A DNA stretch of 64,000 nt. Origin: an uncultured Oscillospiraceae bacterium. GTDB taxonomy: Bacteria; Bacillota; Clostridia; Christensenellales; CAG-138. The notes beneath the pieces were generated by a model, which did not search any database, was not told where the DNA came from, and was given only the letters and a program-made list of their open reading frames with translations. The translations under genes and the position numbers were made by a program. Shown in pieces: positions 1 to 64,000 of the stretch. Each line of letters starts with the position of its first letter. The stretch's first letter is position 1. The stretch spans positions 4,779 to 68,778 of the forward strand of contig CAYYUV010000006.1 of assembly GCA_964474405.1 (NCBI GenBank), written 5' to 3'.

Positions 1-602
1 TGGACTGCGTGTCGGCCGCGGGCGGCGAGCTGATCAACGTAGTGGATAAGAACATCTCCATTGCCACTTCCGTCGGCGGCAAATGCGTGGGCGCGTTTCC
101 GGGCTCTGCATATGTGTGCATCAAGGAAGATCTGGTGAAAACCATCACGGCGGATCAGTGCAAGAACGTGTATTTGAACCTATATAAGCATTACCAGAGC
201 GCGGTCACGACGCATCAGACGCCGAACACGCCGAATGTCAACCTGTTCTGGCCGCTGAACCGGGCGCTGTCAAACATCATGGAAGAAGGCCTGGAGAACC
301 GCGTGGAGGGCCGCAAACGCTGTGCAAAGATCCTGCGCGACGGCTGCAAGAAGCTTGGCCTCCGCATCCTGCTGGATGAGCACATGTCCAACACCGTCAC
401 GTCGGTGTTCCTGCCGGAGGGGATCGATCTTGGCAAGTTCCTCAGCGCCATGGGCGACCGCGGCTACACGCTGTACAAGGGCAAGGGCAAATACGAGCAG
501 ATGGGCATGTTCCAGATCGCCAACATGGGCGAGATCTACGAACAGGATTGCCGCACCTTCCTGTTGGTGCTGGCCGATTGTCTCAAGGAGCTCGGCGCTT
601 AA
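1..602 (+). CDS. class V PLP-dependent aminotransferase (AGXT/PhnW-like), C-terminal part; 5' end lies upstream of the window
   Basis: ORF 9..602 stays open to the window edge. The translation has a GGKC lysine context and the C-terminal GYTLYKGKGKYEQMGMFQIANMGEI block, which is typical of class V aminotransferases. GC3 bias is strong. Confidence 0.6.
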   Translation, partial: DCVSAAGGELINVVDKNISIATSVGGKCVGAFPGSAYVCIKEDLVKTITADQCKNVYLNLYKHYQSAVTTHQTPNTPNVNLFWPLNRALSNIMEEGLENRVEGRKRCAKILRDGCKKLGLRILLDEHMSNTVTSVFLPEGIDLGKFLSAMGDRGYTLYKGKGKYEQMGMFQIANMGEIYEQDCRTFLLVLADCLKELGA

Positions 603-658
603 TTTTCCAACCCGCGCGGCGCGGTTACCACGGCATACGCAATCGAAGGAGTGATAAT

Positions 659-1798
659 GTGAGCAAGACATCCGAGAACAATGCAATCGGAAAGCGTTCG
701 GCACGGGAGATCATCTCTGCGGATCGCATCATCCCGCTGGCGATCCTTGTGATCCTGTGCGCGTTCATCGGCATCATCAACCCGCAGTTCTTTACCTGGA
801 CCAAATGGCAGAATACGTTCATGCAGGTCTCCAACGTCGGTATCATCGCGTTGGGCGCCATGCTGGTTATCACATCTGGCGGTCTGGACTTTACGGCGGG
901 CGACGGTGTAACCCTGGCGGGCACATTCACGGCCATGGTGTTCGTCCTCTTCAATACGAACTTGGGCTTCACCTACGGCATGTCGTGGGTTACGAACCTG
1001 ATGGCCATCATCGCCGGCGTTGGCATGGGCGCAATCATGGGCGGGATCAGCGGCCTGATCATCACAAAGCTCAAGATTCAGCCTTTTATTACGACCTTGG
1101 CCATGATGACGATCATTAAGGGGTTCATGCTGTTCCTGTCGGAGGGCCGCATCATTCATCTGGATGTTGCCGGCGCGACATTCAAAAAGATCGGACAGGG
1201 CATCATCCCGTTTCCCGGCGCGCTTGGGACAAGCGCCCAGGGCAATGTGCAGGGTATCCCGGTGGCCTTCGTCATCTTTGTTGCAATCGCCATCATTATT
1301 GCAATCCTCCTCAAACGCACTCGCTTTGGCCAGGCCATCTTTGCGATGGGCGGCAACGAAGAGGCTGCGCGCCTTGCCGGTGTTCGCGTGGACTGGTACC
1401 GTTTCTGGGTATTCACGCTGGCTGGCGCCCTGACCGGAGCAGGTGCCATCATTACGCTTGCCCGTGCCGCATCCATCGGCATTTCGCTGGGCGGTACTAC
1501 GCTGCTGATGGACGTCGTTGCAGCTGCTGTTATCGGCGGAACAAGCGTGTCGGGCGGCAAGTGCAACGTGTTCGGCGTGATTGTCGGCGCATTCATCATC
1601 GTCACGATCACCTCCGCGCTGAACTATCTCAACATCGATACCAACTGGCGCACCGCCGTGAAGGGCTTCATCATCCTTGCCGCGCTTTGCATCGACATCG
1701 TCGCAAAACGGATCAGCCAGCGCGCACAGGAACGTGAGGCGATTCGTCTGGCCGAGGAGCGCCATCAGAAGCTGGGTATCGGCATCGAAAAGAATTAA
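659..1798 (+). CDS. sugar-type (CUT2/RbsC-like) ABC transporter permease
   Basis: GTG 659 is in frame with ORF 548..1798 and preceded by GGAG at 648-651. The protein is multi-TM and hydrophobic, with the RbsC/AraH-type segment RTRFGQAIFAMGGNEEAARLAGV. Confidence 0.8.
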   Translation: MSKTSENNAIGKRSAREIISADRIIPLAILVILCAFIGIINPQFFTWTKWQNTFMQVSNVGIIALGAMLVITSGGLDFTAGDGVTLAGTFTAMVFVLFNTNLGFTYGMSWVTNLMAIIAGVGMGAIMGGISGLIITKLKIQPFITTLAMMTIIKGFMLFLSEGRIIHLDVAGATFKKIGQGIIPFPGALGTSAQGNVQGIPVAFVIFVAIAIIIAILLKRTRFGQAIFAMGGNEEAARLAGVRVDWYRFWVFTLAGALTGAGAIITLARAASIGISLGGTTLLMDVVAAAVIGGTSVSGGKCNVFGVIVGAFIIVTITSALNYLNIDTNWRTAVKGFIILAALCIDIVAKRISQRAQEREAIRLAEERHQKLGIGIEKN

Positions 1799-1849
1799 GC
1801 TTTGCCTTACAAATAAGGCAATGAACAAAAAATAAAGGAGAAGACAGAA

Positions 1850-2974
1850 ATGAAGAAACTGGTAGCAATCCTGTTGGTTCTGATGCTCGCGTTCGCGATC
1901 GTTGGCTGCACCAAGACCGAGGCGCCGGCCGTCGAAGAACCCGCTGCGGAAGAACCCGCCAGTGCTGATGATATCGTGGATAACGCGATCGACACCAGCG
2001 GCGAAGATGTGGAGGTACCGACCGAGGGCTACAAATTCGGCGCAGTTATGATGTCGCTGAACGCCCCCATCTGGATCGAGCTGATGGAGTACGGCGATCA
2101 GTGCGCCGCGACCTACAACAGCACGGTTGAGTGGAAGAGCGCCGAAGGTTCCCTGGAGAATCAGATCGCCATGGTTGAGGCGTTCATTGAGCAGGGCGTC
2201 GATGTCATCATGATCGACCCGTTCGATGCAGTCTCCGTCATCCCGGTCATCCAGGAAGCTCTGGAAGCTGGTATCGGCTTCATCACGATGGGCAACCTCG
2301 TTGAGGGCTACACCGAGGACGGTTCCCTCTACAACACCTGCACCACGTATCCTGACGTCCGCGACACCTCTGCTCTGACCGATCTTCTGATCGTCATGGG
2401 CGGCACGGACAAGACCTACATCGGCATCTCCGGCCTGGTCGGCAACTTCGTTTCCGACACCCGTGAGAAGGCATTCATCGACACCTGCGAAGCTGCTGGC
2501 GTCAAGTATCTGGTTGCACAGGGCGGCTGGGACACCACCAAGAACCTGCAGGTCACCGAGGACCTCGTGGCGCAGGCCGGCGAGAACCTTGGCGGTATGT
2601 ACAACCTGGACGACTCCATGTGTCTGCAGTCCATGCAGGCGACCCCGGCGGGGCTGCCTGTCTGCGGCCACAACGGTGAGTCCGCTGCTTACGATTCCAT
2701 CGAAGCCGGCGAAATGACCGCGACCATCCTCATCGGCGGTGCGCACATCGGCTACTGGAACGTTCTGACCGCTGTCAAGCTGGCGCAGGGCGAGAAGTTG
2801 GATCATCAGGTTTATCTGAAGACCTACATCGTCATGAATCAGGACACGATCGACAATTACTGGACGCCCACCCTGGCCGCGAAGTATCCGTCCCTCGAGG
2901 CGGTCACCGTTGCCCAGGCTCGTGAGCTCGCTCTGCAGCCGGCCGAGATGCTGGATGCCGCAAGCGCGAAATAA
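1850..2974 (+). CDS. ABC transporter substrate-binding lipoprotein (type I periplasmic sugar-binding fold)
   Basis: Signal peptide plus lipobox (MKKLVAILLVLMLAFAIVGC), followed by a Pro/Glu/Ala linker. Length and sequence are RbsB-like, and the gene sits between two permease genes. Confidence 0.75.
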   Translation: MKKLVAILLVLMLAFAIVGCTKTEAPAVEEPAAEEPASADDIVDNAIDTSGEDVEVPTEGYKFGAVMMSLNAPIWIELMEYGDQCAATYNSTVEWKSAEGSLENQIAMVEAFIEQGVDVIMIDPFDAVSVIPVIQEALEAGIGFITMGNLVEGYTEDGSLYNTCTTYPDVRDTSALTDLLIVMGGTDKTYIGISGLVGNFVSDTREKAFIDTCEAAGVKYLVAQGGWDTTKNLQVTEDLVAQAGENLGGMYNLDDSMCLQSMQATPAGLPVCGHNGESAAYDSIEAGEMTATILIGGAHIGYWNVLTAVKLAQGEKLDHQVYLKTYIVMNQDTIDNYWTPTLAAKYPSLEAVTVAQARELALQPAEMLDAASAK

Positions 2975-3188
2975 CTGTTGACACTGTTGTCGAAGGGCGC
3001 AATCATGCGCCCTTCGGCAAAACCTCCGGCTTTTCCTTCCGGCCCGTGGCCGCCGCATGTATCCTTATAACCCCTTCGGGCACGATGCCCGCTGGCTTTG
3101 AATGTAATCGGGAGCTTTTCCCTGACAACATAAATCGAACCCTTCCGTGCAAACGGAACACTTTCACCACTGTATTGGAGATGTAAAG

Positions 3189-5765
3189 ATGGGCGCAATC
3201 AAAACCTCGCTGCAGAAGAATATCCGCTACTGGATTCTGATCGCCATGTGCGTCATCCTGTTCGTACTGTTTTCTGTGATGTCGGACAGCTTTTTGAGCA
3301 TTGGCACGATGATGAACATCCTACGGCAGAACGCCGTGTACTGCATTGCATCGCTCGGTATGCTGCTGGCAATGCTGACGGGCGGTCTGGATCTGTCCAT
3401 CGGCACGACCGGCGCGCTTGCCACGATCTTGGCGGCCATGTTCCTGCGTGATACGCAGCTGGCGGCAGTTCCCGCCGCGGCTGTTGCGTTTCTGATCATC
3501 ATTGTGACCGGCGTCGTGGTCGGCGCCCTCAACGGCGCGCTGATCGGCTATCTGAATATCAGCCCGTTTATGACAACGCTTGCGATGCAGTTCATCACAT
3601 CCGGCGCGGCCATGGCCATTTCCGCCAACAACCGCATCATTGTTGAGAATAAGATCGTTGCCTGGATCGGCGCAGCCAATATCAAGTTTCAGCTTGCAAA
3701 CGGCGTGATGAAACTTCCTGTATCGTTAATCCTTGTGATTGTTTCGATCGCCGCGGTATACATCTTAATACGTTGCACCAAGCTTGGCCGCAACATCTAT
3801 GCGGTCGGCGGCAACCGTACCGCTGCGCGCTGCTCCGGCATCAACGCAAATCTCATCATCTTTGTCACCTATGTGATCTGCGCCGTGCTGATGTGCATTG
3901 CGGCAACCGTCTGGATCGGCCGTACAAGCGCTGCAACGCCTTCCGCAGGCGCCGGCGTGGAGTTTACGGTTCTTACCTGCGTCATCATCGGCGGCTGCTC
4001 GCTGGCCGGCGGCGTTGGAACGATCGGCGGTACGCTGCTGGGCGTGCTGCTTATGGCGCTCATCAATTCCGGTCTTGCCATGGTCAATACGCCGGTATAT
4101 TCGACCTATTGGATCCAGGGCGGGCTGATCCTGATCTCTGTGTTTGCCGACATGCAGTTCGGCCATCAGCGCGTGCATCATGTTAAGGATGCGCACCGCG
4201 TTACCGGGCAGCAGATACGTCACAACGAAGATCAGGTGCTTCAGTTGATCAAGAACGACAAGCAGACCTGTCTGGAGCTGTCGCATATTTCCAAGGAGTT
4301 CCCCGGCGTCAAGGCGCTGGACGATGTCAGCCTAAAGATCGAGCGCGGCAAGGTTCACGCCATCATGGGCGAGAACGGCGCGGGCAAATCCACCCTGATG
4401 AAGGTTCTGACCGGCGTCTATTCCTGTGATAACGGAACCGTCAGCATCAACGGGCTCCCCATTCATGTAGATAACCCGACCGAGGCCGCTTCCTACGGCA
4501 TCTCGATCATCTATCAGGAGTTTGCGCTTGTGCCGCTGATGAGCATTGCGCAGAACGTGTTCCTCGGCAAGGAAATCCCGGCGAAGATTCGATGCTTCAT
4601 TGACCGCAAGAAAATGAAAACGGAGGCTGCGCGTCAGCTCGCCGCCGTCAATATGCACATGGATACCAGCATCCCGGTTTCCGAGTGCAAGGTCGGTCAG
4701 CAGCAGATGATTGAGATCGGCAAGGCCATCGGCTCCAACGCATGGGTTGTCGTCATGGACGAGCCGACCGGCGCCATCACCGAAGAGGAGAAGAACCGGC
4801 TGTTCGGCATCATCCGCGATTTGAAGGAGAAGAACGTTGCCATCGTTTATATTTCCCACCGCATGGCTGAGATATTTGAGATCGCCGATGAGGTTACGGT
4901 GCTGCGCGACGGCCAGCATGTCATGACCGCGCCGGTGTCCGAGGTCAACGAGCAGATGCTCATCCGCGCCATGGTTGGCCGCGAGCTGAGCGATATCTTT
5001 AACCGCGAAAAAGCAGAGCTCGGCGATGTCGTTCTGGATGTCAAAAATCTCGAGCGCAAGGGCGTGTTCGCCCCGATCAGCTTCCAGGTGCGGGCGGGCG
5101 AGGTGCTTGGCTTCTCCGGTCTGATCGGCGCAGGACGCACCGAGATCATGCGCTGCCTGTTTGGTCTGGACAAATTTGACCGTGGCGAGATCTATGTCAA
5201 CGGAAAGTCGGTTCATGTACATACGCCGCAGGACGCGATTCACGCCGGCATCTGCATGGTTTCGGAGGATCGCCGCCGAGAGGGCATCATTCCGCCGATG
5301 AGCGTCAAGCAGAACATCGTCATTCCGTCGCTGCCAAGCATGTCGAAGGGTGGGTTTGTCAGCGCCAAGAAGGAATCTGCCGTTGCGGACGAGTATATTA
5401 GTAAATTGAACATCAAAACTCCCACCGTCGATCAGCTCATACGCAATCTGTCCGGCGGCAACCAACAGAAGGTGTGCCTTGCCAAGTGGCTGGCCGTCGA
5501 TCCCAAGATCATTATCTTTGACGAACCGACCCGCGGCATCGACGTCGGCGCAAAGGCCGAGATTCACAAGATCATTGAGCAGCTGGCCAAACAGGGCATG
5601 GCGATCATCCTGATCTCCTCCGAATTGCCCGAGATTCTCGGTGCGAGCGATCGCATCATCGTCCTCTATGAGGGCGTCAAGTTTGGCGAGTATGTGGCTG
5701 ACGAAACGGTCACGCAGGAAGTTATTATGGCAAGTGCCTCCGGCATACAGGCATGCCCACAATAA
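3189..5765 (+). CDS. fused ABC permease (N-terminal, RbsC-like) plus tandem-NBD ATPase (C-terminal, RbsA-like)
   Basis: ATG 3189 has GGAG 8 nt upstream. About 330 aa form a multi-TM permease (GRNIYAVGGNRTAARCSGI). The same frame then carries Walker A GENGAGKST (about 4368-4394), a second P-loop GLIGAGRTE (about 5119-5145) and the ABC signature LSGGNQQK (about 5449-5472). No stop separates the domains. Confidence 0.75.
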   Translation: MGAIKTSLQKNIRYWILIAMCVILFVLFSVMSDSFLSIGTMMNILRQNAVYCIASLGMLLAMLTGGLDLSIGTTGALATILAAMFLRDTQLAAVPAAAVAFLIIIVTGVVVGALNGALIGYLNISPFMTTLAMQFITSGAAMAISANNRIIVENKIVAWIGAANIKFQLANGVMKLPVSLILVIVSIAAVYILIRCTKLGRNIYAVGGNRTAARCSGINANLIIFVTYVICAVLMCIAATVWIGRTSAATPSAGAGVEFTVLTCVIIGGCSLAGGVGTIGGTLLGVLLMALINSGLAMVNTPVYSTYWIQGGLILISVFADMQFGHQRVHHVKDAHRVTGQQIRHNEDQVLQLIKNDKQTCLELSHISKEFPGVKALDDVSLKIERGKVHAIMGENGAGKSTLMKVLTGVYSCDNGTVSINGLPIHVDNPTEAASYGISIIYQEFALVPLMSIAQNVFLGKEIPAKIRCFIDRKKMKTEAARQLAAVNMHMDTSIPVSECKVGQQQMIEIGKAIGSNAWVVVMDEPTGAITEEEKNRLFGIIRDLKEKNVAIVYISHRMAEIFEIADEVTVLRDGQHVMTAPVSEVNEQMLIRAMVGRELSDIFNREKAELGDVVLDVKNLERKGVFAPISFQVRAGEVLGFSGLIGAGRTEIMRCLFGLDKFDRGEIYVNGKSVHVHTPQDAIHAGICMVSEDRRREGIIPPMSVKQNIVIPSLPSMSKGGFVSAKKESAVADEYISKLNIKTPTVDQLIRNLSGGNQQKVCLAKWLAVDPKIIIFDEPTRGIDVGAKAEIHKIIEQLAKQGMAIILISSELPEILGASDRIIVLYEGVKFGEYVADETVTQEVIMASASGIQACPQ

Positions 5766-5791
5766 AAATAACGAATGAGGAGGTTGTAAGA

Positions 5792-6766
5792 ATGTCTTAC
5801 GACAAAAAGTTCCAACTGGACATGTACAAAAAGATGCTCGAGCTGCGCGTTTTTGAACATACAGTTCAGCAGATGTACGAAGAAGGATTCATACCCAACT
5901 CTGCACATTTGTACGCAGGCGAAGAAGCGATTGCATCCGGTATCTGCATGGCTATGCGTCCCGATGACTATATGCTGCCGTCCCACCGCGGTCATGGACA
6001 GATCCTCGCCAAGGGCTGCGATATGAACCGTATGATGGCGGAGCTGTTTGGCAAGGCGGATGGCTACTGCAAGGGCAAAGGCGGCTCCATGCATCTGGCG
6101 GTTGCCGATCATGGCGTGCTTGGCTCCATCGGTATCGTTGGCTCCAACATGTCGCTGGCCGTGGGCGCCGGCATGGCTGCCAAGAAGAACGGCAAGGGAC
6201 AGGTCGCTGTCTGCTTCTTTGGCGACGGCGCTGCCAACCGCGGCACGTTCCATGAGAGCATGAACATGGCTTCCATCCAGAACCTGCCCATTATCTATGT
6301 GCTTGAAAACAACTTCTACGCAATCTCCGAATGCTCGCGCGATATGACCAACATTGAGAAGTTTTCCGTGCGCGCGCAGGGCTACGGCGTCCCCGGCTAT
6401 ACCGTAGACGGCAACAACCCGTGGGAAGTTTTCGAGTATGCACAAAAGGCGATCGAGCGCGCCCGCAACGGCGAGGGCCCGACGCTTCTGGAGTGCGTCA
6501 CCTGGCGTCATTACGGACATTATGAGGGCGATCCCGATGCCCGTCAGTGGATCTATCGCAACAAGGAAGAGCACGAGAAGTGGATGAAGCGCGATCCGAT
6601 CCCCAACACCCGCAAGGAACTGCTGAATGACAAAGTCGCATCCGAGGATGAGCTCAAGGCAATCGAGAAGGAAGTCGATACCGCCGTTGAGGCCGCGGTG
6701 CAGTTTGCACATAACAGCCCGTGGCCGGATGTGAGCGAGACCTACACCGACGTGTACGCCGACTAA
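5792..6766 (+). CDS. TPP-dependent 2-oxoacid/acetoin dehydrogenase E1 alpha subunit
   Basis: AGGAGG RBS precedes ATG 5792. TPP-binding motif GDGAANRGTFHESMNMASIQNLPIIYVLENN is present, and length is typical (about 324 aa). Confidence 0.85.
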   Translation: MSYDKKFQLDMYKKMLELRVFEHTVQQMYEEGFIPNSAHLYAGEEAIASGICMAMRPDDYMLPSHRGHGQILAKGCDMNRMMAELFGKADGYCKGKGGSMHLAVADHGVLGSIGIVGSNMSLAVGAGMAAKKNGKGQVAVCFFGDGAANRGTFHESMNMASIQNLPIIYVLENNFYAISECSRDMTNIEKFSVRAQGYGVPGYTVDGNNPWEVFEYAQKAIERARNGEGPTLLECVTWRHYGHYEGDPDARQWIYRNKEEHEKWMKRDPIPNTRKELLNDKVASEDELKAIEKEVDTAVEAAVQFAHNSPWPDVSETYTDVYAD

Positions 6767-6792
6767 GGCCGCAGTGCAGAAAGGAAAACAGC

Positions 6793-7764
6793 ATGAGAGA
6801 GATTACTTACAGAGAAGCAGTCATTGAAGCGATGGACATTGAGCTCGGCCGTGATTCCAAGACGTATCTGGCGGGCGAGGACATCGGCGCTTTCGGCGGC
6901 GCGTTCGGCGCATCTGCCGGGTTGCTGAAGAAGTACGGCAAGGATAAGGTCATCGACACGCCGATCAGCGAAACCGCCATCGTCGGCATGGGCGTGGGCT
7001 CCGCGGTTCTGGGCTATCGTCCGATCGTTGAGGTCATGTATATGGACTTTATCGGCGTCTGCATGGATGAGATCATGAATCAGGCCGGCAAATTCCGCTA
7101 TATGTTCGGCGGCCAGATGAACGTGCCTCTGACCATTCGGATGTGCGGTGGCAGCACCGTTTACGGCGCGGCACACCATTCCCAGTGCCTCGAGTCGATG
7201 CTGTGCCACGTTCCCGGCATCAAGGTCGTCATGCCCGCCACCCCGGCCGACATGAAGGGACTTTTGGCGTCCGCCGTTCGTGACAACAACCCCGTCATCG
7301 TTGTGGAGCACAAGGGCTGCTACAACATCAAGGGCGCTTGCCCCGAGGGCGAGTATCTTGTACCGATCGGCAAGGCAGAGACGGTGCGCGAGGGCAAGGA
7401 TGTCACGCTCGTTACCTGGAGCCTGATGCGCTATAAGTGCGTCGAAGCTGCCGAACGTCTGGCCAAGGAAGGCATCGACTGCGAGATCATCGATCTGCGC
7501 ACGCTGAAGCCCTTTGACAAGGAGGCTGTCTTTAATTCCGTCAAGAAGACGCATAAGCTGGTTGTCGTTCACGAAGCGAACAAGACCTGCGGACTCGGCG
7601 CTGAGATTGCCGCCTGCGTCGCTGAGGACTGCATCGAGGATCTGGATGCGCCCGTCGTGCGCGTCGCCGGTCCTGACACCTCCGTTCCGTTCAGCCCCCC
7701 GCTCGAGGAGGAGTTTCGCGTCAATGCCGACGATATCATTGCCGGCGTAAAGAAAATCATCTGA
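6793..7764 (+). CDS. 2-oxoacid/acetoin dehydrogenase E1 beta subunit
   Basis: Starts MREITYREAV; contains DTPISETAIVGMGVGSAVLGYRPIVEVMYMDF, typical of E1 beta/transketolase-like pyrimidine-binding domains. Confidence 0.85.
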   Translation: MREITYREAVIEAMDIELGRDSKTYLAGEDIGAFGGAFGASAGLLKKYGKDKVIDTPISETAIVGMGVGSAVLGYRPIVEVMYMDFIGVCMDEIMNQAGKFRYMFGGQMNVPLTIRMCGGSTVYGAAHHSQCLESMLCHVPGIKVVMPATPADMKGLLASAVRDNNPVIVVEHKGCYNIKGACPEGEYLVPIGKAETVREGKDVTLVTWSLMRYKCVEAAERLAKEGIDCEIIDLRTLKPFDKEAVFNSVKKTHKLVVVHEANKTCGLGAEIAACVAEDCIEDLDAPVVRVAGPDTSVPFSPPLEEEFRVNADDIIAGVKKII

Positions 7765-7779
7765 TTGTTTGATATCGGG

Positions 7780-7825
7780 GAAAGGCCGTAGCCATAGCTA
7801 TGTCTTGGGTACGGCTTTTCTTCTG
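7780..7825 (+). terminator. intra-operon stem-loop (possible attenuator or mRNA-stabilising hairpin) between E1 beta and E2
   Basis: An 11-bp stem (7780-7790 pairs with 7810-7820, one G-U), a 19-nt loop, and the T-rich run cttttcttc overlapping and following the 3' arm. Confidence 0.3.
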
Positions 7826-7846
7826 ATGATTAAGGAGGACAAAGTT

Positions 7847-9244
7847 ATGGCACAAAGAGTGATCATCCCGCGCATGGGTCAAACCATGACCGAGGGCGTG
7901 GTAGCAAAGTTTTATGTCCGTGACGGCGACGCCGTTGATGCGGGCAGTGACATTTACGAGCTGGAATATGACAAATCCACAGCGACCATTCAGGCAAAGA
8001 AGGCGGGCGTTATCCGGCTTCTGGTTGCGGAAGGCGCGACGGTTCCTCTCGGCGAAGCGGTCGCCGTGATACTTGAGAACGGGGAAACGCTCGACAGTGT
8101 CAACATCGCGGGCGATCACGCGGTAGCCAATGCCGCAAAGGGTGCGGAGGCCACCGCTGCGGAGGAGCAGAAGGCGGAAAAGCCCGCGGCTCCCGCCGCC
8201 GGTTACGGTGCATCCATTATGGTCAAGCGTCTTGCCAAGGAGATGGGCATTGACCTTCAGGATGTGGTTCCGGCCGACGGTGCGCGCATCTCAAAAGAAG
8301 ATCTGGAGGCGTATGCGGCCAAGGCCAAGGTAACGCCTGCCGCTCCCGTCGTCGCTGCCGTGCCGGCTCCCGCGCCGGCCGCACAGAGCGTATCTGCGTC
8401 GCCGCTTGCCAAGAAGCTTGCAAGCGAGCTCGGCGTGGATATCGCGGCTGTCACCCCGGCTGACGGTCGCCGTATCACAAGAGAGGACGTGCAGCAGTAT
8501 GCCGATGCGCATCAGACTGCCGCGCCCGCTGCCGCTGCTGCGCCTGTCGCCCGCGCGGATCGCAGAGAGCCGATGCGCACCATGCGCAAGACCATCTCCG
8601 CCCGCATGAGCGAGAGCTATTTTACCTGCCCAACTGTCACGCTGACCACGGATGCGGACATGTTTGAGCTGATGAAGCTGCGCACCCAGCTCAATGAAGA
8701 ATTTGCCAAGAAAAATATCAAGCTGTCCATCACCGACATGCTGATCAAGGTTGTGGCCAAGGCACTTGCCGACAATGAGATCATCAATACGTCGATCGAA
8801 GGCAACGAGATTGTCTACCACGGCGATATCAACATCGGCGTTGCGGTCGCTCTGGACAACGGGCTGCTGGTGCCGGTTTTGAGGCACGCGGATCAACTGT
8901 CGCTTGAGCAGATCAGCCAGGAGATGAAGCGGCTGATTAAGCTGGCCAAGGACGGCAAGCTGTCGGGCGACGACATGACCGGTGGTACGTTCTCAATCAC
9001 CAACCTGGGCGTTTCCGGCATCGATGCGTTCAACCCGATCATCAACCTGCCGCAGAGCGCGATTCTGGGCATCGGCCGCACGGTCGAAAAGCCGGTCGTT
9101 CTTGACGGCAAGATCGCGGTTCGTCCGCGCGCAGTGCTGTCGATCACGCATGATCATCGCGTCATAGACGGCGTGCCCGCGGCAGACTTTTTGAAGTCGT
9201 GCGTGCATTATATCGAGAAGCCGTTTTTGCTGCTGATGGACTGA
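7847..9244 (+). CDS. dihydrolipoamide acyltransferase E2 component
   Basis: AAGGAGG RBS. N-terminal lipoyl domain (ELEYDKSTATIQAKKAG), Ala/Pro linkers, two subunit-binding-like segments (for example SPLAKKLASELGVDIAAV), and a catalytic C-terminus with DHRVIDG. Confidence 0.85.
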   Translation: MAQRVIIPRMGQTMTEGVVAKFYVRDGDAVDAGSDIYELEYDKSTATIQAKKAGVIRLLVAEGATVPLGEAVAVILENGETLDSVNIAGDHAVANAAKGAEATAAEEQKAEKPAAPAAGYGASIMVKRLAKEMGIDLQDVVPADGARISKEDLEAYAAKAKVTPAAPVVAAVPAPAPAAQSVSASPLAKKLASELGVDIAAVTPADGRRITREDVQQYADAHQTAAPAAAAAPVARADRREPMRTMRKTISARMSESYFTCPTVTLTTDADMFELMKLRTQLNEEFAKKNIKLSITDMLIKVVAKALADNEIINTSIEGNEIVYHGDINIGVAVALDNGLLVPVLRHADQLSLEQISQEMKRLIKLAKDGKLSGDDMTGGTFSITNLGVSGIDAFNPIINLPQSAILGIGRTVEKPVVLDGKIAVRPRAVLSITHDHRVIDGVPAADFLKSCVHYIEKPFLLLMD

Positions 9245-9256
9245 AGGAGATAAGCT

Positions 9257-10999
9257 ATGGCACAGAAAGTAATCATTCCCCGCATGGGACAGACCATGAC
9301 CGAGGGCACGGTCGCCAAATGGTGCGTGCCGGACGGCACGGCGGTCGAAACGGGTCAGGACGTTTATGAGCTTGAATATGACAAATCCACCGCGACCGTG
9401 CAGGCCAAAAAGGCCGGCGTTCTCAGACAGCTTGTCAAGGACGGCGCGGTAATTCCCGTAGGCCAGCCGGTCGGCGTGATCCTCGAGAACGGCGAGAAGC
9501 TGGAGGAGGTCAATTTGCAGGGCTACGAGGTAGCCAACTCCGCTCTTGCCGGCAAGAATCCGGACGCCCCCAAACAGGCTGCGGCCTCGCCCGCCGCGGC
9601 GCCAGCAGCGCCAAAGGACGCTGACGTGATCGTGATCGGCGGCGGCCCCGGTGGCTATGTCTGCGCTTTGAAAGCGGCCATGCTTGGCGCCAAGGTCATC
9701 CTTGTCGAGCGCGACAGCGTCGGCGGCACCTGCCTCAACCGCGGATGCATTCCGACCAAGGCGCTTTTGCAGAGTGCCGAGCTGTATGAGCACATTCTCG
9801 AAGGCGGCAAGATGGGCATCAACGCCGCGGACGTGACGGTTGATTATGACAAGGTTGATGCGTATCGCGGCAAGGTCGTCACAACGCTGGTCAAGGGCGT
9901 CGAAGGCCTTTTGAAGGCGCGCAAGGTTGAGCTGGTTCGCGGCGAAGCGTCGTTTGCGGCCGCCGGAACGCTTGACGTCGCGCTGCAGGACGGCACAAAG
10001 CGCAGTCTGTCCGCTCCGAATATCGTCATCGCTGCGGGATCGCGCTCGGCAACTCCGCCGATTCCGGGTCTCAACGGCAAAAATGTGATCACCAGCACCG
10101 AGGCGTTGGATGTCAAGAATCTGCCAAAGAGCATGGCGATCATCGGCGGCGGCGTAATCGGCATGGAGATCGGCGCGGTCTATGCGGCGTTTGGCGTGAA
10201 GATCGTCGTTATCGAGGCTCTGCCGCGCATCCTGCCCAACATGGATGAGGAGATCTCGGCCGCCTATACCGCCATCGCAAAGAAGAAGATGGAGATTCAC
10301 ACCTCTGCCCGCGTTTCCGCGATTGAGGATGCGGCGGAGGGCAAGACCGTCCGATATACCGAGAACGATCAGGAAAAGACGGCGGATGTCGATGTCGTAT
10401 TGGTCGCGGTAGGCCGCACGCCGGACACCGCGTCGCTGAAGCTTGATAAGGCGGGCGTTGCGATGGAGCGGGCGAAGGTTGTCGTAAACGACCGGTTTGA
10501 GACAAATGTTCCCGGTGTGTACTGCATCGGCGATGCAAACGCCAGGACAATGCTTGCGCACGTTGCATCCGCACAGGGCGTGGCGGTAGCCGAGCAGATC
10601 ACGGGGCATACCCCCGCCATCGCGCAGAACATCATCCCAAGCTGCATCTACACCGATCCTGAGATTGCGGCTGTCGGCCTGACCGAAGCGCAGGTCAAGG
10701 ACAGCGGCCGTGAATATAAGGTGGGCAAGTTCTCCCTGCGCGCAAACGGCCGTTCCCTCGTTGTGGATCGTCCGAACGGGTTTGTCAAGATCATCGGCGA
10801 TGCCAAGACCAACGAGGTGCTGGGCGTGCATATCATCGGCGCGTTTGCGACCGAGATGATCGGCGAATGCGCCGCTGTCATGAAGCTGGAGGGCTGCGTA
10901 GAGGACATCGCGCATACCATCCACGCGCATCCCACGGTCGGCGAATCCGTTATGGAAGCGGCTGAGAAGTATCTCGGCGGCGCCATCCACAGTCTGTAA
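9257..10999 (+). CDS. dihydrolipoyl dehydrogenase E3 with an N-terminal lipoyl domain
   Basis: The first 80 aa or so form a lipoyl domain (ELEYDKSTATVQAKKAG). FAD motif GGGPGGYVCA, redox-active GGTCLNRGCIPTK and C-terminal HAHPT follow. Confidence 0.85.
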   Translation: MAQKVIIPRMGQTMTEGTVAKWCVPDGTAVETGQDVYELEYDKSTATVQAKKAGVLRQLVKDGAVIPVGQPVGVILENGEKLEEVNLQGYEVANSALAGKNPDAPKQAAASPAAAPAAPKDADVIVIGGGPGGYVCALKAAMLGAKVILVERDSVGGTCLNRGCIPTKALLQSAELYEHILEGGKMGINAADVTVDYDKVDAYRGKVVTTLVKGVEGLLKARKVELVRGEASFAAAGTLDVALQDGTKRSLSAPNIVIAAGSRSATPPIPGLNGKNVITSTEALDVKNLPKSMAIIGGGVIGMEIGAVYAAFGVKIVVIEALPRILPNMDEEISAAYTAIAKKKMEIHTSARVSAIEDAAEGKTVRYTENDQEKTADVDVVLVAVGRTPDTASLKLDKAGVAMERAKVVVNDRFETNVPGVYCIGDANARTMLAHVASAQGVAVAEQITGHTPAIAQNIIPSCIYTDPEIAAVGLTEAQVKDSGREYKVGKFSLRANGRSLVVDRPNGFVKIIGDAKTNEVLGVHIIGAFATEMIGECAAVMKLEGCVEDIAHTIHAHPTVGESVMEAAEKYLGGAIHSL

Positions 11000-11050
11000 T
11001 GTCGGCTGATGGCCGAATTTCGGAATATTTTCATTAGGAGGTACCACAAC

Positions 11051-11929
11051 ATGAAACGGAAGATTGGTTTTATCGGCGTAGGAAACATGGGCAAGGGCAT
11101 CTGCCACAACCTGATCCTGGCCGGCAACGACGTATCCGTGTTCGACGTCAACAAGGAGGCGAAGGAGCGGTTTAAGGGCGAAGCCTACATGGCTTCTTCC
11201 CCGGACGACGTGTTTGAGCGCAGTGAGGTCACCTTTCTGTCTCTGCCAAATTCCAACATCGTCGAAAGCACGATGGAGGGCTTCTTTGCTATCGGTGTAG
11301 CGGGCAAGGTCGTCGTAGATCTGTCCACCAGCTATCCCGGTTCCACCCGCAAGCTGGCCGCGCGTATGCGCGAAGCCGGCGGCGCGTTCATCGATTCGCC
11401 GCTGATCGCGGGTCCGCAGGAGGCGTGGGACAAGACGCTGACCATCGTGGTGGCCGGTGATAAGGATGTCATTGACCGGTATGACGATATGTTCAACAGC
11501 TATTGCAAGTCGTACGATTATGTCGGCGAGAGCGGCAACGGCCATCTGATGAAGCTGGCTCAGAACTGGGCGGGTCTGCTGCAGGCGATCATGTACGCGC
11601 AGCTCTATCCGGTCATGGCCAAGCACGGCATCGACCAGCCCACGCTGTACAAGGTGCTCAACAGCGAGTTCTTTGACAACTGGTTCTTCCAGTTTTATAG
11701 CAAGAAGTACATCGATAAGAACTATCATATGGACTTCGCTCTGAAGCTCGGCCTGAAGGATCTGACCTACATGAAGAAGCTTTGCGACGATCTCAACGTC
11801 CCCGGCTTTATGCTGGACGGCGCGATCGACCTTTGCCGCGTCGCGCTCAAGGAAGGGCACGATCAGGGCATTGAGCAGGATATGTCGCACGTTGCGGACA
11901 CGATGTATCAGTACGTTGGCCTGAAGTAA
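11051..11929 (+). CDS. NAD(P)-dependent beta-hydroxyacid dehydrogenase (MmsB/GarR family)
   Basis: Rossmann motif KIGFIGVGNMGKG at the N-terminus; about 292 aa; family-typical length and layout. Confidence 0.7.
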   Translation: MKRKIGFIGVGNMGKGICHNLILAGNDVSVFDVNKEAKERFKGEAYMASSPDDVFERSEVTFLSLPNSNIVESTMEGFFAIGVAGKVVVDLSTSYPGSTRKLAARMREAGGAFIDSPLIAGPQEAWDKTLTIVVAGDKDVIDRYDDMFNSYCKSYDYVGESGNGHLMKLAQNWAGLLQAIMYAQLYPVMAKHGIDQPTLYKVLNSEFFDNWFFQFYSKKYIDKNYHMDFALKLGLKDLTYMKKLCDDLNVPGFMLDGAIDLCRVALKEGHDQGIEQDMSHVADTMYQYVGLK

Positions 11930-12000
11930 GCACATGTAATTTCTTCGGCGGATGCGCGGCAACATGGCGCATCCGTCGGGGAAGTCGCGGAGGATACCCC

Positions 12001-13479
12001 ATGGAGAAGCAATTTATCGCATCGTACGACTTTGGCACGGGCGGCGTCAAGGCCGTACTAATCGGCTTGGATTGCAAGGTGGAGGCCTATGCCACCGCCT
12101 ATTATCCCCTTTTGTCGCCGCAGTCCGGCTGGGCGGAGCAGGATCCGGATGCCTATTGGCAGGCGGTATGCAACGCAACGCGGCAGACCGTGGAGAAGGC
12201 GGGCATTCGCCCCGAACAGGTCGTGGGCGTCGTCTTCGGTACGATGTGGAAGGGCATCATTCCGCTGGATGCGGAGGATCATGTGCTGCACAACTGCATC
12301 ATCTGGCTGGATGCGCGTGCGGACAAACAGGCGGAGGAGCTCAACGCGCGGCTGCCGGAGGGCGGCTATTGCGCACAGGATTATTGGGCAAAGCTGCTCT
12401 GGCTGCGCGAGACGCATCCCGAGATCTATGACAAAACCGCCTGCATTCTGGAGAATAATTCTTATCTGAAGTTTAAGGCAACCGGCAAGAAGGGCGTGGA
12501 TCTGACAAACTGCCTCGTCACTTCTTCCAAACCCGCGCTGAAGGCGGAGTATGAGCGCATTATGCACGCTGCAGGCGTTGATCTCTCCCTGTTTCCGCGT
12601 GAGCTGATGCCGTGGGAGAGCATCGGCGGCTTGACTGCGGAGGCCGCAGGGCAGATGGGGCTTTCCAAAGACACGCCGGTGTTCGGTGGCTGCGGCGACA
12701 TCCCCGCCATTGCGATCGGTTCCGGCAGCAGCGGCATGGGCGCGGGGCATATCTATCTCGGTTCGTCCGGCTGGCTCGGCGTTACCGTGCCGGAGCGCGT
12801 GACCGGCGTGGGCGAGTGCTATCAGACGCTTGACCGGGAAAAGGAAATTCTGCTGTACGTTCTGCAATCCGCAGGCATGAGCTTTGACTGGGCAATCCGC
12901 CAGTTTTACCATGCCGAGTGGGAACAGTACGGACGCGATGTGTATGATCTGGTCAACGCGGAGATGGATACGGTACCCGCCGGATCCTGCAATCTCCTTG
13001 CCACGCCCTGGCTGCATGGTGAGCGGCCGCCGCTGTCGGATAAGGCGCGCGGCGTGTTTATCAATATGGACGCCAACCATGAGCGCAAGCATTTTGTCCA
13101 CGCCATGCTGGAGAGCGTCTGCTTCATGCTTCGGTTGAAGCTGGAGGCCTATCGGCGCGAGACGTGGCAGGATGTCAATACGCTCCGTGTGGTGGGCGGC
13201 GGCACCTGTACGCATAAATGGATGCAGATGATGGCCGATATCCTGAACGTTGTGATTGAGGTTCCGCCGAACGCGCGCCATGCGGGCGCGATTGGCACCG
13301 CCTATTGCGCGCTCATCGGGCTTGGTGTGTGCAAAAACTTTGAGGATGCAAACCGGCTGGTCGGCATTGAATCGCGTTATGTGCCAAATCCTGAGAATCA
13401 GGAGTTGTATGAACGCCAGTTCGGTATTTTTCGCCGGCTGTACCCGGCGTTAAAGGATGTTTTTCAGGCCATGAATTGA
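12001..13479 (+). CDS. FGGY-family carbohydrate kinase (xylulokinase-like)
   Basis: N-terminal YDFGTGGVKAV and WAEQDPDAYW motifs; 492 aa, typical of the FGGY family. Confidence 0.8.
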   Translation: MEKQFIASYDFGTGGVKAVLIGLDCKVEAYATAYYPLLSPQSGWAEQDPDAYWQAVCNATRQTVEKAGIRPEQVVGVVFGTMWKGIIPLDAEDHVLHNCIIWLDARADKQAEELNARLPEGGYCAQDYWAKLLWLRETHPEIYDKTACILENNSYLKFKATGKKGVDLTNCLVTSSKPALKAEYERIMHAAGVDLSLFPRELMPWESIGGLTAEAAGQMGLSKDTPVFGGCGDIPAIAIGSGSSGMGAGHIYLGSSGWLGVTVPERVTGVGECYQTLDREKEILLYVLQSAGMSFDWAIRQFYHAEWEQYGRDVYDLVNAEMDTVPAGSCNLLATPWLHGERPPLSDKARGVFINMDANHERKHFVHAMLESVCFMLRLKLEAYRRETWQDVNTLRVVGGGTCTHKWMQMMADILNVVIEVPPNARHAGAIGTAYCALIGLGVCKNFEDANRLVGIESRYVPNPENQELYERQFGIFRRLYPALKDVFQAMN

Positions 13480-13536
13480 TGGCAGTATCGATGTATGAAG
13501 GGGATGTGCGTATGGTGATACGCACGAGTAACGGGA

Positions 13537-15042
13537 ATGAAAATTGCGGTTTGTGAGTTCAGACAGGAATCCAATTCGTTTAACCCTGTCGTTACTACGC
13601 GTGACTACTTTGAGTGCGGAGGCATCTTTTCAGGTGACGCGTTTGTGCAAAAGGCATTGAAGGAGCCGTGCGCCGTATCCGGCATGCTGCATGAGCTGTC
13701 TGAGGCCAAAGCCGAGGTTATTCCGGCATATTCCATGGTTTCGCAGAGCGGCGGCCCCGTGGATCAGGCGCTGATGGATGAGTTTCTGGAGCATACGCTT
13801 CCGGTGTTGGAGGCGCATCTGCCGCTGGACGGCGTGTTGGTTTCCCTGCATGGCGCAACGCAGGGGACCGGCTGCGAGGACTTTTCCGGCGATATTCTGG
13901 AGAAGATCCGCGCCCTTGTCGGGGAAAAAACCGTGATCTCATGTTCCTGTGATCTGCATGCAAACGTGACCGATAAGTTCATTCGCAATGCGGATTATGT
14001 CTGCGGATACCAGACCTATCCGCACACCGACTATTTTGAAACCGGAAGCCGCGCCGCTCGCATGGCGATTGGACGTCTGTTGGGCGAGGAGATCCATATG
14101 GTCGGCGTTCGTCTGCCCATGATCGCCCCTGCCAACAGCTATACCACGTTGTCCGGCTTCTTTGGCGATTTGATGCGCGAGGCAAAGGAGTTGATCGCGG
14201 ACGGCACGCTGATGGACGTTTCCATCTTTCAAATGCAGCCGTGGCTGGATGTTTCGGTCGGCGGCACCACGGTTCTTGCCATCGCGGGGGATCGTGACGT
14301 CGCAGCGGCAAAGAGCATGTATCTTGCCCGTAAGCTGTTTGATAACCGCGGCCTATTTGAGAGCCGCATGATGTCCATTGACGAGATCATTGATATCGCC
14401 GAGAAGAACGATAAGGACATGCCGGTCATCCTCGTCGATTCGTCCGATTCCACCAACGCGGGCGCACCGGGCGACAGCGCCGCCGTCGTCAGACGGCTGG
14501 TGGAGCGGGACTCCAAGCTCAGCGTCGCTTTTGTTCTCAATGATGAGCCCGCCGTCCGCGCGGCTTTTGCGGCCGGCCGCGGCGCGGAGCTCAAGCTGAC
14601 GCTTGGCTGCTCCAAGGACAAGACATACAGCATTTCCGCCGATGTGACGGCGACCGTTGTCGATCTGTTCCCCGACGCGACGTTTACCCAGGAGGGGCCG
14701 GCCGGCAAGGGTCTGATCAACCACATTGGCGACGCCGCAGTTCTGCGCGTCGGCAACATCGATGTGCTGGTGTGTGAGAGCATTGCGGGCAACGGTGATC
14801 CGCAGCTGTATCGCGCCTTTGGGATCGAGCCGCTGAAGCATCAGCTCGTCGTGGTCAAGGCCTGCACCTCGTATCGCGCGGCGTACCTGCTGATGTCGGA
14901 TCTGATCTATGATGCCAACACCGCGGGCGCTGCCTGCCCCGATCTCAATACGTTCCACTATGCGCACCTGCCAAAGAGCTTTGCCCCGTTTAACAAGGTC
15001 TGGCCGGGTGATCCGCTGTCGCAGCTCGTCTGCCGCGGCTGA
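13537..15042 (+). CDS. M81 family metallopeptidase (MlrC-like)
   Basis: N-terminus MKIAVCEFRQESNSFNP and a length of about 500 aa match my recollection of MlrC/DUF1485 proteins. Confidence 0.6.
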   Translation: MKIAVCEFRQESNSFNPVVTTRDYFECGGIFSGDAFVQKALKEPCAVSGMLHELSEAKAEVIPAYSMVSQSGGPVDQALMDEFLEHTLPVLEAHLPLDGVLVSLHGATQGTGCEDFSGDILEKIRALVGEKTVISCSCDLHANVTDKFIRNADYVCGYQTYPHTDYFETGSRAARMAIGRLLGEEIHMVGVRLPMIAPANSYTTLSGFFGDLMREAKELIADGTLMDVSIFQMQPWLDVSVGGTTVLAIAGDRDVAAAKSMYLARKLFDNRGLFESRMMSIDEIIDIAEKNDKDMPVILVDSSDSTNAGAPGDSAAVVRRLVERDSKLSVAFVLNDEPAVRAAFAAGRGAELKLTLGCSKDKTYSISADVTATVVDLFPDATFTQEGPAGKGLINHIGDAAVLRVGNIDVLVCESIAGNGDPQLYRAFGIEPLKHQLVVVKACTSYRAAYLLMSDLIYDANTAGAACPDLNTFHYAHLPKSFAPFNKVWPGDPLSQLVCRG

Positions 15043-15092
15043 CGGGCAAAAGTCGTACCCTCCGACTTTTTGCGCAGGCGCAAACAAAAAAT

Positions 15093-15123
15093 GGAGCTGC
15101 CGGTTTGCTTGTCCGGCAGCTCC
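15093..15123. terminator. bidirectional intrinsic terminator between convergent genes
   Basis: Perfect 11-bp stem GGAGCTGCCGG/CCGGCAGCTCC, flanked by an A-run upstream and a T-rich stretch downstream. Confidence 0.7.
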
Positions 15124-15140
15124 CATTTTGTTGTAAATGC

Positions 15141-16313
15141 TTATTTTCCGATCTTGCGGTAGGCGTCCTCATAGTAGACGATATCGCCCGTATCCGCGAG
15201 CCAAAGGGCTTTCTGCGCCGTCCAAGCCTCGTCCTGCTTGCTGCCGAGAACCGTGGCGCGTATGCGCGTCTCCGCATCGGAAAAGCTCACAACGCCGCTC
15301 GGCTCCGCGCCCACCATATTGACAATCACGCAGGAATCCTCCAGCAGAATCGGTTCGGAATACTGACCCGGCGCAAGGGCAAGCAGAGCAGCAAGCACAT
15401 CCTCGCCATAGCTGTCGTCGCCCGAAGCCAGCATCGGAATCCCTTTCTCGGCCAGCACGGGATAATCGATATAGGTGCTGTCCTCGCCATACTCCGCCAA
15501 TACTTCCGCAAAATCCGCTCCGCCCTTCAGCTTCTCATAGGCGGCGGCGATGGAGCGCTGTGCCTTCTTGGAGGAGTCCGCAATTTTCAATATCCGAACC
15601 CGTACTATACCCTCCGGCACATACAAAACCGGCGCTTTTCCCGTCTTGTCACTGGCGGTCAGCGCTTTAACGCAGGCGTCGCTTGCCTCGGCATACAGCG
15701 TTTGCTGTTCGGCCAGGGTGTCGTCGTAGTAGGCCTGCAATGCCTCATCGCTCACGGTTACGTCGCCTGTCACGCTGTCGCGCAAAAGGGTCAGCACCTT
15801 GTCCTCATAATATTGCGCATACAGATACGCGCGGTATTCCTTCCAGTTCATGTCCATGCCGCTGTCCTGAATCGCTTGCATCAATGTGCGAACCGCAGCG
15901 CTTCTGCTGGTGCTGGTTCCGGCCTCCTTCGCTTTGTTGACATATACGGCAATCAGCTTTTCCAGCTGTTCGTCAATCGCTTTTTCAACGGCCTGAATCT
16001 GCTCACTGCTCAGCGTGCCCATCCCAAGCTTGTCCGCTTCGTTGAGAAGGATCTTCTTTTCAAGCAGCTCCGCAATCACGCTGTCCTGCAGCTTCTCGAT
16101 CGCACGCGTGTTCTTGGGCAGGGTGTAGTTGTATGCGGTGTACAGATCGATATAGTAGTTGTAGCGCTGTTCGATCTCCGCAACGGTCAACGTGCGTGCT
16201 CCCACCTGTACGGCGACAGGGCTTTGGGCCGTGGTGTTTGCACAGGCGGCAGACATCGCAAAGATGCAGCAAAGAACAATCAGTTGAGCGGTACGTTTTA
16301 TAAGTGTCTTCAT
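15141..16313 (-). CDS. PrsA/SurA-like parvulin-type peptidyl-prolyl isomerase lipoprotein
   Basis: Starts MKTLIKRTAQLIVLCCIFAMSAAC (signal peptide plus lipobox-like Cys). C-terminal PPIC-like region reads GGADFAEVLAEYGED...PGQYSEPILLEDSCVIV. GAGGA RBS. Confidence 0.7.
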   Translation of the reverse strand: MKTLIKRTAQLIVLCCIFAMSAACANTTAQSPVAVQVGARTLTVAEIEQRYNYYIDLYTAYNYTLPKNTRAIEKLQDSVIAELLEKKILLNEADKLGMGTLSSEQIQAVEKAIDEQLEKLIAVYVNKAKEAGTSTSRSAAVRTLMQAIQDSGMDMNWKEYRAYLYAQYYEDKVLTLLRDSVTGDVTVSDEALQAYYDDTLAEQQTLYAEASDACVKALTASDKTGKAPVLYVPEGIVRVRILKIADSSKKAQRSIAAAYEKLKGGADFAEVLAEYGEDSTYIDYPVLAEKGIPMLASGDDSYGEDVLAALLALAPGQYSEPILLEDSCVIVNMVGAEPSGVVSFSDAETRIRATVLGSKQDEAWTAQKALWLADTGDIVYYEDAYRKIGK

Positions 16314-16649
16314 GTGTGTCCTCATTCCTGGGCGGGATCGCCCCCGCACGGTTAGCATCTATTTTACCGAAATTGCATGAATATTGCAAGGCTTTCGCAT
16401 CTGAAATAATAAAATCAGAACAAACTGTATCGATTGCCGGTTGCCGTTTTTCTGACGGCATGATAAAATAATCCAATTATCGACAGACACGGCAGGCGGT
16501 CATCGATCCTGCCATCCGTAAGGATCAAAGAGCAGGGGAGACCCGGATACGGATTTCCCATGACCAATCGCTTGGGCGGGCGTGTGTGACGGAGACAGAA
16601 GTCATCACCCGCGACAAATTTATGAAACGGCGCAAGGATCAAGCTTGAT

Positions 16650-17321
16650 ATGCGATTGCCCCCACTGAAAAGTAAACAGGACGTGGAGAAGCTGGTGCAG
16701 CAGACCGGCTTTCTTCCGTTCTTTCGCAACGAGATCCCCGGCTTTTCCGTCGAGGAGCTGACGCCGCCCGATTACTGGTTTGTCGATGGCGTGGAGGGAC
16801 CGTGGGAATGGAAGGAGCAGATCACAGGCGAGGGAAAAATCGCCTATGGGAAGCTCTTCCGAAAGCGAGCGGGTTATGTATCGCTGGATTGGTACCCGGA
16901 TCTGTGTAATTTCAGACGCAACGGATATGATTTTGAGGGCTTTTTCGAGGACGGTTTCGCCCCGTATAAGAGTCGTGAGATCGTAGAAGCGCTGGAGAAG
17001 AACGGCCCCATGCTGTCCAAAGCCCTAAAGGAGACGCTGGGCTATGTGCGCGGCGGCAAAAAGGGTTTTGACGCGGCCATCACGCTGCTTCAGATGCAGA
17101 CGTTCGTCGCGATTGACGATTTTGTCTATCAGCGGGATCGCTTCGGCCGTCCTTACGGCTGGGGCGTGGCCAGATATTGCACGGCGGAGCAGCGGTTTTC
17201 CGAGACGCTCATCAATGCCGCCGCATGTACGCCGGAGGAATCGCTTGAGCGGATCACCGATCAGTTGATCGGGATCGTACCGGCCGTGTCACGAAAGGAG
17301 ATGAAAGTGTGGATTCAATAA
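16650..17321 (+). CDS. conserved hypothetical protein (possibly AlkZ/YcaQ-related winged-helix family)
   Basis: Coding-like GC3 bias. The motif GFLPFFRNEIPGFSVEELT...PWEWK recalls AlkZ-related proteins from memory only. Confidence 0.35.
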   Translation: MRLPPLKSKQDVEKLVQQTGFLPFFRNEIPGFSVEELTPPDYWFVDGVEGPWEWKEQITGEGKIAYGKLFRKRAGYVSLDWYPDLCNFRRNGYDFEGFFEDGFAPYKSREIVEALEKNGPMLSKALKETLGYVRGGKKGFDAAITLLQMQTFVAIDDFVYQRDRFGRPYGWGVARYCTAEQRFSETLINAAACTPEESLERITDQLIGIVPAVSRKEMKVWIQ

Positions 17322-17992
17322 ATATGCCTGCCTATCGCTGTCTGGTGCTGGATCATGACGATACCGCCGTGCGCAGTACGCCTGAGATCAATTATCCTTC
17401 GTTTATGGACGCCATGCGCACGCTGCGGCCGGACTTTTCCTGTACGCTGCCTGAGTTCATGCAGTACAATTTCGATCCCGGTTTTTCGGCGCTGTGCCGC
17501 GATATCCTCAAGCTGGATGATGAGGAGCTGCGCATACAGGAGGAGAACTGGTTTCGCTGCGTCATGCGGCAGGCGCCGTCGTTTTATCCGGGCATGCCGG
17601 AATTGATCCGCCGCTTCCGCAATGTCGGCGGAACGGTCTGCGTCGTGTCACATTCCTATCAGAAAAACATCCTGCGCGATTATCGCGCCGGTTGCGGCCT
17701 GGAGCCGGATCAGATCTACGGATGGGAGCTGGGGGAGGCATGCCGTAAGCCGCATCCCTATCCCATCCGGGAGATCCTGCGCACGACCGGGCTCTTGCCA
17801 TCCGACCTGTTGATGGTGGATGATCTCAAGCCCGGTCTGGATATGGCGCATGCATGCGGCGTGCCGTTTGCTTATGCCGGCTGGTCGTGCGAGGTTCCGG
17901 CAATCGCTGCGTATATGCGTGCGCATGCTGATTTCTTCCTGGATGCGCCCGCCGATCTTAACAGGCTTTTATTTGCCGAACAGGGTTGTTGA
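17309..17992 (+). CDS. HAD-superfamily hydrolase (phosphatase-like)
   Basis: GTG 17309 with GGAG 8 nt upstream. HAD motif I is LVLDHDDTAV; motif IV-like MVDDLKPG is also present. Confidence 0.7.
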   Translation: MDSINMPAYRCLVLDHDDTAVRSTPEINYPSFMDAMRTLRPDFSCTLPEFMQYNFDPGFSALCRDILKLDDEELRIQEENWFRCVMRQAPSFYPGMPELIRRFRNVGGTVCVVSHSYQKNILRDYRAGCGLEPDQIYGWELGEACRKPHPYPIREILRTTGLLPSDLLMVDDLKPGLDMAHACGVPFAYAGWSCEVPAIAAYMRAHADFFLDAPADLNRLLFAEQGC

Positions 17993-18868
17993 CAGATATT
18001 TTTCGCCGCGGTCGGGGAACATGCACACAATAACGCCGTGGGAGATCTCATCCGCGACAGCCTTTGCCGCCATCATTGATGCGCCGGCCGACATGCCGAC
18101 AAAAATGCCCTCCTCACGCACGATCTGCCGCGACATGGCAAACGCTTCCTCACTCTCGATCATGATTGTACGATCGATCGCCGACGGGTCATAGATCGCA
18201 GGAATGATCGCTTCGCCCATGTTTTTGAGTCCCTGAATGTAATGCCCGCGCACCGGCTCTGCCGCAACAATGCGGATTCCCGGATTAACCTCCTTAAGCC
18301 GCTTGCCGACGCCCATCAGCGTGCCGCTCGTCCCAAGGGGGCTGACATAGTGCGTCAGACGTCCGTCCGTATCGCGCAGGATTTCCTCCGCCGTGGTGAT
18401 ATAATGCGTCAGCTTGTTGTATTTGTTGGTAAATTGATCGGGCGTGAAGTACCGCCCCGGGTTTTCCGCGATGCGCCGGCGCGCCTCGCGAATGGCGCCG
18501 TCCGTTCCCATCGTCGCGTCGGTCAGGATCACCTCCGCGCCAAAAGCGCGGATCATCTTCTGCCGCTCGGGGGAGACCGCGGCGCTCATGACAATCTCAA
18601 CACGATATCCCTTGACGGCGCCGATCATCGCAAGCCCGATGCCCGTGTTGCCGCTTGTCGCCTCAATGATGATCTTGTCTGGCGTCAGCGTTCCTTCCGC
18701 CTCCGCTTGCTCGATCATGCGCCGGGCGATGCGATCCTTCATGCTGCCGGTTGGATTATTCCCCTCGATCTTGGCATATACCTCTACATGGGGGTTGGTT
18801 ACGATTCGGTTGATCCGCACAAGCGGGGTGTTGCCGATGGTGTCCAGTATATTTTGATAAACGTGCAT
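17969..18868 (-). CDS. cysK: cysteine synthase (O-acetylserine sulfhydrylase)
   Basis: Contains GNTPLVRINRI, the PLP-lysine context TGSMKDR, and EATSGNTGIGLA. About 300 aa. GGAAAGGAA RBS. Confidence 0.85.
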   Translation of the reverse strand: MHVYQNILDTIGNTPLVRINRIVTNPHVEVYAKIEGNNPTGSMKDRIARRMIEQAEAEGTLTPDKIIIEATSGNTGIGLAMIGAVKGYRVEIVMSAAVSPERQKMIRAFGAEVILTDATMGTDGAIREARRRIAENPGRYFTPDQFTNKYNKLTHYITTAEEILRDTDGRLTHYVSPLGTSGTLMGVGKRLKEVNPGIRIVAAEPVRGHYIQGLKNMGEAIIPAIYDPSAIDRTIMIESEEAFAMSRQIVREEGIFVGMSAGASMMAAKAVADEISHGVIVCMFPDRGEKYLSTTLFGK

Positions 18869-19090
18869 AATGCGTTCCTTTCCTGTAAGCAACAAAAAAA
18901 GCGAGCAGTCACACCGCCCGCAGCATCGGTTATTCGGATACGGCGGTCAACGCCGCCGAAAACAAATAAGCCCCGCAGGCGGATAGCAAGGCATCATACA
19001 ACACAGGGTGTGCGCCCTGCCTTTTCCATTCATGCCGCTTTCGTACCTATCGGGCTGTGTCAAAGCTTGCTCCTTCGTTGTTGCCGTATA
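18869..19090 (-). promoter_or_regulatory. structured 5' leader of cysK (attenuator or riboswitch-like, class unassigned)
   Basis: About 220 nt lie between the predicted promoter and the ATG. Several GC-rich hairpins are present (for example 19004-19019 and 18941-18958). A terminator lies just upstream of the RBS. Confidence 0.45.
18894..18921 (-). terminator. intrinsic terminator inside the cysK leader
   Basis: On the minus strand: GCGGGC, a 9-nt loop, GCTCGC (one G-U pair), then TTTTTTT. Confidence 0.5.
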
Positions 19091-19097
19091 ATATATT

Positions 19098-19126
19098 ATA
19101 TTACCCCCCGTTCTCCTCTGTGTCAA
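19098..19126 (-). promoter_or_regulatory. sigma-70-type promoter for the cysK leader
   Basis: Minus strand TTGACA (19126-19121), a 17-nt spacer, then TAATAT (19103-19098). Confidence 0.5.
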
Positions 19127-19232
19127 GGCGTTTTACCGGAACATTACCGTACAAGAAAAGATTTGTGTGCATAATATTGGACGATCCTGGAAAAAATTGA
19201 TCAAAACCGTACAAATGACTGTCTAAAGCAGC

Positions 19233-19261
19233 TTGACATGGAATTACTAATGAAGTAAACT
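19233..19261 (+). promoter_or_regulatory. candidate promoter for the degV-family gene
   Basis: TTGACA (19233-19238), a 17-nt spacer, then TAAACT (19256-19261). Confidence 0.4.
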
Positions 19262-19321
19262 AGTTTTTAATACCAGATCGACGGAATGCGACCAAATAGC
19301 CGGTCTGGAAAGGAAGTGCAT

Positions 19322-20209
19322 ATGGAAAAAACAGCGAATGAAAGCTTTGTCATTGTGACCGATTCCTCCTGCGATCTGCCGGCTGATTTGGCCGATCAGT
19401 GGGGTCTGGCTGTTCAGCCTTTGTCCGTTCTGGTGGACGGAACGGAATATAAGAATTATCTGGATGAGCGGGAGATCCGCTTTGCCGATATGTATCAAAA
19501 GCTGCGCGACGGCGTGGCCTGCTCGACTTCCGCCGCCAACACGGAGGATTTTGAACAGCTACTTCGGCCCATTCTCGAGTCGGGACAGGATATCCTGTAT
19601 ATCGGCTTTTCGACGGGTCTTTCCAACACCTATAACGCGGCGCGCATCGCCGTCTCTCAGCTGAGAGAGGAGTTTCCCGCGCGCACTATCCTGACGGTCG
19701 ATTCGCTCTGCGCGTCGCTGGGTCAGGGACTTTTGGTTTATCATGCTGTGCAGCGTCGCCTTGCCGGCGCAACGCTGAATGAGACGGCGGCCTTTGTCGA
19801 GGATACGCGGCTGCATTTGTGCCATTGGTTCACCGTAGACGATCTGCATCATCTTCGCAGAGGCGGCCGCATCTCGTCCACCGTGGCCATCGTGGGCAGC
19901 ATGCTGCAAATCAAGCCTGTGATGCATATGGACAATGCCGGCAAGCTCATCAGCATGTATAAGGTTCGCGGCAGACGGCGTTCGCTGATCAGCCTGGTTG
20001 ACGAGATGGAGAAGCGCGCCATCAATCCGTCCGAGCAGACGGTCTTTATCAGCCATGGCGACTGTTTGGAGGATGCGGAATATGTTGCCGACCTGGTGCG
20101 GGAGCGCTTTGGCGTAAAGCAGATTGTGATCAACCATGTAGGTCCGGTCATCGGCGCGCATTCCGGCCCCGGTACGGTCGCGTTGTTTTTCCTGGGCACG
20201 GAGCGCTGA
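19322..20209 (+). CDS. DegV-family fatty-acid-binding protein
   Basis: FVIVTDSSCDLP N-terminal motif; about 295 aa; GGAAAGGAAG RBS before ATG 19322. Confidence 0.8.
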   Translation: MEKTANESFVIVTDSSCDLPADLADQWGLAVQPLSVLVDGTEYKNYLDEREIRFADMYQKLRDGVACSTSAANTEDFEQLLRPILESGQDILYIGFSTGLSNTYNAARIAVSQLREEFPARTILTVDSLCASLGQGLLVYHAVQRRLAGATLNETAAFVEDTRLHLCHWFTVDDLHHLRRGGRISSTVAIVGSMLQIKPVMHMDNAGKLISMYKVRGRRRSLISLVDEMEKRAINPSEQTVFISHGDCLEDAEYVADLVRERFGVKQIVINHVGPVIGAHSGPGTVALFFLGTER

Positions 20210-20299
20210 TTTTCGCCGCCGCACGCAGAGGGGAAAAGAGTTTCCATTTTGGCGGGCATCTGGTATAATGGATAAAACGCTGAAGGTTTGGAAACAGGC

Positions 20300-21112
20300 A
20301 TGGAGAATAAGCGGATCACCTCACCGCGCGGCAGCATCAGTTATTGGATATCCCGTCATACAGATCAGCCGAAGTCCTGTGTGGTTTTTTGCCACGGGCT
20401 GATGGCGGATCATACGCAGTTTGACCGGCAGCTTGCCTTCTGGTGCGAGCGGGCAACGGTCATCGCTTGGGATATCCCCTTGCATGGGGAGTCGAGGCCA
20501 TATGAGGACTTCTCGCTGGATCATGCCGCGGAGGAACTGAGAGGCATTTTGGATGCGGAGGGCATTGACAAGGCCGTGCTTGCCGGTCAGTCTGCCGGCG
20601 GCTACGTCGCACAGGCGTTTGTCCGGCTGTATCCGCAGAGATGCGCCGCCTTTGTCGGCATTGACACCACCCCCTTCGGACGACAGTTTTACACAAAGAT
20701 GGATCTGTTTTGGATTCGCCGCTATACCGATGTGGCTCGGCTGTATCCTTTTGTTTATTATTGCCGCGTGGCTTCCCGCACATCGGGCAATACGCCCGAG
20801 TCGGAGAACGGCTTCCGTGATTCGCTCCAGCGGCTGGGCAGGCAGGGCATGCTGGCGGCGGCGCGCAGCGTGTACAGCGATTTTTTGAATTATGAGGATC
20901 CGGTTCCGTTCCCGTGTCCGGTTCTTCTGATAGTAGGTGAATTTGACCGGAAAGGCCAGCTGCGCAGATATAACCAGCAGTGGGCGGATCTGACCGGCTA
21001 TCCGCTGCTTGTCCTAGGGGAGTCTGCGCATCATCCCAATGAAGAGCAGGACGCTACGTTCAATGATGGGATGCTTCATTTTTTGACAGAGAGCGGCTGC
21101 AATCTCGGCTGA
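20300..21112 (+). CDS. alpha/beta-fold hydrolase
   Basis: Contains VVFCHGLMADH and the nucleophile elbow GQSAGG. An extended -10 (TGgTATAAT, 20261-20269) lies upstream. An alternative TTG start at 20288 is possible. Confidence 0.7.
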   Translation: MENKRITSPRGSISYWISRHTDQPKSCVVFCHGLMADHTQFDRQLAFWCERATVIAWDIPLHGESRPYEDFSLDHAAEELRGILDAEGIDKAVLAGQSAGGYVAQAFVRLYPQRCAAFVGIDTTPFGRQFYTKMDLFWIRRYTDVARLYPFVYYCRVASRTSGNTPESENGFRDSLQRLGRQGMLAAARSVYSDFLNYEDPVPFPCPVLLIVGEFDRKGQLRRYNQQWADLTGYPLLVLGESAHHPNEEQDATFNDGMLHFLTESGCNLG

Positions 21113-21220
21113 ACACATGATCCAATCCAAATTTACGCATACTAGCGCAACCGGAAGCTGTTCTGTACGGTATTGATGTCGTACGGTTCTTTCCGTCATG
21201 GTAAATGGAGGTTTGTGAAC

Positions 21221-21898
21221 ATGAAAAAATTTCGTTGGCTTTCCCTGATGCTTGCATGTTTGCTGCTGGTTTTTGCGGCCGCATGTAAAAAGAACGATGC
21301 GCCCTCAGCCGGTCAATCGACCGCGGGACCCACCGTGGGCGCGACCGACCGACCGACCGCGCAGACAACGGATCGGCCTACCGCGGATACAAGCACGGCG
21401 CCGTCCGGGAATCCGACCCAGGATGCGACCGGCGCGCCGTCCGCCTCGCCCGGTGACGCCGAAATGGATACGCTGGACGCGGTGTTGGATCGTATCTATG
21501 CCGCCGTTCCCAATTTTGAGATCATGCTTGGGCCGGCGACTGCGATTGATCTTGAGGATGCTGCATCCGTCAAGATTTATCTCGGGCTGGACAACGCCGA
21601 TGGCATTCGCGAAGCGGTGTTTTCCGAGCCTATGATGAGCAGCATCGCCTATTCCGTCTGTTTGGTCCGGGTGGAAAAGGGGACGGATGTGGAAGCGCTC
21701 AAAAAGAGCATGGTGGATGGGGTAGACCCTGCCAAGTGGATCTGCGTTGCCGCCGAGAAGGTGGCGGCCGTTGATTGTGACGATCTGATCCTGCTGGTCA
21801 TGTCCGATACCACGCTGACCGATTCGATTCTCAATGCCTTCTCCACAACGATGAACGGCAATGTTGGCACGGCGGTGACGCGCATGGTAAACGGCTGA
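21221..21898 (+). CDS. DUF4358-like lipoprotein
   Basis: MKKFRWLSLMLACLLLVFAAAC lipoprotein signal, a Thr/Pro/Asp-rich linker with near-repeats TDRPTAQTTDRPTADT, then a C-terminal domain resembling DUF4358 (from memory). Confidence 0.55.
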   Translation: MKKFRWLSLMLACLLLVFAAACKKNDAPSAGQSTAGPTVGATDRPTAQTTDRPTADTSTAPSGNPTQDATGAPSASPGDAEMDTLDAVLDRIYAAVPNFEIMLGPATAIDLEDAASVKIYLGLDNADGIREAVFSEPMMSSIAYSVCLVRVEKGTDVEALKKSMVDGVDPAKWICVAAEKVAAVDCDDLILLVMSDTTLTDSILNAFSTTMNGNVGTAVTRMVNG

Positions 21899-21957
21899 TT
21901 ACAAAAAAGATGATTCGATCGGGCGCCGCATAGTCGGCGCCCGAATGGAGATGTGGC

Positions 21958-23358
21958 ATGCTGTTTTCTTCGATCGGCTTTCTGTTCTATTTTCTGCCCG
22001 TGGTCATCGGCGGATATTTCCTTTTGCCCGCTCGCCTGCGTAATGGGTTTTTGCTGCTGGCAAGCCTGGTGTTTTATTTTTTGGGCGAACCGCTGTATAC
22101 GCTTTTGCTGCTCGGCACATCCGTGTCCGCGTATGTACACGGGCTTCTGATCGATAGATTTCGCGGCCGTCCGCTTGGGCGCGTGTTCTTTGTTACGGCG
22201 CTTGCAGTCGGCATCGGCGCCCTGGCGCTGTTTAAATATGCCGACTTCGCCATTTCCAACGTCAATGCCCTGTTTGGGACAAATGCCGCGCTGTGGAAGC
22301 TTGCGCTGCCGCTTGGCATCAGCTTCTATACCTTTCAGCAGCTCAGCTATGTGGTCGACGTCTACCGCGGCACGGTACCTGCGCAGAGAAATCCCATCAA
22401 GCTGCTGACCTATGTTACGCTGTTTCCACAGCTGGTCGCCGGCCCCATCGTGCGGTATTCCGACGTCCAGCATGATCTTACGCACAGGGTGAGCAGCATC
22501 GCGGATGTGGCTGACGGCGCCTCGCGCTTTGTCACCGGCCTTGCCAAGAAGGTTTTGCTTGCCAACACGCTTGGATCGCTCGCAGAGGCATACCGTGCCA
22601 GCGCGGATCGATCGGTGCTGTTTGGCTGGCTCTATGCCGCGGCGGTTATGCTCCAGATCTATTATGATTTTTCCGGCTATTCCGATATGGCGATCGGTCT
22701 TGGCCGCATCTTTGGCTTTCGCTTTCCGGAGAATTTTAACTATCCCTATATCTCCGCCAGCGTTACGGAGTTTTGGCGCCGTTGGCATATGACCCTTGGC
22801 GGCTGGTTCCGGGACTATGTCTACATTCCCCTGGGCGGCAGCCGCGTCAAGAAGGGAAAATGGATCCGTAATGTGTTTGTGGTCTGGCTGCTGACCGGGC
22901 TGTGGCACGGTGCAGACTGGACGTTTGTGATATGGGGGCTGTTCTTTGCGGTGCTGTTGGTCATAGAGAAACCGCTGCTTGGGCGCATGGCGCCGCGTAT
23001 GCGCTGGGTCGCACGCTTCTATGTCCTGCCCGCGCTTGCGCTTAGCTTTGTGGTGTTCAATGCAAACGGCATGCAGCAGGCGCTGGCAGATCTTGGCGGC
23101 ATGTTTGGCGCCGGCGGACTGCCGTTCGTTTCGGCGGAAACGCTCTATTATCTCAAAAGCTATGCCGTGCTTCTTGTGATCGGCGCCGTCGGCGCGACGC
23201 CGCTGCCGTCCAGGCTGGTCGCCCGTCTGCGTGAAAAGGTGCGGCTGCGGCCTGTGATGACCGTTGCAGAGCCGCTCCTGCTTGCGGCGCTTTTGGTTGC
23301 ATGCACCGCGTATCTGGTGGATGGCAGCTTCAACCCGTTCCTGTATTTTCGGTTTTAA
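21958..23358 (+). CDS. MBOAT-family membrane O-acyltransferase (AlgI/DltB-like), copy 1
   Basis: Multi-TM protein with FYTFQQLSYVVDVYRG and the conserved His block EFWRRWHMTLGGWFRDYVYIPLGG. Confidence 0.85.
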   Translation: MLFSSIGFLFYFLPVVIGGYFLLPARLRNGFLLLASLVFYFLGEPLYTLLLLGTSVSAYVHGLLIDRFRGRPLGRVFFVTALAVGIGALALFKYADFAISNVNALFGTNAALWKLALPLGISFYTFQQLSYVVDVYRGTVPAQRNPIKLLTYVTLFPQLVAGPIVRYSDVQHDLTHRVSSIADVADGASRFVTGLAKKVLLANTLGSLAEAYRASADRSVLFGWLYAAAVMLQIYYDFSGYSDMAIGLGRIFGFRFPENFNYPYISASVTEFWRRWHMTLGGWFRDYVYIPLGGSRVKKGKWIRNVFVVWLLTGLWHGADWTFVIWGLFFAVLLVIEKPLLGRMAPRMRWVARFYVLPALALSFVVFNANGMQQALADLGGMFGAGGLPFVSAETLYYLKSYAVLLVIGAVGATPLPSRLVARLREKVRLRPVMTVAEPLLLAALLVACTAYLVDGSFNPFLYFRF

Positions 23359-23360
23359 CT

Positions 23361-24464
23361 ATGAAGAAGGATAGAAAAAATCTTGTTGTCGTGATGACTG
23401 TCGGCGCGCTGCTGCTGGCGGGACTGATTGCGTGTCTGGCGCATCGCCCGCAGGAGCTCTCCGTCAGCGAGCGCAGACGCCTGAATCAGGCGCCCGCCCT
23501 GACCTGGAAGGCGCTGGCTGAAGGCAGTTTCTGGACGGATTTTGAGTCGTACGCTGTGGATCAGTTTCCCCTGCGCATGCCCCTTCGCACCCTGAAGGCG
23601 GCGATCCACTTCGGCGTTCTTTGGCAATCCGACAACAACGGCATCTATCTGATCAACGGCAGCGTCTCAAAGCTGGATTCTCGGCTGCATACCGATCAGG
23701 TGTCATCGGCCGCGGCAAAATTCACTGCGCTGTATGACGCCTATCTGGCCGATACGGACTGCCGCGTTTATCTTGCCGCCGTGCCGGATAAGAACTATTA
23801 TCTGGCGACGGAAAACGGCTATCCCGCGCTCGATTACGACGCGCTTCTTTCCGTGCTGTACAAGGGGACGCCGGCGTTCACCCCGATCTCCCTGCTGGAT
23901 TGCCTGTCGGCGGAGGACTATTATTCCACCGATCCGCACTGGAGGCAGGAGCGGCTTTCCCGCGTGCTCACCCGACTGGGCGAGGCGATGGAGGTTACGT
24001 TTGACGGAACGGACGGGTATGACGCCACGTCCTTTGCCCCCTTCTACGGCGCCTATTACGGTCAGTCCGCGTTGCCGCTCGCGCCCGACACCCTGTATTA
24101 TCTTGGCGCGTCCAGGATGCAGGCTGTAACGGTCAAAAACTATGAGACGGGGAAAACAGGCGCCATATACAACACGGAAAAGCTGACGGGGCTTGACGCC
24201 TACGACGTCTTTTTATCCGGCGCCTGCCCGCTGATGACGGTCGAAAACCCGGATGCGGCGACGGAGCGGGAGCTGGTGCTGTTTCGGGATTCATTCGGCT
24301 CCTCGATCGCGCCCATGATGCTGTCCGGCTATAGGCGTATCACGCTGATCGACACGCGGTATATGGACCCCTCGCTGATCCCAAGCTTTGTAACCTTTAC
24401 CGATCAGGATGTGCTGTTTCTGTACAGCACGACGATTCTCAACAACAGCTCCGCCATCCGCTGA
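23361..24464 (+). CDS. DHHW-family (AlgJ/AlgX-like SGNH-related) protein, copy 1
   Basis: N-terminal TM anchor; TDPHW motif (about 23928-23942); downstream RDSFGSS serine motif (about 24282-24302). Starts 3 nt after the MBOAT stop. Confidence 0.7.
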   Translation: MKKDRKNLVVVMTVGALLLAGLIACLAHRPQELSVSERRRLNQAPALTWKALAEGSFWTDFESYAVDQFPLRMPLRTLKAAIHFGVLWQSDNNGIYLINGSVSKLDSRLHTDQVSSAAAKFTALYDAYLADTDCRVYLAAVPDKNYYLATENGYPALDYDALLSVLYKGTPAFTPISLLDCLSAEDYYSTDPHWRQERLSRVLTRLGEAMEVTFDGTDGYDATSFAPFYGAYYGQSALPLAPDTLYYLGASRMQAVTVKNYETGKTGAIYNTEKLTGLDAYDVFLSGACPLMTVENPDAATERELVLFRDSFGSSIAPMMLSGYRRITLIDTRYMDPSLIPSFVTFTDQDVLFLYSTTILNNSSAIR

Positions 24465-24547
24465 AAAACCACGGGACAGATACAGAGCGCCGAACGGGGC
24501 TTCCCGCGCGGCGCTCTTGGTTATTCGACCATATTGGCGTTATGCCG

Positions 24548-25858
24548 TTACTCGTTGCGGATGGCGGACAGCGGCGACAGCCGCATCGCCCGAAACGACG
24601 GATACAGCCCCGATACCATGGCCACCACGACGGAAAATGCCACCGCCCCCAGCACCAGCACGGGCGGGATCACGCTCGTCAGGCCGTAATCCACCAGAAA
24701 ACGATTTAACACAAACGACATGCCGTAGGACAGCAGCGTGCCGATCGCTCCGCCGAACAGACCGATGTACGCCGATTCGGTGAGGAACAGCGCGGCAATA
24801 TTGCCCATGCTGCAGCCAAGCACCTTGATGATGCCGATTTCCTTCGTGCGCTCATAGATGCTCATCATCATCGTGTTCATGATGCCGATTGCGGCGACCA
24901 GCAGCGAAACCCCACCGATCGCGCCCAGCAGGATCTGGACGCGCTGTGTGCTTTCCTGCGCCATCTCGACGGCGTCCAGCATGCTGTAGGTTCCGTAGCC
25001 CATATCGGATATGGCATTCTTGACGGAACGCACATCGTCGAGGGAGTTGCACTTGACCAGAACCTGATAAAACTCGCTTGTGACCTTTTTGCCGACAAAG
25101 GCCTCGTTCTCCTTGGCGAGCTTTGTGAACGATTCAAGATCCATCAGGCAGTACCAGGAATAGTTGTTGCTGTCTGCGCTGATCACGCCGGTTGGCGTTA
25201 CGGTGTAAAACTTGCCTGGCGGCGTGGTGTTCTCGTCCGATGACGCCCACGAATAAACCTGACTGTAATCGAATGTCAGCTGAAACCGGTTGTCAAGGTT
25301 GATCTTGGAGTTGCCGTTGCGATCCACGGCCTGCTTGCCGGTATCTGGATGATAAAACTGGTCGAGCGTGTATGCGCTGAACACAATCTGGAATTTTGTC
25401 TTTCCGATGTAATCCGGATAGGTGCCTTCGCCAAGCGTGATCTCAAATTCCTTCGCAATATCAGCATCGACGCCCAGAATATAGGCGTCCGTTACATACC
25501 GGCCGCATTTGAGAATGCCGCTCATCGTCTGCAACGGCATGACCGCCCGAACGCCCGGCAGCTTCTCAAACGCCGCGATGCTTTTTTTGTCCAGCTTCGT
25601 TTCCTGCTCCTGCGAGGTGTATACGGCGCCGCTGTTGCCGGTGGCCTCCGTCGTTTTCCAACGGTCAACCGTGATGGTGGTCAAGCTTCCCGTTTGGGCA
25701 AACGACTGGATTGTCGCCTCCTTGATGCCGATGCCGAGGGAAACCATCACCACGATGGAAGTGGTGCCGATAACCATGCCGAGCACGGTCAAAAAAGCGC
25801 GCAGCTTCCGTCGCCAAAGGTTTAGAAATGAAGTTTGCAGAACATCAAGGATGCTCAT
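24548..25858 (-). CDS. FtsX/MacB-type ABC transporter permease
   Basis: N-terminal TM, a large extracytoplasmic domain, and three C-terminal TM helices. Its ATGA start overlaps the upstream gene's stop. Confidence 0.8.
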   Translation of the reverse strand: MSILDVLQTSFLNLWRRKLRAFLTVLGMVIGTTSIVVMVSLGIGIKEATIQSFAQTGSLTTITVDRWKTTEATGNSGAVYTSQEQETKLDKKSIAAFEKLPGVRAVMPLQTMSGILKCGRYVTDAYILGVDADIAKEFEITLGEGTYPDYIGKTKFQIVFSAYTLDQFYHPDTGKQAVDRNGNSKINLDNRFQLTFDYSQVYSWASSDENTTPPGKFYTVTPTGVISADSNNYSWYCLMDLESFTKLAKENEAFVGKKVTSEFYQVLVKCNSLDDVRSVKNAISDMGYGTYSMLDAVEMAQESTQRVQILLGAIGGVSLLVAAIGIMNTMMMSIYERTKEIGIIKVLGCSMGNIAALFLTESAYIGLFGGAIGTLLSYGMSFVLNRFLVDYGLTSVIPPVLVLGAVAFSVVVAMVSGLYPSFRAMRLSPLSAIRNE

Positions 25859-27333
25859 AGCGCGGCTTCCGCCTTCTTCTTGCGCCGGAGCGACAGCACG
25901 ACAATCAGCGCGATAGCCGCCGCGACCGGAACGCCGATGATGACATAGATCCAGGGAAACGCCGCGCCGCCGTCCGCCGCCGAGCCGCCGTCTGCATACA
26001 CGTCGCCCGCAAAGCCTTCTTCGCCCTTGGCATCAACCATCGTGCCTTCCACGTTGATCGTGCCGCCCTCGCCGTTCTCGCCCCACGAGACGGAGCCGTC
26101 GCCGTTCTCCACATAGCTTTCGTTGACAAAGAGCGTGAACGGCCGCTTTTCGGTTGTTTGCGTGCCGTATACGTCCTCATAGGTGATGATCACATTGCCT
26201 TCGACATTGCCGCCCATGGACGGAATAACCGAGAAATCGGCGCGCATGGTACCGCCGGAGGTGACGTTTCCGCCAAAGTACGTCTCGGCCATCTTAAGAC
26301 CCTCGCCTTCGACGTCAACCATGCAGTTATAGATGGTCGCCTTGCCCATGTTGTAAAGCGCGATATACATGGCGCATTCGCTGTCCACCCACGCCTCATC
26401 GTAGATCGTCGGGTCGTCAATCTTGACGCGCACGCGCTGCAGCACCGGTATGGTGATGGCGCTGGTCGGCGTATAGGCCTGCTTGGACTTGACGCCGTCA
26501 TAGCTGAACGCCACGCCAAGGGTATACGCCTTAGGCTCCGTGTCCGGCGCGGACTGGAACGAGATCTCCCGTGTGATGGACGCGCCCTTGTCCAGCGCGC
26601 TGATGTAAATCGTGTTGGAACCGTTCTCGGCGGGCAGGATCATGCCGGCCTCATCCGTAAACGAGATTTGCAGATTCTGCACCGCTTCCTCCGATGAGGT
26701 GTTGGTCAGCGTCATCTTAAGCGTAAACGGCTCGCCCGCATAGACCGGGTTCGCGCTGATCGAATACGATTCGATGATGACCTTCGGCGTCGGATAATAC
26801 TTGGTGCCGCCACCGCCGCCGCCCGTGCTTGCGCCCTTGACAACCGTCAGAAACACCGCGAGCTGCGCCTGATGCTCAACGCCGTCGACGGTCGTGTACG
26901 CCACGTCAAACGAAACCTGCTTCGTGCCGGCCGTGACCGTGTGCAGCAGCGTCATCGTAAAGTTAAACTCCCAGATTACAGCGCCCTTCAGTGTGCCGTA
27001 TTGCGCCAGCAGCGCCGCGCTGTCCTGGGTGTAATTCACCCAGTTGATCACAAACGGGAAAGAATCGATATCCGTTGTGACAACGGGGGAGATGCGAAGC
27101 TCGGTGATTTCCTGATCAATGCTCATCAGCGGAATGCGCAGGGTGACCTGCTCATCCCGGTTTGCGGAGGCGGCAGGCACCTGCTTGCCCGCGGCGTCAA
27201 CGCCTGAGATGGCAAGGTTTCCGTCCGGATCGTTTACCGAGCCAAAGGCGTCCGCCGTCGAAAAAGGTACGGCCGTCAGGCAGAGCGTGAGACAAAGCAG
27301 CAGTGCGGCTGCGAGCTTAAGCGTTTTCTTCAT
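25855..27333 (-). CDS. exported beta-rich protein with a C-terminal TM anchor (CARDB/COG1361-like), ABC-associated
   Basis: Signal peptide MKKTLKLAAALLLCLTLCLTAVPFSTADA, an internal GGGGGG linker, and C-terminal FPWIYVIIGVPVAAAIALIVVLSLRRKKK. Translationally coupled to both flanking ABC genes. Confidence 0.6.
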   Translation of the reverse strand: MKKTLKLAAALLLCLTLCLTAVPFSTADAFGSVNDPDGNLAISGVDAAGKQVPAASANRDEQVTLRIPLMSIDQEITELRISPVVTTDIDSFPFVINWVNYTQDSAALLAQYGTLKGAVIWEFNFTMTLLHTVTAGTKQVSFDVAYTTVDGVEHQAQLAVFLTVVKGASTGGGGGGTKYYPTPKVIIESYSISANPVYAGEPFTLKMTLTNTSSEEAVQNLQISFTDEAGMILPAENGSNTIYISALDKGASITREISFQSAPDTEPKAYTLGVAFSYDGVKSKQAYTPTSAITIPVLQRVRVKIDDPTIYDEAWVDSECAMYIALYNMGKATIYNCMVDVEGEGLKMAETYFGGNVTSGGTMRADFSVIPSMGGNVEGNVIITYEDVYGTQTTEKRPFTLFVNESYVENGDGSVSWGENGEGGTINVEGTMVDAKGEEGFAGDVYADGGSAADGGAAFPWIYVIIGVPVAAAIALIVVLSLRRKKKAEAAL

Positions 27334-28042
27334 GTTCAGTCCCCCCATGCGGTTGTTCTATGGTTTCAACGATTTTTCCGTCCAAAAGACGGATCACCCG
27401 ATCTGCATACAGAGCCATGTTTGGATCGTGCGTGACCATCACAAGCGTTCGATTCTGACTGCGGGCGATGCTGCAGATCTGCGTCATCACCGCGTCGGAT
27501 GTGCTGGAGTCCAGGTTTCCGGTGGGCTCATCCGCAAACACAATGTCCGGGCCTGCTACCAGCGCGCGCGCAATGCCCACTCGCTGCTGCTGACCGCCGC
27601 TCATCTGCGCGGGCTTATGCTTCATGTGCGTCTCGAGCCCCACGGCGGTGAGCATGTCTGCGGCCTTCCTGCTGCGCGCCTTCTTGCCAACACCGCGGAA
27701 GGAGAGCGGAAACGCCACATTCTCCAGCGCAGTATAATAAGGAAGAAGGTTAAACGATTGGAAAATAAAGCCGACATGCTTCTGGCGGAACAGGATCAGC
27801 TCCGCCTCGCTCATCTTCTCCAGATGCTTTCCTGCTATGATCAGCTCACCGCTTGTAACCTTCTCCAGCCCGGCCAGCACGTTCAGCAGCGTCGATTTGC
27901 CCGAACCGGACCGCCCGACAATGCATAGGATCTCGCCCGCCGCCACCGTGAGGTCGATCCCCTGCAGGGCGCGGATTGCGACGCTTCCCACCTGATAAGT
28001 CTTGGAAACGTTACGGATCGTAATGATATTGTTCTGTTCCAT
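27317..28042 (-). CDS. ABC transporter ATP-binding protein (MacB/LolD-like)
   Basis: Walker A GRSGSGKST, signature MSGGQQQRV, Walker B IVFADEPT. Confidence 0.85.
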   Translation of the reverse strand: MEQNNIITIRNVSKTYQVGSVAIRALQGIDLTVAAGEILCIVGRSGSGKSTLLNVLAGLEKVTSGELIIAGKHLEKMSEAELILFRQKHVGFIFQSFNLLPYYTALENVAFPLSFRGVGKKARSRKAADMLTAVGLETHMKHKPAQMSGGQQQRVGIARALVAGPDIVFADEPTGNLDSSTSDAVMTQICSIARSQNRTLVMVTHDPNMALYADRVIRLLDGKIVETIEQPHGGTEHEENA

Positions 28043-28195
28043 CTGATACCTCTTTGTGAATCATACCACACTGCATCATACTATGTTGCGTTATATTTGT
28101 AAATTGTTCATATCATATTCAAATTATCCAGATTATTTTGTCATAAATATGTGCTAACAACTCGTTCAGAATTGCGCTTGAAGGATCTGCCTTTA

Positions 28196-28224
28196 TTGAC
28201 ACATTTCGGCAAGGTTGGTATAAT
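28196..28224 (+). promoter_or_regulatory. consensus sigma-70 promoter for the second MBOAT operon
   Basis: TTGACA (28196-28201), an exact 17-nt spacer, then TATAAT (28219-28224), inside an AT-rich divergent intergenic region. Confidence 0.65.
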
Positions 28225-28274
28225 CAAAAATACGGCTTACCGCCGCATGTTCCTGTCAGAAGGGGAGAAGAAGC

Positions 28275-29714
28275 ATGGTCTTTTCGAGCTTGACGTTTCT
28301 GCTGTTGTTCCTGCCGATACTGTTGCTGCTGTATTTTATGTGGAACAATATCCGTTGGCGCAATCTTCTTCTCGTTTTCGCTTCGCTGCTGTTTTACGGC
28401 TGGGGAGAGCCCGTCTGGATTGTGGCCATGCTCGCCGTCACGGCGGTCAATTATGGCATTGCACTGGCCGTTGATCGGGCAAAAAGCACCGGCCTTCGCC
28501 GGTTGTGCCTGACAGTCGGCGTGCTGGCGTCGCTGATGGCGCTGTTCTATTTCAAGTATGCCGCGTTCTTTGTCAACTCCTTCTCGTCCCTGCTTGGGCT
28601 GTCCTATACCATGGCGGAGCAGCAGCTCCCCATCGGCATTTCCTTTTATACTTTTCAGGTGCTGACCTATACGGTCGATGTGTACCGCAAGAAAGCCGAC
28701 GTGCAAAAGAACCCGGTTCGGCTGCTGCTGTATGTATCGTGTTTTCCACAGCTTATTGCGGGACCTATCGTGCAATATGCGGACGTGGCCGGCATGCTGG
28801 ATGCGCGTACGACCACACCGGATGATTTTTCATCCGGCATGAAACGGTTCGTGGTGGGTCTGTCCAAAAAGATTCTGCTGGCCAACATCTGCGGCGAGGC
28901 GCTGGAGCAGACCGTGCTTGCGGGCGCCGGGGTCGAGCTGTCGCTTGCGGGCGCCTGGTTTTCGGCAATCCTCTATTCGATGCAGCTCTTTTTCGATTTT
29001 TCCGCCTATTCAGACATGGCGATCGGCCTTGGCCGCGTGCTCGGCTTTCGCTATAAGGAGAACTTTAACTATCCGTACATCTCAAAGTCAATTACCGAGT
29101 TCTGGCGCAGGTGGCATATGTCCCTGTCCGGCTTTTTCCGCGATTATGTCTATATCCCACTGGGCGGCAACCGCCGGGGCGTCGCCCGCACGATCCTGAA
29201 CCTTGCCATTGTTTGGTCGCTGACGGGACTTTGGCATGGCGCAAGCTGGAATTTTGTCGTTTGGGGGCTGTATTATTTTGTGATCCTCGTGCTGGAGCGC
29301 TTTGTGTTTGCAAAGACGCTGGAGCGCACGCCCAAGGCGATTCGGCTGATCTATTCTCTCATCATGATCGTCATCGGCTGGGTTATCTTTTACTATACGG
29401 ATTTTGCTGCGGGACAGACGCATATCCTTGCGATGTTCGGCCTTGCCTACGACGCTGCAAACGGCCTGCATTTTGTACAGCTGATTGATCCCACGACCGT
29501 TTCCGTGCTCAAGAAATACACGGTGTATCCGCTGATCTGCGCCCTCTGCTGCATGCCGGTGATCCCGACGCTGGAGCGTTGGTTCGCCAGATCTCCGCGG
29601 CTCGAGCGCGCGGGCAGCGTGCTGGGTGCTGTCACGCTGACGGTGCTGCTGCTGCTTTCCATGCTGTTCTTGATCGGGCAAAGCTACAACCCGTTCATTT
29701 ATTTCCGATTCTGA
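28275..29714 (+). CDS. MBOAT-family membrane O-acyltransferase (AlgI/DltB-like), copy 2
   Basis: Paralogous to 21958..23358, with FYTFQVLTYTVDVYRK and EFWRRWHMSLSGFFRDYVYIPLGG. Confidence 0.85.
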   Translation: MVFSSLTFLLLFLPILLLLYFMWNNIRWRNLLLVFASLLFYGWGEPVWIVAMLAVTAVNYGIALAVDRAKSTGLRRLCLTVGVLASLMALFYFKYAAFFVNSFSSLLGLSYTMAEQQLPIGISFYTFQVLTYTVDVYRKKADVQKNPVRLLLYVSCFPQLIAGPIVQYADVAGMLDARTTTPDDFSSGMKRFVVGLSKKILLANICGEALEQTVLAGAGVELSLAGAWFSAILYSMQLFFDFSAYSDMAIGLGRVLGFRYKENFNYPYISKSITEFWRRWHMSLSGFFRDYVYIPLGGNRRGVARTILNLAIVWSLTGLWHGASWNFVVWGLYYFVILVLERFVFAKTLERTPKAIRLIYSLIMIVIGWVIFYYTDFAAGQTHILAMFGLAYDAANGLHFVQLIDPTTVSVLKKYTVYPLICALCCMPVIPTLERWFARSPRLERAGSVLGAVTLTVLLLLSMLFLIGQSYNPFIYFRF

Positions 29715-29725
29715 TGGAGCACGCT

Positions 29726-31060
29726 ATGCCGAAAAAGAATGCTTCGTTCGTATTCGTATATTGGTGGGTCATGACGCTCGGCGTGCTGGGCGTGATGATG
29801 CTGTTCCTTGCCAACCGCACGGCGCGCGCTTCTGTGACGGAAAATCGGATGCTGTCCGGTATGCCGGAGCTGACGGCGCAAACCGTCCGCGACGGCAGCT
29901 TCATGACCGGGTTTGAGACATTTTTGTCGGACGGATTTTTCTTTCGGGATACGGTGATTGGGTTGTCATCCCGGATCATCGGCACTTTTTCGGTGCTCGC
30001 GCCCACGGAAACAGCCGGGGCGGAGGCCGAAGCCGAAGTCGCCGCCTTTGCCGAGCCGCCTTTGACGGAGGAGCAGCCTGCGCCTGCCGCCGCTGCACAG
30101 AACCCGACGGAGCCCACGGCTGATACCGCGCCCGGCGCAGCACAGACTGAGGCTGAAAGTGCGGACGGCGTCAGTGAGCAATATTTTTATATGGACAAGC
30201 CGGACGGCTCGCGCACGGTCATCTATCGGTATTCTCCGGAGAACATCCGTGCGGCCGCCGCCTCTCTCAATGCCTATCGTGCCGCGTTGCCGGATGACGG
30301 GCGCGTGTTCTTTGCACAGATCCCGTTCTCGCACACAGCCAACGCATGGACGCGTCAGCATACCTACACAGGCTGGGAAAGCACAGTTGAGGATGCGGTG
30401 GCGTCCCTCACGGACGACGGGGTATCGGTGATCAACACCCCGGAGGTTCTGGCTCCGTATCTGGAGGCAGGGGAGAACGTATATTTTACGACGGATCATC
30501 ACTGGACCGGCTTTGGCGCGGACTGTCTGGTGCAGGACATCCAGCAGTCGTGCGGCTTGCCGCCTGTCAGTTACGACGACTATGCCTTTCAGGTGAATGC
30601 AAACGCCGTGATGAAACAAAGCTACGTCGGAACCGGCATGTCCGACGTGCTTGAGGTGCCCGAACTGCTGATGCCTGCGCGCAGCTTTGTGATCAACCGG
30701 CTGACGGAATTGCGCGAGAATGACCCGATGAAGGACATTTCGATCGGATACTTGGCGTTTCTTGGCGGTACGTTGGGCCCGTGGCGACAGATGGTGACGG
30801 GATATCACACCGGGCGCAACGCGCTGGTGATCTGCGATTCCTACGGTAATGCGTTCACCGCCTTTTTGCTGCCGTATTACGATGAAGTGCATGTGGTGGA
30901 TTATCGTCCCGCATATTACTCGCCGGAGACGGCCGGCGCATCGACCAGCACATACCTTGCGCATTACGGCATTGACGATGTATACGTCATTCTGTCCACT
31001 GCGTCCGGCATCAACTCCTGGTACATGCTCAGTTATCTGACGCAGTATCTGGACGATTAG
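29726..31060 (+). CDS. DHHW-family protein, copy 2
   Basis: N-terminal TM, an Ala/Glu/Pro low-complexity linker, TTDHHW (about 30494-30505) and ICDSYGNAF (about 30830-30856). An alternative ATG at 29714 overlaps the MBOAT stop. Confidence 0.7.
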   Translation: MPKKNASFVFVYWWVMTLGVLGVMMLFLANRTARASVTENRMLSGMPELTAQTVRDGSFMTGFETFLSDGFFFRDTVIGLSSRIIGTFSVLAPTETAGAEAEAEVAAFAEPPLTEEQPAPAAAAQNPTEPTADTAPGAAQTEAESADGVSEQYFYMDKPDGSRTVIYRYSPENIRAAAASLNAYRAALPDDGRVFFAQIPFSHTANAWTRQHTYTGWESTVEDAVASLTDDGVSVINTPEVLAPYLEAGENVYFTTDHHWTGFGADCLVQDIQQSCGLPPVSYDDYAFQVNANAVMKQSYVGTGMSDVLEVPELLMPARSFVINRLTELRENDPMKDISIGYLAFLGGTLGPWRQMVTGYHTGRNALVICDSYGNAFTAFLLPYYDEVHVVDYRPAYYSPETAGASTSTYLAHYGIDDVYVILSTASGINSWYMLSYLTQYLDD

Positions 31061-31068
31061 GAGGCGGC

Positions 31069-32439
31069 ATGCAGAGAAAATTTTCTTTCATCGTTACTTA
31101 CTGGTGGTGTATGCTGCTTGCGGTGATCGGGCTGGCGGTATTTTGCCGTGCGAGCATCTCAAGCGTGATCTCCGAGCAGGAGAATAGGACGTTGCAGACG
31201 CTCCCGTCGCTGACCGCTGAATCTTGGAAGAACGGCAGCTTCACCGCTGAGCTTGAATCCTACCTGTCGGATTATTTTCCGTGGCGTTCCAGAATGCTGG
31301 ATCAGTCCGCCAACCTGATGGACGCGTTATCGGTGCGGGACGCCGAAGAAGTGCTGGTCAGCATTGATCTTGGTGCAAAGCTCGAGGGCGTGGAGGGTGC
31401 GGCATCCAGCGGCGCTTACGCAGACGATGGCAGCGCCGATTCACAGGCATCCGCGGAGCCTTCACCGCAGGAGGATAACGCGCTCGCCGGCTCTGCACAG
31501 AGCGTCGAGAACGACCCCGTTCCGCTGAGCGGATATTCTAAATACGCCTTTAGCTATCGAAATACTGACGGCGGGTACAGCAACATATATCGGTTCGGGG
31601 ATGACGCGATCGCTGAGACGGTCAATTCGCTCAACGCATACCGAAGCGTGTTGCCGGCAGACGGAACAGTTTCCTTTACCTATGTGCCCTATTCTCAGGT
31701 CGCCAACGGCTGGCTGCTGGGTACGGATCGATGCGGGTGGGCAAGCAACGTTGAGGAAGCGCTGCAGGAGGCCGTGTCTGACGGCGTGTATGTGTATTCC
31801 TCCGTCAATGAGCTTGAGCCATATATGCGCGACGGGGAACCGGTCTTTTATAAGACCGACCATCATTGGAGCACGCGCGGCGCGTATCACATGCAGCGGC
31901 TGATGCTGGAAGCGCGCGGAGTTCCCAGCGCGGACTATGAGGATTTTTCCTATGTGGTTCACGACGATTTTCTGGGCTCGATCTATAATCAGGTGCGCGG
32001 ACTGACCCTTCAGATCCTGTCTGACGAGCTGGATGTGCCGGACGCGCTGGCACCGACGCGCGCGTATGTCTACCGTGATTTGAACGTGCTGATACGCGAG
32101 GTGCGTTATATGGAGCCGGAGCGCAACAGCTACAGCGCCATTTTGGGCGGCACGCATACGCCGTGGTATGTGGTTGAGACCGGATTCCACACCGGTCGCA
32201 ACGCATTGGTGGTCTGCGATTCGTTTGGCAATGCGTTCATCCCGTATCTGACGCCGTATTATGACACCGTGTGCCAGGTCGATCTACGGGAGAACTATGA
32301 CTTCGGCTCGGACGGCGGTGCCTCGATTCGGAGCTATGTGGATTACTACGGGATTGATGACGTGTATTTTGTCGTGTCAACCGGCTGCGGCATCAATTCC
32401 AGCTATATGCGCAGCATTGTCATACAATACCTCGGATAG
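31069..32439 (+). CDS. DHHW-family protein, copy 3
   Basis: N-terminal TM, KTDHHW (about 31858-31869) and VCDSFGNAF (about 32211-32237). Its C-terminus parallels that of copy 2. Confidence 0.7.
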   Translation: MQRKFSFIVTYWWCMLLAVIGLAVFCRASISSVISEQENRTLQTLPSLTAESWKNGSFTAELESYLSDYFPWRSRMLDQSANLMDALSVRDAEEVLVSIDLGAKLEGVEGAASSGAYADDGSADSQASAEPSPQEDNALAGSAQSVENDPVPLSGYSKYAFSYRNTDGGYSNIYRFGDDAIAETVNSLNAYRSVLPADGTVSFTYVPYSQVANGWLLGTDRCGWASNVEEALQEAVSDGVYVYSSVNELEPYMRDGEPVFYKTDHHWSTRGAYHMQRLMLEARGVPSADYEDFSYVVHDDFLGSIYNQVRGLTLQILSDELDVPDALAPTRAYVYRDLNVLIREVRYMEPERNSYSAILGGTHTPWYVVETGFHTGRNALVVCDSFGNAFIPYLTPYYDTVCQVDLRENYDFGSDGGASIRSYVDYYGIDDVYFVVSTGCGINSSYMRSIVIQYLG

Positions 32440-32451
32440 GAGGGTTGCCGA

Positions 32452-33930
32452 ATGAGTATGGTTCAGCAAAAAAATGATGAATGGAAACAGCGCAGGTTCG
32501 TCCGCCGCACCGTGGTCGTGTCCTCTGTGATCATGCTGGTGTTGGTTGTTCTGACGCTTGCTTATTTGCGTTACCGGCCCATGGTTTTGCAGCGGGTCTC
32601 CGAATCGCTGATGGAGCGGGGAAATTATTCGGGGGCGTATCAGGTTCTGTCCCGGCTGGATACCACGGATGAGATAGAGACCATGATGAACGAATGCAGC
32701 TATCGGATCGCGCTCTCTATTTATGAGAAAGGGAATTATCAAAAGGCGCAGCAGCGCTTTTCCGAGCTTGGCGATTATGCCGATAGCAAGACGATGATCC
32801 TTTCCTGCCGCTATCAGGTGGCGGTTCAGGTCTATGCCGAGGGCAGATATGCCGAGGCGCAAGGCATGTTCTATGCGCTTTCGGGATATGCCGACGCCAT
32901 GACGATGTATGATTCCTGCCGCTATCATCAGGCCGAGGATGCCTATCATGCCGGAAATGTATCCGAGGCGCTTTCCATGTATCTGGAGCTTGGCACCTTT
33001 GCCGACGCCAGAGAACGCGCGGAGAGCATCGCCATGGAGATCACCGGCATCGACGATCCGTCGGCCGCCGTTTCCGCGGCAGCGGGCTTGTCGGACGCGG
33101 AGATTGCGGAACGCTCCTATCTCACATCTGTGCGCGCCGCCCTGCCCAATCAGGTGCTGGCAGTCGGCTTCTATCATACCGTCGGGCTGAAGAAGGACGG
33201 TACGGTCGTCGCTGCCGGTCTCAACGACGACGGCCAATGTGACGTGGATGCATGGCGGAATGTCGTTGCCGTGGATGCGGGCGCTTACCATACCGTGGGT
33301 CTGAAGAAGGACGGCACGGTCGTTGCTACGGGTTCCAATGAGTATGGTCAATGTGATGTCGGGGAATGGGACGGCGTTGTTGCCGTTGCCTGCTCCGATT
33401 ATGATACCGTCGCGCTGCTGTCAAACGGTACGCTGATCTCCACCGGTTATCATACCTATGAAACCATGTCCGGCTGGAAGGATGTCCGGGCGATCGGCGC
33501 GGGCTCCTATCTCGTTGTCGCCGTCCGGCAAAACGGCAAGATGCTGGCGACCCATTCCTCCGCGCAGGATGATTCCTTCTCCGATCTGATTGCCGTCGAT
33601 GCTTCGACCGCCTATGCGGTGGGTCTGTTGACGGACGGCACCGTGATGCATACGTTCCTGGATCTGTCCGATTGGCGCAATGTCGTCGCTGTCTCGGCGG
33701 CAAGCACCGCCACCTTCGGCCTGACGGCGGACGGCACCGTTCTCTGTCATTATTTCCGTGCGTCGGATGCGCTGGATTTCTCGGATGTCACCGGCGCGGT
33801 AGCCATCGCCGCAGGCGGCACGCATACGGCCGTGCTGTGCGCAGACGGCAGCGTGCAGACGCGGGGTGACAACGCCTGTGGCCAGTGCAACACCGAGTTT
33901 TGGAGTCTCGGCAGTTACGATATTCCATAG
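32452..33930 (+). CDS. membrane-anchored protein with TPR-like repeats and a C-terminal RCC1-like beta-propeller
   Basis: N-terminal KQRRFVRRT followed by a TM helix. Repeated G-Y-x-x-A...LG-Y-A-D units of about 36 aa come next. Repeated YHTVGLKKDGTVVAAG..DGQCDV blades follow. Confidence 0.65.
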   Translation: MSMVQQKNDEWKQRRFVRRTVVVSSVIMLVLVVLTLAYLRYRPMVLQRVSESLMERGNYSGAYQVLSRLDTTDEIETMMNECSYRIALSIYEKGNYQKAQQRFSELGDYADSKTMILSCRYQVAVQVYAEGRYAEAQGMFYALSGYADAMTMYDSCRYHQAEDAYHAGNVSEALSMYLELGTFADARERAESIAMEITGIDDPSAAVSAAAGLSDAEIAERSYLTSVRAALPNQVLAVGFYHTVGLKKDGTVVAAGLNDDGQCDVDAWRNVVAVDAGAYHTVGLKKDGTVVATGSNEYGQCDVGEWDGVVAVACSDYDTVALLSNGTLISTGYHTYETMSGWKDVRAIGAGSYLVVAVRQNGKMLATHSSAQDDSFSDLIAVDASTAYAVGLLTDGTVMHTFLDLSDWRNVVAVSAASTATFGLTADGTVLCHYFRASDALDFSDVTGAVAIAAGGTHTAVLCADGSVQTRGDNACGQCNTEFWSLGSYDIP

Positions 33931-33943
33931 CCGGAAGGGTTCG

Positions 33944-33977
33944 GGCCGCCTGCGCCATGTGCCGGGCGGCCTTTTTG
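33944..33977 (+). terminator. intrinsic terminator after the MBOAT2 operon
   Basis: GGCCGCC (33944-33950) pairs with GGCGGCC (33965-33971), followed by TTTTT. Confidence 0.6.
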
Positions 33978-34267
33978 ATTTGATGCATAAGTTTCCCTCA
34001 TGCCATGCATCGAAAAGTATCGGTTGCCCGCGGCACGGTTTTTGACCCTTTTTGCTTGAATTATTGATACCGGTATGGTACCCTCTCCTTGTATGAAGAA
34101 AGATGCTTTTTCCCTTCATCCGCAAAGAGAATAACCGGGCGCCCGCGCGCCGTGAGGAACCGTGTCGTATGGGCACGGTTGTCGTATGAATGGCGGCAGA
34201 GCGGCGGATCGAAACGAAAAAAGCTTCTGATCCCACGAACACTATTGATCGCAGGAGGAAAAATGTC

Positions 34268-36514
34268 ATGATCTCGCTGAAGGCTCAAGGGATGTATCTT
34301 GTAAACGGCGTTCCCTGCACGCAGGCGGATGTTCCCGCCGATGAGGCGCGCAAAGGAACCATTGCCTATCGCATCCTGCAGGCGCACAACACCTCAAAGG
34401 ATCCCGACAAGCTCCGGATCCGCTTTGATGCGTTGGTTTCGCACGATATTACTTATGTCGGCATTATCCAGTCCGCCAGGGTGGGCGGCCTCCGTGAGTT
34501 TCCGATCCCCTATGCCATGACAAACTGCCACAATAGCCTGTGCGCGGTCGGCGGCACCATCAACGAGGACGACCATGTGTTCGGTTTGTCCGCCGCCAAG
34601 AAATACGGCGGCATCTATGTCCCCGCCAATCAGAGCGTGATCCATTCCTATGCCCGTGAGGAGCTGGCCGCCTGCGGCAGCATGATCCTGGGCTCGGACA
34701 GCCATACCCGCTACGGCGCGCTTGGCACGATGGGCGTTGGCGAGGGTGGGCCGGAGCTGGTCAAACAGCTTCTGAAAAACACCTATGATATCAACATGCC
34801 CGAGGTGGTCATGGTCTATCTCACCGGCACACCGCGGCGCGGCATCGGCCCGCACGACGTTGCGCTGGCGTTGGTCAAGGCAACCTTTGAAAGCGGCTTT
34901 GTCAAGAACAAGGTGCTGGAGTTTGTGGGTCCCGGCGTCGCCGCGCTGCCCGCCGATTTCCGTAACGGCATCGACGTGATGACCACCGAGACGACGTGCC
35001 TGAGCTCCGTCTGGCAGACGGATGAGCAGATCGCCGACTACTATCGCATTCATCAGCGCCCGCAGGCCTATCAGGAGCTTGCGCCCGCGCCCGTTTCCTA
35101 TTATGACGGCATGATCACCATCGAGCTGGATAAGGTCGAAGCCATGATCGCGCTGCCGTTCCATCCGTCGAACGCCTATACCATCCATGAGTTTCAGCAG
35201 CGTGCGCCGGAACTGCTTGCCGCCGTCGAGGCGGAGGCCAAGTCGCTGTTCAAAAAGGCTGCGCCGCATCTGACCTGCAAGGCGCATGACGGAAAGGTTT
35301 ACGCCGATCAGGGCATCATCGCCGGCTGCTCGGGCGGTCTGTTCGACAACATCGACGAAGCCGCCGCCATTTTGAAGGACGGCAGCACCGGAAACGGCTA
35401 TTTCAGCCTCTCCGTCTATCCGACCAGCGTGCCGGTCAGCCTGGAACTGACGCGGATCGGCGCCACCGAGTCTTTGCTTGAGGCGGGCGCTGTCATCAAG
35501 CCCTCCTTCTGCGGGCCGTGCTTCGGCGCCGGCGACGTCCCTGCCAACAACGGTCTTTCGCTGCGGCACACCACGCGCAATTTCCCCAACCGCGAGGGCA
35601 GCAAACCCGGTGAGGGTCAGCTCGCAGCCGTCGCGCTCATGGACGCGCGTTCCATCGCGGCGACTGCCAGAAACGGCGGCGTCGTTACCGCGGCCACCGA
35701 CATCGACTATACGCCGGTGCATCATGAGTATCGCTTTGACAAGGCCGTGTATGACCGTCGGTTGTATTACGGCTTCGGCAAGGCAGATCCGGATGCCGAG
35801 CTGGTTCTGGGGCCGAACATCACCGATTGGCCGACCATCTATCCGCTGGAAGAGAACCTGCTTGTCGAGCTGGCTGCCGTGATCCGCGATCCGGTCACCA
35901 CCACCGATGAACTGATTCCCTCAGGCGAAACGTCCAGCTATCGCAGCAATCCGCTGCGTCTCGCGGAGTTTGCGCTTTCGCGCCGCGTTCCGGAGTATGT
36001 TGGCCGCAGCAAGGCTGCCGCTGCGCTGGAGCTGGATCGGCGTGCCGGCAAAGCGCCGGATAAGCTCAAAAGCGTGTTGTCCCGGCTTGGCAACGCCGAT
36101 GCGCTCATCAAGAACACACAGTTCGGCTCGTGTGTCTTTGCAAACAAACCCGGCGACGGCTCTGCTCGTGAGCAGGCGGCGTCCTGCCAGAAGGTGCTCG
36201 GCGGCTGCGCCAATATCTGCTATGAATATGCGACCAAGCGGTACCGTTCCAACTGCATCAACTGGGGCATTGTGCCGTTTACGCTGGATGCGGACGCCGC
36301 GTTCCCGTACGAGGACGGCGATTGCGTGTTTGTCCCGGGGATCCGCGCCGCGATCGAGAACGGCGTTGAGACGATGCCCGGCAAGGTCGTCCGCAAGAGT
36401 GGCGAGGTGGATGATATCACGCTGTATGTGAAGGGGTTGACCGCCGACGAGAAACAGATTCTCAGCACGGGCTGCCTGATGAACTTCTATGCGGCCAGCA
36501 ACTGTGACCGTTAA
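34268..36514 (+). CDS. aconitate hydratase (aconitase family, about 750 aa)
   Basis: AGGAGG RBS. Aconitase-family GSDSHTRYGALG motif; C-terminal swivel-domain-like region. Confidence 0.75.
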   Translation: MISLKAQGMYLVNGVPCTQADVPADEARKGTIAYRILQAHNTSKDPDKLRIRFDALVSHDITYVGIIQSARVGGLREFPIPYAMTNCHNSLCAVGGTINEDDHVFGLSAAKKYGGIYVPANQSVIHSYAREELAACGSMILGSDSHTRYGALGTMGVGEGGPELVKQLLKNTYDINMPEVVMVYLTGTPRRGIGPHDVALALVKATFESGFVKNKVLEFVGPGVAALPADFRNGIDVMTTETTCLSSVWQTDEQIADYYRIHQRPQAYQELAPAPVSYYDGMITIELDKVEAMIALPFHPSNAYTIHEFQQRAPELLAAVEAEAKSLFKKAAPHLTCKAHDGKVYADQGIIAGCSGGLFDNIDEAAAILKDGSTGNGYFSLSVYPTSVPVSLELTRIGATESLLEAGAVIKPSFCGPCFGAGDVPANNGLSLRHTTRNFPNREGSKPGEGQLAAVALMDARSIAATARNGGVVTAATDIDYTPVHHEYRFDKAVYDRRLYYGFGKADPDAELVLGPNITDWPTIYPLEENLLVELAAVIRDPVTTTDELIPSGETSSYRSNPLRLAEFALSRRVPEYVGRSKAAAALELDRRAGKAPDKLKSVLSRLGNADALIKNTQFGSCVFANKPGDGSAREQAASCQKVLGGCANICYEYATKRYRSNCINWGIVPFTLDADAAFPYEDGDCVFVPGIRAAIENGVETMPGKVVRKSGEVDDITLYVKGLTADEKQILSTGCLMNFYAASNCDR

Positions 36515-36532
36515 ATAAGGAAGGAGATCGTT

Positions 36533-37744
36533 ATGGAAAAAATCAGCATGGCAACGCCGATCGTGGAGATGGACGGCGACGAAATGACCCGCATTATCTG
36601 GAAGCTGATCAAGGATGAGCTGCTTCTCCCGTTTGTTGACCTGAAGACGGAATATTATGATCTGTCCCTGCCGGAGCGCGACCGCACGCGCGACGCCGTC
36701 ACGCATGAGGCGGGCAACGCCATCAAACGTCTGGGCGTCGGCGTCAAGTGCGCGACCATAACCCCCAACGCCCAGCGCGTTAAGGAGTACAATCTGACTG
36801 AGATGTGGAAGAGCCCCAACGGCACCATCCGCGCCATCCTGGACGGCACCGTGTTCCGCGCGCCGATCCTGATCGATTCGATCAAGCCGGTCGTCAAGAA
36901 CTGGAAAAAGCCCATCACCATCGCCCGTCATGCCTATGGCGATGTGTATAAGGGAACCGAGTACCGCGTACCCGAGAAGGGAAAAGCCGAGCTGGTCTTT
37001 ACCGGCGAGAACGGCGCGACCTTCCGCGAAACCGTGTACGATTTTGAGTGCCCCGGCGTGCTTCAGGCCATGTACAACAAGGATTCCTCGATCCGCTCGT
37101 TTGCACATTCCTGCTTCCAGTACGCGCTCAATACCAAACAGGATCTGTGGTTCTCCGCCAAAGATACCATTTCCAAGAAGTATGATCAGACGTTCAAAAT
37201 GATCTTTGAGGAGATCTTTGAGAACGAGTACAAGGAAAAGTTTGCGCAGGCTGGAATTACCTATTTCTATACGCTGATCGACGACGCCGTGGCGCGTGTC
37301 ATCCGCAGCGAGGGCGGCTATATCTGGGCATGCAAAAACTATGACGGCGACGTCATGAGTGACATGGTCAGCACAGCGTTCGGTTCCCTTGCGATGATGA
37401 CCAGCGTGCTGTGCAGCCCGGACGGAAAGTTTGAATATGAGGCCGCGCACGGCACCGTCACGCGTCACTACTACAAATTCCTCAAGGGCGAGGAAACCTC
37501 GACAAACCCTATGGCAACCATCTTTGCTTGGAGCGGCGCGCTCAAAAAACGCGGCGAGCTAGACGGGCTTGCCGGGCTCGTTCGCTTTGGTGAGAAGCTG
37601 GAGGAAGCATGCTTCGACACGCTCAACGAGGGTGTTATGACCAAGGATCTTGTCGGCCTTGTCGAGGGCGCGCGTCTGGAAGCCGTCAATACGGAGACCT
37701 TTATTGCGGAGATTCGCAAACGTCTTGAGAAAAAGCTAGCATAA
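36533..37744 (+). CDS. icd: NADP-dependent isocitrate dehydrogenase (homodimeric, eukaryotic-like type)
   Basis: PIVEMDGDEMTRIIWKLIKDELLLPFVDL N-terminus and a length of about 400 aa, typical of the IDH1-like subfamily. Confidence 0.85.
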   Translation: MEKISMATPIVEMDGDEMTRIIWKLIKDELLLPFVDLKTEYYDLSLPERDRTRDAVTHEAGNAIKRLGVGVKCATITPNAQRVKEYNLTEMWKSPNGTIRAILDGTVFRAPILIDSIKPVVKNWKKPITIARHAYGDVYKGTEYRVPEKGKAELVFTGENGATFRETVYDFECPGVLQAMYNKDSSIRSFAHSCFQYALNTKQDLWFSAKDTISKKYDQTFKMIFEEIFENEYKEKFAQAGITYFYTLIDDAVARVIRSEGGYIWACKNYDGDVMSDMVSTAFGSLAMMTSVLCSPDGKFEYEAAHGTVTRHYYKFLKGEETSTNPMATIFAWSGALKKRGELDGLAGLVRFGEKLEEACFDTLNEGVMTKDLVGLVEGARLEAVNTETFIAEIRKRLEKKLA

Positions 37745-37756
37745 GGAGGCAGGGGT

Positions 37757-38053
37757 ATGCAACTGGTCAAAACCGGCGTCGCAGGCACGATGGAATCGAG
37801 CGACATCATGATTCGCATCGAGCCAAGGGAGAACGGCGGCATCGCCGTGGATCTGCAATCCAGCGTGATGCAGCAGTTTGGCCGTCAAATCGAGCAGGTG
37901 ATCCGTGATACGCTGGCGGATCTCGGCGTTGCAAACGCTGAGGTACACGCCGTTGACAAGGGCGCTCTGGACTGCACGGTTCGGGCGCGCGTCGGCGCCG
38001 CTGTCTACCGCGGAGCCGAATCGGACGAATATCATTGGAGGACAAAGGCATGA
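37757..38053 (+). CDS. citD: citrate lyase acyl carrier protein (gamma subunit)
   Basis: 98 aa; contains AGTMESSD (prosthetic-group serine context) and DKGALDCT. Confidence 0.85.
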   Translation: MQLVKTGVAGTMESSDIMIRIEPRENGGIAVDLQSSVMQQFGRQIEQVIRDTLADLGVANAEVHAVDKGALDCTVRARVGAAVYRGAESDEYHWRTKA

Positions 38054-38937
38054 AGCAGTTAAGACGCAGCATGCTGTTCGTTCCGGGCAACAACCCGGGC
38101 ATGATCCGGGATGCTTATATCTACGGGTCGGACTCGATCATGTTTGACCTGGAAGACTCCGTTGCCGTCACGGAAAAGGACGCCGCGCGCTTTCTTGTCT
38201 ATCAGGCACTGACCTCTCTGCGTTACGGCCATAAGGAGCTGGTCGTCCGCATCAATGACCTGACGACCGGTCTTGGCATCAAGGATCTGGAGGCCATCGT
38301 CCGTGCGCGGCCGAATGTCATCCGCCTGCCCAAAACCGAGACCCCGCAGGATATCGTTGACTGTGAGCGTGAGATTGCGCGCATTGAAGCGGAAGCGGGT
38401 ATTCCCGTGGGCTCAACCGGCATGATGGCCGCCATTGAGAGCGCGCGAGGCGTTTTGAATGCCTATGAGATCGCCGTCTCGTCCAAGCGCCTGATCGGCA
38501 TTGCGCTGGGCGCGGAGGACTATGTGACCGATCTTAAGACCACGCGTTCCGACGGGACGGAGCTGTTTTTCGCCCGCTGCATGATCCTCAACGCCGCGCG
38601 CGCCGCCGGTATCGACGCCATCGACACCGTCTATTCCGACATCAACAACGAGGAGGGCTTCCTTGCAGAGGTCAACCTCATCAAGAAACTGGGCTTTGAC
38701 GGCAAGAGCGTCATCAACCCGCGGCAGATTCCGCCCCTGCATCAGGCGTTTATGCCGAGCGAGAAGGATCTGAACAAGGCTCGCGCCATCATGGACGCCA
38801 TCGCGGAGGCCAACGCACGCGGCAGCGGCGTCGCTTCCCTGAAGGGCAAGATGATCGACAAACCCGTCGTTACGCGCGCCGAGCGGTTGCTCGAGCTTGC
38901 GCAGGCGGCCAACGTGATCCCGGTAGAGGAGGTGTGA
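38050..38937 (+). CDS. citE: citrate lyase beta subunit (citryl-ACP lyase)
   Basis: Starts MKQLRRSMLFVPGNNPGM; about 295 aa; ATGA overlap with citD. Confidence 0.85.
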   Translation: MKQLRRSMLFVPGNNPGMIRDAYIYGSDSIMFDLEDSVAVTEKDAARFLVYQALTSLRYGHKELVVRINDLTTGLGIKDLEAIVRARPNVIRLPKTETPQDIVDCEREIARIEAEAGIPVGSTGMMAAIESARGVLNAYEIAVSSKRLIGIALGAEDYVTDLKTTRSDGTELFFARCMILNAARAAGIDAIDTVYSDINNEEGFLAEVNLIKKLGFDGKSVINPRQIPPLHQAFMPSEKDLNKARAIMDAIAEANARGSGVASLKGKMIDKPVVTRAERLLELAQAANVIPVEEV

Positions 38938-38940
38938 CGG

Positions 38941-40485
38941 ATGGACGAAAAGGCTTTTGACCGTGTCAGACAGATGCAGAAGGTGTCTCTGGTGCACGGC
39001 GCGTATCACGGCGCGCAGGTCAAGAACGTGCAGACGTTCCAGGAGCGCATGCGGGAGACCGCAAAGAACAAGATCGTTGCTTCGCTTGAGGATGCCATCC
39101 GCAAGAGTGGGCTGCGGGATGGAATGACCATTTCGTTCCATCATCATTTCCGCAACGGCGATTGTATCGTCAATATGGTGCTTGATACGATCGCGCGCAT
39201 GGGCATTCGTGATCTGACCGTTGCTGCAAGCTCGCTTACGGACGTGCATGCGCCTTTGATCGAGCATATCAATAACGGCGTAGTCACCCATATCGAGACC
39301 AGTGGCCTGCGGGGCGAGCTTGCGAGCGCCGTCTCGCACGGACTGATGGCTTCGCCCGTTGTTTTCCGTTCCCACGGCGGCAGAGCGGCCGCCATTGAGA
39401 GCGGCGAGCTGCATATCGACGTGGCCTTTCTCGGCGCACCGTCGTGCGATCCGTACGGCAACGCCAACGGTTACAGCCGGGAAGATGATGAGAATGCGAC
39501 CATCTGCGGCAGCCTGGGCTATGCCCGTCTGGATGCAGAGCGTGCCGATTACGTCATCATCATGACCGACCGCATCGTCCGCTTTCCTAACGCGCCGTTT
39601 GCCATTCCCGAGAAACAGGTTGACGCCATTGTCAAGGTGGAGAGTATTGGCGATCCGCAGGGAATCATGAGCGGCGCCACCCGTTTTACCAAGAACCCTA
39701 AAGAGCTGTTGATTGCTAAGACCGCTGCTGAGGTGATCGCTGCTTCCGGCTATTTTTACAACGGCTTTTCCATGCAGATGGGCAGTGGCGGCGCATCGCT
39801 TGCAACCGCGCGTTATCTGCGGGAAAAGATGGTGGCACAGGGGATCAAGTGCCGCTTTGCCCTCGGTGGGATCACGGGACAGATCGTTGAAATGCATGAG
39901 GAGGGGCTGGTTGAGCGGATTTTGGACGTTCAGTCGTTTGACCTGATTGCCGCCAACTCCCTCAAGAACAACCGCTTTCATCAGCAGATTGACGCCTCGT
40001 ATTACGCCAGCTATCTCAACAAGAGCGCCGCGGTCAACGAACTGGATTTTGTCGTCTTGTCCGCGCTTGAGATCGATACCGACTTTAATGTCAACGTGCT
40101 GACCGGCTCCGACGGCGTTATTCGCGGCGCCATCGGCGGCCACCCCGATACCGCGGAGGGTGCCAGCCTGACCGTTGTGGTCGCGCCTTTGACCCGCGGT
40201 CGCATTCCGACCATCGTTCGGCATGTCAACACCGTCGTAACGCCCGGTTCCGTCGTGGATGTGGTTGTGACCGATCAGGGCGTGGCGGTCAATCCGGCCA
40301 GACAGGACATTGCGGAGCGGCTGGTGGCTGCGGGTTTGCCGGTCTTTACCATCGAGCAGCTGCAGCAGCGTGCGGAACGGATTGTCGGCATACCGGAGCC
40401 CATCCGTTATCAGGATCGCGTCGTGGGCGTCGTCCTGTACCGCGACAACACAGTCCTGGATGTGATTCGTCAAGTCGAGGACTGA
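38941..40485 (+). CDS. citF: citrate lyase alpha subunit (citrate CoA-transferase)
   Basis: 514 aa, positioned after citDE, with CitF-like sequence throughout (for example SFHHHFRNGD). Confidence 0.85.
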   Translation: MDEKAFDRVRQMQKVSLVHGAYHGAQVKNVQTFQERMRETAKNKIVASLEDAIRKSGLRDGMTISFHHHFRNGDCIVNMVLDTIARMGIRDLTVAASSLTDVHAPLIEHINNGVVTHIETSGLRGELASAVSHGLMASPVVFRSHGGRAAAIESGELHIDVAFLGAPSCDPYGNANGYSREDDENATICGSLGYARLDAERADYVIIMTDRIVRFPNAPFAIPEKQVDAIVKVESIGDPQGIMSGATRFTKNPKELLIAKTAAEVIAASGYFYNGFSMQMGSGGASLATARYLREKMVAQGIKCRFALGGITGQIVEMHEEGLVERILDVQSFDLIAANSLKNNRFHQQIDASYYASYLNKSAAVNELDFVVLSALEIDTDFNVNVLTGSDGVIRGAIGGHPDTAEGASLTVVVAPLTRGRIPTIVRHVNTVVTPGSVVDVVVTDQGVAVNPARQDIAERLVAAGLPVFTIEQLQQRAERIVGIPEPIRYQDRVVGVVLYRDNTVLDVIRQVED

Positions 40486-40505
40486 TCGGATTAGTCCAAT
40501 CGATT

Positions 40506-40533
40506 AAAAAGCACCGTTTTCGGTGCTTTTTTG
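40506..40533 (+). terminator. intrinsic terminator after citF
   Basis: AAAAAGCACCG, loop tttt, CGGTGCTTTTTT: a perfect hairpin with a T-run. Confidence 0.8.
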
Positions 40534-40562
40534 TTGCATCATTTGGACTAATCTGTTATACT
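40534..40562 (+). promoter_or_regulatory. candidate promoter for the membrane-protein/M20 operon
   Basis: TTGCAT (40534-40539), a 17-nt spacer, then TATACT (40557-40562). The spacer contains one arm of an 11-bp inverted repeat. Confidence 0.45.
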
Positions 40563-40597
40563 ACATACTATACTTGGACGCTTAAGGGGGGATCATT

Positions 40598-41338
40598 TTG
40601 CCGGAATTTGATGTAAACAGTGCGTTTCTGTATACGATTGTGGGTGTGATTCTGTGTCTGGTGTTGGCGCAGGCTGTGTTCTTTCTGGTGCGCGCCTGGC
40701 GGCGTGCGCGTCATCTCGGCATGGAGAAGAAGACCCTGTGGAAGGTGGTCAGAACCAGCGCAATCTTTACCGTTGTTCCAGCCATATCCATTCTGATCGG
40801 CGTGATTGCCCTGTCTCGAAAGCTTGGACTGCCGCTGCCTTGGCTGCGCCTGTCCGTCATCGGCGCCATCACCTATGAAACGCCTGCGGCACAGGCCGCG
40901 GCGCAGGCCGTGGGCACCAGCATCGACGATGTTGCGACCATGCTGACCGCGTCACAGTATACCGCCATCGCATGGGTTATGACACTCGGCATTATGGCGG
41001 GCGTGCTTCTGACGCCGATCCTCTGCAAGGGGATTCTGGGCGGCGTGGACAAGTTCAAACAGCGCGACAAGGCCTGGGGTGAGATTCTGATGTCCGCGTT
41101 GTTCATGGGCATGATCTCTGCCTTCCTAGGCATGATCTTTGGAAAGGTCAACGAGGGGCTGGCGGGCTGGATCCCGGTGTTTGTCATGCTTTGCTCCGCC
41201 GCGATCATGTTGCTGTGCGCGTTTTTTGTCAAGATTCTGCACTGGAAATGGATGGAGGACTATGCGCTGCCGATTTCCATGGTCGGCGCCATGGCGCTGG
41301 CCATTCCCATCACAAACGCCGTAATGGCAGTGGCATAG
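40598..41338 (+). CDS. integral membrane protein (DUF5058-like, from memory)
   Basis: TTG start after AAGGGGGG. About 6 TM segments. Coding-like GC3 bias. Confidence 0.5.
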   Translation: MPEFDVNSAFLYTIVGVILCLVLAQAVFFLVRAWRRARHLGMEKKTLWKVVRTSAIFTVVPAISILIGVIALSRKLGLPLPWLRLSVIGAITYETPAAQAAAQAVGTSIDDVATMLTASQYTAIAWVMTLGIMAGVLLTPILCKGILGGVDKFKQRDKAWGEILMSALFMGMISAFLGMIFGKVNEGLAGWIPVFVMLCSAAIMLLCAFFVKILHWKWMEDYALPISMVGAMALAIPITNAVMAVA

Positions 41339-41348
41339 GAGGTGCGCA

Positions 41349-42023
41349 GTGGACAGACGAATTATGACCTATGAAGAAAGCACCCACTTTTTTGGGCGCA
41401 TCTGGACCTGGGGCATGGGCATCGTCCTCTTGATGTTCCCTGCCGCCGTTTGCCTGTATTACAACGCCTGGCCGGAGGCCGCTGGCGTGCTCAAGGGCTT
41501 CTTGGCCGTTGGCCCCATGTTCTGGGCTGTCGGCACCATCGAGGTGCTGACCTATGTGCCCATGCTTGGCGCGGGCGGGAGCTATCTCGGCTTTATCACG
41601 GGCAGTTTGACCATGTTGAAGGTTCCCTGCACGCTGACCGCGCTCGACAAGGCGGACGCAAAGCCCGGCACGCCCGAGGGCGAGGTTGTGGCGACGATCG
41701 CCATTGCCATATCGTCCATTACCACGCTGCTCATTATCTTTCTGGGCGTGCTGTTGATCATCCCGCTGACGCCCATTCTGGAGAGCCCGGCACTGGAGCC
41801 GGCCTTTAATCAGATCCTGCCCGCGCTGTTTGGTGGGCTTGGCGTCGTGCTGATCTCAAAGAACGTAAAAATCGCGATTGCGCCGATCGTCTGCATGGTG
41901 GCGTTGTTTGTATGCGTGCCGAAGCTGGCGTCAAGCGGCGCGATCTTTGTCCCCGTTGCCGCCGCCATTGCCATCGGCGTGGCGCGGATTATGTACAAGC
42001 AGGGCTGGCTGACCAAACGATAG
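41349..42023 (+). CDS. integral membrane protein of unknown function (partner of the preceding gene)
   Basis: GTG start 6 nt after GGAGG. Multi-TM. Only a 10-nt gap from the upstream gene. Confidence 0.5.
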   Translation: MDRRIMTYEESTHFFGRIWTWGMGIVLLMFPAAVCLYYNAWPEAAGVLKGFLAVGPMFWAVGTIEVLTYVPMLGAGGSYLGFITGSLTMLKVPCTLTALDKADAKPGTPEGEVVATIAIAISSITTLLIIFLGVLLIIPLTPILESPALEPAFNQILPALFGGLGVVLISKNVKIAIAPIVCMVALFVCVPKLASSGAIFVPVAAAIAIGVARIMYKQGWLTKR

Positions 42024-42067
42024 CCGTCCATGCCCAATGAGAATGCGCCCGGTCGGAAGGCGGGATA

Positions 42068-43507
42068 GTGCCTATGTGGTGGCTCGTATTTCCCATAGCT
42101 GTTGCTGCCTTTTTGTTGATACTGATATTTCGTACGCTGTTCTTTTTTCCGCGCCCGCTGATGCAGCGGGAGCCGTCGCCCGCTCCGATTGACGCAGACA
42201 AGGCGATCCGTGACCTCAAAGATCTGGTGCGCCTGCCAACCGTATCCTGCCGGGACAAGGCGCAGGAGGACGGCGCGGCGTTCGCGGCGCTGGAGGCGCT
42301 GCTCTGTGAGCGGTATCCTTTGGTGCATCGCACATGCCGCATGGAAAAGGTCGGCGACCGTGCGCTGTTGTATTGCTGGCCGGGTCTTGACAGCGGGGAT
42401 TGCAGCGTTTTTGCCGCGCATTATGACGTCGTTCCCGCAGATGCCGGCACATGGGAGCATCCGCCCTTCTCGGGCGATATTGCGGACGGCTGCTTGTGGG
42501 GACGCGGCACATTGGACACCAAGTCCACCCTTCTTGGCATTTTACACGCCGCAGAGACGCTGATCGCATCCGGCTTTGTCCCCGCTCACGACGTTTATTT
42601 TGCCTTTGCGGGCGATGAAGAGATCATGGGACACGGCGCGGAGCAGATTGTTTCCCTGCTTGACGCGCGCGGCATTCGTCCGCAGATGGTGTTGGATGAG
42701 GGCGGCGCGATCGTAAACAATGTCTTTCCGGGCGTCAAGCGACCGTCGGCGCTGATCGGGATTGCGGAAAAGGGCAGCTTTAACATCGTGCTCTCGGCGG
42801 AATCCCGGGGTGGGCATACCTCGGCTCCTCCCGCGGAGACGCCGCTTGATGCGGTAGCCCGTGCGGTGACACGCATTCGAAGACATCCGTTTCATTATCA
42901 GCTGACCGCGCCGGTACTGGGCGTGTTCGGGGCACTCGGCCGTCAGTCCAACTTTTTTGTACGGCTGGTCTTTGCCAATATCCGCGTGTTTGCGCCGCTC
43001 CTTGCACTCATCAGCCGACAAAAAGGGGGCGAGATGAATGCGCTTTTGCATACCACGGTCGCATTTACCATGGCCGAGGCGGGCAAGAACATGAATGTTT
43101 TGCCAACCCATGCCGAGGTGCGCGGTAACATGCGCCTGCTGGGGCATGACGACAAGACGCGCGCACTGCGCCGGCTGAATCGCGTCATTGCAGACCCGGC
43201 CGTTACCGTCAGCGGCATTGACGGCGGCGATCCGTCGCCCGTTTCCCAAACGGACTGTGCGGCGTACCGTCTGCTTTCCGCCGCAATCACCGAAAGCTTT
43301 CCCGGCGTGCTTGTATCACCCTATTTGATGATCGCCTGCAGCGATGCACGCCATTATCATCGCATTTGTCCGGCGGTATACCGGTTTTCCGGCATGGAGC
43401 TGACCAATGAGGACCGCCGCTTGATCCACGGGGTGAATGAGCGGATCCGGCTGGAGAAAATTGTAACCACTGCCCAGTTTTACTATCACATCCTTCATAT
43501 GATGTGA
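42068..43507 (+). CDS. M20-family metallopeptidase/amidohydrolase with an N-terminal TM anchor
   Basis: N-terminal WWLVFPIAVAAFLLILIF, then AAHYDVVPA, WGRGTLDTKS and FAGDEEI, which are M20 metal-binding and catalytic motifs. Confidence 0.8.
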   Translation: MPMWWLVFPIAVAAFLLILIFRTLFFFPRPLMQREPSPAPIDADKAIRDLKDLVRLPTVSCRDKAQEDGAAFAALEALLCERYPLVHRTCRMEKVGDRALLYCWPGLDSGDCSVFAAHYDVVPADAGTWEHPPFSGDIADGCLWGRGTLDTKSTLLGILHAAETLIASGFVPAHDVYFAFAGDEEIMGHGAEQIVSLLDARGIRPQMVLDEGGAIVNNVFPGVKRPSALIGIAEKGSFNIVLSAESRGGHTSAPPAETPLDAVARAVTRIRRHPFHYQLTAPVLGVFGALGRQSNFFVRLVFANIRVFAPLLALISRQKGGEMNALLHTTVAFTMAEAGKNMNVLPTHAEVRGNMRLLGHDDKTRALRRLNRVIADPAVTVSGIDGGDPSPVSQTDCAAYRLLSAAITESFPGVLVSPYLMIACSDARHYHRICPAVYRFSGMELTNEDRRLIHGVNERIRLEKIVTTAQFYYHILHMM

Positions 43508-43532
43508 TTTTTCCGGAGGAAAGAACGTTACC

Positions 43533-46046
43533 ATGGAACAGAAAAAAATTAATTCGGCCGTTCATTATTATTCCGAAGCGCTGAAAGGCCAGCTGCAAGG
43601 CATCCTGACCGCGCCTGTCAGCCTGATCGAAGCGCCGTCCGGCTATGGAAAGAGCATGGCTGTGACCGACGCGCTTGCCAATGTGGAGCACCAAGCGGAT
43701 TGCGAGGTCATCTGGCTCGAGGCGACCGACGAGGCGTTGGAGTTGTACTGGAAGCGGTTCTGCATGACGGTTCAGCAGATCGATGCCGCGGCGGGCGCTC
43801 ACCTGTCCCGAATCGGTTTTCCAAGCTGGGTTTCATCGACCGAGGCGGCGCAGGTCATCAAAAACATCAACCCTGAGAAGGAAACCTATCTGGTCATTGA
43901 CAATTATCATTTTGTTGCCAAAATTCCCAGCACCATCACCACCGCGCTCTTAACGCACAAATATCCCTCGATTCACATCGTTCTTATTACCGAGCACGCG
44001 GATAAGAACCTGATCGCTGCCGCCATGCATGTGCGTGCCTGCATCATAAGAACCGATGACCTGACGCTGTCCGCTCAGGATATTGCGGAGTATGCCAAGG
44101 AATCCGGCAGGGAGATCGGCATGCAAAAGGCGCGTGAGCTTTATGCGCTGAGCGGCGGATGGGCGGCCGCTGTCCGCTTGCTGCTGCTTCGGTATCTGGA
44201 GACGGACAAGATCGGCGCGTTCGCCGGAACGAACGAGCTGATAGATCACGTCGTCTGGAGCCGGATCGGGAAAACGGGCAGGGAGTTTTTGATGTGCACA
44301 AGCCTGTTCGAATCGTTTACGTTGGAACAGGCATGGTATATGATGGGTCAACCGGCGGTGGCGGATGATGCTGTCGAGCGTCTGAAGCAATCGCCGTTTC
44401 TTTCCGAGCAACAGGACGGCAAGCTGGCCGTTCATCCGCTGCTGCATCGCTTTGCCAAAACGGTGTTTCTCGACCGTGATCCGGCATGGCAGAAGGGCAT
44501 GCTCTCGCGTGCCGGGAGCTGGTGCATCTCAGCGGGGGAGACCGCGCAGGCGATCGGCTTTTACTATCTGTCGCAGGACTATGCGGCGCTCCTGAAGCTA
44601 GATCCGGTGTGCATTTCACTGGAGGAGATCAACGGGGTTCCGTATGATAGAATCGCGCGTGAGATCGCGAGCAACTGTGACAGAACGACAAAAAGTGAGA
44701 ATTTGATCGCGTTTTTGCGGCTTTCCGATGTCCTGTTCGCCGCTGGCTGCACCGAAGCCTATCAGGCACTGATCGATGAGCTGGACGATGTCATAAAAAC
44801 GGAGAAGGCGGACGATGACTCTCTGCGTGCGGAGTGGATGCTGCACGCCGTTTGGAAGGACTTTCCAGACATCTCGCATATGGGCGCTCGCTGCCGTGAG
44901 GCAAAAAAACTGCTCAACGGTGTCAGCGTATCGGTCAAGCCCTCCGATCCGTTCCTGTTTCAATGCCCGTCGCTTTGGTATCTGCTGCATATGCGTGCGG
45001 GCAAGGCGGACGATGTGGCCGAGGAGTTGGATGCGCTGATCCCATTGTATTCGGAAATGACCGGCGGGCACGGCAGCGGCGCGAACGTGCTGTACCGGGC
45101 GGAGATCGCGGCTTCCCGCGGCCAGCTTGAGGCGGCGGAGATTCTGACGTATAAGGCGGCCTTTCTTGCCGAGCATGCCAACCAGATCGGCATTCGCTAC
45201 GGAGCCGCGCTGACCTTTGGGCGCATTGCCGTGACTAAGTTCGATCAGGCGTCGTTCAGGCAGGCGATGAATTATCTGAACAAGACGCATGCTGATGCCA
45301 TGTCTGTTCAAAACACCGCCGTAAACCGGTATACTCAAGAGATTGTGCGCAGCATGCTGCTTGCCATGATGAACGACACCAAGTCCTGCGCGGGCTGGCT
45401 GCTTGACGGGGATCTTGCGCGCGGCGCCTTTGCGCCCGTTCGCGGCATGGCCGCCTATGTCTATCTGGATGATATGATCCTCAACAAGGAGTACGCGCGG
45501 GCGATCGGATACATGGAGAATATGGCCGCGCCGTTGGATCCAAAGGGATACGCCGCCATGAGGGGATATATCCTGCTCGGCACAGCCCTCTGTTATCTTG
45601 GCCTCAACAACATCAAAAAAGCCGCAGAGCATCTTCGCCTTGCCCTGGATACCGCCGCGGCAGACGGCATGTTCTCTGCGTTTTCCCGCTTTCTGCCGCT
45701 TATCGAGCCGCTGATGACGTTGCCCGGCATGAAGGATTATCGTGCCATCGTCGGCCGGATTAAGGCCATGAATCTGGAATATCTGGTCAGTGACACCGGC
45801 AGCATCCAGATCGAGGTGCCGGACACACTGCGGGTCAAGAAGGCGGTCAGCGATGAGCTGACCGGCCGGGAACGCGAGGTTGCCCAGCTTGCCGCGCAGG
45901 GCATGTATAATCGGGAGATCGGTCTGCGTCTCAACGTGTCCGAGAACACGGTTCGCGCACATTTGCGCAGCGTGTTTCAAAAGCTCGGCATCAGCCGTCG
46001 CAGCGAGCTGATTCGATGCATGCAGGGGGAAGAAGCTCATACATAG
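43533..46046 (+). CDS. large ATP-binding LuxR-family regulator (MalT/LAL type)
   Basis: N-terminal P-loop APSGYGKSM (about 43631-43660), a long helical middle region, and a C-terminal LuxR HTH (LTGREREVAQLAAQGMYNREIGLRLNVSENTVRAHLRSVFQKLGI). Confidence 0.8.
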   Translation: MEQKKINSAVHYYSEALKGQLQGILTAPVSLIEAPSGYGKSMAVTDALANVEHQADCEVIWLEATDEALELYWKRFCMTVQQIDAAAGAHLSRIGFPSWVSSTEAAQVIKNINPEKETYLVIDNYHFVAKIPSTITTALLTHKYPSIHIVLITEHADKNLIAAAMHVRACIIRTDDLTLSAQDIAEYAKESGREIGMQKARELYALSGGWAAAVRLLLLRYLETDKIGAFAGTNELIDHVVWSRIGKTGREFLMCTSLFESFTLEQAWYMMGQPAVADDAVERLKQSPFLSEQQDGKLAVHPLLHRFAKTVFLDRDPAWQKGMLSRAGSWCISAGETAQAIGFYYLSQDYAALLKLDPVCISLEEINGVPYDRIAREIASNCDRTTKSENLIAFLRLSDVLFAAGCTEAYQALIDELDDVIKTEKADDDSLRAEWMLHAVWKDFPDISHMGARCREAKKLLNGVSVSVKPSDPFLFQCPSLWYLLHMRAGKADDVAEELDALIPLYSEMTGGHGSGANVLYRAEIAASRGQLEAAEILTYKAAFLAEHANQIGIRYGAALTFGRIAVTKFDQASFRQAMNYLNKTHADAMSVQNTAVNRYTQEIVRSMLLAMMNDTKSCAGWLLDGDLARGAFAPVRGMAAYVYLDDMILNKEYARAIGYMENMAAPLDPKGYAAMRGYILLGTALCYLGLNNIKKAAEHLRLALDTAAADGMFSAFSRFLPLIEPLMTLPGMKDYRAIVGRIKAMNLEYLVSDTGSIQIEVPDTLRVKKAVSDELTGREREVAQLAAQGMYNREIGLRLNVSENTVRAHLRSVFQKLGISRRSELIRCMQGEEAHT

Positions 46047-46135
46047 TCTGTTTTGCGGAAACCGATAGTCCATTAGGACGATGTAGCTTGAATAATACGG
46101 GTGGTATACTGAATACAAAATTATGACCTTATAGC

Positions 46136-47563
46136 ATGGGGAGGGTATTCCGGTTGGCAGCAGAGAGCACGGGGTTTGCACCGGCAGATCAACAGCGCCG
46201 CCGGAGCATAGTTAGAAGCCCATACATTCGCATTCTTGCATTTCTGCTTGCTGTCGTTATGATATCGGTTACGGTATTGGCGGGCGCGAGCAGAATTTCT
46301 TTTTCATCGGAGGATTATGAGGATTCGCCGGCGTCCGGCGCCGCCGCGTATTTGTCGGAGAATACGGAGTATCTTTCGGAGGATCGCACAACCCGCGTGG
46401 AACGCCTGTTAAAAAACGCGTTCTCTGCTTCAAAGGACTTTGAAACCGCGTATACGACCATGTCCATCTGCATTGCACGGGAGAAGTATCCCGAAGCGAT
46501 TGCGGAGTGCCGCAAGTGCATCGGCTTTTGCGGCAGTAACGGTGACCTGTTGCATGAGATGTGGATGAAGCTTGGCTGCCTGATGGCACTGGATACGGAT
46601 TATGACGGCGCGATCGACAGCCTGAGCCGCGCAATCGGCCATGACGCATCCTGCTCTACCTGCTTTTTGCTGCGTGCGCAGATGTATATGGAAAAGGATG
46701 ATGCGGCAGCCGCTTTGTCCGATCTGGAGCAGTATGCCGTTCTTGAGGGCGATACGGATTCCTCCCTGCTGTTGGTGGCGGCGCAGCTCTATGAGTACGT
46801 TGGCAACTATGCAGGCGCGCTTTCCCGGTACCTGGCGATTTTGGACATTGAGGGCAACGCCGCGGATCTGCAACGTTATGCGGATTGCGCCCGCTGCGCC
46901 ATCCTGTCGGAGGATATGGACACCGCATACCGCATGGGCATGTATTATTTGAACGGCGGCGGTGCGGATACAGACGGCAATGTTCAGTACATTGTCGCCA
47001 TGTGCCTGATGACGTCCGGACAATATGCGGACGCCGCTGACCGGTTTCTCGGATCGATCGCATCCGGCTATGCGGAACCTGCGGAACTGTACCTCAACAG
47101 CACGCTTTGCCGCTATTCTGCGGGTGAATATGAAGAGGCGATCCGCACGGCGGAGCAGGGCATGGAGGCGACGGGGGACAGCGCGTCTTACCGCCAGTGG
47201 ATCGGGATGAGCCAAATGGCGATCGCCGCTTACGACGAGGCGATTGCAGCTTTTGAGGCTGCTCTCGGGATGGATGGAACGCTCGGTGAGGTTTCGTTTT
47301 ATCTTGGCCTGTGTCATCTGATTCTTGAGGAATATCAGGACGCTGTTCCGTGTTTTACGGCGGCGATTGATGCCGGGGCCGAGTTGTATACCAGCTATTA
47401 CGACCGGGGACTGTGCTATGTAAAGCTGGGAAAATGGCAGGCTGCATATGATGATATGCAAACGGTTCTCAACAGCAACGCCGATGCGGAAATGATCAAA
47501 AACGCATTGGCCATTGTATCAGAGCTGGAGCCGCTGCTTCACGCCGCCGATACAATGCAGTAG
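46136..47563 (+). CDS. membrane-anchored TPR-repeat protein
   Basis: Arg-rich N-terminus, one TM helix (ILAFLLAVVMISVTVLAG), then repeated TPR-like units (YxxAxxxxxxAL). An alternative TTG start at 46154 follows GGGGAGGG. An extended -10 (TGgTATACT) lies at 46102-46110. Confidence 0.65.
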   Translation: MGRVFRLAAESTGFAPADQQRRRSIVRSPYIRILAFLLAVVMISVTVLAGASRISFSSEDYEDSPASGAAAYLSENTEYLSEDRTTRVERLLKNAFSASKDFETAYTTMSICIAREKYPEAIAECRKCIGFCGSNGDLLHEMWMKLGCLMALDTDYDGAIDSLSRAIGHDASCSTCFLLRAQMYMEKDDAAAALSDLEQYAVLEGDTDSSLLLVAAQLYEYVGNYAGALSRYLAILDIEGNAADLQRYADCARCAILSEDMDTAYRMGMYYLNGGGADTDGNVQYIVAMCLMTSGQYADAADRFLGSIASGYAEPAELYLNSTLCRYSAGEYEEAIRTAEQGMEATGDSASYRQWIGMSQMAIAAYDEAIAAFEAALGMDGTLGEVSFYLGLCHLILEEYQDAVPCFTAAIDAGAELYTSYYDRGLCYVKLGKWQAAYDDMQTVLNSNADAEMIKNALAIVSELEPLLHAADTMQ

Positions 47564-47590
47564 CAGACAAACGGGAAAGGACTTACGGAT

Positions 47591-50500
47591 ATGCAGGTGT
47601 ATCAAGTGAATATTAGGAGAATTTTGGCGGTCATAGGAGCGATTGTGTTAGCAGTCGCTTTGGGCTTTTTGCTACCAACCGCTTTTACCCGCGCGGAAAC
47701 GACGACGCCGGTTACCAACCCGGATGATGTAACGATCACCGAGCCGGAAACTGCGCCGGCCGGATCCGCCACGGTTTCCGATCACATGCAGGACACCGAT
47801 TCGAACGACGCCACACCTGCCGTCGATACGATCGATGACGCATCTGCGGAGACCTTTACCAACAAGCTTCCGGTGGTTACGGTAGACCCGGAGACGCAGC
47901 AAACCACCACCACCCCCGCAAAGAATGCGCTTGAGGAAGCAATCCAATACGCATTGGGTCTTGCGGACAGCACCAGCGAATCGGTCACCGTCAAGGTTGC
48001 CGCGGGTCAGTATACCGGCGACATCACGCTTGACGTTGCCGCCGCTCAGAATGTACGGAATTCTTTCATTATAAATATAGTCGCGGCGGACGCCGTTGCT
48101 GACGACGGCTCCTTTAACGCCGAATCGGCCGGCGGCGTCGTGGTCAACGGCAATCTGAACATTGATGGGGTCAATGTGCTTTTGGCTGGTCTGTATCTTG
48201 CTTTGGACAAGGTAGTCAACGTCAAGAACGCTGATTTGACCCTGTACGGCACGGCGGGCGCGGACAATGTAAGTGTAAATCTGGACGGAAATTCCGGCGC
48301 TGACATTCGAACCGGCGCGGGCAACGACACCGTAACCCTGAACGGAACGGCGGTAACAGGAGGTACGCCCGGAAGTGTTTCGGTGGACGGCGGTGCCGGT
48401 GATGACACCGTGGTCGTCAACACCTCCCTGGCTGATGCAAACGGCGCAGTTTCCATTCAGGGCGGCGCCGGCAAGAACCGGCTTCAGCTGGAAGGCGCTC
48501 TTGACAAAACAGAGAATGCGCCGGCTGCGATTTCCAACACGACAAGTGGCGATGCCATCAACTCCATCACGCTGCGCAACAACAGCGGTACGCCTGCGAG
48601 CATTGTCATGACCCTTGCGGACATTCAGGTCTTTACCGACAATCTCACCAACAAGCAGACGCGCAAGATCACCTCCATCGACGCTGACGGTACGGCCTCT
48701 GTCGAGGGCGGCGGCACCATCGCCTCCTTTACAAACTATACATACGACGGCAACATCGACAAGCTTATTGTAAATGCCGATGCGCTTGTTCTGTCCAATC
48801 TGATTGTCAACAAAAAATCGCTGACCGTGAAGGAGCTGAAGGTCGGCACGATGAACGTCACCCTGAACGGGATCAACGTAACGCTGGACGGCAAGATCGA
48901 ATGCTCAACGCTGACCGTCAACGCGTCCGATGACGATATCACGTTCACCATTTTGCCGGGCGTGCTCGATTATGACGTCAGCCTGTTCGACGTGGTCAGT
49001 GAGGCAACCATCACGGTCACGGAGAATGCCGATATCCTGGCTTCGGGTGCAATCGCGCTTCTGGCGTCGAGCGTGCAGACCAAGCCCATGCTGCTGACCG
49101 GATCGCTGAACTTTGTTGCGGTCAAGGTCGGCTCTGCGCTGATCGGCATCAAGGGAAAGCTGAGAGCGGATGCAACGATTATGGCGTCGGCGGTGACTAA
49201 GGTCGTCATCGATTCGAACACGTCGCTTCTGCCGCTCGTGATCAGCGTTGCTGTAACCGACGCCGCGGTCACCGTGGACGGTGAGGCGGAGCTTACGGCA
49301 GGCGGCGGCGTTCAGCTCACCGCGAGCAATACCGTTACAATCAAGGTTTCCACCAGCAGCTCCAGCTATCTGCCGTTTGCGCTCGGCACCTCGGTCGTCG
49401 TGGTGGATTCCCACGTCAAGGTCGGGGATGACGCCGTTATTCGAAGCGGGTCGGGAAGCGTCGAGCTGTATGCGGAGGGCAACACCACCGTCAACACCAA
49501 GGCGGGAAAGGGAACCGCCACGGCGGGCAGCGGCGGGTTCTTTGCCGTCGGCGTTGTCGTGCAGGACGTTTCCGCCATGGTAACCGGTCAGGCTGCCATT
49601 CGCGCTGCCGGTGATGTTTCCGTTAAGTCCAAGTCGATCGAGAAGGTCGTTACCGACGCAACCACGGCCACGGCAGCCGCTGCGGGCGGCGCGGCCAACC
49701 AGCAGAACACATCCGCCAGCGTCACCGCCAGCATCGCAAAGCTGCTGAAAGCGACCGCGGCTCAGATGATGCCGGCAGTCAAGGCCAAGCTCCTTGGTGC
49801 GACGGAGAAGTTTGCCGGGAAGGAATATAATGTAACCGTCTCCGCGACCACCAACGGTTCTGTCACGGTCAACGCCAAGGCGAACGCTGCGGAAACTGTC
49901 AAGTTTACCCCCACCCCCAAAGCGGGATATGAGGTTGATACATATCGCGTAACCTATCTGCCCAAGGGTCAGTCCGCCTATGCGGAGGTTACGGTTGCCA
50001 ACAACAACGACGGCAGCTACTCGTTTGTGATGCCGTCCTATACCGTCACCGAGGACGGTGGCGAGGTTCAGGCTGGTTATGACGTCATCATCACCGTCAC
50101 CTTCCGCGCTTCCTCTGCGACGCCTAGTGATCCGTCCGACGTAGGCAATCTGTTTGGCGATGAGAATACCGGCGACACGGGCGAGGGCGTCAACGATACC
50201 CTCGAAGACGGTACGCAGGGCACGCAGGAGCAGCCGGTTGACCGCGCCACGGCCGATTCGACCGCTACCGACGCCAGAATCATCGCCATCGACACCGCGA
50301 TCCAAAACGGCGCGCTGCTGTCCGCTGTCAAGAAGGTCGATGCGGGCAAAGAGGTGCTTATCACCGTCAATCCGGCGCTCGGTTATTCGCTTACCGCGAA
50401 CACTCTGAAGTTCACCTATACGCGCACAGACACCGATGCCACAGGTGCGGAGAAGGATGTCACCGTTACCGACATGCTTGTCCAAAATGCCAACGGCGAG

Positions 50501-53500
50501 TATGTGCTGACCGTTCCCGCCGGCATTAAGCCGTCGTCCACGATCACGCTGACCGCCGCGTTTTCGCAGGATGCGACGCCTTCCGCCGCCGCAAATACGC
50601 AGACGCGCCGTTCCGCCGTTCAGGTGGTGGGCGCCTTTGCGGTCTCTGTCGTTATCAACAAGAATAACGCCTGCATCGATTCGACCGGACGCATCGACGA
50701 CACTGGCTTTACCGTCATTTCCGGCGGCAATGTACTTGTCGATGCCGTTGCGCTGACACAGGTCACGACCAATGCGGACGGTTCCCCGACCGGGACTGCC
50801 GCCACCGCCGCGACGCCTGCCGCCCCCGGTACCGTAACCGAACCGCTCGGCGAAGCCACCGGTGAGATGATCATTGTGCCGGATTCGCTCAAGGTTGGCA
50901 CCTTATATAATGGAAAGATTCTCTATCTGTCCAACAATGCCGATACGGGCAGCATGACCTATGCCTTCCGCATCACGCCGCGCGACGGCTACAAGCTCGA
51001 TACCACGGCGATGACCGGCGGCGTCAAGCTCAAGTATCAGACCGCCGCGGGTGAAGCCGTCGCAGATCTTGTGTATCATGCGGCTTCGGACACCTATACC
51101 ATCAACCTGACCAACGCAGGCCAGGGTGGGACGGCGATTGCGCCCACTGCCGCTGCGGACGGCACCCGTTGGGCCGTTATCAGTGCCGCGTTCGTTCCCG
51201 ACACGCGTAACATCACCACCGCCGTACAGGGCGGCACGGTCACCGTTTCCACAGAGCAGGTCAATCCGGCCACGTCCGCAAAGGTTGGCGAAGTTGTCTA
51301 TCTCAAGGCGACGCCTACCGCGCCGAACACCGCCGACACCCATGAGCTGACCACACTCTCCTTGACCTATAACAACAAGGCCGGCGTCTCCGTCACCATC
51401 AACATTCCCCGCATTCTTGACGAGAACGGCAATATTTCCTTCACCATGCCGACCGATGTCGCCGACGATTCCGCCGTGGCGATTGCGGGACGCTTTGGTC
51501 TGAAGGGCTTTGAACTGAAAAAGGATTCCGCCTCCGAAACAAAGATCAACCTCAGCACGACCCGTGCCAGCGTAGGCGGGGAGGTTGTCGTCACGCTGAC
51601 CGATGCCGAGATCGCGGCCGGCTCCCAGATCGAGCAGCTGTCCGCCGTCCTCATCGACACGATGGGGCAGGAGGTCAAGCGTTGGACCGTCACTTGCGAC
51701 AGCGCCAACAAAACATGGGCGTTCACGCTGCCTGCGGAGGCCTTTACCGATAATGAAGGCACGTCCTATACCCTTGCTGATTTCTCCGGTGGGGATTCCT
51801 ACCTGTCGTTTGAGGCGGTTATGAGCTCCGCCAATATCGCCGTCAACATCAACACGATGATCAACGGCACCGTTTCCGCTCCCGCAAAGGTCAACGACGG
51901 TCAGAAGATCGAGTTGATCGTTTCGCCGAACACCGGCTATATGCTGAAGGCGGGAACGCTCAAGGTCAAGACCGTGCAGCGCTCGGTCGAGGCGTTGATC
52001 GTTGTGGAGAAGGATGCGGCAACCGGCAAGTATTTCTACTCCGTTCCGCTGCTTCTAGATGACTCCGATGTGATGAACATCGTGGTCTATGCTGAGTTTG
52101 TCCCGGGCAACGCCGCCGGTACCGCCGGACAAAAGAGCTTCAGCGTCGGCGTCGGCGTCAATGTATCCGTCACCAAGCACACCAACCTTGCCCGCATTGA
52201 GAATGCCGTCATTTCCGCGATCGGTCTCTCCGTCACCGCGGCCTCCGGCTCGGAGAAGGAGAAGGTCGAATCCGTTGCCACCGCCAAAGCCGGTTATTCA
52301 TCCGGCAACATTGGCGTAGGCGGCGCCATCGCGGTGCATGTCGCTTCCGCAAAGACCAAAGCGCTGATCTATTCCACGGCCTCAGCCACGCTGCAGGACG
52401 GCGGCTCCTTGACTGTCAAGGCCACGTCGTATGAACGTTTTGCGACGGAGGCTTCCTCAGTCAACGCGCCTCCCGCTGCCGCTGCCGGCACAGTGCCGGG
52501 AATCGGCACGACCCCTGCGACCGGAACCGGTTCGTCCTCCGGCGCGCAGGTCGGCGTGGGCGCCGGCATCGCTGTCGGCGTGTTCGGCGTGGATGTCGTT
52601 GCCGCGATTGAGGACAACACCTCCATTCTCATGACGGATCCGCAGACGGATTCGCTGGATTCCGTTTCCGTTGAGGCCAAGCATGTCTTGTCCGAGTCCC
52701 TGTCCGCCAAGGCGGGCAGCGCGGGCGGCATCTCGGTCACGCCGGTTCTCTCCCTGCTGATCTCCGGCGCCGATGTCCAGTCCTATATCGGCAAATCGGC
52801 CTCCTCGCTGCTGCGGGTCTCTGGGGATGTTTCCCTTCTGGCCGACAGCTCGATCACGCGGGAGGTCGCGGCAAATGCTTCCGCAGCCGGCGGCAACGTC
52901 GGTGTGGGCGGCTCGTTCGTCATTACGGTACCGAACGACAGCGCCTATGCCCGCGCCTCGCGCAGCATGCAGGCACGGAACATCCGGATTATTGCAAAAT
53001 CCAAGAGCATACTTAAGACGGTGTCCCGCGCCGGTTCTCAGGGCGCGGCCAGCCGTCAGCCAAATACCGCCGCCACACCCTCCGCTTCCTCCAAAACTGA
53101 GGCGGACGCACAGGCGGACAGCGCAATACAAGGCGGAGCCGGCCTTGGCGGGCAGGTCGGTTCCAACAACGTGTCCTCCGCCAGCATCGGAGGTCTGACT
53201 GCAAACCGTCAGACCGCGCAGACCAGCGAGGGCAACATCCAGATCGCCGCCGCTTTTGCGCTGAACGTGCAATCCAACCGTTCCTGCGCGTTTGTCGCGG
53301 ACGGCATTACCTTGACTGCCCACGGGCAGGACACCACCGACAGCGACGGAAACATCGTCAAAAACGGCCTCGTTTCCATCGAAAGCTATGCAAGAACCGA
53401 TGCGAGCGTGATCGCCAACGCCTCCGCCACCAAGGCGAAGATCGGCGTAGGCGTTGCCGTCAGCATCAACGTGGTTGATTATGTGAACGAAGCGTACGTT

Positions 53501-56500
53501 GCTGATGCCACGATCGACGCGGATCATCTGAACGTGCTCGCGTTGGTGATCGTGGATTCCAAAGCCAAGATCACGCGCTTTGATTCCTCAGCCGATGACA
53601 ATTTTATCATCAAATATGTCAAGAGCATCGTCACTGAGTGGATCAATGAACTGGTTGAGCAGCTCGGTCTCGGCGACATCTTCAACGGCAAGAACGCCGA
53701 CGGCACCGATGTTCCCGATCAGTATACGCTCGCAGGCGTCATACAGCAGCTGATTGACGATACGCTCGAACAGGCGCTGGACGCGCTGCTTGCGGGCACG
53801 GGTCTGGAGAAGCTGATTGCTGCCGACCTGCCGGATCGCCTGAAGGCCAACTTCAATCTGTTCTTGACCAATCTGGAGCGCGATCTGTACGGCGGAAGCC
53901 CGACTTCCGATGATAAGATCGAACTGAATCAGATTCTGACCGCACTGAATCTGTCGCCCGCGCGCCTTGCTGAGGTTATGGTCGCGCTTCTGATGGATCA
54001 GGCGACCGCCCGCATCGGCGGCACAAATACCACAAACTCCCAGTCCATGATCACCGCGATCACCAGCGGCCTTCGTGCCGAGGTGGCGACCAAGCTCACG
54101 GCCTATTTCAACAACATGGTCACGACCTTGACCAACGATTTGATCGATGTCGCGGCGTTCAAGAACTTTATCAAGGGCAATCTCGCCGATACCCTGCAAC
54201 AGAAGCTTCGCACCATGGCGCAGGAGGTCGGCCGCGCGCTGACCACGACGCTTCTCGACAATCTGTCTTATTGGCTCGACCTCGACGAGGCGGTTGATGA
54301 CGACAGCGATAAGAATACCTTTGTCACGACCGCGGTCGCCGGCGCCGGTGCGTCGAGCGTTGGCGTCGCCGGCAGTGCAGCCATCTCCGTCGTTGACGGC
54401 ACAACCAGAGCCTACATTTCCGACGTCGCGAGCCAGAACGTTTATCGCGTCTATGTTTCCGGCGATGCGATCATTAAGGCTGTCGGCGGCCAAAAGGAAG
54501 AAACGACCGCCACAAGTGCGGTCGGAAGCAACGGCATGGCCGACAAAAATCTGCCCGCCTCCGCCAATTCCGATGTGGGCGGCGGCAGCAGCGCGGGTAC
54601 CACATATCCCGAGCAGCAGTTCCCTGAAAAGAAGTTTGTCATCGGTGCAACGACGAACGGCAAGGTCACGGCAACTGTCAGTCTCAGCAACTATACCATC
54701 AAGGTTACGCCGGATGACGGCTATCAGATCAAGAGCGTTACGCTCACGCGCGACGATACCGGCGCGACCAAGGACGCTACGCGCGGCGCCACCGCGGACG
54801 GCGTGACCACCTATACCGCAAGCTATACCACGGCGGATCATCTGGATACCGCTGCCGTGATCACGATCATCGCCCTGTTTGAAACAAGGCCGATGGAGCT
54901 GACCGGCTCTGGCACCGCCGATGCCGCGGCCGCAGGGAAATATAACCTGCCTGAGGTTCAGAAGGATACCGACCAGAGTCAGATAACCAACTCCTACGTT
55001 ATTAAAGGCACCGATACCGCAAACGGTCACGCCGCCGCCAAATATGAGGATCGCGTGGCTGTTGAGGCGCTGCCTTATGTCAACACCAAGACGGGCACCT
55101 GCTACAAGGTGGCATCCGTTACCTATTCATATACCGCGGGCGGCGTGGCAAAGACCAATGTCGCCGTTGTCACCACCCAGAAGAACGCTGCCGGGCATAC
55201 CGAATACCTGTTCTACATGCCCGACATCGATGCTAATACCACCGTCAGCGTAGCGGTCACGTTCGCGAAGATCACAGATGAGGCCGAACGCCAGCAGGCG
55301 GTGACGCAGGCCAACACCCCGACCAACCAGAGCGGGAAGACCGTGGGTGTGGGCGCTGCATTCGCGTTCGATTATTCCGATCAGACCGTCTATGCGGGCA
55401 TAGGCGCCAACCGCTACTTTAAGAGCGGCACGCTGAACCTCCGCGCGCTTGGAAAGCATGACGCGGAAACCGTTTCGGTCAGCGGCAGTGATCCGCTGAA
55501 TACCGCAGGCACGACCTCCGATACCGGCAAGGCAAAGGATATCGCGCTGGATGCCTCCGCAGCCGTCTCTGTTCTGAACAACAGCATCATTGCCGAGGTC
55601 AAGGCCGGCGCGCTGCTGATCACCACGGGCACAGACACGCTGAACCTCAACGAAAAGGTGTATGACAACGACGCCGAGCGTGAGATGAACGCAGTCTATG
55701 TCAACTGCAACATCGCCGCTGAGGAGATCGTTGAGACGCTGACCCAGGCTTCCGGCTTCGCCACCGGCAACACCACCGCCGTCGGCGCAGCTGTCGCGGT
55801 CAACATTGTGGATTCCGACGTGATTGCACGCTTCCTGGGCACGGGCACGGTCGGCGGTACCGCCAAAGTGTATGCGTACTCGCTCAATGAGGATGACAGC
55901 AAGGCGCTTGCCACTGCCATGGGCGGCGACGTCAAACGCTATGCCGACAAGTTCAAGACCGGCAGCGACACGGCCGAACAGCAGGCGAACAAGGTCACCA
56001 ACGGCGATTATTTCAACAACGGCACGCCTGCCACCGACAATTCAGGCAATCAGACCGGCTCGAACGTCAACGGCGGCCTCAACGGCAACACCGGTTCGGG
56101 TGGTCAGCAGGCCAACAACAATAACCCCACCTCCACCAACGTCCTGCGCAGTCAGAACGCTCAGAGCGAAAGCTCATCTACAACCAATGACACGCAGAAC
56201 AAGGCTGCTGACAAGAACAACGCCAACAACGATGTTCAGCAGGGCGCGGCCGCGTCCGGTACCGGCTCTCAGAAGTATCAGGTTGCCGCTGCCGTCGGTC
56301 TCAACATCACCAACCATAAAGTCACCGCGCTGATCGACGGACGGATCGCCGCTGCAAACCTGTCGGTCTATGCCGACAACAGCGGCAATTTCCGCACACT
56401 GGCAAGCGGCGCTGCGGTAAGCCTTGCAAGGCAGAGTAATTCCATCGCCGCCGGCATCGCCATCAGCGTCAACAACAATAAGGCCACTGCCTACATCTAC

Positions 56501-59500
56501 AACGGTTCCGAAGCGGTTGCTACGGGCGGTAACGCGTCGCCTGCCGATTATGACGGCGCGCTGTCCGTCGAAGCCGAGCTGACGCAAAATCTGGACGGCC
56601 TTTACAAGGGCTATGTCGCAAGTCAGGCGATCGCGGGCGCGATCAGCGGTCAGGGCCAGTTCTGCGTTGCAGTCGCCCTGTCCATCGTCGTGTCGCATGC
56701 ATCCACCGCAGCCGTGATCGGCTTCCTGCCGGAAGGCGAATCTCGCGCCACCACCACGCTGCGCGCGGGCGATATCGTCATTCGCGCCACCGACAAGAGC
56801 AAGCTGGCCGTCCGCGCCGGAGCGCTGTCCATCTCAACGGGCGCATCCGTCGGCGCAGGCGCTTCGTTCGCGCTTGTATATGCCAACAACAAGGTTAAGG
56901 CGCAGATTGCAGACCGTGCGGTGATCTACGGCACCTCGCTTTCCGTCACCGCCGAGAAACTCAGAGTCAGCCTTTCGGATTATGAGAGCGCGTTTGACTT
57001 CTCCAATGTAGTATCCAATTCGTCCAATCTGCCTGAGGGTGAAGTCGGAAAAGGCATGATTGACATTAAGAAGGGGTCGGGGGAGGACACCAGCTATAAG
57101 GTTACGATCAACATGAGCTCCGACAAGCTGCTCTCTACGATCGACCTGTTGAATTTCCTTGCCTCCGTCAACTATTATGCCGAGGCCATAGCGGGTTCCA
57201 TCATCGAAGGCGCACAGGCGCAGAATGCCAAGGCCTCTGTTGCAGGCTCCTTTGCGATGATCTTCTTCTACAATACGGTCGACGCCCTGATCGGTAACAA
57301 TGTGACGGTCTCGCTCACGAAAAAGAACGCGGAGGATACCGGCTCGATGCTGGTGCATGCCGCGGATGATGCGAACGTTCGCATGATCGCGGGCGCGCTG
57401 TCCGTAAGTCCCGCCAAGGCCGGCGTCGGCTTGACCCTTGGATTCCTGCTCAATGAGGATGTGACCACCGCCCGTGTCGGCAGCGATACCGCCATCGTCT
57501 GTGACGGTGATTTCGTGCTGGCTGCCTCCGGTGCTGAGGACATTCTGGTCATCACCATCGCTGCGAGCATCGCACACGGTGCATCTGGTGTTTCCGTTGG
57601 CGGCGCCATCACGGCGATTGCACCGCAGAACACCGTTCAGGCAATCATGGATGCGCGCGCTACTGTCCTTGCGGGCGGCAGCATCGCCGTCAACGCCGAT
57701 TTGGACGCTTTCCTGATGCTGTTCTCCGCGTCTGTCAGCGCGGGCACCGGCAATGCCGCCGTCGGCGGCACAATCGCCGTTCTTGTCAATGAGAGCAGCG
57801 TCCTGGGCGAGGTCAACAACGCCGTATCCCTGCGTGCGGGCGGTGACGTAACCGTCCATGCCGCGACGGCCGAGCGCATGATCAACGGTCTTTGCTCTGC
57901 CTCTGCCGCACTTGGCACCGGCACAAGCGTGTCCGGCACGGTCGGCATTCTCGTTTCCCTCTCAGAAACAAAAGCCATCGTTCGCGATGATGTTGTTATC
58001 GTCTCCCACGGCAACACCGCTGTGGAGGCATCGTCCGCATCCCGCATGATCGTCATCGAAGCCGCCCTGTCCGCTGCGACCGGCGGGAACGCGGTCGGCG
58101 CGGTGCTCACGGTCAACGTCTTTGAACGCACGGTTTTGGCCGAGGTTGGCATTGTGTCGATTGCCGCTGACGGCGATGTGCGTATCACAGCGTTGTCCGA
58201 GGAGCTGACGCTGCTTGTCGCCCTTTCGGTTGGCGCATCTGCCCAGACCGCCGTTTCCGGCACGGTTCCGCTGATTGTCAGCCTGACCTCCGCCAGAGCG
58301 GTGATTTCGGACGGAACCGCTGACAACCATGCCATGCTTACCGCCGGCGGCTCCATCGTCGTGGCGGCTGACAACGAAGCCGGTCTTTACCAGATCGGCG
58401 GCGGGCTTGCTGCCGCGGGCTCCAATGCCGTGGGCGCTACGGTGTCTGTTCTGGTGACCAAAGCCAAGATTCATGCGATTATCGGCTCTTATGCGGTACT
58501 GACCGCGGCTGGAAACGGCAGCGGCATCAACATTTCGCTTCCGTCCTCGCGTGCGCTCCGCAGGAAGGGCATTCTGCTCTCCGCAACGGGGCATGAGGAC
58601 ATCGTTCTTGTGTCGATCAGCGCGGCTGCTGCCGGAAGCAACGCCATCACCGGCGTGATCAACACCCTGGTTGCCAAGAATGAGGTTCTGGCAAAGGCCA
58701 ACACCGGCGCGAAGCTTTACGCCGGAACCGCCGAGGACGCGGATGCCGGTACAACACTGGTTGAGGCGTCTGTGGAGGCGGATGCTTCCGATGATGCATC
58801 TATATTAAACCTGGCGGGCTCCCTGTCCGCAGCCGGAAACGTCGGCGTCGGCGCAACGGTCGTTGTGCTTGTCTTTGGCAAGCAGGTGGAAGCCTCCCTG
58901 GGCAGCGCCGCCGTCGTCTGGGCGACCGGTGATGTCCTGGTTCATGCACGTGCAAACGATCAGCTGATCCTGCTTGCTATCGCATTCGGCGCGGCGGGCA
59001 CCGCCGGCGTGGCGGGCGGCGTCAACGTGCTGGTGTTCCAGAACAGCGTTTCTGCCTCTCTCGGCGGCAAGGTGGATGCGGCGGGCTCCGTCAGTGTGAC
59101 GGCGTCCACCGACAGCACGCTTCACAACATCGCTGCGGCGGTCGGCCTGGGCGGAACCGCCGGCGTGACCGCGGTCGCGATTGTCACCTATTTCTATAAC
59201 GAGACGCTGGCAGTTGTGTCCTCAGGCGCCACTGTCAATGCGGGCGGCAACATCACCGTGTCCGCAGTCTCGCAGGAGCTCATCAACGCCGATGCGGCAG
59301 GCGCTGCTGCCGGCGGTACGGCCGGCGTCGGCGGCACCATGGATGTCATTGTGACCAAGATCGTGACGCAGGCATACACGGAGGACAACGTTCGTCTGAC
59401 GGCGGGCGGCGACCTTTCGATCACCGCCACGGATCATTACAAGCTGATCGCCGTGGTCGTTACGATCGCGGGCGGCGGCACGGCAGGTGTCGGCGTGACC

Positions 59501-62500
59501 GTCCTTGCAAGCGTCAGCTTCAACACGGTCTCCGCCATTGTTGGCGCTGCAAACGACATCAAAGGTAACGATATCCTCATCCAGTCCGCCTCCAATCGCG
59601 ATGTGCTGAGCATCACGGCAAGCCTCGCACTGGCGGGCGTTGCGGCGGTCGGCGTGTCCGTATCGGTTGTCGTTGCGGGCAACAAGCTGTCGCAGGATGC
59701 GCATGACGGCATCTATGCCGACGACGCGCAGTATATCTACACCGACGCAGATGAGAACACCTACCGCGTGTTCTCCTACACGGATTCAAACGGCAACACC
59801 GTCTATCTGTACGAGAAGTTCGATTCGGATAAAACATACGGTCTGTACACGCTCAACAATGACGGCACCCTGTCCGCCTCCGACTATAAGGGCGACAAGA
59901 CGCCGGTTGTTCAGCAGCCGGTGCAGGACGAATATACCTCCGGCACGGATTATCTGACCTATACCGACGCGCAGGGCGACACCTATTACATGCTTCGGTA
60001 TCGTCCGTTTGGCGCGGAGTTCTCCGTCTATCGTGATGTCAACGGCGAGCTGTATTCTGCGCCCGATGTCGCCAGAGGCGATCTGGTTCTGTCCGCCGTA
60101 CAGTCCGATACCCATCCGGATTATTGGACCTACTCCGATGCGGAAGGCAATCTCTACTATATCTATAAGGGCGTCTATAAGAAGGTTGGCAGTGATTTCT
60201 CCCTGACGCCTGCATATGTTGGCGGCCTCACGGCTGTAACGGACGGAGACGGCAAAGCGGCCGTTGACACTGTGTCCAATACATATCGCATCTATCGGGA
60301 CAACACAACCAATGCGCTCGTCTATGCGCGTCTCGGCTCCGACGAGGCGGAGGATGGCACCTACTGGGCGCTTACGGACGGTGCGATGCAGCAGCTTGCG
60401 GGCGTCGTCAGCACCAATTTGACCGCCGTTATGACCGGCTCCGGCACGATGGATCCGCAATCGCAGGTTACGGGCGCACTGTCCTCCGGAAGCCAAAAAG
60501 CGCTCTTTGACCTCTCGCTTGACGATCTGAACACTCTGCTCGCAGGCGACGGCCAGACGTCCTCCAGTCAGGGCAGCGGCTTTGATTCCTTCGGTCAGGA
60601 TACCAAGGGACAGCTTTATGTCAAAGGAAGCGACGGCAAGTATACTCCGGTTGCAGATGACAAAGCGGACGGTACCTTGCGCTATATGCGCATCGGTGAA
60701 GACTATGTTGCCGTGGGCAAGGTGGACGACAAGCTGTATGTTCTGAAGGACGGCGCCTATCAGGAAGCCGCTTCGGACGATGCGCAGCTTCCGCACTATG
60801 TGCTTTACGGCGGGAACTATATCGCTGTTCCGCTCGCCGGCGTCACGCTTCACAGCGAGGCAGGCGATGACAATATCTCCCAACAGGGCAATGCCGAAAG
60901 CAGCGCAGATTCCGTCTCCACCGGCACGTCCTTCCGTCCCACGCCGAACGGCGCATGGAAGGATGCGACCGCTGCGCGAATCACCGCAGCAAGCGACGCC
61001 TTCCCCTCCGGCAAGTCAACCGTCACCGCCGCGGGCAACCTAAGCGTGCTGGCCGGCGACAGCGTGAATGCAAATATGATCGCGGGTACGATCGCTCTCG
61101 GCATCGGCGCAGCGGGCGTCGGCGTCGGTGTGTCGGTCTCCACCCTGTTCTCCAATGTGACGGCCTCTGTCGATGCCGGCGTCACACTCGCCGCTGACGG
61201 CGATATCACCGTCAAGGCGTCGAGTGGCTCTACTCCCGATTCCATCCGACAGATCGGAAACGGCAAAACGGGCGACACAGCCGTGTCCTCGCAGCCGGTC
61301 AACGACAAGGTTGCCGGCAGCGTGGAGAATACGGATTTAGCTTCCCAGTCTGACAACAGCGGGGAAGAGACCGTGTCCTTCAACGGGCAATCCACCATAC
61401 GTCTGATCTCGGTCACCGGTGCCGGCGGCTTTGTCGGCGTCGGCGTATCCGTTGCATCGTTGCTGGTGTTCTCCAAGGTGGAAGCCACCATGTACGGAAC
61501 CGTTGAACGGGCGGCTAATCTCGCGGTTAATGCAGACATGGACTTTGGTTCCGTGTTGACCGTAACCCTTGCTGCGGGCGGCGGCTTTGTCAGCGTCAAC
61601 GTATCCGCTGGCGTCGCCTACTATGAAGGCATCGTTGTCTGCGGGATCGGCGGAAACGCGCGCATCTCCAATGTATCCGGCAAGATTGATGTAAAGACGA
61701 CAGGTGGCAGCAACACCATCGCGGTTGCCTCCGCCATTGGCGGCGGCGCGGTCGCGGTCAATGCTGGCATGGCCATGGCCATCAGCCGCACCCGGATCGA
61801 CACCTTCATCGGCCGCGGCGTTACGATCGATGCACCCAGCGCCGACATCACCGTATCCACCGACTTTACCTCGGCCGTTTATGGCACGATTCTCAGCATT
61901 ACCGGCGGCGCGGTTGCCGTTGGTGTGTCGCTGGTCATCGCCATCAACATGCCGACCGCCTATACTTATATCGGCCTCACCCCGTGCGATGATGCTTCGG
62001 ATGTGCTGGATGCATCCCGCGGCACCGTGACGGGCGGCGTCCGTGCCCGCAACGTAACCGTAAACAATTCGCTGGGCGGTCGCACCGTGGTCATTGGCGT
62101 GGGCATTGCGGGCGGCGCGGTTGCCGTCAACGGCATCGTGGCGCTTGGCTTCAACTTCATGAAGGGCTATGCGGCCATCAACCAGGTCTCAGTCTCGGCC
62201 AATGCAGACACCGGCACGATTGCTGTCAATGCAAACATGTCCGGCAACACTCGCGTTCTTACGACTGCGCTGACCGGTGGCGCCATTGCCGTCGGTGCAA
62301 CGGTCGCTTTGTCGCTGCTCAAGTCCGACAGCCGCGCCATCATCGACCTGACCGGCGCTTCGCTTCGTGCCAAGACGGTTTCCGTCAACGGCGGTACGTC
62401 CGCCGCGCCGTATGATTCCGAGGCGCTTGTTCTGATGATCACCGGAAGCGCCGGCGCGGTAGCGGTTGCGGTCAACATCGGCGTTGCCCTCAACATGTCT

Positions 62501-64000
62501 GGCAACCGCGCCATCGTGCGCGGAGGGACGGGCGGCACGCTCGATGCCGGCTCGCTGAACATCGCTGCATACGGCAAATCCCGCGCATATGCGGTCGTAT
62601 CCGGCATCAGCGTCGGCGCCATTGCTGCAAACGTCAGCTTTGCCATTTCCTATATTAAGAGCAGTCAGGAAGCCCTGATCATCGATCTTGGCGGCGGGCA
62701 TGCCCGTTATACCCTTGGAGCACTGACGGTCGAATCCCATCAGAATGAGGGCACTGAAACGGGTCTGTCGCGCATTCTGAGCCTCATCTATGACCTTTCG
62801 GATGCACAGAAGAACGAGGAAGGCGCTGTTGAAACCAAAGCGGTTTCGTTTACAAACCTGGCGCAGTCGTTCATCTTCTCCTGCTCCGCGGGTCTCGGCG
62901 TTGTCGCCGTAAATACCGCGCTTGCGATCTCGGATGCGCTCAGCCGGGCCAAAGTGGATGCGGCTGACCTTACCGTCAACGGCGGCTCCATTACGGTCAA
63001 GAATGTCGCCTGCTCCACGGCCAACAGCAGCATCCTGAACCTTTCGGCCGGTTTTGCAGCCATTGGCGTCATGTCCGGCGCGGCGTATGCGGACGGCACG
63101 TTCGAAGCGCTGCTGATGACCAACGGCAACATCAACGTTGACGGCAACATCAGCATTACAAACACCTATACTGGGAGGGCGGTTGCTTCCATCACGCCTG
63201 CCAACGCGGGTCTTGGGCTCAACATCTCGTCCAACCTTGCTATCGCTGTCACACGCACCAGAGCCAACACCGGCATAGACGGAACCGGCAGCATCCGGGC
63301 TGGCCAGGTCACAGTTACCACAACGGGCATCTCAACTGCCAAGGCGGAGACGGTGGTTCCGATATTCGCCGCGCTCGAGGTGTCTTACATCAGCGTCGGT
63401 GCCAACAACGTATCCGCTACGGTCAGCGCGGTACAGGAGACGTTCATTCGCAACATTCTGATGCTGGATGCTGACAGCGTTGCTGTCACCGGTTATTTCA
63501 ACTGGGCCGGCGACAACAACTATGCGTACGGCGCAGAGGCCAAGGTTGGCGGAAACGGCTTTGCCGGCAACGAGATCAAGCTGAAGATGTACGGCGGCAC
63601 TGAGAACATGGCAGTCGCCTACATGTCCGGCATCAGCCGCACCTATACGCAGAACGCGGGGCTGGACGTTGCGGGCTCGCTGTCCGTCAACGGCTATCAT
63701 ACAACCGCCGCAGCTGGCGGTGTTACAAGCGGCAGCTCGGTTTCCTATGTCGCGATCAACATCACCGCAATCTATGCGCATGCGGACGGCACCTTCCATA
63801 CCGGTATTCATACCGGAAAACGCAGCGTCAAGGCAAAGAACATTCAGGTCGCCAACACCTATTATGCCAATGCGAATGCACTCGCTTCGACTGCTTCCGC
63901 CGGTGTTGAGGCCTCCGTGGTTCACGCAGGGATGAATGTCTCTCTGGCAGACGCAAACCCCGTCGTAACCGCGACCATTGCGCGCAACGATCATGACGGC
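47591..64000 (+). CDS. giant secreted repeat protein (adhesin-like, predicted beta-solenoid-rich); 3' end beyond the window, at least 5,470 aa
   Basis: I read no in-frame stop from ATG 47591 to base 64000 (16,410 nt, divisible by 3). No listed + strand ORF in this region occupies this frame. GC3 bias is strong. The N-terminal signal or anchor is MQVYQVNIRRILAVIGAIVLAVALGFLLPTAFTRAETTTP. Composition is Ala/Gly/Thr/Val/Asn/Asp-rich and repetitive. Confidence 0.85.
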   Translation, partial: MQVYQVNIRRILAVIGAIVLAVALGFLLPTAFTRAETTTPVTNPDDVTITEPETAPAGSATVSDHMQDTDSNDATPAVDTIDDASAETFTNKLPVVTVDPETQQTTTTPAKNALEEAIQYALGLADSTSESVTVKVAAGQYTGDITLDVAAAQNVRNSFIINIVAADAVADDGSFNAESAGGVVVNGNLNIDGVNVLLAGLYLALDKVVNVKNADLTLYGTAGADNVSVNLDGNSGADIRTGAGNDTVTLNGTAVTGGTPGSVSVDGGAGDDTVVVNTSLADANGAVSIQGGAGKNRLQLEGALDKTENAPAAISNTTSGDAINSITLRNNSGTPASIVMTLADIQVFTDNLTNKQTRKITSIDADGTASVEGGGTIASFTNYTYDGNIDKLIVNADALVLSNLIVNKKSLTVKELKVGTMNVTLNGINVTLDGKIECSTLTVNASDDDITFTILPGVLDYDVSLFDVVSEATITVTENADILASGAIALLASSVQTKPMLLTGSLNFVAVKVGSALIGIKGKLRADATIMASAVTKVVIDSNTSLLPLVISVAVTDAAVTVDGEAELTAGGGVQLTASNTVTIKVSTSSSSYLPFALGTSVVVVDSHVKVGDDAVIRSGSGSVELYAEGNTTVNTKAGKGTATAGSGGFFAVGVVVQDVSAMVTGQAAIRAAGDVSVKSKSIEKVVTDATTATAAAAGGAANQQNTSASVTASIAKLLKATAAQMMPAVKAKLLGATEKFAGKEYNVTVSATTNGSVTVNAKANAAETVKFTPTPKAGYEVDTYRVTYLPKGQSAYAEVTVANNNDGSYSFVMPSYTVTEDGGEVQAGYDVIITVTFRASSATPSDPSDVGNLFGDENTGDTGEGVNDTLEDGTQGTQEQPVDRATADSTATDARIIAIDTAIQNGALLSAVKKVDAGKEVLITVNPALGYSLTANTLKFTYTRTDTDATGAEKDVTVTDMLVQNANGEYVLTVPAGIKPSSTITLTAAFSQDATPSAAANTQTRRSAVQVVGAFAVSVVINKNNACIDSTGRIDDTGFTVISGGNVLVDAVALTQVTTNADGSPTGTAATAATPAAPGTVTEPLGEATGEMIIVPDSLKVGTLYNGKILYLSNNADTGSMTYAFRITPRDGYKLDTTAMTGGVKLKYQTAAGEAVADLVYHAASDTYTINLTNAGQGGTAIAPTAAADGTRWAVISAAFVPDTRNITTAVQGGTVTVSTEQVNPATSAKVGEVVYLKATPTAPNTADTHELTTLSLTYNNKAGVSVTINIPRILDENGNISFTMPTDVADDSAVAIAGRFGLKGFELKKDSASETKINLSTTRASVGGEVVVTLTDAEIAAGSQIEQLSAVLIDTMGQEVKRWTVTCDSANKTWAFTLPAEAFTDNEGTSYTLADFSGGDSYLSFEAVMSSANIAVNINTMINGTVSAPAKVNDGQKIELIVSPNTGYMLKAGTLKVKTVQRSVEALIVVEKDAATGKYFYSVPLLLDDSDVMNIVVYAEFVPGNAAGTAGQKSFSVGVGVNVSVTKHTNLARIENAVISAIGLSVTAASGSEKEKVESVATAKAGYSSGNIGVGGAIAVHVASAKTKALIYSTASATLQDGGSLTVKATSYERFATEASSVNAPPAAAAGTVPGIGTTPATGTGSSSGAQVGVGAGIAVGVFGVDVVAAIEDNTSILMTDPQTDSLDSVSVEAKHVLSESLSAKAGSAGGISVTPVLSLLISGADVQSYIGKSASSLLRVSGDVSLLADSSITREVAANASAAGGNVGVGGSFVITVPNDSAYARASRSMQARNIRIIAKSKSILKTVSRAGSQGAASRQPNTAATPSASSKTEADAQADSAIQGGAGLGGQVGSNNVSSASIGGLTANRQTAQTSEGNIQIAAAFALNVQSNRSCAFVADGITLTAHGQDTTDSDGNIVKNGLVSIESYARTDASVIANASATKAKIGVGVAVSINVVDYVNEAYVADATIDADHLNVLALVIVDSKAKITRFDSSADDNFIIKYVKSIVTEWINELVEQLGLGDIFNGKNADGTDVPDQYTLAGVIQQLIDDTLEQALDALLAGTGLEKLIAADLPDRLKANFNLFLTNLERDLYGGSPTSDDKIELNQILTALNLSPARLAEVMVALLMDQATARIGGTNTTNSQSMITAITSGLRAEVATKLTAYFNNMVTTLTNDLIDVAAFKNFIKGNLADTLQQKLRTMAQEVGRALTTTLLDNLSYWLDLDEAVDDDSDKNTFVTTAVAGAGASSVGVAGSAAISVVDGTTRAYISDVASQNVYRVYVSGDAIIKAVGGQKEETTATSAVGSNGMADKNLPASANSDVGGGSSAGTTYPEQQFPEKKFVIGATTNGKVTATVSLSNYTIKVTPDDGYQIKSVTLTRDDTGATKDATRGATADGVTTYTASYTTADHLDTAAVITIIALFETRPMELTGSGTADAAAAGKYNLPEVQKDTDQSQITNSYVIKGTDTANGHAAAKYEDRVAVEALPYVNTKTGTCYKVASVTYSYTAGGVAKTNVAVVTTQKNAAGHTEYLFYMPDIDANTTVSVAVTFAKITDEAERQQAVTQANTPTNQSGKTVGVGAAFAFDYSDQTVYAGIGANRYFKSGTLNLRALGKHDAETVSVSGSDPLNTAGTTSDTGKAKDIALDASAAVSVLNNSIIAEVKAGALLITTGTDTLNLNEKVYDNDAEREMNAVYVNCNIAAEEIVETLTQASGFATGNTTAVGAAVAVNIVDSDVIARFLGTGTVGGTAKVYAYSLNEDDSKALATAMGGDVKRYADKFKTGSDTAEQQANKVTNGDYFNNGTPATDNSGNQTGSNVNGGLNGNTGSGGQQANNNNPTSTNVLRSQNAQSESSSTTNDTQNKAADKNNANNDVQQGAAASGTGSQKYQVAAAVGLNITNHKVTALIDGRIAAANLSVYADNSGNFRTLASGAAVSLARQSNSIAAGIAISVNNNKATAYIYNGSEAVATGGNASPADYDGALSVEAELTQNLDGLYKGYVASQAIAGAISGQGQFCVAVALSIVVSHASTAAVIGFLPEGESRATTTLRAGDIVIRATDKSKLAVRAGALSISTGASVGAGASFALVYANNKVKAQIADRAVIYGTSLSVTAEKLRVSLSDYESAFDFSNVVSNSSNLPEGEVGKGMIDIKKGSGEDTSYKVTINMSSDKLLSTIDLLNFLASVNYYAEAIAGSIIEGAQAQNAKASVAGSFAMIFFYNTVDALIGNNVTVSLTKKNAEDTGSMLVHAADDANVRMIAGALSVSPAKAGVGLTLGFLLNEDVTTARVGSDTAIVCDGDFVLAASGAEDILVITIAASIAHGASGVSVGGAITAIAPQNTVQAIMDARATVLAGGSIAVNADLDAFLMLFSASVSAGTGNAAVGGTIAVLVNESSVLGEVNNAVSLRAGGDVTVHAATAERMINGLCSASAALGTGTSVSGTVGILVSLSETKAIVRDDVVIVSHGNTAVEASSASRMIVIEAALSAATGGNAVGAVLTVNVFERTVLAEVGIVSIAADGDVRITALSEELTLLVALSVGASAQTAVSGTVPLIVSLTSARAVISDGTADNHAMLTAGGSIVVAADNEAGLYQIGGGLAAAGSNAVGATVSVLVTKAKIHAIIGSYAVLTAAGNGSGINISLPSSRALRRKGILLSATGHEDIVLVSISAAAAGSNAITGVINTLVAKNEVLAKANTGAKLYAGTAEDADAGTTLVEASVEADASDDASILNLAGSLSAAGNVGVGATVVVLVFGKQVEASLGSAAVVWATGDVLVHARANDQLILLAIAFGAAGTAGVAGGVNVLVFQNSVSASLGGKVDAAGSVSVTASTDSTLHNIAAAVGLGGTAGVTAVAIVTYFYNETLAVVSSGATVNAGGNITVSAVSQELINADAAGAAAGGTAGVGGTMDVIVTKIVTQAYTEDNVRLTAGGDLSITATDHYKLIAVVVTIAGGGTAGVGVTVLASVSFNTVSAIVGAANDIKGNDILIQSASNRDVLSITASLALAGVAAVGVSVSVVVAGNKLSQDAHDGIYADDAQYIYTDADENTYRVFSYTDSNGNTVYLYEKFDSDKTYGLYTLNNDGTLSASDYKGDKTPVVQQPVQDEYTSGTDYLTYTDAQGDTYYMLRYRPFGAEFSVYRDVNGELYSAPDVARGDLVLSAVQSDTHPDYWTYSDAEGNLYYIYKGVYKKVGSDFSLTPAYVGGLTAVTDGDGKAAVDTVSNTYRIYRDNTTNALVYARLGSDEAEDGTYWALTDGAMQQLAGVVSTNLTAVMTGSGTMDPQSQVTGALSSGSQKALFDLSLDDLNTLLAGDGQTSSSQGSGFDSFGQDTKGQLYVKGSDGKYTPVADDKADGTLRYMRIGEDYVAVGKVDDKLYVLKDGAYQEAASDDAQLPHYVLYGGNYIAVPLAGVTLHSEAGDDNISQQGNAESSADSVSTGTSFRPTPNGAWKDATAARITAASDAFPSGKSTVTAAGNLSVLAGDSVNANMIAGTIALGIGAAGVGVGVSVSTLFSNVTASVDAGVTLAADGDITVKASSGSTPDSIRQIGNGKTGDTAVSSQPVNDKVAGSVENTDLASQSDNSGEETVSFNGQSTIRLISVTGAGGFVGVGVSVASLLVFSKVEATMYGTVERAANLAVNADMDFGSVLTVTLAAGGGFVSVNVSAGVAYYEGIVVCGIGGNARISNVSGKIDVKTTGGSNTIAVASAIGGGAVAVNAGMAMAISRTRIDTFIGRGVTIDAPSADITVSTDFTSAVYGTILSITGGAVAVGVSLVIAINMPTAYTYIGLTPCDDASDVLDASRGTVTGGVRARNVTVNNSLGGRTVVIGVGIAGGAVAVNGIVALGFNFMKGYAAINQVSVSANADTGTIAVNANMSGNTRVLTTALTGGAIAVGATVALSLLKSDSRAIIDLTGASLRAKTVSVNGGTSAAPYDSEALVLMITGSAGAVAVAVNIGVALNMSGNRAIVRGGTGGTLDAGSLNIAAYGKSRAYAVVSGISVGAIAANVSFAISYIKSSQEALIIDLGGGHARYTLGALTVESHQNEGTETGLSRILSLIYDLSDAQKNEEGAVETKAVSFTNLAQSFIFSCSAGLGVVAVNTALAISDALSRAKVDAADLTVNGGSITVKNVACSTANSSILNLSAGFAAIGVMSGAAYADGTFEALLMTNGNINVDGNISITNTYTGRAVASITPANAGLGLNISSNLAIAVTRTRANTGIDGTGSIRAGQVTVTTTGISTAKAETVVPIFAALEVSYISVGANNVSATVSAVQETFIRNILMLDADSVAVTGYFNWAGDNNYAYGAEAKVGGNGFAGNEIKLKMYGGTENMAVAYMSGISRTYTQNAGLDVAGSLSVNGYHTTAAAGGVTSGSSVSYVAINITAIYAHADGTFHTGIHTGKRSVKAKNIQVANTYYANANALASTASAGVEASVVHAGMNVSLADANPVVTATIARNDHDG
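53570..54310 (+). other. predicted alpha-helical insert domain (about 247 aa) within the giant ORF
   Basis: Composition switches from Gly/Ala/Val/Thr beta-type repeats to Leu/Glu/Asp/Ile amphipathic sequence, for example IVTEWINELVEQLGL...VIQQLIDDTLEQALDALLAGTGLEKLIAADL...FKNFIKGNLADTLQQKLRTMAQEVGRAL. Confidence 0.55.
55950..56275 (+). repeat. Asn/Gln/Gly/Thr-rich low-complexity segment within the giant ORF
   Basis: Translation reads ...NGDYFNNGTPATDNSGNQTGSNVNGGLNGNTGSGGQQANNNNPTSTNVLRSQNAQSESSSTTNDTQNKAADKNNANNDVQQG... Confidence 0.6.
57413..59700 (+). repeat. tandem array of about 14 degenerate 52-60-aa repeats inside the giant ORF
   Basis: The core motif G-x-x-x-V-G-x-x-V-x-V-L-V-x(4)-V-x-A-x-[IVL] recurs at about 57413, 57581, 57749, 57920, 58082, 58241, 58418, 58634, 58835, 58997, 59153, 59315, 59477 and 59636. 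Confidence 0.75.
59690..60990 (+). other. Tyr/Asp/Gly-rich hairpin-repeat-like insert (about 430 aa) within the giant ORF
   Basis: Recurrent Y-[TS]-D-x-x-G-[ND]-x-x-Y-type units: YTDSNGNTVYLY, YTDAQGDTYYMLRY, YSDAEGNLYYIYKG, KGQLYVKGSDGKYT, DKLYVLKDGAYQ. Confidence 0.55.

Follow-up and report, generated by a model that had tools for sequence, protein, structure and literature searches.

Between positions 21221 and 33930 of the window, the 64,000-nucleotide stretch from an uncultured Clostridia bacterium analysed here, lie two three-gene systems of PatA1/PatB1 type that are independent of each other. Their most likely role (probability about 0.78) is to O-acylate, probably with acetyl groups, a glycopolymer of the cell envelope on the outer side of the membrane. 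The assignment draws on the observed family membership and fold of the proteins, the conservation of their catalytic residues, a fused acyl-shuttle motif and gene linkage. The modules are separate, independently conserved cassettes. Cassette A (module 1) encodes a DUF4358-like lipoprotein, an MBOAT and a DHHW protein, and cassette B (module 2) an MBOAT, a DHHW protein and a membrane-anchored protein with helical repeats and a BLIP-II-like propeller. In the window, the lipoprotein, MBOAT-1 and DHHW-1 genes are followed by a divergent ABC-transporter operon and then by MBOAT-2, DHHW-2, DHHW-3 and the RCC1-repeat protein, with 4 kb between the two MBOAT-DHHW systems. The gene calls match the coordinates of the first-pass annotation exactly, as do independent ones from this organism's metagenome contigs, and all motifs listed in that annotation, including the EFWRRWH block common to both MBOATs, were recovered by translation. 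The features are as follows.

21221-21898, forward strand: lipoprotein with signal peptide, Pro/Thr-rich linker and divergent DUF4358-like C-terminal domain
21272-21286, forward strand: its lipobox, ...FAAAC
21958-23358, forward strand: MBOAT-1, 466 aa (Pfam PF03062, 7.9e-26)
22774-22788, forward strand: MBOAT-1 WRRWH, catalytic His277
23338-23355, forward strand: MBOAT-1 C-terminal acyl-shuttle motif FLYFRF, Tyr463
23361-24464, forward strand: DHHW-1, 367 aa (PF14286, 4.1e-11), motifs TDPHW...RDSFGSS
23931-23942, forward strand: DHHW-1 D191-P-H193-W
24288-24293, forward strand: DHHW-1 D310-S311
24351-24359, forward strand: DHHW-1 D331-T-R333
24548-25858, reverse strand: FtsX/MacB permease
25855-27348, reverse strand: CARDB-like protein
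27317-28042, reverse strand: ABC ATPase
28196-28224, forward strand: promoter-like site of module 2 (TTGACA, 17 nt spacer, TATAAT, extended -10 TG)
28275-29714, forward strand: MBOAT-2, 479 aa (Pfam PF03062, 7.3e-27)
29103-29117, forward strand: MBOAT-2 WRRWH, His281
29694-29711, forward strand: MBOAT-2 C-terminal motif FIYFRF, Tyr476
29726-31060, forward strand: DHHW-2, 444 aa (PF14286, 1.1e-16; PF16822 ALGX, 26.9 bits), motifs TTDHHW...CDSYGNAF
30494-30505, forward strand: DHHW-2 D257-H-H259-W
30836-30841, forward strand: DHHW-2 D371-S372
30899-30907, forward strand: DHHW-2 D392-Y-R394
31069-32439, forward strand: DHHW-3, 456 aa (PF14286, 4e-19), motifs KTDHHW...CDSFGNAF
31180-31188, forward strand: DHHW-3 juxtamembrane ENR motif
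31858-31869, forward strand: DHHW-3 D264-H-H266-W
32218-32223, forward strand: DHHW-3 D384-S385
32281-32289, forward strand: DHHW-3 D405-L-R407
32452-33930, forward strand: RCC1-repeat protein, 492 aa (PF13540 RCC1_2, 2.3e-33)

Intergenic gaps are 2-12 nt within each MBOAT/DHHW(/RCC1) block, and 59 nt separate the lipoprotein gene from MBOAT-1. The promoter-like site, which is putative and a consensus match only, agrees with the sigma-70 consensus at 12 of 12 positions, lies ~50 nt 5′ of MBOAT-2 and is accompanied by a GGGGAG ribosome-binding site. The region had been described as an island of paralogous modules produced by duplication. However, its GC content and skew are unremarkable, its flanks are housekeeping metabolism genes, and the modules are mostly non-adjacent in relatives. 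MBOAT-1 and MBOAT-2 share 43% identity, and DHHW-1 matches DHHW-2 and DHHW-3 only in patches. The modules belong to anciently separate cassette families, each with its own accessory gene and only sporadically adjacent.

Of 80 DHHW loci in GTDB species genomes, 75 have an MBOAT gene immediately 5′ of the DHHW gene, a pairing far above chance, and an RCC1-type protein follows DHHW only at the 6 loci of the GTDB sample nearest the window. The reverse search started from full-length RCC1 proteins: at all 40 loci whose upstream sequence was long enough, the RCC1 gene stands beside MBOAT or DHHW, arranged either as MBOAT-DHHW-RCC1 or as DHHW-MBOAT-RCC1 (32 + 8). This tally covers L098-L149 and L157; within it, L123 was miscalled in scoring, and L131 has only an MBOAT gene before the contig end; L152, L153, L155 and L158, which are outside the tally, fit the same linkage. 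Propeller-only relatives (L156, L159-L175) have neither an MBOAT nor a DHHW gene adjoining. The RCC1-repeat protein, previously treated as an appendage, is the conserved component of module 2. For module 1, the order lipoprotein-MBOAT-DHHW is kept in L092-L094, with lipoprotein orthologues in the same position sharing 42%, 27% (over 104 residues) and 29% identity, and a DUF4358 or DUF4358-like gene is directly upstream of MBOAT in 12 of 64 GTDB loci. The lipoprotein has no direct Pfam match. Its proposed DUF4358-like character was borne out by profile-profile comparison with DUF4358 proteins encoded upstream of MBOAT genes elsewhere (hhalign 96% probability, E 2.6e-9), and by PF14270 matches in 14 of 40 members of its family, for which an exhaustive HMMER search found 1149 representatives.

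All three DHHW proteins score above the 25-bit cut-off of PF14286 and are TM-anchored, DHHW-1 by one N-terminal TM helix. DHHW-1 matches PatB1 (PDB 5V8D, 5.1e-10) and 4NZK (2e-5) by sequence, and its orthologues form a large group under the annotation 'DHHW family protein', in which TD[PT]HW is conserved. The best sequence match of DHHW-3 is also 4NZK (4.2e-08), and its AF2 model (pLDDT 85.5) retrieved 4NZK (4.5e-17, TM 0.71), PatB1 (1.7e-12), AlgJ (3e-5) and AlgX (6e-5) in Foldseek. The comparison with AlgJ, AlgX and PatB suggested earlier holds for the SGNH-like fold, with PF14286 as the family and 4NZK and PatB1 as the closest relatives, but places AlgJ and AlgX only at a distance. PatB1 residues S337, H202, D200 and R359 (in DxRY) have been defined experimentally (PMC9487903), and these align with the DS, D-x-H-W and D-x-R motifs of DHHW-1, DHHW-2 and DHHW-3. 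The proposed layout, Asp-x-His in the D-x-H-W block and a serine downstream, is thus matched residue for residue to the PatB1 triad, and the predicted geometry is based on this alignment and on high local pLDDT. D264, H266, D405 and R407 of DHHW-3 are invariant across 48 homologues, and S385 is present in at least 90%. Together, PF03062, PF14286, the PatB1-like predicted fold and the triad alignment support the earlier prediction of MBOAT plus SGNH-like (AlgX-clan) extracytoplasmic O-acyltransferase modules. DHHW-1 has Pro at the position of the first His of DHHW, and PatB1 H201A loses transferase activity with about half of the esterase activity left (PMC9487903). The mechanism of DHHW-1, like that of its TD[PT]HW orthologues, may therefore be different.

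The closest known systems are PatA1/PatB1 and also CcsH/CcsI, rather than AlgI/J/X. PatA1-PatB1 (and PatA2-PatB2) of Bacillus cereus/anthracis carry out secondary cell wall polysaccharide (SCWP) O-acetylation. As in the modules here, their DHHW-family (PF14286) gene comes directly after the MBOAT gene and encodes a protein of circularly permuted SGNH-like fold. The Ser sits in KDS/CDS/RDS, TD(H)HW supplies the Asp and the His, and the DxR Arg forms the oxyanion hole; a juxtamembrane ENRxL...P, the MBOAT C-terminal FxYxxF and the possibility of more than one pair per genome are also shared. However, identity is ~14-18% in structural alignment, DHHW-1 carries TDPHW, the modules here are without S-layer, csaB or SCWP context, and each has a dedicated third gene, none being described for PatA1/B1. 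Module 1 had been likened to PatA/PatB, but for both modules the Bacillus PatA1/PatB1 and CcsH/CcsI pairs are the better comparison. A review's table places Gram-negative PatB in another SGNH family, DUF459/PatB, with canonical block order, and no DUF459/PatB-type Pfam match was found for the proteins here. EUBSIR_00411 of [Eubacterium] siraeum (4NZK), which DHHW-3 matches best in both sequence and structure, is from a clostridial gut organism but is an uncharacterised DHHW protein for which only a structure, and no function, partner or context, has been described.

The RCC1-repeat protein has an N-terminal TM helix, a stretch of TPR-like helical repeats (G-x-Y-x-x-A...LGDY-x-D) spanning ~170 residues, and a beta-propeller built from RCC1_2 blades, predicted to be extracellular and, by its resemblance to BLIP-II, to have ~7 short blades. 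The top fold match of its AF2 model (pLDDT 93.2) is BLIP-II (3QHY_B, E 5e-19, TM 0.70, rmsd 2.7 Å, 28% identity). BLIP-II of Streptomyces exfoliatus (PDB 1JTD, 3QHY) is likewise a bacterial beta-propeller with short RCC1-like blades, and is secreted, but it is soluble and beta-lactamase-binding, lacks the TM anchor and helical-repeat arm, and is not known to be linked to MBOAT/SGNH genes. Such a likeness would indicate a fold and a binding role, not the ligand. Hanks-type Ser/Thr kinases carry the same helical-repeat and propeller ectodomain, as would fit a module that binds ligands outside the cell.

As BLIP-II is a protein-binding module, the fold also lends something to an improbable alternative, namely that the systems acylate a protein instead of a glycan (either the giant surface protein encoded from 47.6 kb onwards, or the propeller protein or the ligand of the latter), or that the DHHW proteins are mainly esterases removing O-acyl groups. 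The SGNH superfamily consists mostly of hydrolases, esterase activity is measurable in PatB1 (PMC9487903), eukaryotic MBOATs acylate secreted proteins, and there are no glycan synthesis genes nearby: none for polysaccharide synthesis, cellulose synthase, S-layer/SLH or teichoic acid were detected among the window genes scanned. However, strict pairing with an MBOAT bearing the acyl-shuttle Tyr favours transfer over removal, the characterised bacterial MBOAT/SGNH pairs all modify glycopolymers, and the gene for the giant protein is 13.6 kb away and outside the cassette in relatives.

The tandem DHHW genes behind MBOAT-2 had been taken to mirror AlgI/AlgJ/AlgX, with one DHHW protein passing the acyl group to a second that modifies the polymer. 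DHHW-2 and DHHW-3 do have weak ALGX (PF16822) matches just over the cut-off, AlgJ and AlgX are distant structural matches, and tandem copies also occur in L137 (at least 2) and L157 (3), having recurred independently in these two other lineages. A relay is nevertheless quite improbable, as a single DHHW gene is found in ~35 related cassettes with the same gene order, and both copies have the same architecture (single TM anchor, ENR juxtamembrane motif and full triad) with neither a carbohydrate-binding module nor a soluble AlgX-like periplasmic form; the three copies in L157 are more in keeping with an expanding family than with a relay of two fixed steps. The Pseudomonas alginate O-acetylation system AlgI/AlgJ/AlgF/AlgX, and WssH/WssI, resemble the modules here in combining an MBOAT with AlgX-clan SGNH-like transferase(s), a permuted D-x-H...S triad and extra accessory proteins, which are needed in vivo in the known systems. 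They are distant in Foldseek (3e-5 to 5e-4, TM ~0.3-0.46), the modules here have no AlgF-like gene, AlgX-like protein bearing a carbohydrate-binding module or polymer export machinery, and in the module 2 family a second transferase is the exception. DHHW-2 and DHHW-3 are 37% identical, and DHHW-2 groups with L013, P0077 and P0083-86, another subclade of DHHW proteins from RCC1 cassettes, in a neighbour-joining tree with no bootstrap. By these comparisons DHHW-3 appears to be the lineage's orthologous copy and DHHW-2 an extra one.

It is very improbable that one of the modules is the clostridial cellulose O-acetylation pair CcsH/CcsI (PMC7710045). That proposed system is also a clostridial MBOAT/DHHW pair but is set in a cellulose synthase locus and reported always with ccsA, ccsB and ccsZ (GH5) (PMC7710045), none of which was detected in the window or in the flanks of related cassettes.

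MBOAT-1 shares 44-49% identity with the MBOATs of generic MBOAT-DHHW pairs, whereas MBOAT-2 shares 52-68% with those of RCC1-type cassettes and ≤47% with others. A terminal F.Y..F is present in 68 of 72 MBOATs adjoining DHHW genes. In PatA the Tyr of this C-terminal FxYxxF is auto-acetylated and is the donor to the SGNH partner, while DltB lacks the motif, which is located on DltX instead (PMC12148441). The fused tail is a PatA-type feature and MBOAT-1 and MBOAT-2 are therefore not Dlt orthologues. That they are DltB-like and D-alanylate teichoic acids is hardly credible: DltB (6BUG, 4.2e-22) is the top solved-structure match of MBOAT-2 only for want of any PatA/AlgI-type bacterial MBOAT among the solved structures returned, and the DltB equivalog TIGR04091 is the sole NCBIfam match, but at 162 bits (MBOAT-1) and 140 bits (MBOAT-2) against a cut-off of 375, while the partner is a DHHW protein rather than DltD and no dltA, dltC, dltD or dltX was detected among the window genes scanned with Pfam.

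For the two PatA1/PatB1-type systems, Gram-negative PatA/PatB (peptidoglycan O-acetylation) provides a mechanistic template, in which the acyl group passes from the MBOAT His to its C-terminal Tyr, the SGNH Ser and the polymer. The acyl donor, the transferase direction, the acceptor and the accessory-protein roles are inferred, and the acyl group is assumed by analogy to be acetyl. The MBOAT would draw the acyl group from cytoplasmic acyl-CoA via the WRRWH His and, on the outer side of the membrane, load it onto the Tyr in its F-x-Y-x-x-F tail. The membrane-anchored DHHW protein would accept it on Ser (S311, S372 or S385), which the Asp and the second His in TD[HP]HW would activate, with the D-x-R Arg as oxyanion hole, and hand it to an acceptor hydroxyl. 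DHHW-2, which appears to be an added paralogue sharing MBOAT-2 with its catalytic residues intact, probably broadens or alters the choice of acceptor or site and is not an obligatory relay step. Synteny suggests that the lipoprotein and the propeller protein may bind or position the acceptor or its synthesis machinery. The PatA1/PatB1 core type was already known; each system here has a conserved and apparently undescribed third protein, the DUF4358-like lipoprotein in one and the propeller protein in the other.

Ten genes had been assigned to this region by the first-pass annotation, and all were recovered in place, in agreement with independent gene calls made on metagenome contigs of the same organism; every motif it had quoted was confirmed by translation. 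Seven of the genes form two modules that encode membrane O-acyltransferases (MBOAT), their SGNH-like DHHW partners and one further protein each, and the other three lie between the modules on the opposite strand.

21221-21898, + strand: lipoprotein gene of module 1 (gene call)
21958-23358, + strand: MBOAT-1, module 1 (gene call, PF03062)
23361-24464, + strand: DHHW-1, module 1 (gene call, PF14286)
24548-28042, - strand: MacB/FtsX-type ABC transporter operon between the modules, divergently transcribed
24548-25858, - strand: FtsX permease of this operon
25855-27348, - strand: 497-aa secreted or anchored protein with a weak CARDB-like domain and a C-terminal transmembrane (TM) segment
27317-28042, - strand: ABC ATPase of this operon
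28275-29714, + strand: MBOAT-2, module 2 (gene call, PF03062)
29726-31060, + strand: DHHW-2, module 2 (gene call, PF14286)
31069-32439, + strand: DHHW-3, module 2 (gene call, PF14286)
32452-33930, + strand: RCC1-repeat (propeller) protein, module 2 (gene call, RCC1_2 PF13540, 2.3e-33)

Gaps between the MBOAT, DHHW and RCC1 genes are 2-12 nt in each module, and 59 nt separate the lipoprotein gene from MBOAT-1. A perfect match to the sigma-70 consensus, with an extended -10, is found ~50 nt 5' of MBOAT-2 and, together with the close spacing, fits two separate predicted transcription units. A search for RNA data returned only DNA metagenomes (bioreactor, wastewater, faeces) and a single metatranscriptome, in which no words matched. 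A promoter-like site belonging to the ABC operon diverges from that of MBOAT-2. The ABC ATPase/CARDB-like/FtsX operon was considered as a part of the system and rejected, as it is divergently transcribed and missing from every related cassette, and it is therefore probably unrelated to the acylation modules. A CARDB-like ORF was found near only 1 of 80 DHHW loci in GTDB species genomes. Rfam and tRNA scans of the whole window gave no matches.

All three DHHW proteins belong to PF14286 (curated cut-off 25 bits), with scores of 43.2 bits for DHHW-1 (4e-11), 61.5 bits for DHHW-2 (1e-16) and 69.6 bits for DHHW-3 (4e-19). Their sequence matches in the PDB are PatB1 of Bacillus cereus (5V8D/5V8E) and 4NZK, an uncharacterised DHHW protein from [Eubacterium] siraeum. 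An AlphaFold2 model of DHHW-3, built from 48 homologues (pLDDT 85.5), has an N-terminal TM helix, a disordered linker at residues 100-149 and a well-defined catalytic domain. Foldseek matched this model to 4NZK (4.5e-17, TM 0.71), PatB1 (1.7e-12, TM 0.61-0.65), AlgJ (3e-5) and AlgX (6e-5), and returned no significant matches beyond these. The modelled fold is a circularly permuted SGNH-like alpha/beta/alpha fold, and the sequences of DHHW-1 and DHHW-2 predict that they share the SGNH-like fold.

The catalytic triad of PatB1 is Ser337, His202 and Asp200, with the Ser in a KDS block and the Asp and His in TDHHW, and its oxyanion hole is provided by Arg359 of a DxRY block (PMC9487903). Residues aligned with these positions are D310-S311, D191-x-H193 and D331-x-R333 in DHHW-1, D371-S372, D257-x-H259 and D392-x-R394 in DHHW-2, and D384-S385, D264-x-H266 and D405-x-R407 in DHHW-3; the RDS/CDS and DTR/DYR/DLR blocks align with S337 and with D357/R359. 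In the alignment of the 48 DHHW-3 homologues D264, H266, D405 and R407 show no variation, and at least 90% of the sequences have S385. Each of the three proteins is thus predicted to keep the full Ser-His-Asp plus Arg catalytic set. The first-pass annotation had compared their layout with that of AlgJ and AlgX. The SGNH-like fold and the triad residues stand, but the family is that of PatB1 and not of AlgJ/AlgX proper. The possibility raised with that comparison, that the proteins lack an SGNH-like fold or a triad, is not borne out by the fold of the DHHW-3 model or by the triad residues aligned to PatB1.

The TDHHW motif, which aligns with that of PatB1, is found in DHHW-2 and DHHW-3. DHHW-1 has TDPHW, keeping the Asp and the catalytic His and losing the middle His, and its orthologues carry TD[PT]HW. 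As the middle His of PatB1 (H201) is required for transferase activity and dispensable for esterase activity (PMC9487903), the TD[PT]HW subfamily may differ from PatB1 in detail. A juxtamembrane sequence, S-x-x-E-N-R-x-L-x-x-x-P, is invariant in the 48 homologues and also present in PatB1, and is a putative docking element.

Both MBOATs match PF03062 (7.9e-26 for MBOAT-1 and 7.3e-27 for MBOAT-2) and carry the catalytic His in WRRWH, at His277 and His281 respectively. Their last six residues are FLYFRF in MBOAT-1 and FIYFRF in MBOAT-2. PatA auto-acetylates the Tyr of a C-terminal FxYxxF motif from acetyl-CoA, and an acetyl-Tyr peptide of this motif acts as donor to the SGNH partner; the Dlt pathway has the FxYxxF motif on a separate microprotein, DltX, and DltB is without the two C-terminal helices that bear it (PMC12148441). 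Of 72 MBOATs whose genes adjoin a DHHW gene in another genome, 68 have F.Y..F at the C-terminus. Judged on these features, both window enzymes would be PatA/AlgI-type, acyl-CoA-dependent MBOATs with a fused acyl shuttle. The DHHW-linked MBOATs of three related loci (L024, L030 and L047) end in S-[IL]-Y-x-N-F, a variant of the shuttle motif in which the Tyr is retained.

A DltB identity, the other objection foreseen for the two enzymes, was rejected because their scores against TIGR04091 (162 bits for MBOAT-1 and 140 for MBOAT-2) fall short of the 375-bit equivalog cut-off, no dltA, dltC, dltD or dltX partner was found among the window genes scanned with Pfam, and the fused FxYxxF motif is present in both. 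DltB heads the PDB matches of MBOAT-2 only because the solved structures returned included no closer bacterial MBOAT.

The MBOAT-DHHW pair is common, and known examples include PatA1/PatB1 and PatA2/PatB2 of Bacillus, where two such pairs in one genome are already known, and CcsH/CcsI of clostridia. By family and function both modules are PatA1/PatB1-type systems; by analogy, the group transferred would be acetyl and the reaction would run in the transferase direction. Membership of the other systems considered was not supported. The alginate system combines a membrane-anchored AlgJ and a soluble AlgX bearing a carbohydrate-binding module (CBM), which are non-redundant, with AlgF in a polymer export operon. 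In contrast, the window shows partial ALGX matches only (PF16822, 26.9 and 27.9 bits where the cut-off is 26.5, over profile positions 71-126 of 268), no CBM, AlgF or export genes were found in it, and a single DHHW gene is the norm in orthologous cassettes. Gram-negative PatB (DUF459 SGNH) has the SGNH blocks in canonical order, whereas the window DHHW proteins have the catalytic His before the Ser, a permuted order, and DHHW and ALGX are the only Pfam families that they match. A Ccs cellulose locus was dismissed because ccsA, ccsB and ccsZ were not found in the window or in the flanks of related cassettes.

MBOAT-1 and MBOAT-2 are 43% identical and DHHW-2 and DHHW-3 are 37% identical, and DHHW-1 shows only patchy matches to either. 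Modules 1 and 2 are different, separately conserved cassettes. In a sample of GTDB species genomes the MBOAT gene is directly upstream of the DHHW gene in 75 of 80 loci. One particular subset of loci has MBOATs with 52-68% identity to MBOAT-2, and in all of these loci an orthologue of the RCC1-repeat gene comes after the DHHW gene. A reverse search of metagenome contigs, started from the RCC1-repeat protein, yielded 40 full-length loci with enough upstream sequence to be tallied. A DHHW or MBOAT gene lies beside the RCC1 gene in all 40. The DHHW gene is directly upstream in 32, and the order is MBOAT-DHHW-RCC1 wherever the contig reaches. The remaining eight comprise six with the order DHHW-MBOAT-RCC1, one scoring miscall (L123) and one in which only the MBOAT gene precedes the contig end (L131). 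The permuted order is seen in L135, L136, L140-L142, L144, L155 and L158, the last two outside the tally, and the RCC1 proteins of this subgroup are 37-43% identical to that of the window. A further seven contigs, all truncated, have the MBOAT gene directly upstream of the RCC1 gene, and about 18 propeller-only proteins have neither an MBOAT nor a DHHW gene adjoining. Genomic contexts of the RCC1-type cassette are unrelated across loci. Identities of the MBOAT, DHHW and RCC1 proteins to the window copies co-vary from locus to locus, which together with the constant linkage indicates that the three genes are inherited as a unit.

The two modules had been described as one island. GC content and skew are flat, the flanking genes are housekeeping genes and the two cassettes are mostly apart in relatives, so a horizontally acquired island was rejected. 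The adjacency of two modules does recur occasionally: in L118 (positions 290-7512), and probably in L106 (positions 2-4760), a generic MBOAT-DHHW module immediately precedes an RCC1-type cassette, an arrangement like that of the window.

The presence of two DHHW genes in module 2 had been likened to an AlgJ/AlgX relay. Approximately 35 cassettes of the same gene order that have a single DHHW gene speak against this. Moreover, DHHW-2 and DHHW-3 have the same architecture, each with the full catalytic residue set, and neither a CBM-bearing soluble form nor AlgF was found. A recent tandem duplication was rejected as well on the basis of the low identity between the two proteins and their placement in a neighbour-joining tree built without bootstrap. 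Orthologues from the nearest relatives cluster with DHHW-3 (47-49% identity), and DHHW-2 falls in a different subclade, where its best identity is 42-43%, and is therefore no recent local duplicate. In terms of this unbootstrapped tree, DHHW-2 may have arisen either by ancient duplication with loss or by acquisition from another lineage. Independent tandem expansions within the MBOAT-DHHW-RCC1 cassette were detected in L157 (positions 444-7458), with three DHHW copies that are 45-51% identical to each other, and in L137 (positions 1-3798), with at least two; D-H-H-W, D-S-F and D-x-R are intact in all of these copies. The simplest reading of tandem DHHW genes is that the terminal transferase has multiplied while the MBOAT/propeller platform is shared, so that extra acceptor sites or acceptors are served.

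The AlphaFold2 model of the module 2 propeller protein (pLDDT 93.2) opens with a long TM helix, its N-terminus positive-inside. Helical hairpins of TPR-like type, built on the repeat G-x-Y-x-x-A...L-G-D-Y-x-D, then occupy ~170 residues, and short three-stranded blades run from residue 236 to ~480. Its best structural match is BLIP-II, a secreted propeller of Streptomyces that inhibits beta-lactamase (E 5e-19, TM 0.70, rmsd 2.7 A, 28% identity), and further matches include UVR8, the ACR4 receptor-kinase ectodomain and RCC1 proteins, with UVR8 and RCC1 at 1e-14 to 1e-10. The RCC1_2 blades are thus modelled as a closed BLIP-II-type beta-propeller. The same combination of helical repeats and propeller forms the C-terminal half of Hanks-type Ser/Thr kinases of ~800 aa in related bacteria (P0122, P0123, P0166 and similar proteins), with 36% identity to the window protein over most of the ectodomain. 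As it is also found on kinases, it behaves as a portable extracellular binding module, and it suggests a class of sensor domains in Clostridia standing where PASTA domains do in PrkC-type kinases. We infer a role for the propeller protein in binding or positioning the acceptor, or else the machinery for its synthesis, on the membrane side where the DHHW catalytic domains lie.

Orthologues of DHHW-1 form a very large group. In the three loci examined the order of a ~200-aa protein, MBOAT and DHHW is kept, with the upstream protein homologous to the window lipoprotein, whose family has 1149 representatives at 50% clustering. The window lipoprotein itself has no PF14270 match in Pfam, even at E 10, and its relation to DUF4358 was detected through family profiles. 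The family profile aligns with genuine DUF4358 lipoproteins, encoded directly upstream of MBOAT genes in other genomes, with 96% probability in hhalign (E 2.6e-9), and 14 of 40 family members match PF14270 (best E 1.4e-5). The protein is therefore best described as a predicted divergent relative of DUF4358. Of the 64 GTDB loci whose upstream sequence was long enough, 12 have a DUF4358 or DUF4358-like gene before the MBOAT gene; no RCC1-type locus does. Among cultivable carriers, the genome of Holtiella tumoricola (L034) has a DUF4358-MBOAT-DHHW cassette, and that of Anaerobium acetethylicum (L070) probably does too. A search of the PDB with the DUF4358 profile found no solved structure. In Kroppenstedtia sanguinis (L031, positions 5804-9577) the gene upstream of the MBOAT-DHHW pair encodes a GDSL-type lipoprotein (PF13472) and not DUF4358, and a DUF4358 gene follows the DHHW gene instead, which points to further variants of the accessory gene.

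Metagenomes from bioreactors, wastewater and faeces contain this organism, an uncultured Clostridia bacterium, and the nearest relatives of its cassettes are in MAGs from rumen and gut, Christensenellaceae and Candidatus Limivicinus among them. Elsewhere the window carries genes for components of a BPD_transp_2 (branched-chain amino-acid-type) ABC transporter, a 2-oxoacid dehydrogenase complex, a PALP PLP-dependent enzyme, DegV, aconitase, citrate lyase, peptidases and a LuxR-type regulator. Among the window genes scanned, none was found for polysaccharide, teichoic acid, cellulose, S-layer or capsule. Further features are as follows.

36533-37744: isocitrate dehydrogenase, adjoining aconitase (read from the sequence)
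43533-47563, + strand: 837-aa protein with a C-terminal LuxR/GerE HTH and 475-aa membrane-anchored TPR protein, directly upstream of the giant ORF
47591-64000, + strand: giant ORF of at least 5470 aa (start ~47591, MQVYQVNIRR...), with an N-terminal hydrophobic segment, running past the window end

The giant ORF, rich in Gly, Asp, Thr and Val and repetitive in appearance, probably encodes a giant surface or secreted protein, and the LuxR/GerE HTH and TPR proteins are candidate regulators or partners of it. Over the first 2800 aa of the giant ORF, Pfam matched nothing but an InlB B-repeat (Flg_new_2), below threshold; the minus-strand ORFs at 48905-63994 are its shadow frames, with no Pfam or PHROG matches.

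MBOAT/SGNH pairs are a general bacterial route for acylating envelope polymers, which affects lysozyme resistance, S-layer anchoring and the properties of the biofilm matrix. To our knowledge, PatA1/PatB1 is the only Gram-positive DHHW-type system that has been characterised. Comparison of the loci sorts DHHW-type systems into families of cassettes, each of which has a third protein of its own that is strictly linked to it. Nothing relevant to the association of RCC1, MBOAT and SGNH proteins, or to the function of DUF4358, was found in the searchable open literature and, as far as that literature goes, neither the strict link to a dedicated third protein (a DUF4358 or DUF4358-like lipoprotein or a propeller) nor the recurrent tandem DHHW expansion in the propeller-linked class has been described.

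A joint reading of both modules is tentative, with a probability of about 0.3. The protein composed of a TM helix, helical repeats and a BLIP-II-like propeller would be an obligatory third subunit of a distinct MBOAT-DHHW class, selecting the acceptor, which could be a protein or cell-wall synthesis complex rather than a free glycan, and so coupling acylation to envelope assembly. Tandem DHHW proteins would supply alternative specificities on one MBOAT/propeller platform, and the DUF4358-like lipoprotein might, by analogy, play the corresponding part, as specificity or adaptor subunit, in a second class that is much commoner. If the accessory proteins are dispensable, the locus simply adds two PatA1/PatB1-like systems to those known, from an uncultured Clostridia bacterium of wastewater and gut. 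If the joint reading is true, DUF4358 would gain its first functional assignment. For the adaptor or acceptor-recognition function still missing from DHHW-type systems, the two accessory proteins are concrete candidates, and they provide a testable first role for DUF4358 and for the widespread extracellular RCC1/BLIP-II-like propellers of bacteria, including those on Ser/Thr kinase ectodomains.

Follow-up and report, generated by a model that had tools for sequence, protein, structure and literature searches.

A 5,470-codon open reading frame, linked to a TPR protein gene, encodes the first part of a giant secreted repeat protein of uncultured Clostridia, probably a surface fibre

The window analysed here, a stretch of 64,000 nucleotides of DNA from an uncultured Oscillospiraceae bacterium, closes with a regulator gene, a TPR protein gene and the first part of a giant gene, all on the forward strand:

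43533..46046, + strand: LuxR-family regulator gene, 837 aa (Pfam GerE, E 2.8e-16), with an N-terminal P-loop and a C-terminal GerE helix-turn-helix
46136..47563, + strand: TPR protein gene, 475 aa (Pfam TPR_2, TPR_16 and TPR_1, E about 1e-15 to 1e-12)
47574..47581, + strand: candidate ribosome-binding site GGAAAGGA, ending 9 nt before ATG 47591
47591..64000, + strand: giant ORF, supported by the absence of stops, by codon usage and by collinear relatives, and cut by the window end

Machine translation of positions 47591-64000 on the forward strand gave 5,470 codons with zero stops, in agreement with the first-pass annotation, which had read the same frame by eye. The frame is closed just 5' of the giant ORF by an in-frame TAG at 47561-47563, the same triplet that terminates the TPR gene, so that no start earlier than ATG 47591 is possible. 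Given how often stop triplets occur in the window, an open frame of 5,470 codons would arise by chance with a probability of about 1e-56. We further scored all six frames with a codon-usage log-likelihood trained on eight Pfam-confirmed genes of the window, a check that the first-pass annotation had itself suggested. The giant frame reached +0.44 per codon, compared with -1.06 to +0.06 for the other five frames, and it had the top score in 35 of 35 sliding windows, ahead of the antisense frames. GC contents at its codon positions 1, 2 and 3 were 0.58, 0.49 and 0.72, consistent with the G/C-rich third positions remarked on before. Since one antisense frame carries just 22 stops, the long antisense ORFs (for example, the 526 aa ORF at 48905-50485) are shadows of the giant frame, and their candidacy as real genes was rejected because codon usage favours the giant frame. 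The absence of the giant ORF from the supplied ORF list had been put down to its running off the window, and this matches the rule of that list, which omits ORFs that run off an end. The listed forward-strand ORFs of at least 100 aa in this span all start at mod 3 = 0 and none at mod 3 = 2, as had also been claimed for the latter frame.

The encoded protein is rich in Ala, Val, Gly, Thr and Ser (Ser, 8.9%) and contains 13 Cys and 10 Trp in 5,470 residues, bearing out an earlier description of its composition as Ala/Gly/Thr/Val/Ser-rich and Cys-poor. A Cys- and Trp-poor, Ala/Thr-rich composition is a signature of giant surface proteins (PMC10756260), with which the giant ORF agrees. The sequence had also been called visibly repetitive; this holds at the protein level, where internal repeats are distant (26-35% identical to one another), and fails at the DNA level, where only one two-copy 21-mer tandem repeat was found between 47000 and 64000. 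An Rfam scan of the whole window returned no match.

Word-indexed searches with tiles of the protein gave 9, 6 and 0 matches, mostly fragments, and the family was revealed by an exhaustive HMMER search. Collinear relatives were found at fifty loci in metagenome-assembled genomes (MAGs) of uncultured Clostridia and in metagenomes, at 27-51% identity, and a single high-scoring pair can span up to 3,800 aa (35-42% identity). The repeat array described below is present in at least 583 clusters formed at 50% identity, and the longest family member in the representative library has 7,984 aa. The family is spread across many Clostridia lineages and is restricted to uncultured gut and anaerobic-digester Clostridia; the sources of the relatives are commensal gut and digester MAGs, including Christensenellaceae-like and Oscillospiraceae ones, and from these MAG names the host would have a monoderm envelope. 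Using patterns from the block at aa 4451-5470, we located 20 genome loci, and in 17 of them the frame is open over the whole 21.5-kb locus (more than 7,100 codons). Strain variants of one human-gut relative gave dN/dS values of 0.10-0.18 over 4,230 codons, showing that relatives are under purifying selection. The giant ORF is thus a real, conserved gene that encodes the first part of one secreted protein, and it belongs to a large family that nobody has studied and of which Pfam describes almost nothing.

The N-terminal part of the protein comprises three segments, of which the signal peptide and the linker, like the ribosome-binding site above, were read from the sequence:

47591..47695, + strand: Sec signal peptide, aa 1-35, with a basic RR, a hydrophobic core and cleavage between AFTRA and ET
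47696..47920, + strand: acidic Thr/Pro/Asp/Glu-rich linker, aa 36-110, poorly conserved in alignment A3
47921..48580, + strand: conserved N-terminal head, aa 111-330, with a capping helix, an AAGxYxGDI motif and four GGxGxD-type turns (alignment A3)

The N-terminus had been read as a signal peptide or signal anchor followed by a Thr/Pro/Asp linker. Our analysis settles on a Sec-type signal peptide with an A-x-A cleavage site, which is conserved in relatives, and retains the acidic Thr/Pro-rich linker. Equivalent signal peptides, with an A-x-A end followed by E, D or S, are present in L025, L028 and most of L029-L058, and a Met followed by a hydrophobic N-terminus begins 44 of 159 library relatives. 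The head has invariant Gly and Asp columns in alignment A3, and its GGxGxD turns lie at about aa 220-300, behind the Sec signal peptide. An AlphaFold2 (AF2) model of the N-terminal part, built from an alignment of library relatives (A5), reached a pLDDT of 74. Foldseek matched the head model to the RTX beta-rolls of serralysin (5d7w, probability 0.92), LipA, block V of CyaA and the AlgE R-modules, all with E values of at least 0.01, and the RsaA S-layer protein was also among the weak matches. A PDB sequence search with the N-terminal profile found no match. These weak but consistent structural matches suggest that the GGxGxD turns form an RTX-like beta-roll, which would probably bind calcium.

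Behind the head, the remainder of the window is filled by repeats, Ig-like modules and inserts:

48581..49690, + strand: first beta-repeat segment, aa 331-700, detected with a repeat HMM built here; its first LktA-type repeats lie at aa 549-682, and the N-terminal AF2 model has long strand pairs from about aa 460
49811..52051, + strand: Ig-like region (InlB B-repeat, Flg_new_2-like), with modules at aa 741-816, 902-977, 1100-1143 and 1411-1487
52142..53524, + strand: LktA-type repeat cluster, aa 1518-1978 (our repeat HMM, weak NF012206 match)
53558..54340, + strand: Leu/Glu/Lys-rich insert, aa about 1990-2250, recognised by its sequence alone
54626..54817, + strand: further Ig-like module, aa 2346-2409 (HMM built here, E 6e-25)
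55958..56275, + strand: low-complexity Asn/Gln/Ser/Thr-rich linker, aa about 2790-2895, with equivalents in P0016, P0017 and P0014
56282..59650, + strand: main LktA-type repeat array, aa 2898-4020, of ~54-residue units (NF012206 and our repeat HMM)
59708..60940, + strand: Tyr/Asp/Gly-rich insert, aa about 4040-4450, with YTD-x-x-G-x-x-Y hairpin-like motifs and a low-complexity tail; no Pfam match
60941..64000, + strand: most conserved block, aa 4451-5470, of divergent beta repeats (homolog search, alignment A2 and self-similarity), cut by the window end

Searches with profile HMMs, again as the first-pass annotation had proposed, returned nothing above cutoff for Pfam on six overlapping tiles of the giant ORF, and one family for NCBIfam. 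The repeat that had been left without a name is NF012206 (LktA_tand_53), described as a 'tandem repeat-containing filamentous protein', which scored 65.2 bits in the tile aa 2701-3700 and 86.9 bits in the tile aa 3601-4600 against a cutoff of 50. It covered four to five stretches in each of these two tiles, with weaker matches in three others. Our repeat HMM identified 33 repeat copies in the giant ORF, and the main array is unbroken from aa 3215 to 4019 (14 units). The AF2 model of aa 3380-3990 is all beta with high confidence (pLDDT 89, pTM 0.87), and each unit in it consists of two strands of ~20 residues and one of ~4 residues. Foldseek searches of the array model against PDB and BFVD gave no significant match (TM <= 0.09), the curli subunit CsgA and the FapC amyloid being among the weak, insignificant ones, and a PDB sequence search with 5,000 aa of the giant ORF was likewise without a match. 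Judging from the strand pattern and the weak Foldseek matches, the stalk would probably be a wide beta-solenoid.

The Ig-like modules are five in number and related to one another according to the HMM built here, and self-similarity pairs aa 910-976 with aa 1428-1486. They resemble Flg_new and Flg_new_2 and fall short of the family threshold: Flg_new_2 matched below cutoff (E 5.9e-4 and 0.017), and the best score for PF18998/PF09479, at aa 746-805, was 20.2 bits (E 5.9e-4) against a gathering score of 23.6. The Leu/Glu/Lys-rich insert, which is probably helical, is conserved in P0016, P0020 and P0017, while about aa 4115-4430 of the Tyr-rich insert are missing or different in many relatives. 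The most conserved block carries the motifs STIRLISVT, GGAVAVNAG and RTRIDTFIG. Overall, the body of the protein is built of all-beta repeats and Ig-like modules, which fits the surface fibre that had been suggested from its composition and repetition.

The gene had been thought to continue past the window, and relatives indeed extend 3,500-4,600 residues beyond the point matching the window end. The giant protein would probably be of similar extent, with an estimated total of ~9,000-10,000 residues, of which the window would hold about 55%. The closest relative, P0016, has 4,583 residues past that point, and its end consists of a coiled coil and further beta repeats, then a Pro-rich linker and finally a transmembrane (TM) helix with a basic tail. 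A TM helix and basic tail end 14 of 159 relatives, among them P0073 and P0005 with sortase-like SPQTG and VPTTG motifs, respectively; a second type of C-terminus, found in L027 and L004 among others, is a conserved acidic domain without an anchor. Because the relatives have at least two kinds of C-terminus, one of them anchorless, the giant protein could be released rather than anchored. LPXTG, DUF5776/SH3b and FIVAR domains were not visible within the window part of the protein. Pfam searches of the downstream or C-terminal parts of L004, L008, L027 and P0016 (its last 3,481 residues) gave no toxin, RHS, LXG or PT-domain match, and those of the two genes after the L001 homolog gave no match.

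The stop codon of the TPR gene lies 27 nt before the giant gene start, with no terminator-like site between the two genes; a promoter and terminator scan around that start gave counts no higher than in shuffled sequence. In 22 of 30 metagenome loci, and also in L028, the neighbour directly 5' of the giant gene is a TPR homolog at 24-31% identity, and in P0014 it is fused to the giant protein. The TPR gene and the giant gene are thus a conserved pair. Near its N-terminus, at about aa 32-52, the TPR protein carries a hydrophobic helix that follows an RRR, and on this single membrane helix its TPR domain probably lies outside the cell. The first-pass annotation did not remark on this gene.

The LuxR-family gene, whose product has a Walker-A-like SGYGKS motif, is a possible local regulator. 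No homolog of it was detected by tblastn in 30 related loci, and in its place L036 carries genes for a LytTR response regulator and a histidine kinase; being absent beside relatives, it lies outside the conserved module. Among the upstream genes scanned, we found neither accessory Sec genes (secA2/secY2) nor type I secretion (T1SS) genes. A TpsB-type gene, sought on the upstream side only, was absent among the nine upstream genes of the window and upstream of the giant gene in L032 and L036.

The giant protein and the Fusobacterium necrophorum leukotoxin LktA are both very large, beta-rich and exported, and share a repeat unit of ~53 residues. LktA, however, is a cytotoxin of about 3,200 aa from a diderm host, exported by the two-partner LktB/LktA route (10.1101/534297), whereas the giant protein is ~3 times that size and has a Sec signal peptide, Ig-like inserts, a conserved TPR partner gene and, in relatives, a C-terminal anchor, with no TPS domain and no TpsB gene upstream. 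Export of the TpsA/LktA type was rejected, as Pfam found no Haemagg_act/TPS domain in aa 1-1000 and the Sec signal peptide at the N-terminus leads, through a linker, into an RTX-like head.

We also compared the protein with the giant adhesins of Gram-positive bacteria, namely Ebh/Embp of staphylococci, the 7,651-aa adhesin of Mobiluncus mulieris and Giant1-5 of Apilactobacillus kunkeei, which attach to the cell at their C-terminus (PMC12863079, PMC10619420). Like the giant protein, they begin with a Sec signal peptide, carry a beta-solenoid-like head N-terminal to a rod, contain imperfect repeats that add up to thousands of residues, and are poor in Cys and rich in Ala and Thr. Their rods, in contrast, are built of alpha-helical repeats (Giant1-3, Embp) or Ig-like strings (Mobiluncus) rather than of an all-beta 54-residue array without a PDB match, and no sequence similarity to any of these proteins was detected. 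The RTX adhesins LapA, SiiE and MpIBP are likewise giant fibres with Ig-like modules and calcium-binding GGxGxD beta-roll elements (PMC5550230, PMC6272769). Their RTX block and type I secretion signal are C-terminal and they have no Sec signal peptide, whereas the beta-roll here is N-terminal behind one. We rejected an RTX/T1SS adhesin on account of the N-terminal position of the GGxGxD turns, the lack of a Pfam HemolysinCabind match and of T1SS genes upstream, and the TM anchor in P0016. Nor is this a serine-rich repeat protein, given its Ser content, the absence of Ser-rich repeat regions in the giant ORF and the absence of accessory Sec genes upstream. The giant Clostridia proteins that West-Roberts et al. 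noted in metagenome surveys and the giants of 'Hodor' megaplasmids are likewise very large proteins of gut Clostridia/Bacillota that are predicted to be secreted, with signal peptides, Listeria-Bacteroides-type repeats and predicted sortase or membrane anchoring, according to the available text of the two reports (10.1101/2023.11.21.568195; 10.64898/2026.02.21.707213). As described there, they carry RCC1, YG, dockerin, S-layer or MBG domains, none of which occurs in the window protein, and the same text holds no mention that we found of an LktA-type repeat or a TPR partner.

Taken together, we propose, at a probability of roughly 65%, that the giant protein is a surface fibre or adhesin, anchored through its C-terminus and assembled with the aid of the TPR partner. 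It would be exported via the Sec pathway by a cleavable signal peptide and held at the cell by a membrane or sortase-type anchor encoded beyond the window, by analogy with its closest relatives. With the C-terminus anchored, the N-terminus would be the distal tip, consisting of the acidic linker and the conserved head with its RTX-like beta-roll. The stalk would be a long all-beta array of ~54-residue LktA-type repeats, interrupted by Ig-like modules and by two inserts, one probably helical and the other Tyr-rich and variable between lineages. The TPR protein may assist the giant protein in export, folding or assembly on the outer side of the membrane. Attachment to host mucus, particles or other cells, or a surface coat, is the most likely role of such a fibre. 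Because no binding, enzymatic or toxin domain was identified by Pfam, NCBIfam and PDB sequence searches of the giant ORF and of the relatives' C-terminal parts, the term adhesin is here taken from the architecture.

It is also conceivable, although unlikely, that the protein serves as a coat or scaffold, forming the structural unit of a surface layer, a sheath or a biofilm matrix, rather than as a ligand-specific adhesin. An enormous, all-beta, small-residue-rich protein would suit this role, as would the calcium-type beta-roll shared with RsaA, the curli and FapC amyloids among the array matches, the wide spread of the family over Clostridia lineages and the lack of a recognisable ligand-binding domain. 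However, the RsaA match is weak and every Foldseek match insignificant, the Pfam tiles revealed no SLH or other S-layer domain, and fibre adhesins are the more usual setting for a single-copy gene whose product has intercalated Ig-like modules and a variable insert.

We consider it improbable that the protein is a released cytotoxin working like LktA and not a cell-bound fibre. NF012206 does exceed its cutoff in two tiles, some relatives do lack a C-terminal anchor and LktA is itself a very large secreted protein (10.1101/534297), but the match is to a structural repeat and not to a toxic module. Moreover, the two-partner export of LktA is at odds with the Sec signal peptide and with the absence of a TPS domain and of a TpsB-type gene upstream, the relatives come from commensal gut and digester Clostridia, and the closest of them finishes in a membrane anchor.

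Delivery of a polymorphic toxin in the manner of CdiA or WapA, with the toxin domain at a C-terminus beyond the window, appears more improbable still. Such systems typically have a giant beta-repeat stalk whose C-terminus varies, the C-termini of the relatives do differ, and the C-terminal 40-45% of the protein lies beyond the window; yet the relatives' parts searched with Pfam contain no toxin-related match, and the ends seen are membrane anchors or the conserved acidic domain.

That the frame is an artefact of assembly, a pseudogene in decay or open by chance in GC-rich DNA, and not one functional gene, is close to refuted. In L001, L004, L007 and L028 the homologous region is broken up into two to six ORFs and a mobile element truncates one relative (L002/L003), but the split versions lie mostly in long-read contigs, in which frameshift errors are common, DNA repeats able to mislead an assembler are absent, and the stop-free frame, its best codon usage throughout, the 17 open loci and the low dN/dS of relatives speak against all three.

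Returning to the surface fibre with its TPR partner, we tentatively put forward a more specific proposal, which has less than an even chance of being correct in full: the TPR gene and the giant gene may form an undescribed two-gene surface-fibre system widespread in Clostridia, with a stalk that is a new wide beta-solenoid of ~54 residues per coil, homologous to the LktA repeats and lacking a solved counterpart, and with the TPR protein as a dedicated extracytoplasmic assembly factor. If so, one building block would serve both in a two-partner-secreted toxin of diderms and in Sec-exported, anchored fibres of ~10,000 residues in monoderms. The connection to LktA might in addition shed light on how this veterinary toxin is built.

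Very few bacterial genes are ~30 kb long. Such genes are poorly handled by ORF callers and assemblers, and possibly by protein databases as well, and the giant ORF was indeed missing from the ORF list. The repeat array, with its confident model and no PDB match, and the linked TPR partner offer two concrete targets for experiment. If these proteins are surface fibres, they would probably be a major determinant of the attachment of these abundant, uncultured commensals to mucus, particles or partner cells.

Machine translation of positions 47591-64000 (+) gave 5,470 stop-free codons, in agreement with the first-pass annotation, and the stop-triplet frequency of the window puts the chance of so long an open frame at ~1e-56. 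A TAG at 47561-47563, which doubles as the stop codon of the preceding gene, closes the frame just upstream, so that ATG 47591 is the first available start; a ribosome-binding site (GGAAAGGA) ends 9 nt before it. GC content at codon positions 1/2/3 is 0.58/0.49/0.72, consistent with the G/C-rich third positions noticed by eye. A codon-usage log-likelihood trained on eight Pfam-confirmed genes from the window yielded +0.44 per codon in the giant frame, against a range of -1.06 to +0.06 over the remaining five frames; the giant frame scored highest in all 35 sliding windows, which settles in its favour the contest with the antisense ORFs that had been foreseen. In the antisense frame that is in codon register, just 22 stops occur over 5,470 codons, which accounts for the long ORFs listed there (340-526 aa; 48905-50485, 53588-55030, 59786-60883 and others, all -); given these few stops and their poor codon usage, we rejected them as genes and regard them as shadows of the GC3-rich giant gene. 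The listed + strand ORFs of at least 100 aa across the span all start at mod 3 = 0, out of the giant frame as originally reported, and the giant ORF is missing because the lister, by its own statement, omits ORFs running off an end. The first-pass annotation also called the ORF visibly repetitive. This holds for the protein, whose internal repeats share 26-35% identity, but not for the DNA, in which no tandem repeat was found besides one 2-copy 21-mer. The near-absence of DNA tandem repeats counts against an assembly artefact, and the repetition is old and detectable only at the protein level.

The giant protein (aa counted from ATG 47591, + strand) contains the following features.
aa 1-35: Sec-type signal peptide (basic RR, 18-residue hydrophobic core, cleavage between AFTRA and ET), from sequence
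to aa ~110: acidic Thr/Pro/Asp/Glu linker
aa 111-330: conserved head with capping helix, motif AAGxYxGDI and four GGxGxD-type turns, from A3, an alignment of the N-terminal regions of relatives
aa 549-682: repeat cluster (iterated HMM, as for all clusters)
aa 741-816, 902-977, 1100-1143, 1411-1487 and 2346-2409: five Ig-like modules between repeat clusters (HMM built here)
aa 1518-1978: repeat cluster
aa ~1990-2250: Leu/Glu/Lys-rich insert, from sequence
aa 2256-2605: repeat cluster
aa ~2790-2895: Asn/Gln/Ser-rich linker
aa 2898-3121: repeat cluster
aa 3215-3987: repeat cluster of 14 contiguous units
aa ~4040-4450: Tyr/Asp/Gly-rich insert with YTD-x-x-G-x-x-Y motifs
aa 4460-4933: repeat cluster

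The Sec-type features and A-x-A-type cleavage site bear out the signal peptide or anchor suggested previously, and the Thr/Pro/Asp linker proposed behind it is recognizable in the acidic stretch. The four turns of the head are invariant among the relatives in A3. An AlphaFold2 model of aa 91-720 from a five-sequence alignment reached pLDDT 74 and pTM 0.65, and Foldseek returned weak, consistent matches to RTX beta-rolls, including serralysin (5d7w, prob 0.92), LipA, CyaA block V and AlgE R-modules; a single match, an unrelated one, reached E <0.001. Motif and model, which lie below any family threshold, suggest that the head is an RTX-like beta-roll and probably binds calcium.

Beyond the head, a repeat of ~54 residues dominates, with 33 copies detected by an HMM iterated on the protein itself. 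Its family, which could not be named by eye, was identified by scanning tiles of the protein: NCBIfam NF012206 (LktA_tand_53, 'tandem repeat-containing filamentous protein'), the repeat of the Fusobacterium leukotoxin LktA, scored 65.2 bits at aa 2701-3700 and 86.9 bits at aa 3601-4600 (cutoff 50 bits), and is the sole curated model whose threshold the protein reaches. Pfam covers essentially nothing of it, and a PDB sequence search gave no match. The Ig-like modules resemble the InlB B-repeat, scoring slightly under the cutoff of Pfam Flg_new_2. Judged by its composition, the Leu/Glu/Lys-rich insert is probably helical, and much of the Tyr/Asp/Gly-rich insert is absent or altered in relatives.

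From a ten-sequence alignment, AlphaFold2 modelled aa 3380-3990 with confidence (mean pLDDT 89, pTM 0.87; 433 of 611 residues at pLDDT >90), and the model is all beta. Each repeat contributes two ~20-residue strands, paired through a turn of 2-3 residues, and one ~4-residue strand; over the first 200 residues these long strands are interrupted, giving pieces of 11 + 7 and 14 residues, with short strands between. Foldseek detected nothing significant in the PDB (lowest E 0.036, TM no higher than 0.09) or BFVD, and the insignificant top matches are nearly all beta-solenoids, among them PL6 alginate lyases, Ag43, curli CsgA, FapC, a tailspike and an SRRP. From the model we propose a wide beta-solenoid in which each repeat forms one coil; the strands may instead be arranged as antiparallel hairpins.

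A word-indexed protein search retrieved only fragments (700-1,760 aa, 33-46% identity), all metagenomic. With patterns from the conserved block aa 4450-5000, we located 20 loci in GTDB species genomes, all uncultured MAGs labelled Christensenellaceae/Christensenellales, Oscillospiraceae, Clostridia, Eubacteriales or Anaerovorax, with one Coriobacteriia bin. The frame is open over the whole 21.5-kb locus, off both ends (>7,100 codons), in 17 of the 20, and tblastn showed collinearity with the giant protein, single HSPs covering as much as 3,800 aa (35-42% identity), as expected of orthologue-like sequences. Exhaustive HMMER with aa 3215-3990 as the query yielded 583 representative proteins at E <= 1e-3, 111 of them at E <= 1e-30. 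Many are 6,000-7,984 aa long and none is longer, which suggests a length ceiling in the representative library. Lengths crowd just under 8,000 aa (7,984, 7,941, 7,920, 7,912, 7,894, 7,893 and others), whereas genome loci imply genes of >7,800 aa whose frame runs on at either end. Either the library or its gene caller may drop products longer than ~8,000 aa; if so, the largest bacterial proteins would be hidden.

The closest relative, P0016 (7,893 aa, 39-42% identity), lacks its N-terminus and begins at the equivalent of aa ~1,800; aa 5466 pairs with its residue 3310, leaving 4,583 residues beyond. Four other relatives (P0022, P0029, P0031 and P0040) continue for ~3,500-4,100 residues past the window-end equivalent, and locus L008 for at least 2,881 with the frame still open. 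By extrapolation from these, the window would hold roughly 55% of a protein of ~9,000-10,000 residues, and the gene is larger than was first thought. Past the window end P0016 comprises, in order, beta repeats, an amphipathic Lys/Ile/Val-rich segment, a long mixed region and coiled coils rich in Glu/Lys; beyond these, short repeats of a beta-helix-like type lead through a Pro/Lys/Asp linker to a hydrophobic helix and its KKR tail. Pfam matched nothing in its last 3,481 residues. The unseen half of the giant protein is probably similar, by analogy. Among 159 relatives, 44 start with Met and a hydrophobic signal sequence and 14 end in a TM helix with a basic tail, preceded in two by a sortase-type motif (SPQTG in P0073, VPTTG in P0005). 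With a signal peptide at the N-terminus and an anchor at the C-terminus, the head would form the distal tip. Another subgroup has a conserved acidic C-terminal domain (…QPVWPEWTGEDTAEDIGG…) without an anchor. The full-length P0029 and P0040 (~7,900 aa), also anchorless, have in common a ~200-residue C-terminal domain (…LALDVTVNGREMTLYVLVGTTDEGKLVLLGLFLGPRDTDEAFWLEILSYLRYG…), with a motif that may be akin to the N-terminal portion of transposases of the Mutator/IS256 type.

Across 4,230 codons, strain variants of a human-gut relative (L036 versus L040, L041, L044 and L058) show 41-396 substitutions and zero indels, and their dN/dS of 0.10-0.18 points to purifying selection. Where the gene is split, the metagenome contigs are mainly long-read or fragmentary ones: L001, L007 and L028 are broken into overlapping ORFs, and L004 has an in-frame stop. 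In L004 (JGI 3300017814), ORFs of 4,108 and 1,018 aa lie in the same frame with one stop and 51 nt between them (9947-10001), an arrangement shared by L005 and L006, and behind them, in another frame, comes a 2,721-aa ORF bearing He_PIG, Big_3 and Flg_new domains; a real three-gene set, a nonsense mutation and readthrough would each fit. P0005 (1,759 aa; human gut; L002 3588-10609, L003 2-6978) starts at the equivalent of aa ~3,650, right behind serine recombinase, RepA_N, IstB and Cys_rich_VLP genes, and appears from this context to be a family member truncated by mobile-element insertion. The remnant retains the sorting signal VPTTG, TM helix and RKRRIRKA.

The neighbouring genes of the window are as follows.
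46136-47563 (+): TPR protein gene, 475 aa, next to the giant gene on its upstream side
upstream of the TPR gene: LuxR-family regulator gene, 837 aa
21958-24464 and 28275-32439 (+): two MBOAT + DHHW gene pairs
32452-33930 (+): RCC1-repeat protein gene, 492 aa (RCC1_2, E 2e-33)
within 548-16355 and 34190-43507 (+): sugar ABC transporter with fused permease-ATPase, FGGY kinase, M81/MlrC peptidase
within the same two segments (+): complete 2-oxoacid dehydrogenase complex (E1 alpha, E1 beta, E2, E3)
within the same two segments (+): aconitase, isocitrate dehydrogenase, CitE/CitF citrate lyase, DUF5058, M20 peptidase

Only 27 nt separate the TPR stop codon from the giant start, with no terminator-like site between. 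Near its N-terminus the TPR protein carries RRR followed by a hydrophobic helix, and the positive-inside rule would then probably place its TPR domain outside the membrane. A metagenome scan with the N-terminal profile of the giant protein gave 30 loci, in 22 of which a TPR homolog (24-31% identity, near full length) lies directly upstream of the giant gene, as it likewise does in L028; in P0014 the TPR and giant proteins are joined, through fusion or deletion. Every visible giant-gene start in these loci encodes a signal peptide with an A-x-A end followed by E/D/S. The LuxR-family regulator has no homolog in any of the 30 loci, and L036 carries a LytTR response regulator and histidine kinase in its place. 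Since the TPR homolog is kept and the regulator is not, the conserved unit is the TPR gene plus the giant gene. Synteny and topology suggest that the TPR protein would act as an export, folding or assembly partner.

The MBOAT + DHHW pairs resemble DltB/AlgI-type surface-polymer O-acyltransferase pairs, and in L004 the giant genes are directly followed by genes for a GDSL lipase and an MBOAT protein (21423-23057); such neighbours may mean that a surface polymer, or the fibre, is acylated. RCC1 repeats build up another class of giant Oscillospiraceae proteins, mentioned in bioRxiv 10.1101/2023.11.21.568195. The segments 548-16355 and 34190-43507 look like ordinary chromosomal metabolism. Nearly all window genes are on the + strand, and no tRNA gene, rRNA gene or Rfam element was found in the window at gathering score.

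Taken together, we propose, with a probability of about 0.65, that the giant protein is a Sec-exported, C-terminally anchored surface fibre, in which a calcium-type beta-roll head would form the tip, all-beta repeats bearing Ig-like modules and a variable insert would form the stalk, and the TPR protein would be a dedicated partner. Of the surface adhesin or fibre first suggested, the fibre is the best-supported part, and adhesion is a function that we infer. Such a fibre would be used for attachment or make up a coat on the cell; that it is a coat, matrix or S-layer-like scaffold instead of a specific adhesin is unlikely. A released LktA-like cytotoxin is quite improbable: LktA is exported by two-partner secretion (10.1101/534297), whereas no TPS domain was seen in the giant protein and no TpsB gene among the genes upstream of it, and the likeness to LktA is confined to the structural repeat. 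More doubtful still is a stalk delivering a polymorphic toxin, and a non-functional or artefactual frame is scarcely credible with such codon usage. Assignments as a TpsA exoprotein, an RTX/T1SS adhesin or an SRRP were rejected, as the defining features of each were not found in the window.

In its mode of action the giant protein would resemble the giant surface proteins of Gram-positive bacteria, namely Ebh/Embp, a 7,651-aa Mobiluncus adhesin and the Apilactobacillus kunkeei proteins Giant1-5 (PMC12863079, PMC10619420), although its rod is built unlike theirs. Giant-gene surveys (10.1101/2023.11.21.568195; 10.64898/2026.02.21.707213) mention large Clostridia proteins with other domain sets and, in the parts consulted, describe neither the present family nor its TPR partner. 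The giant gene is real and probably encodes a giant secreted surface protein of a large, uncharacterised, Clostridia-restricted family. Giant secreted surface proteins as such are already a known kind; this one has a confidently predicted repeat array without structural match and a conserved TPR partner.
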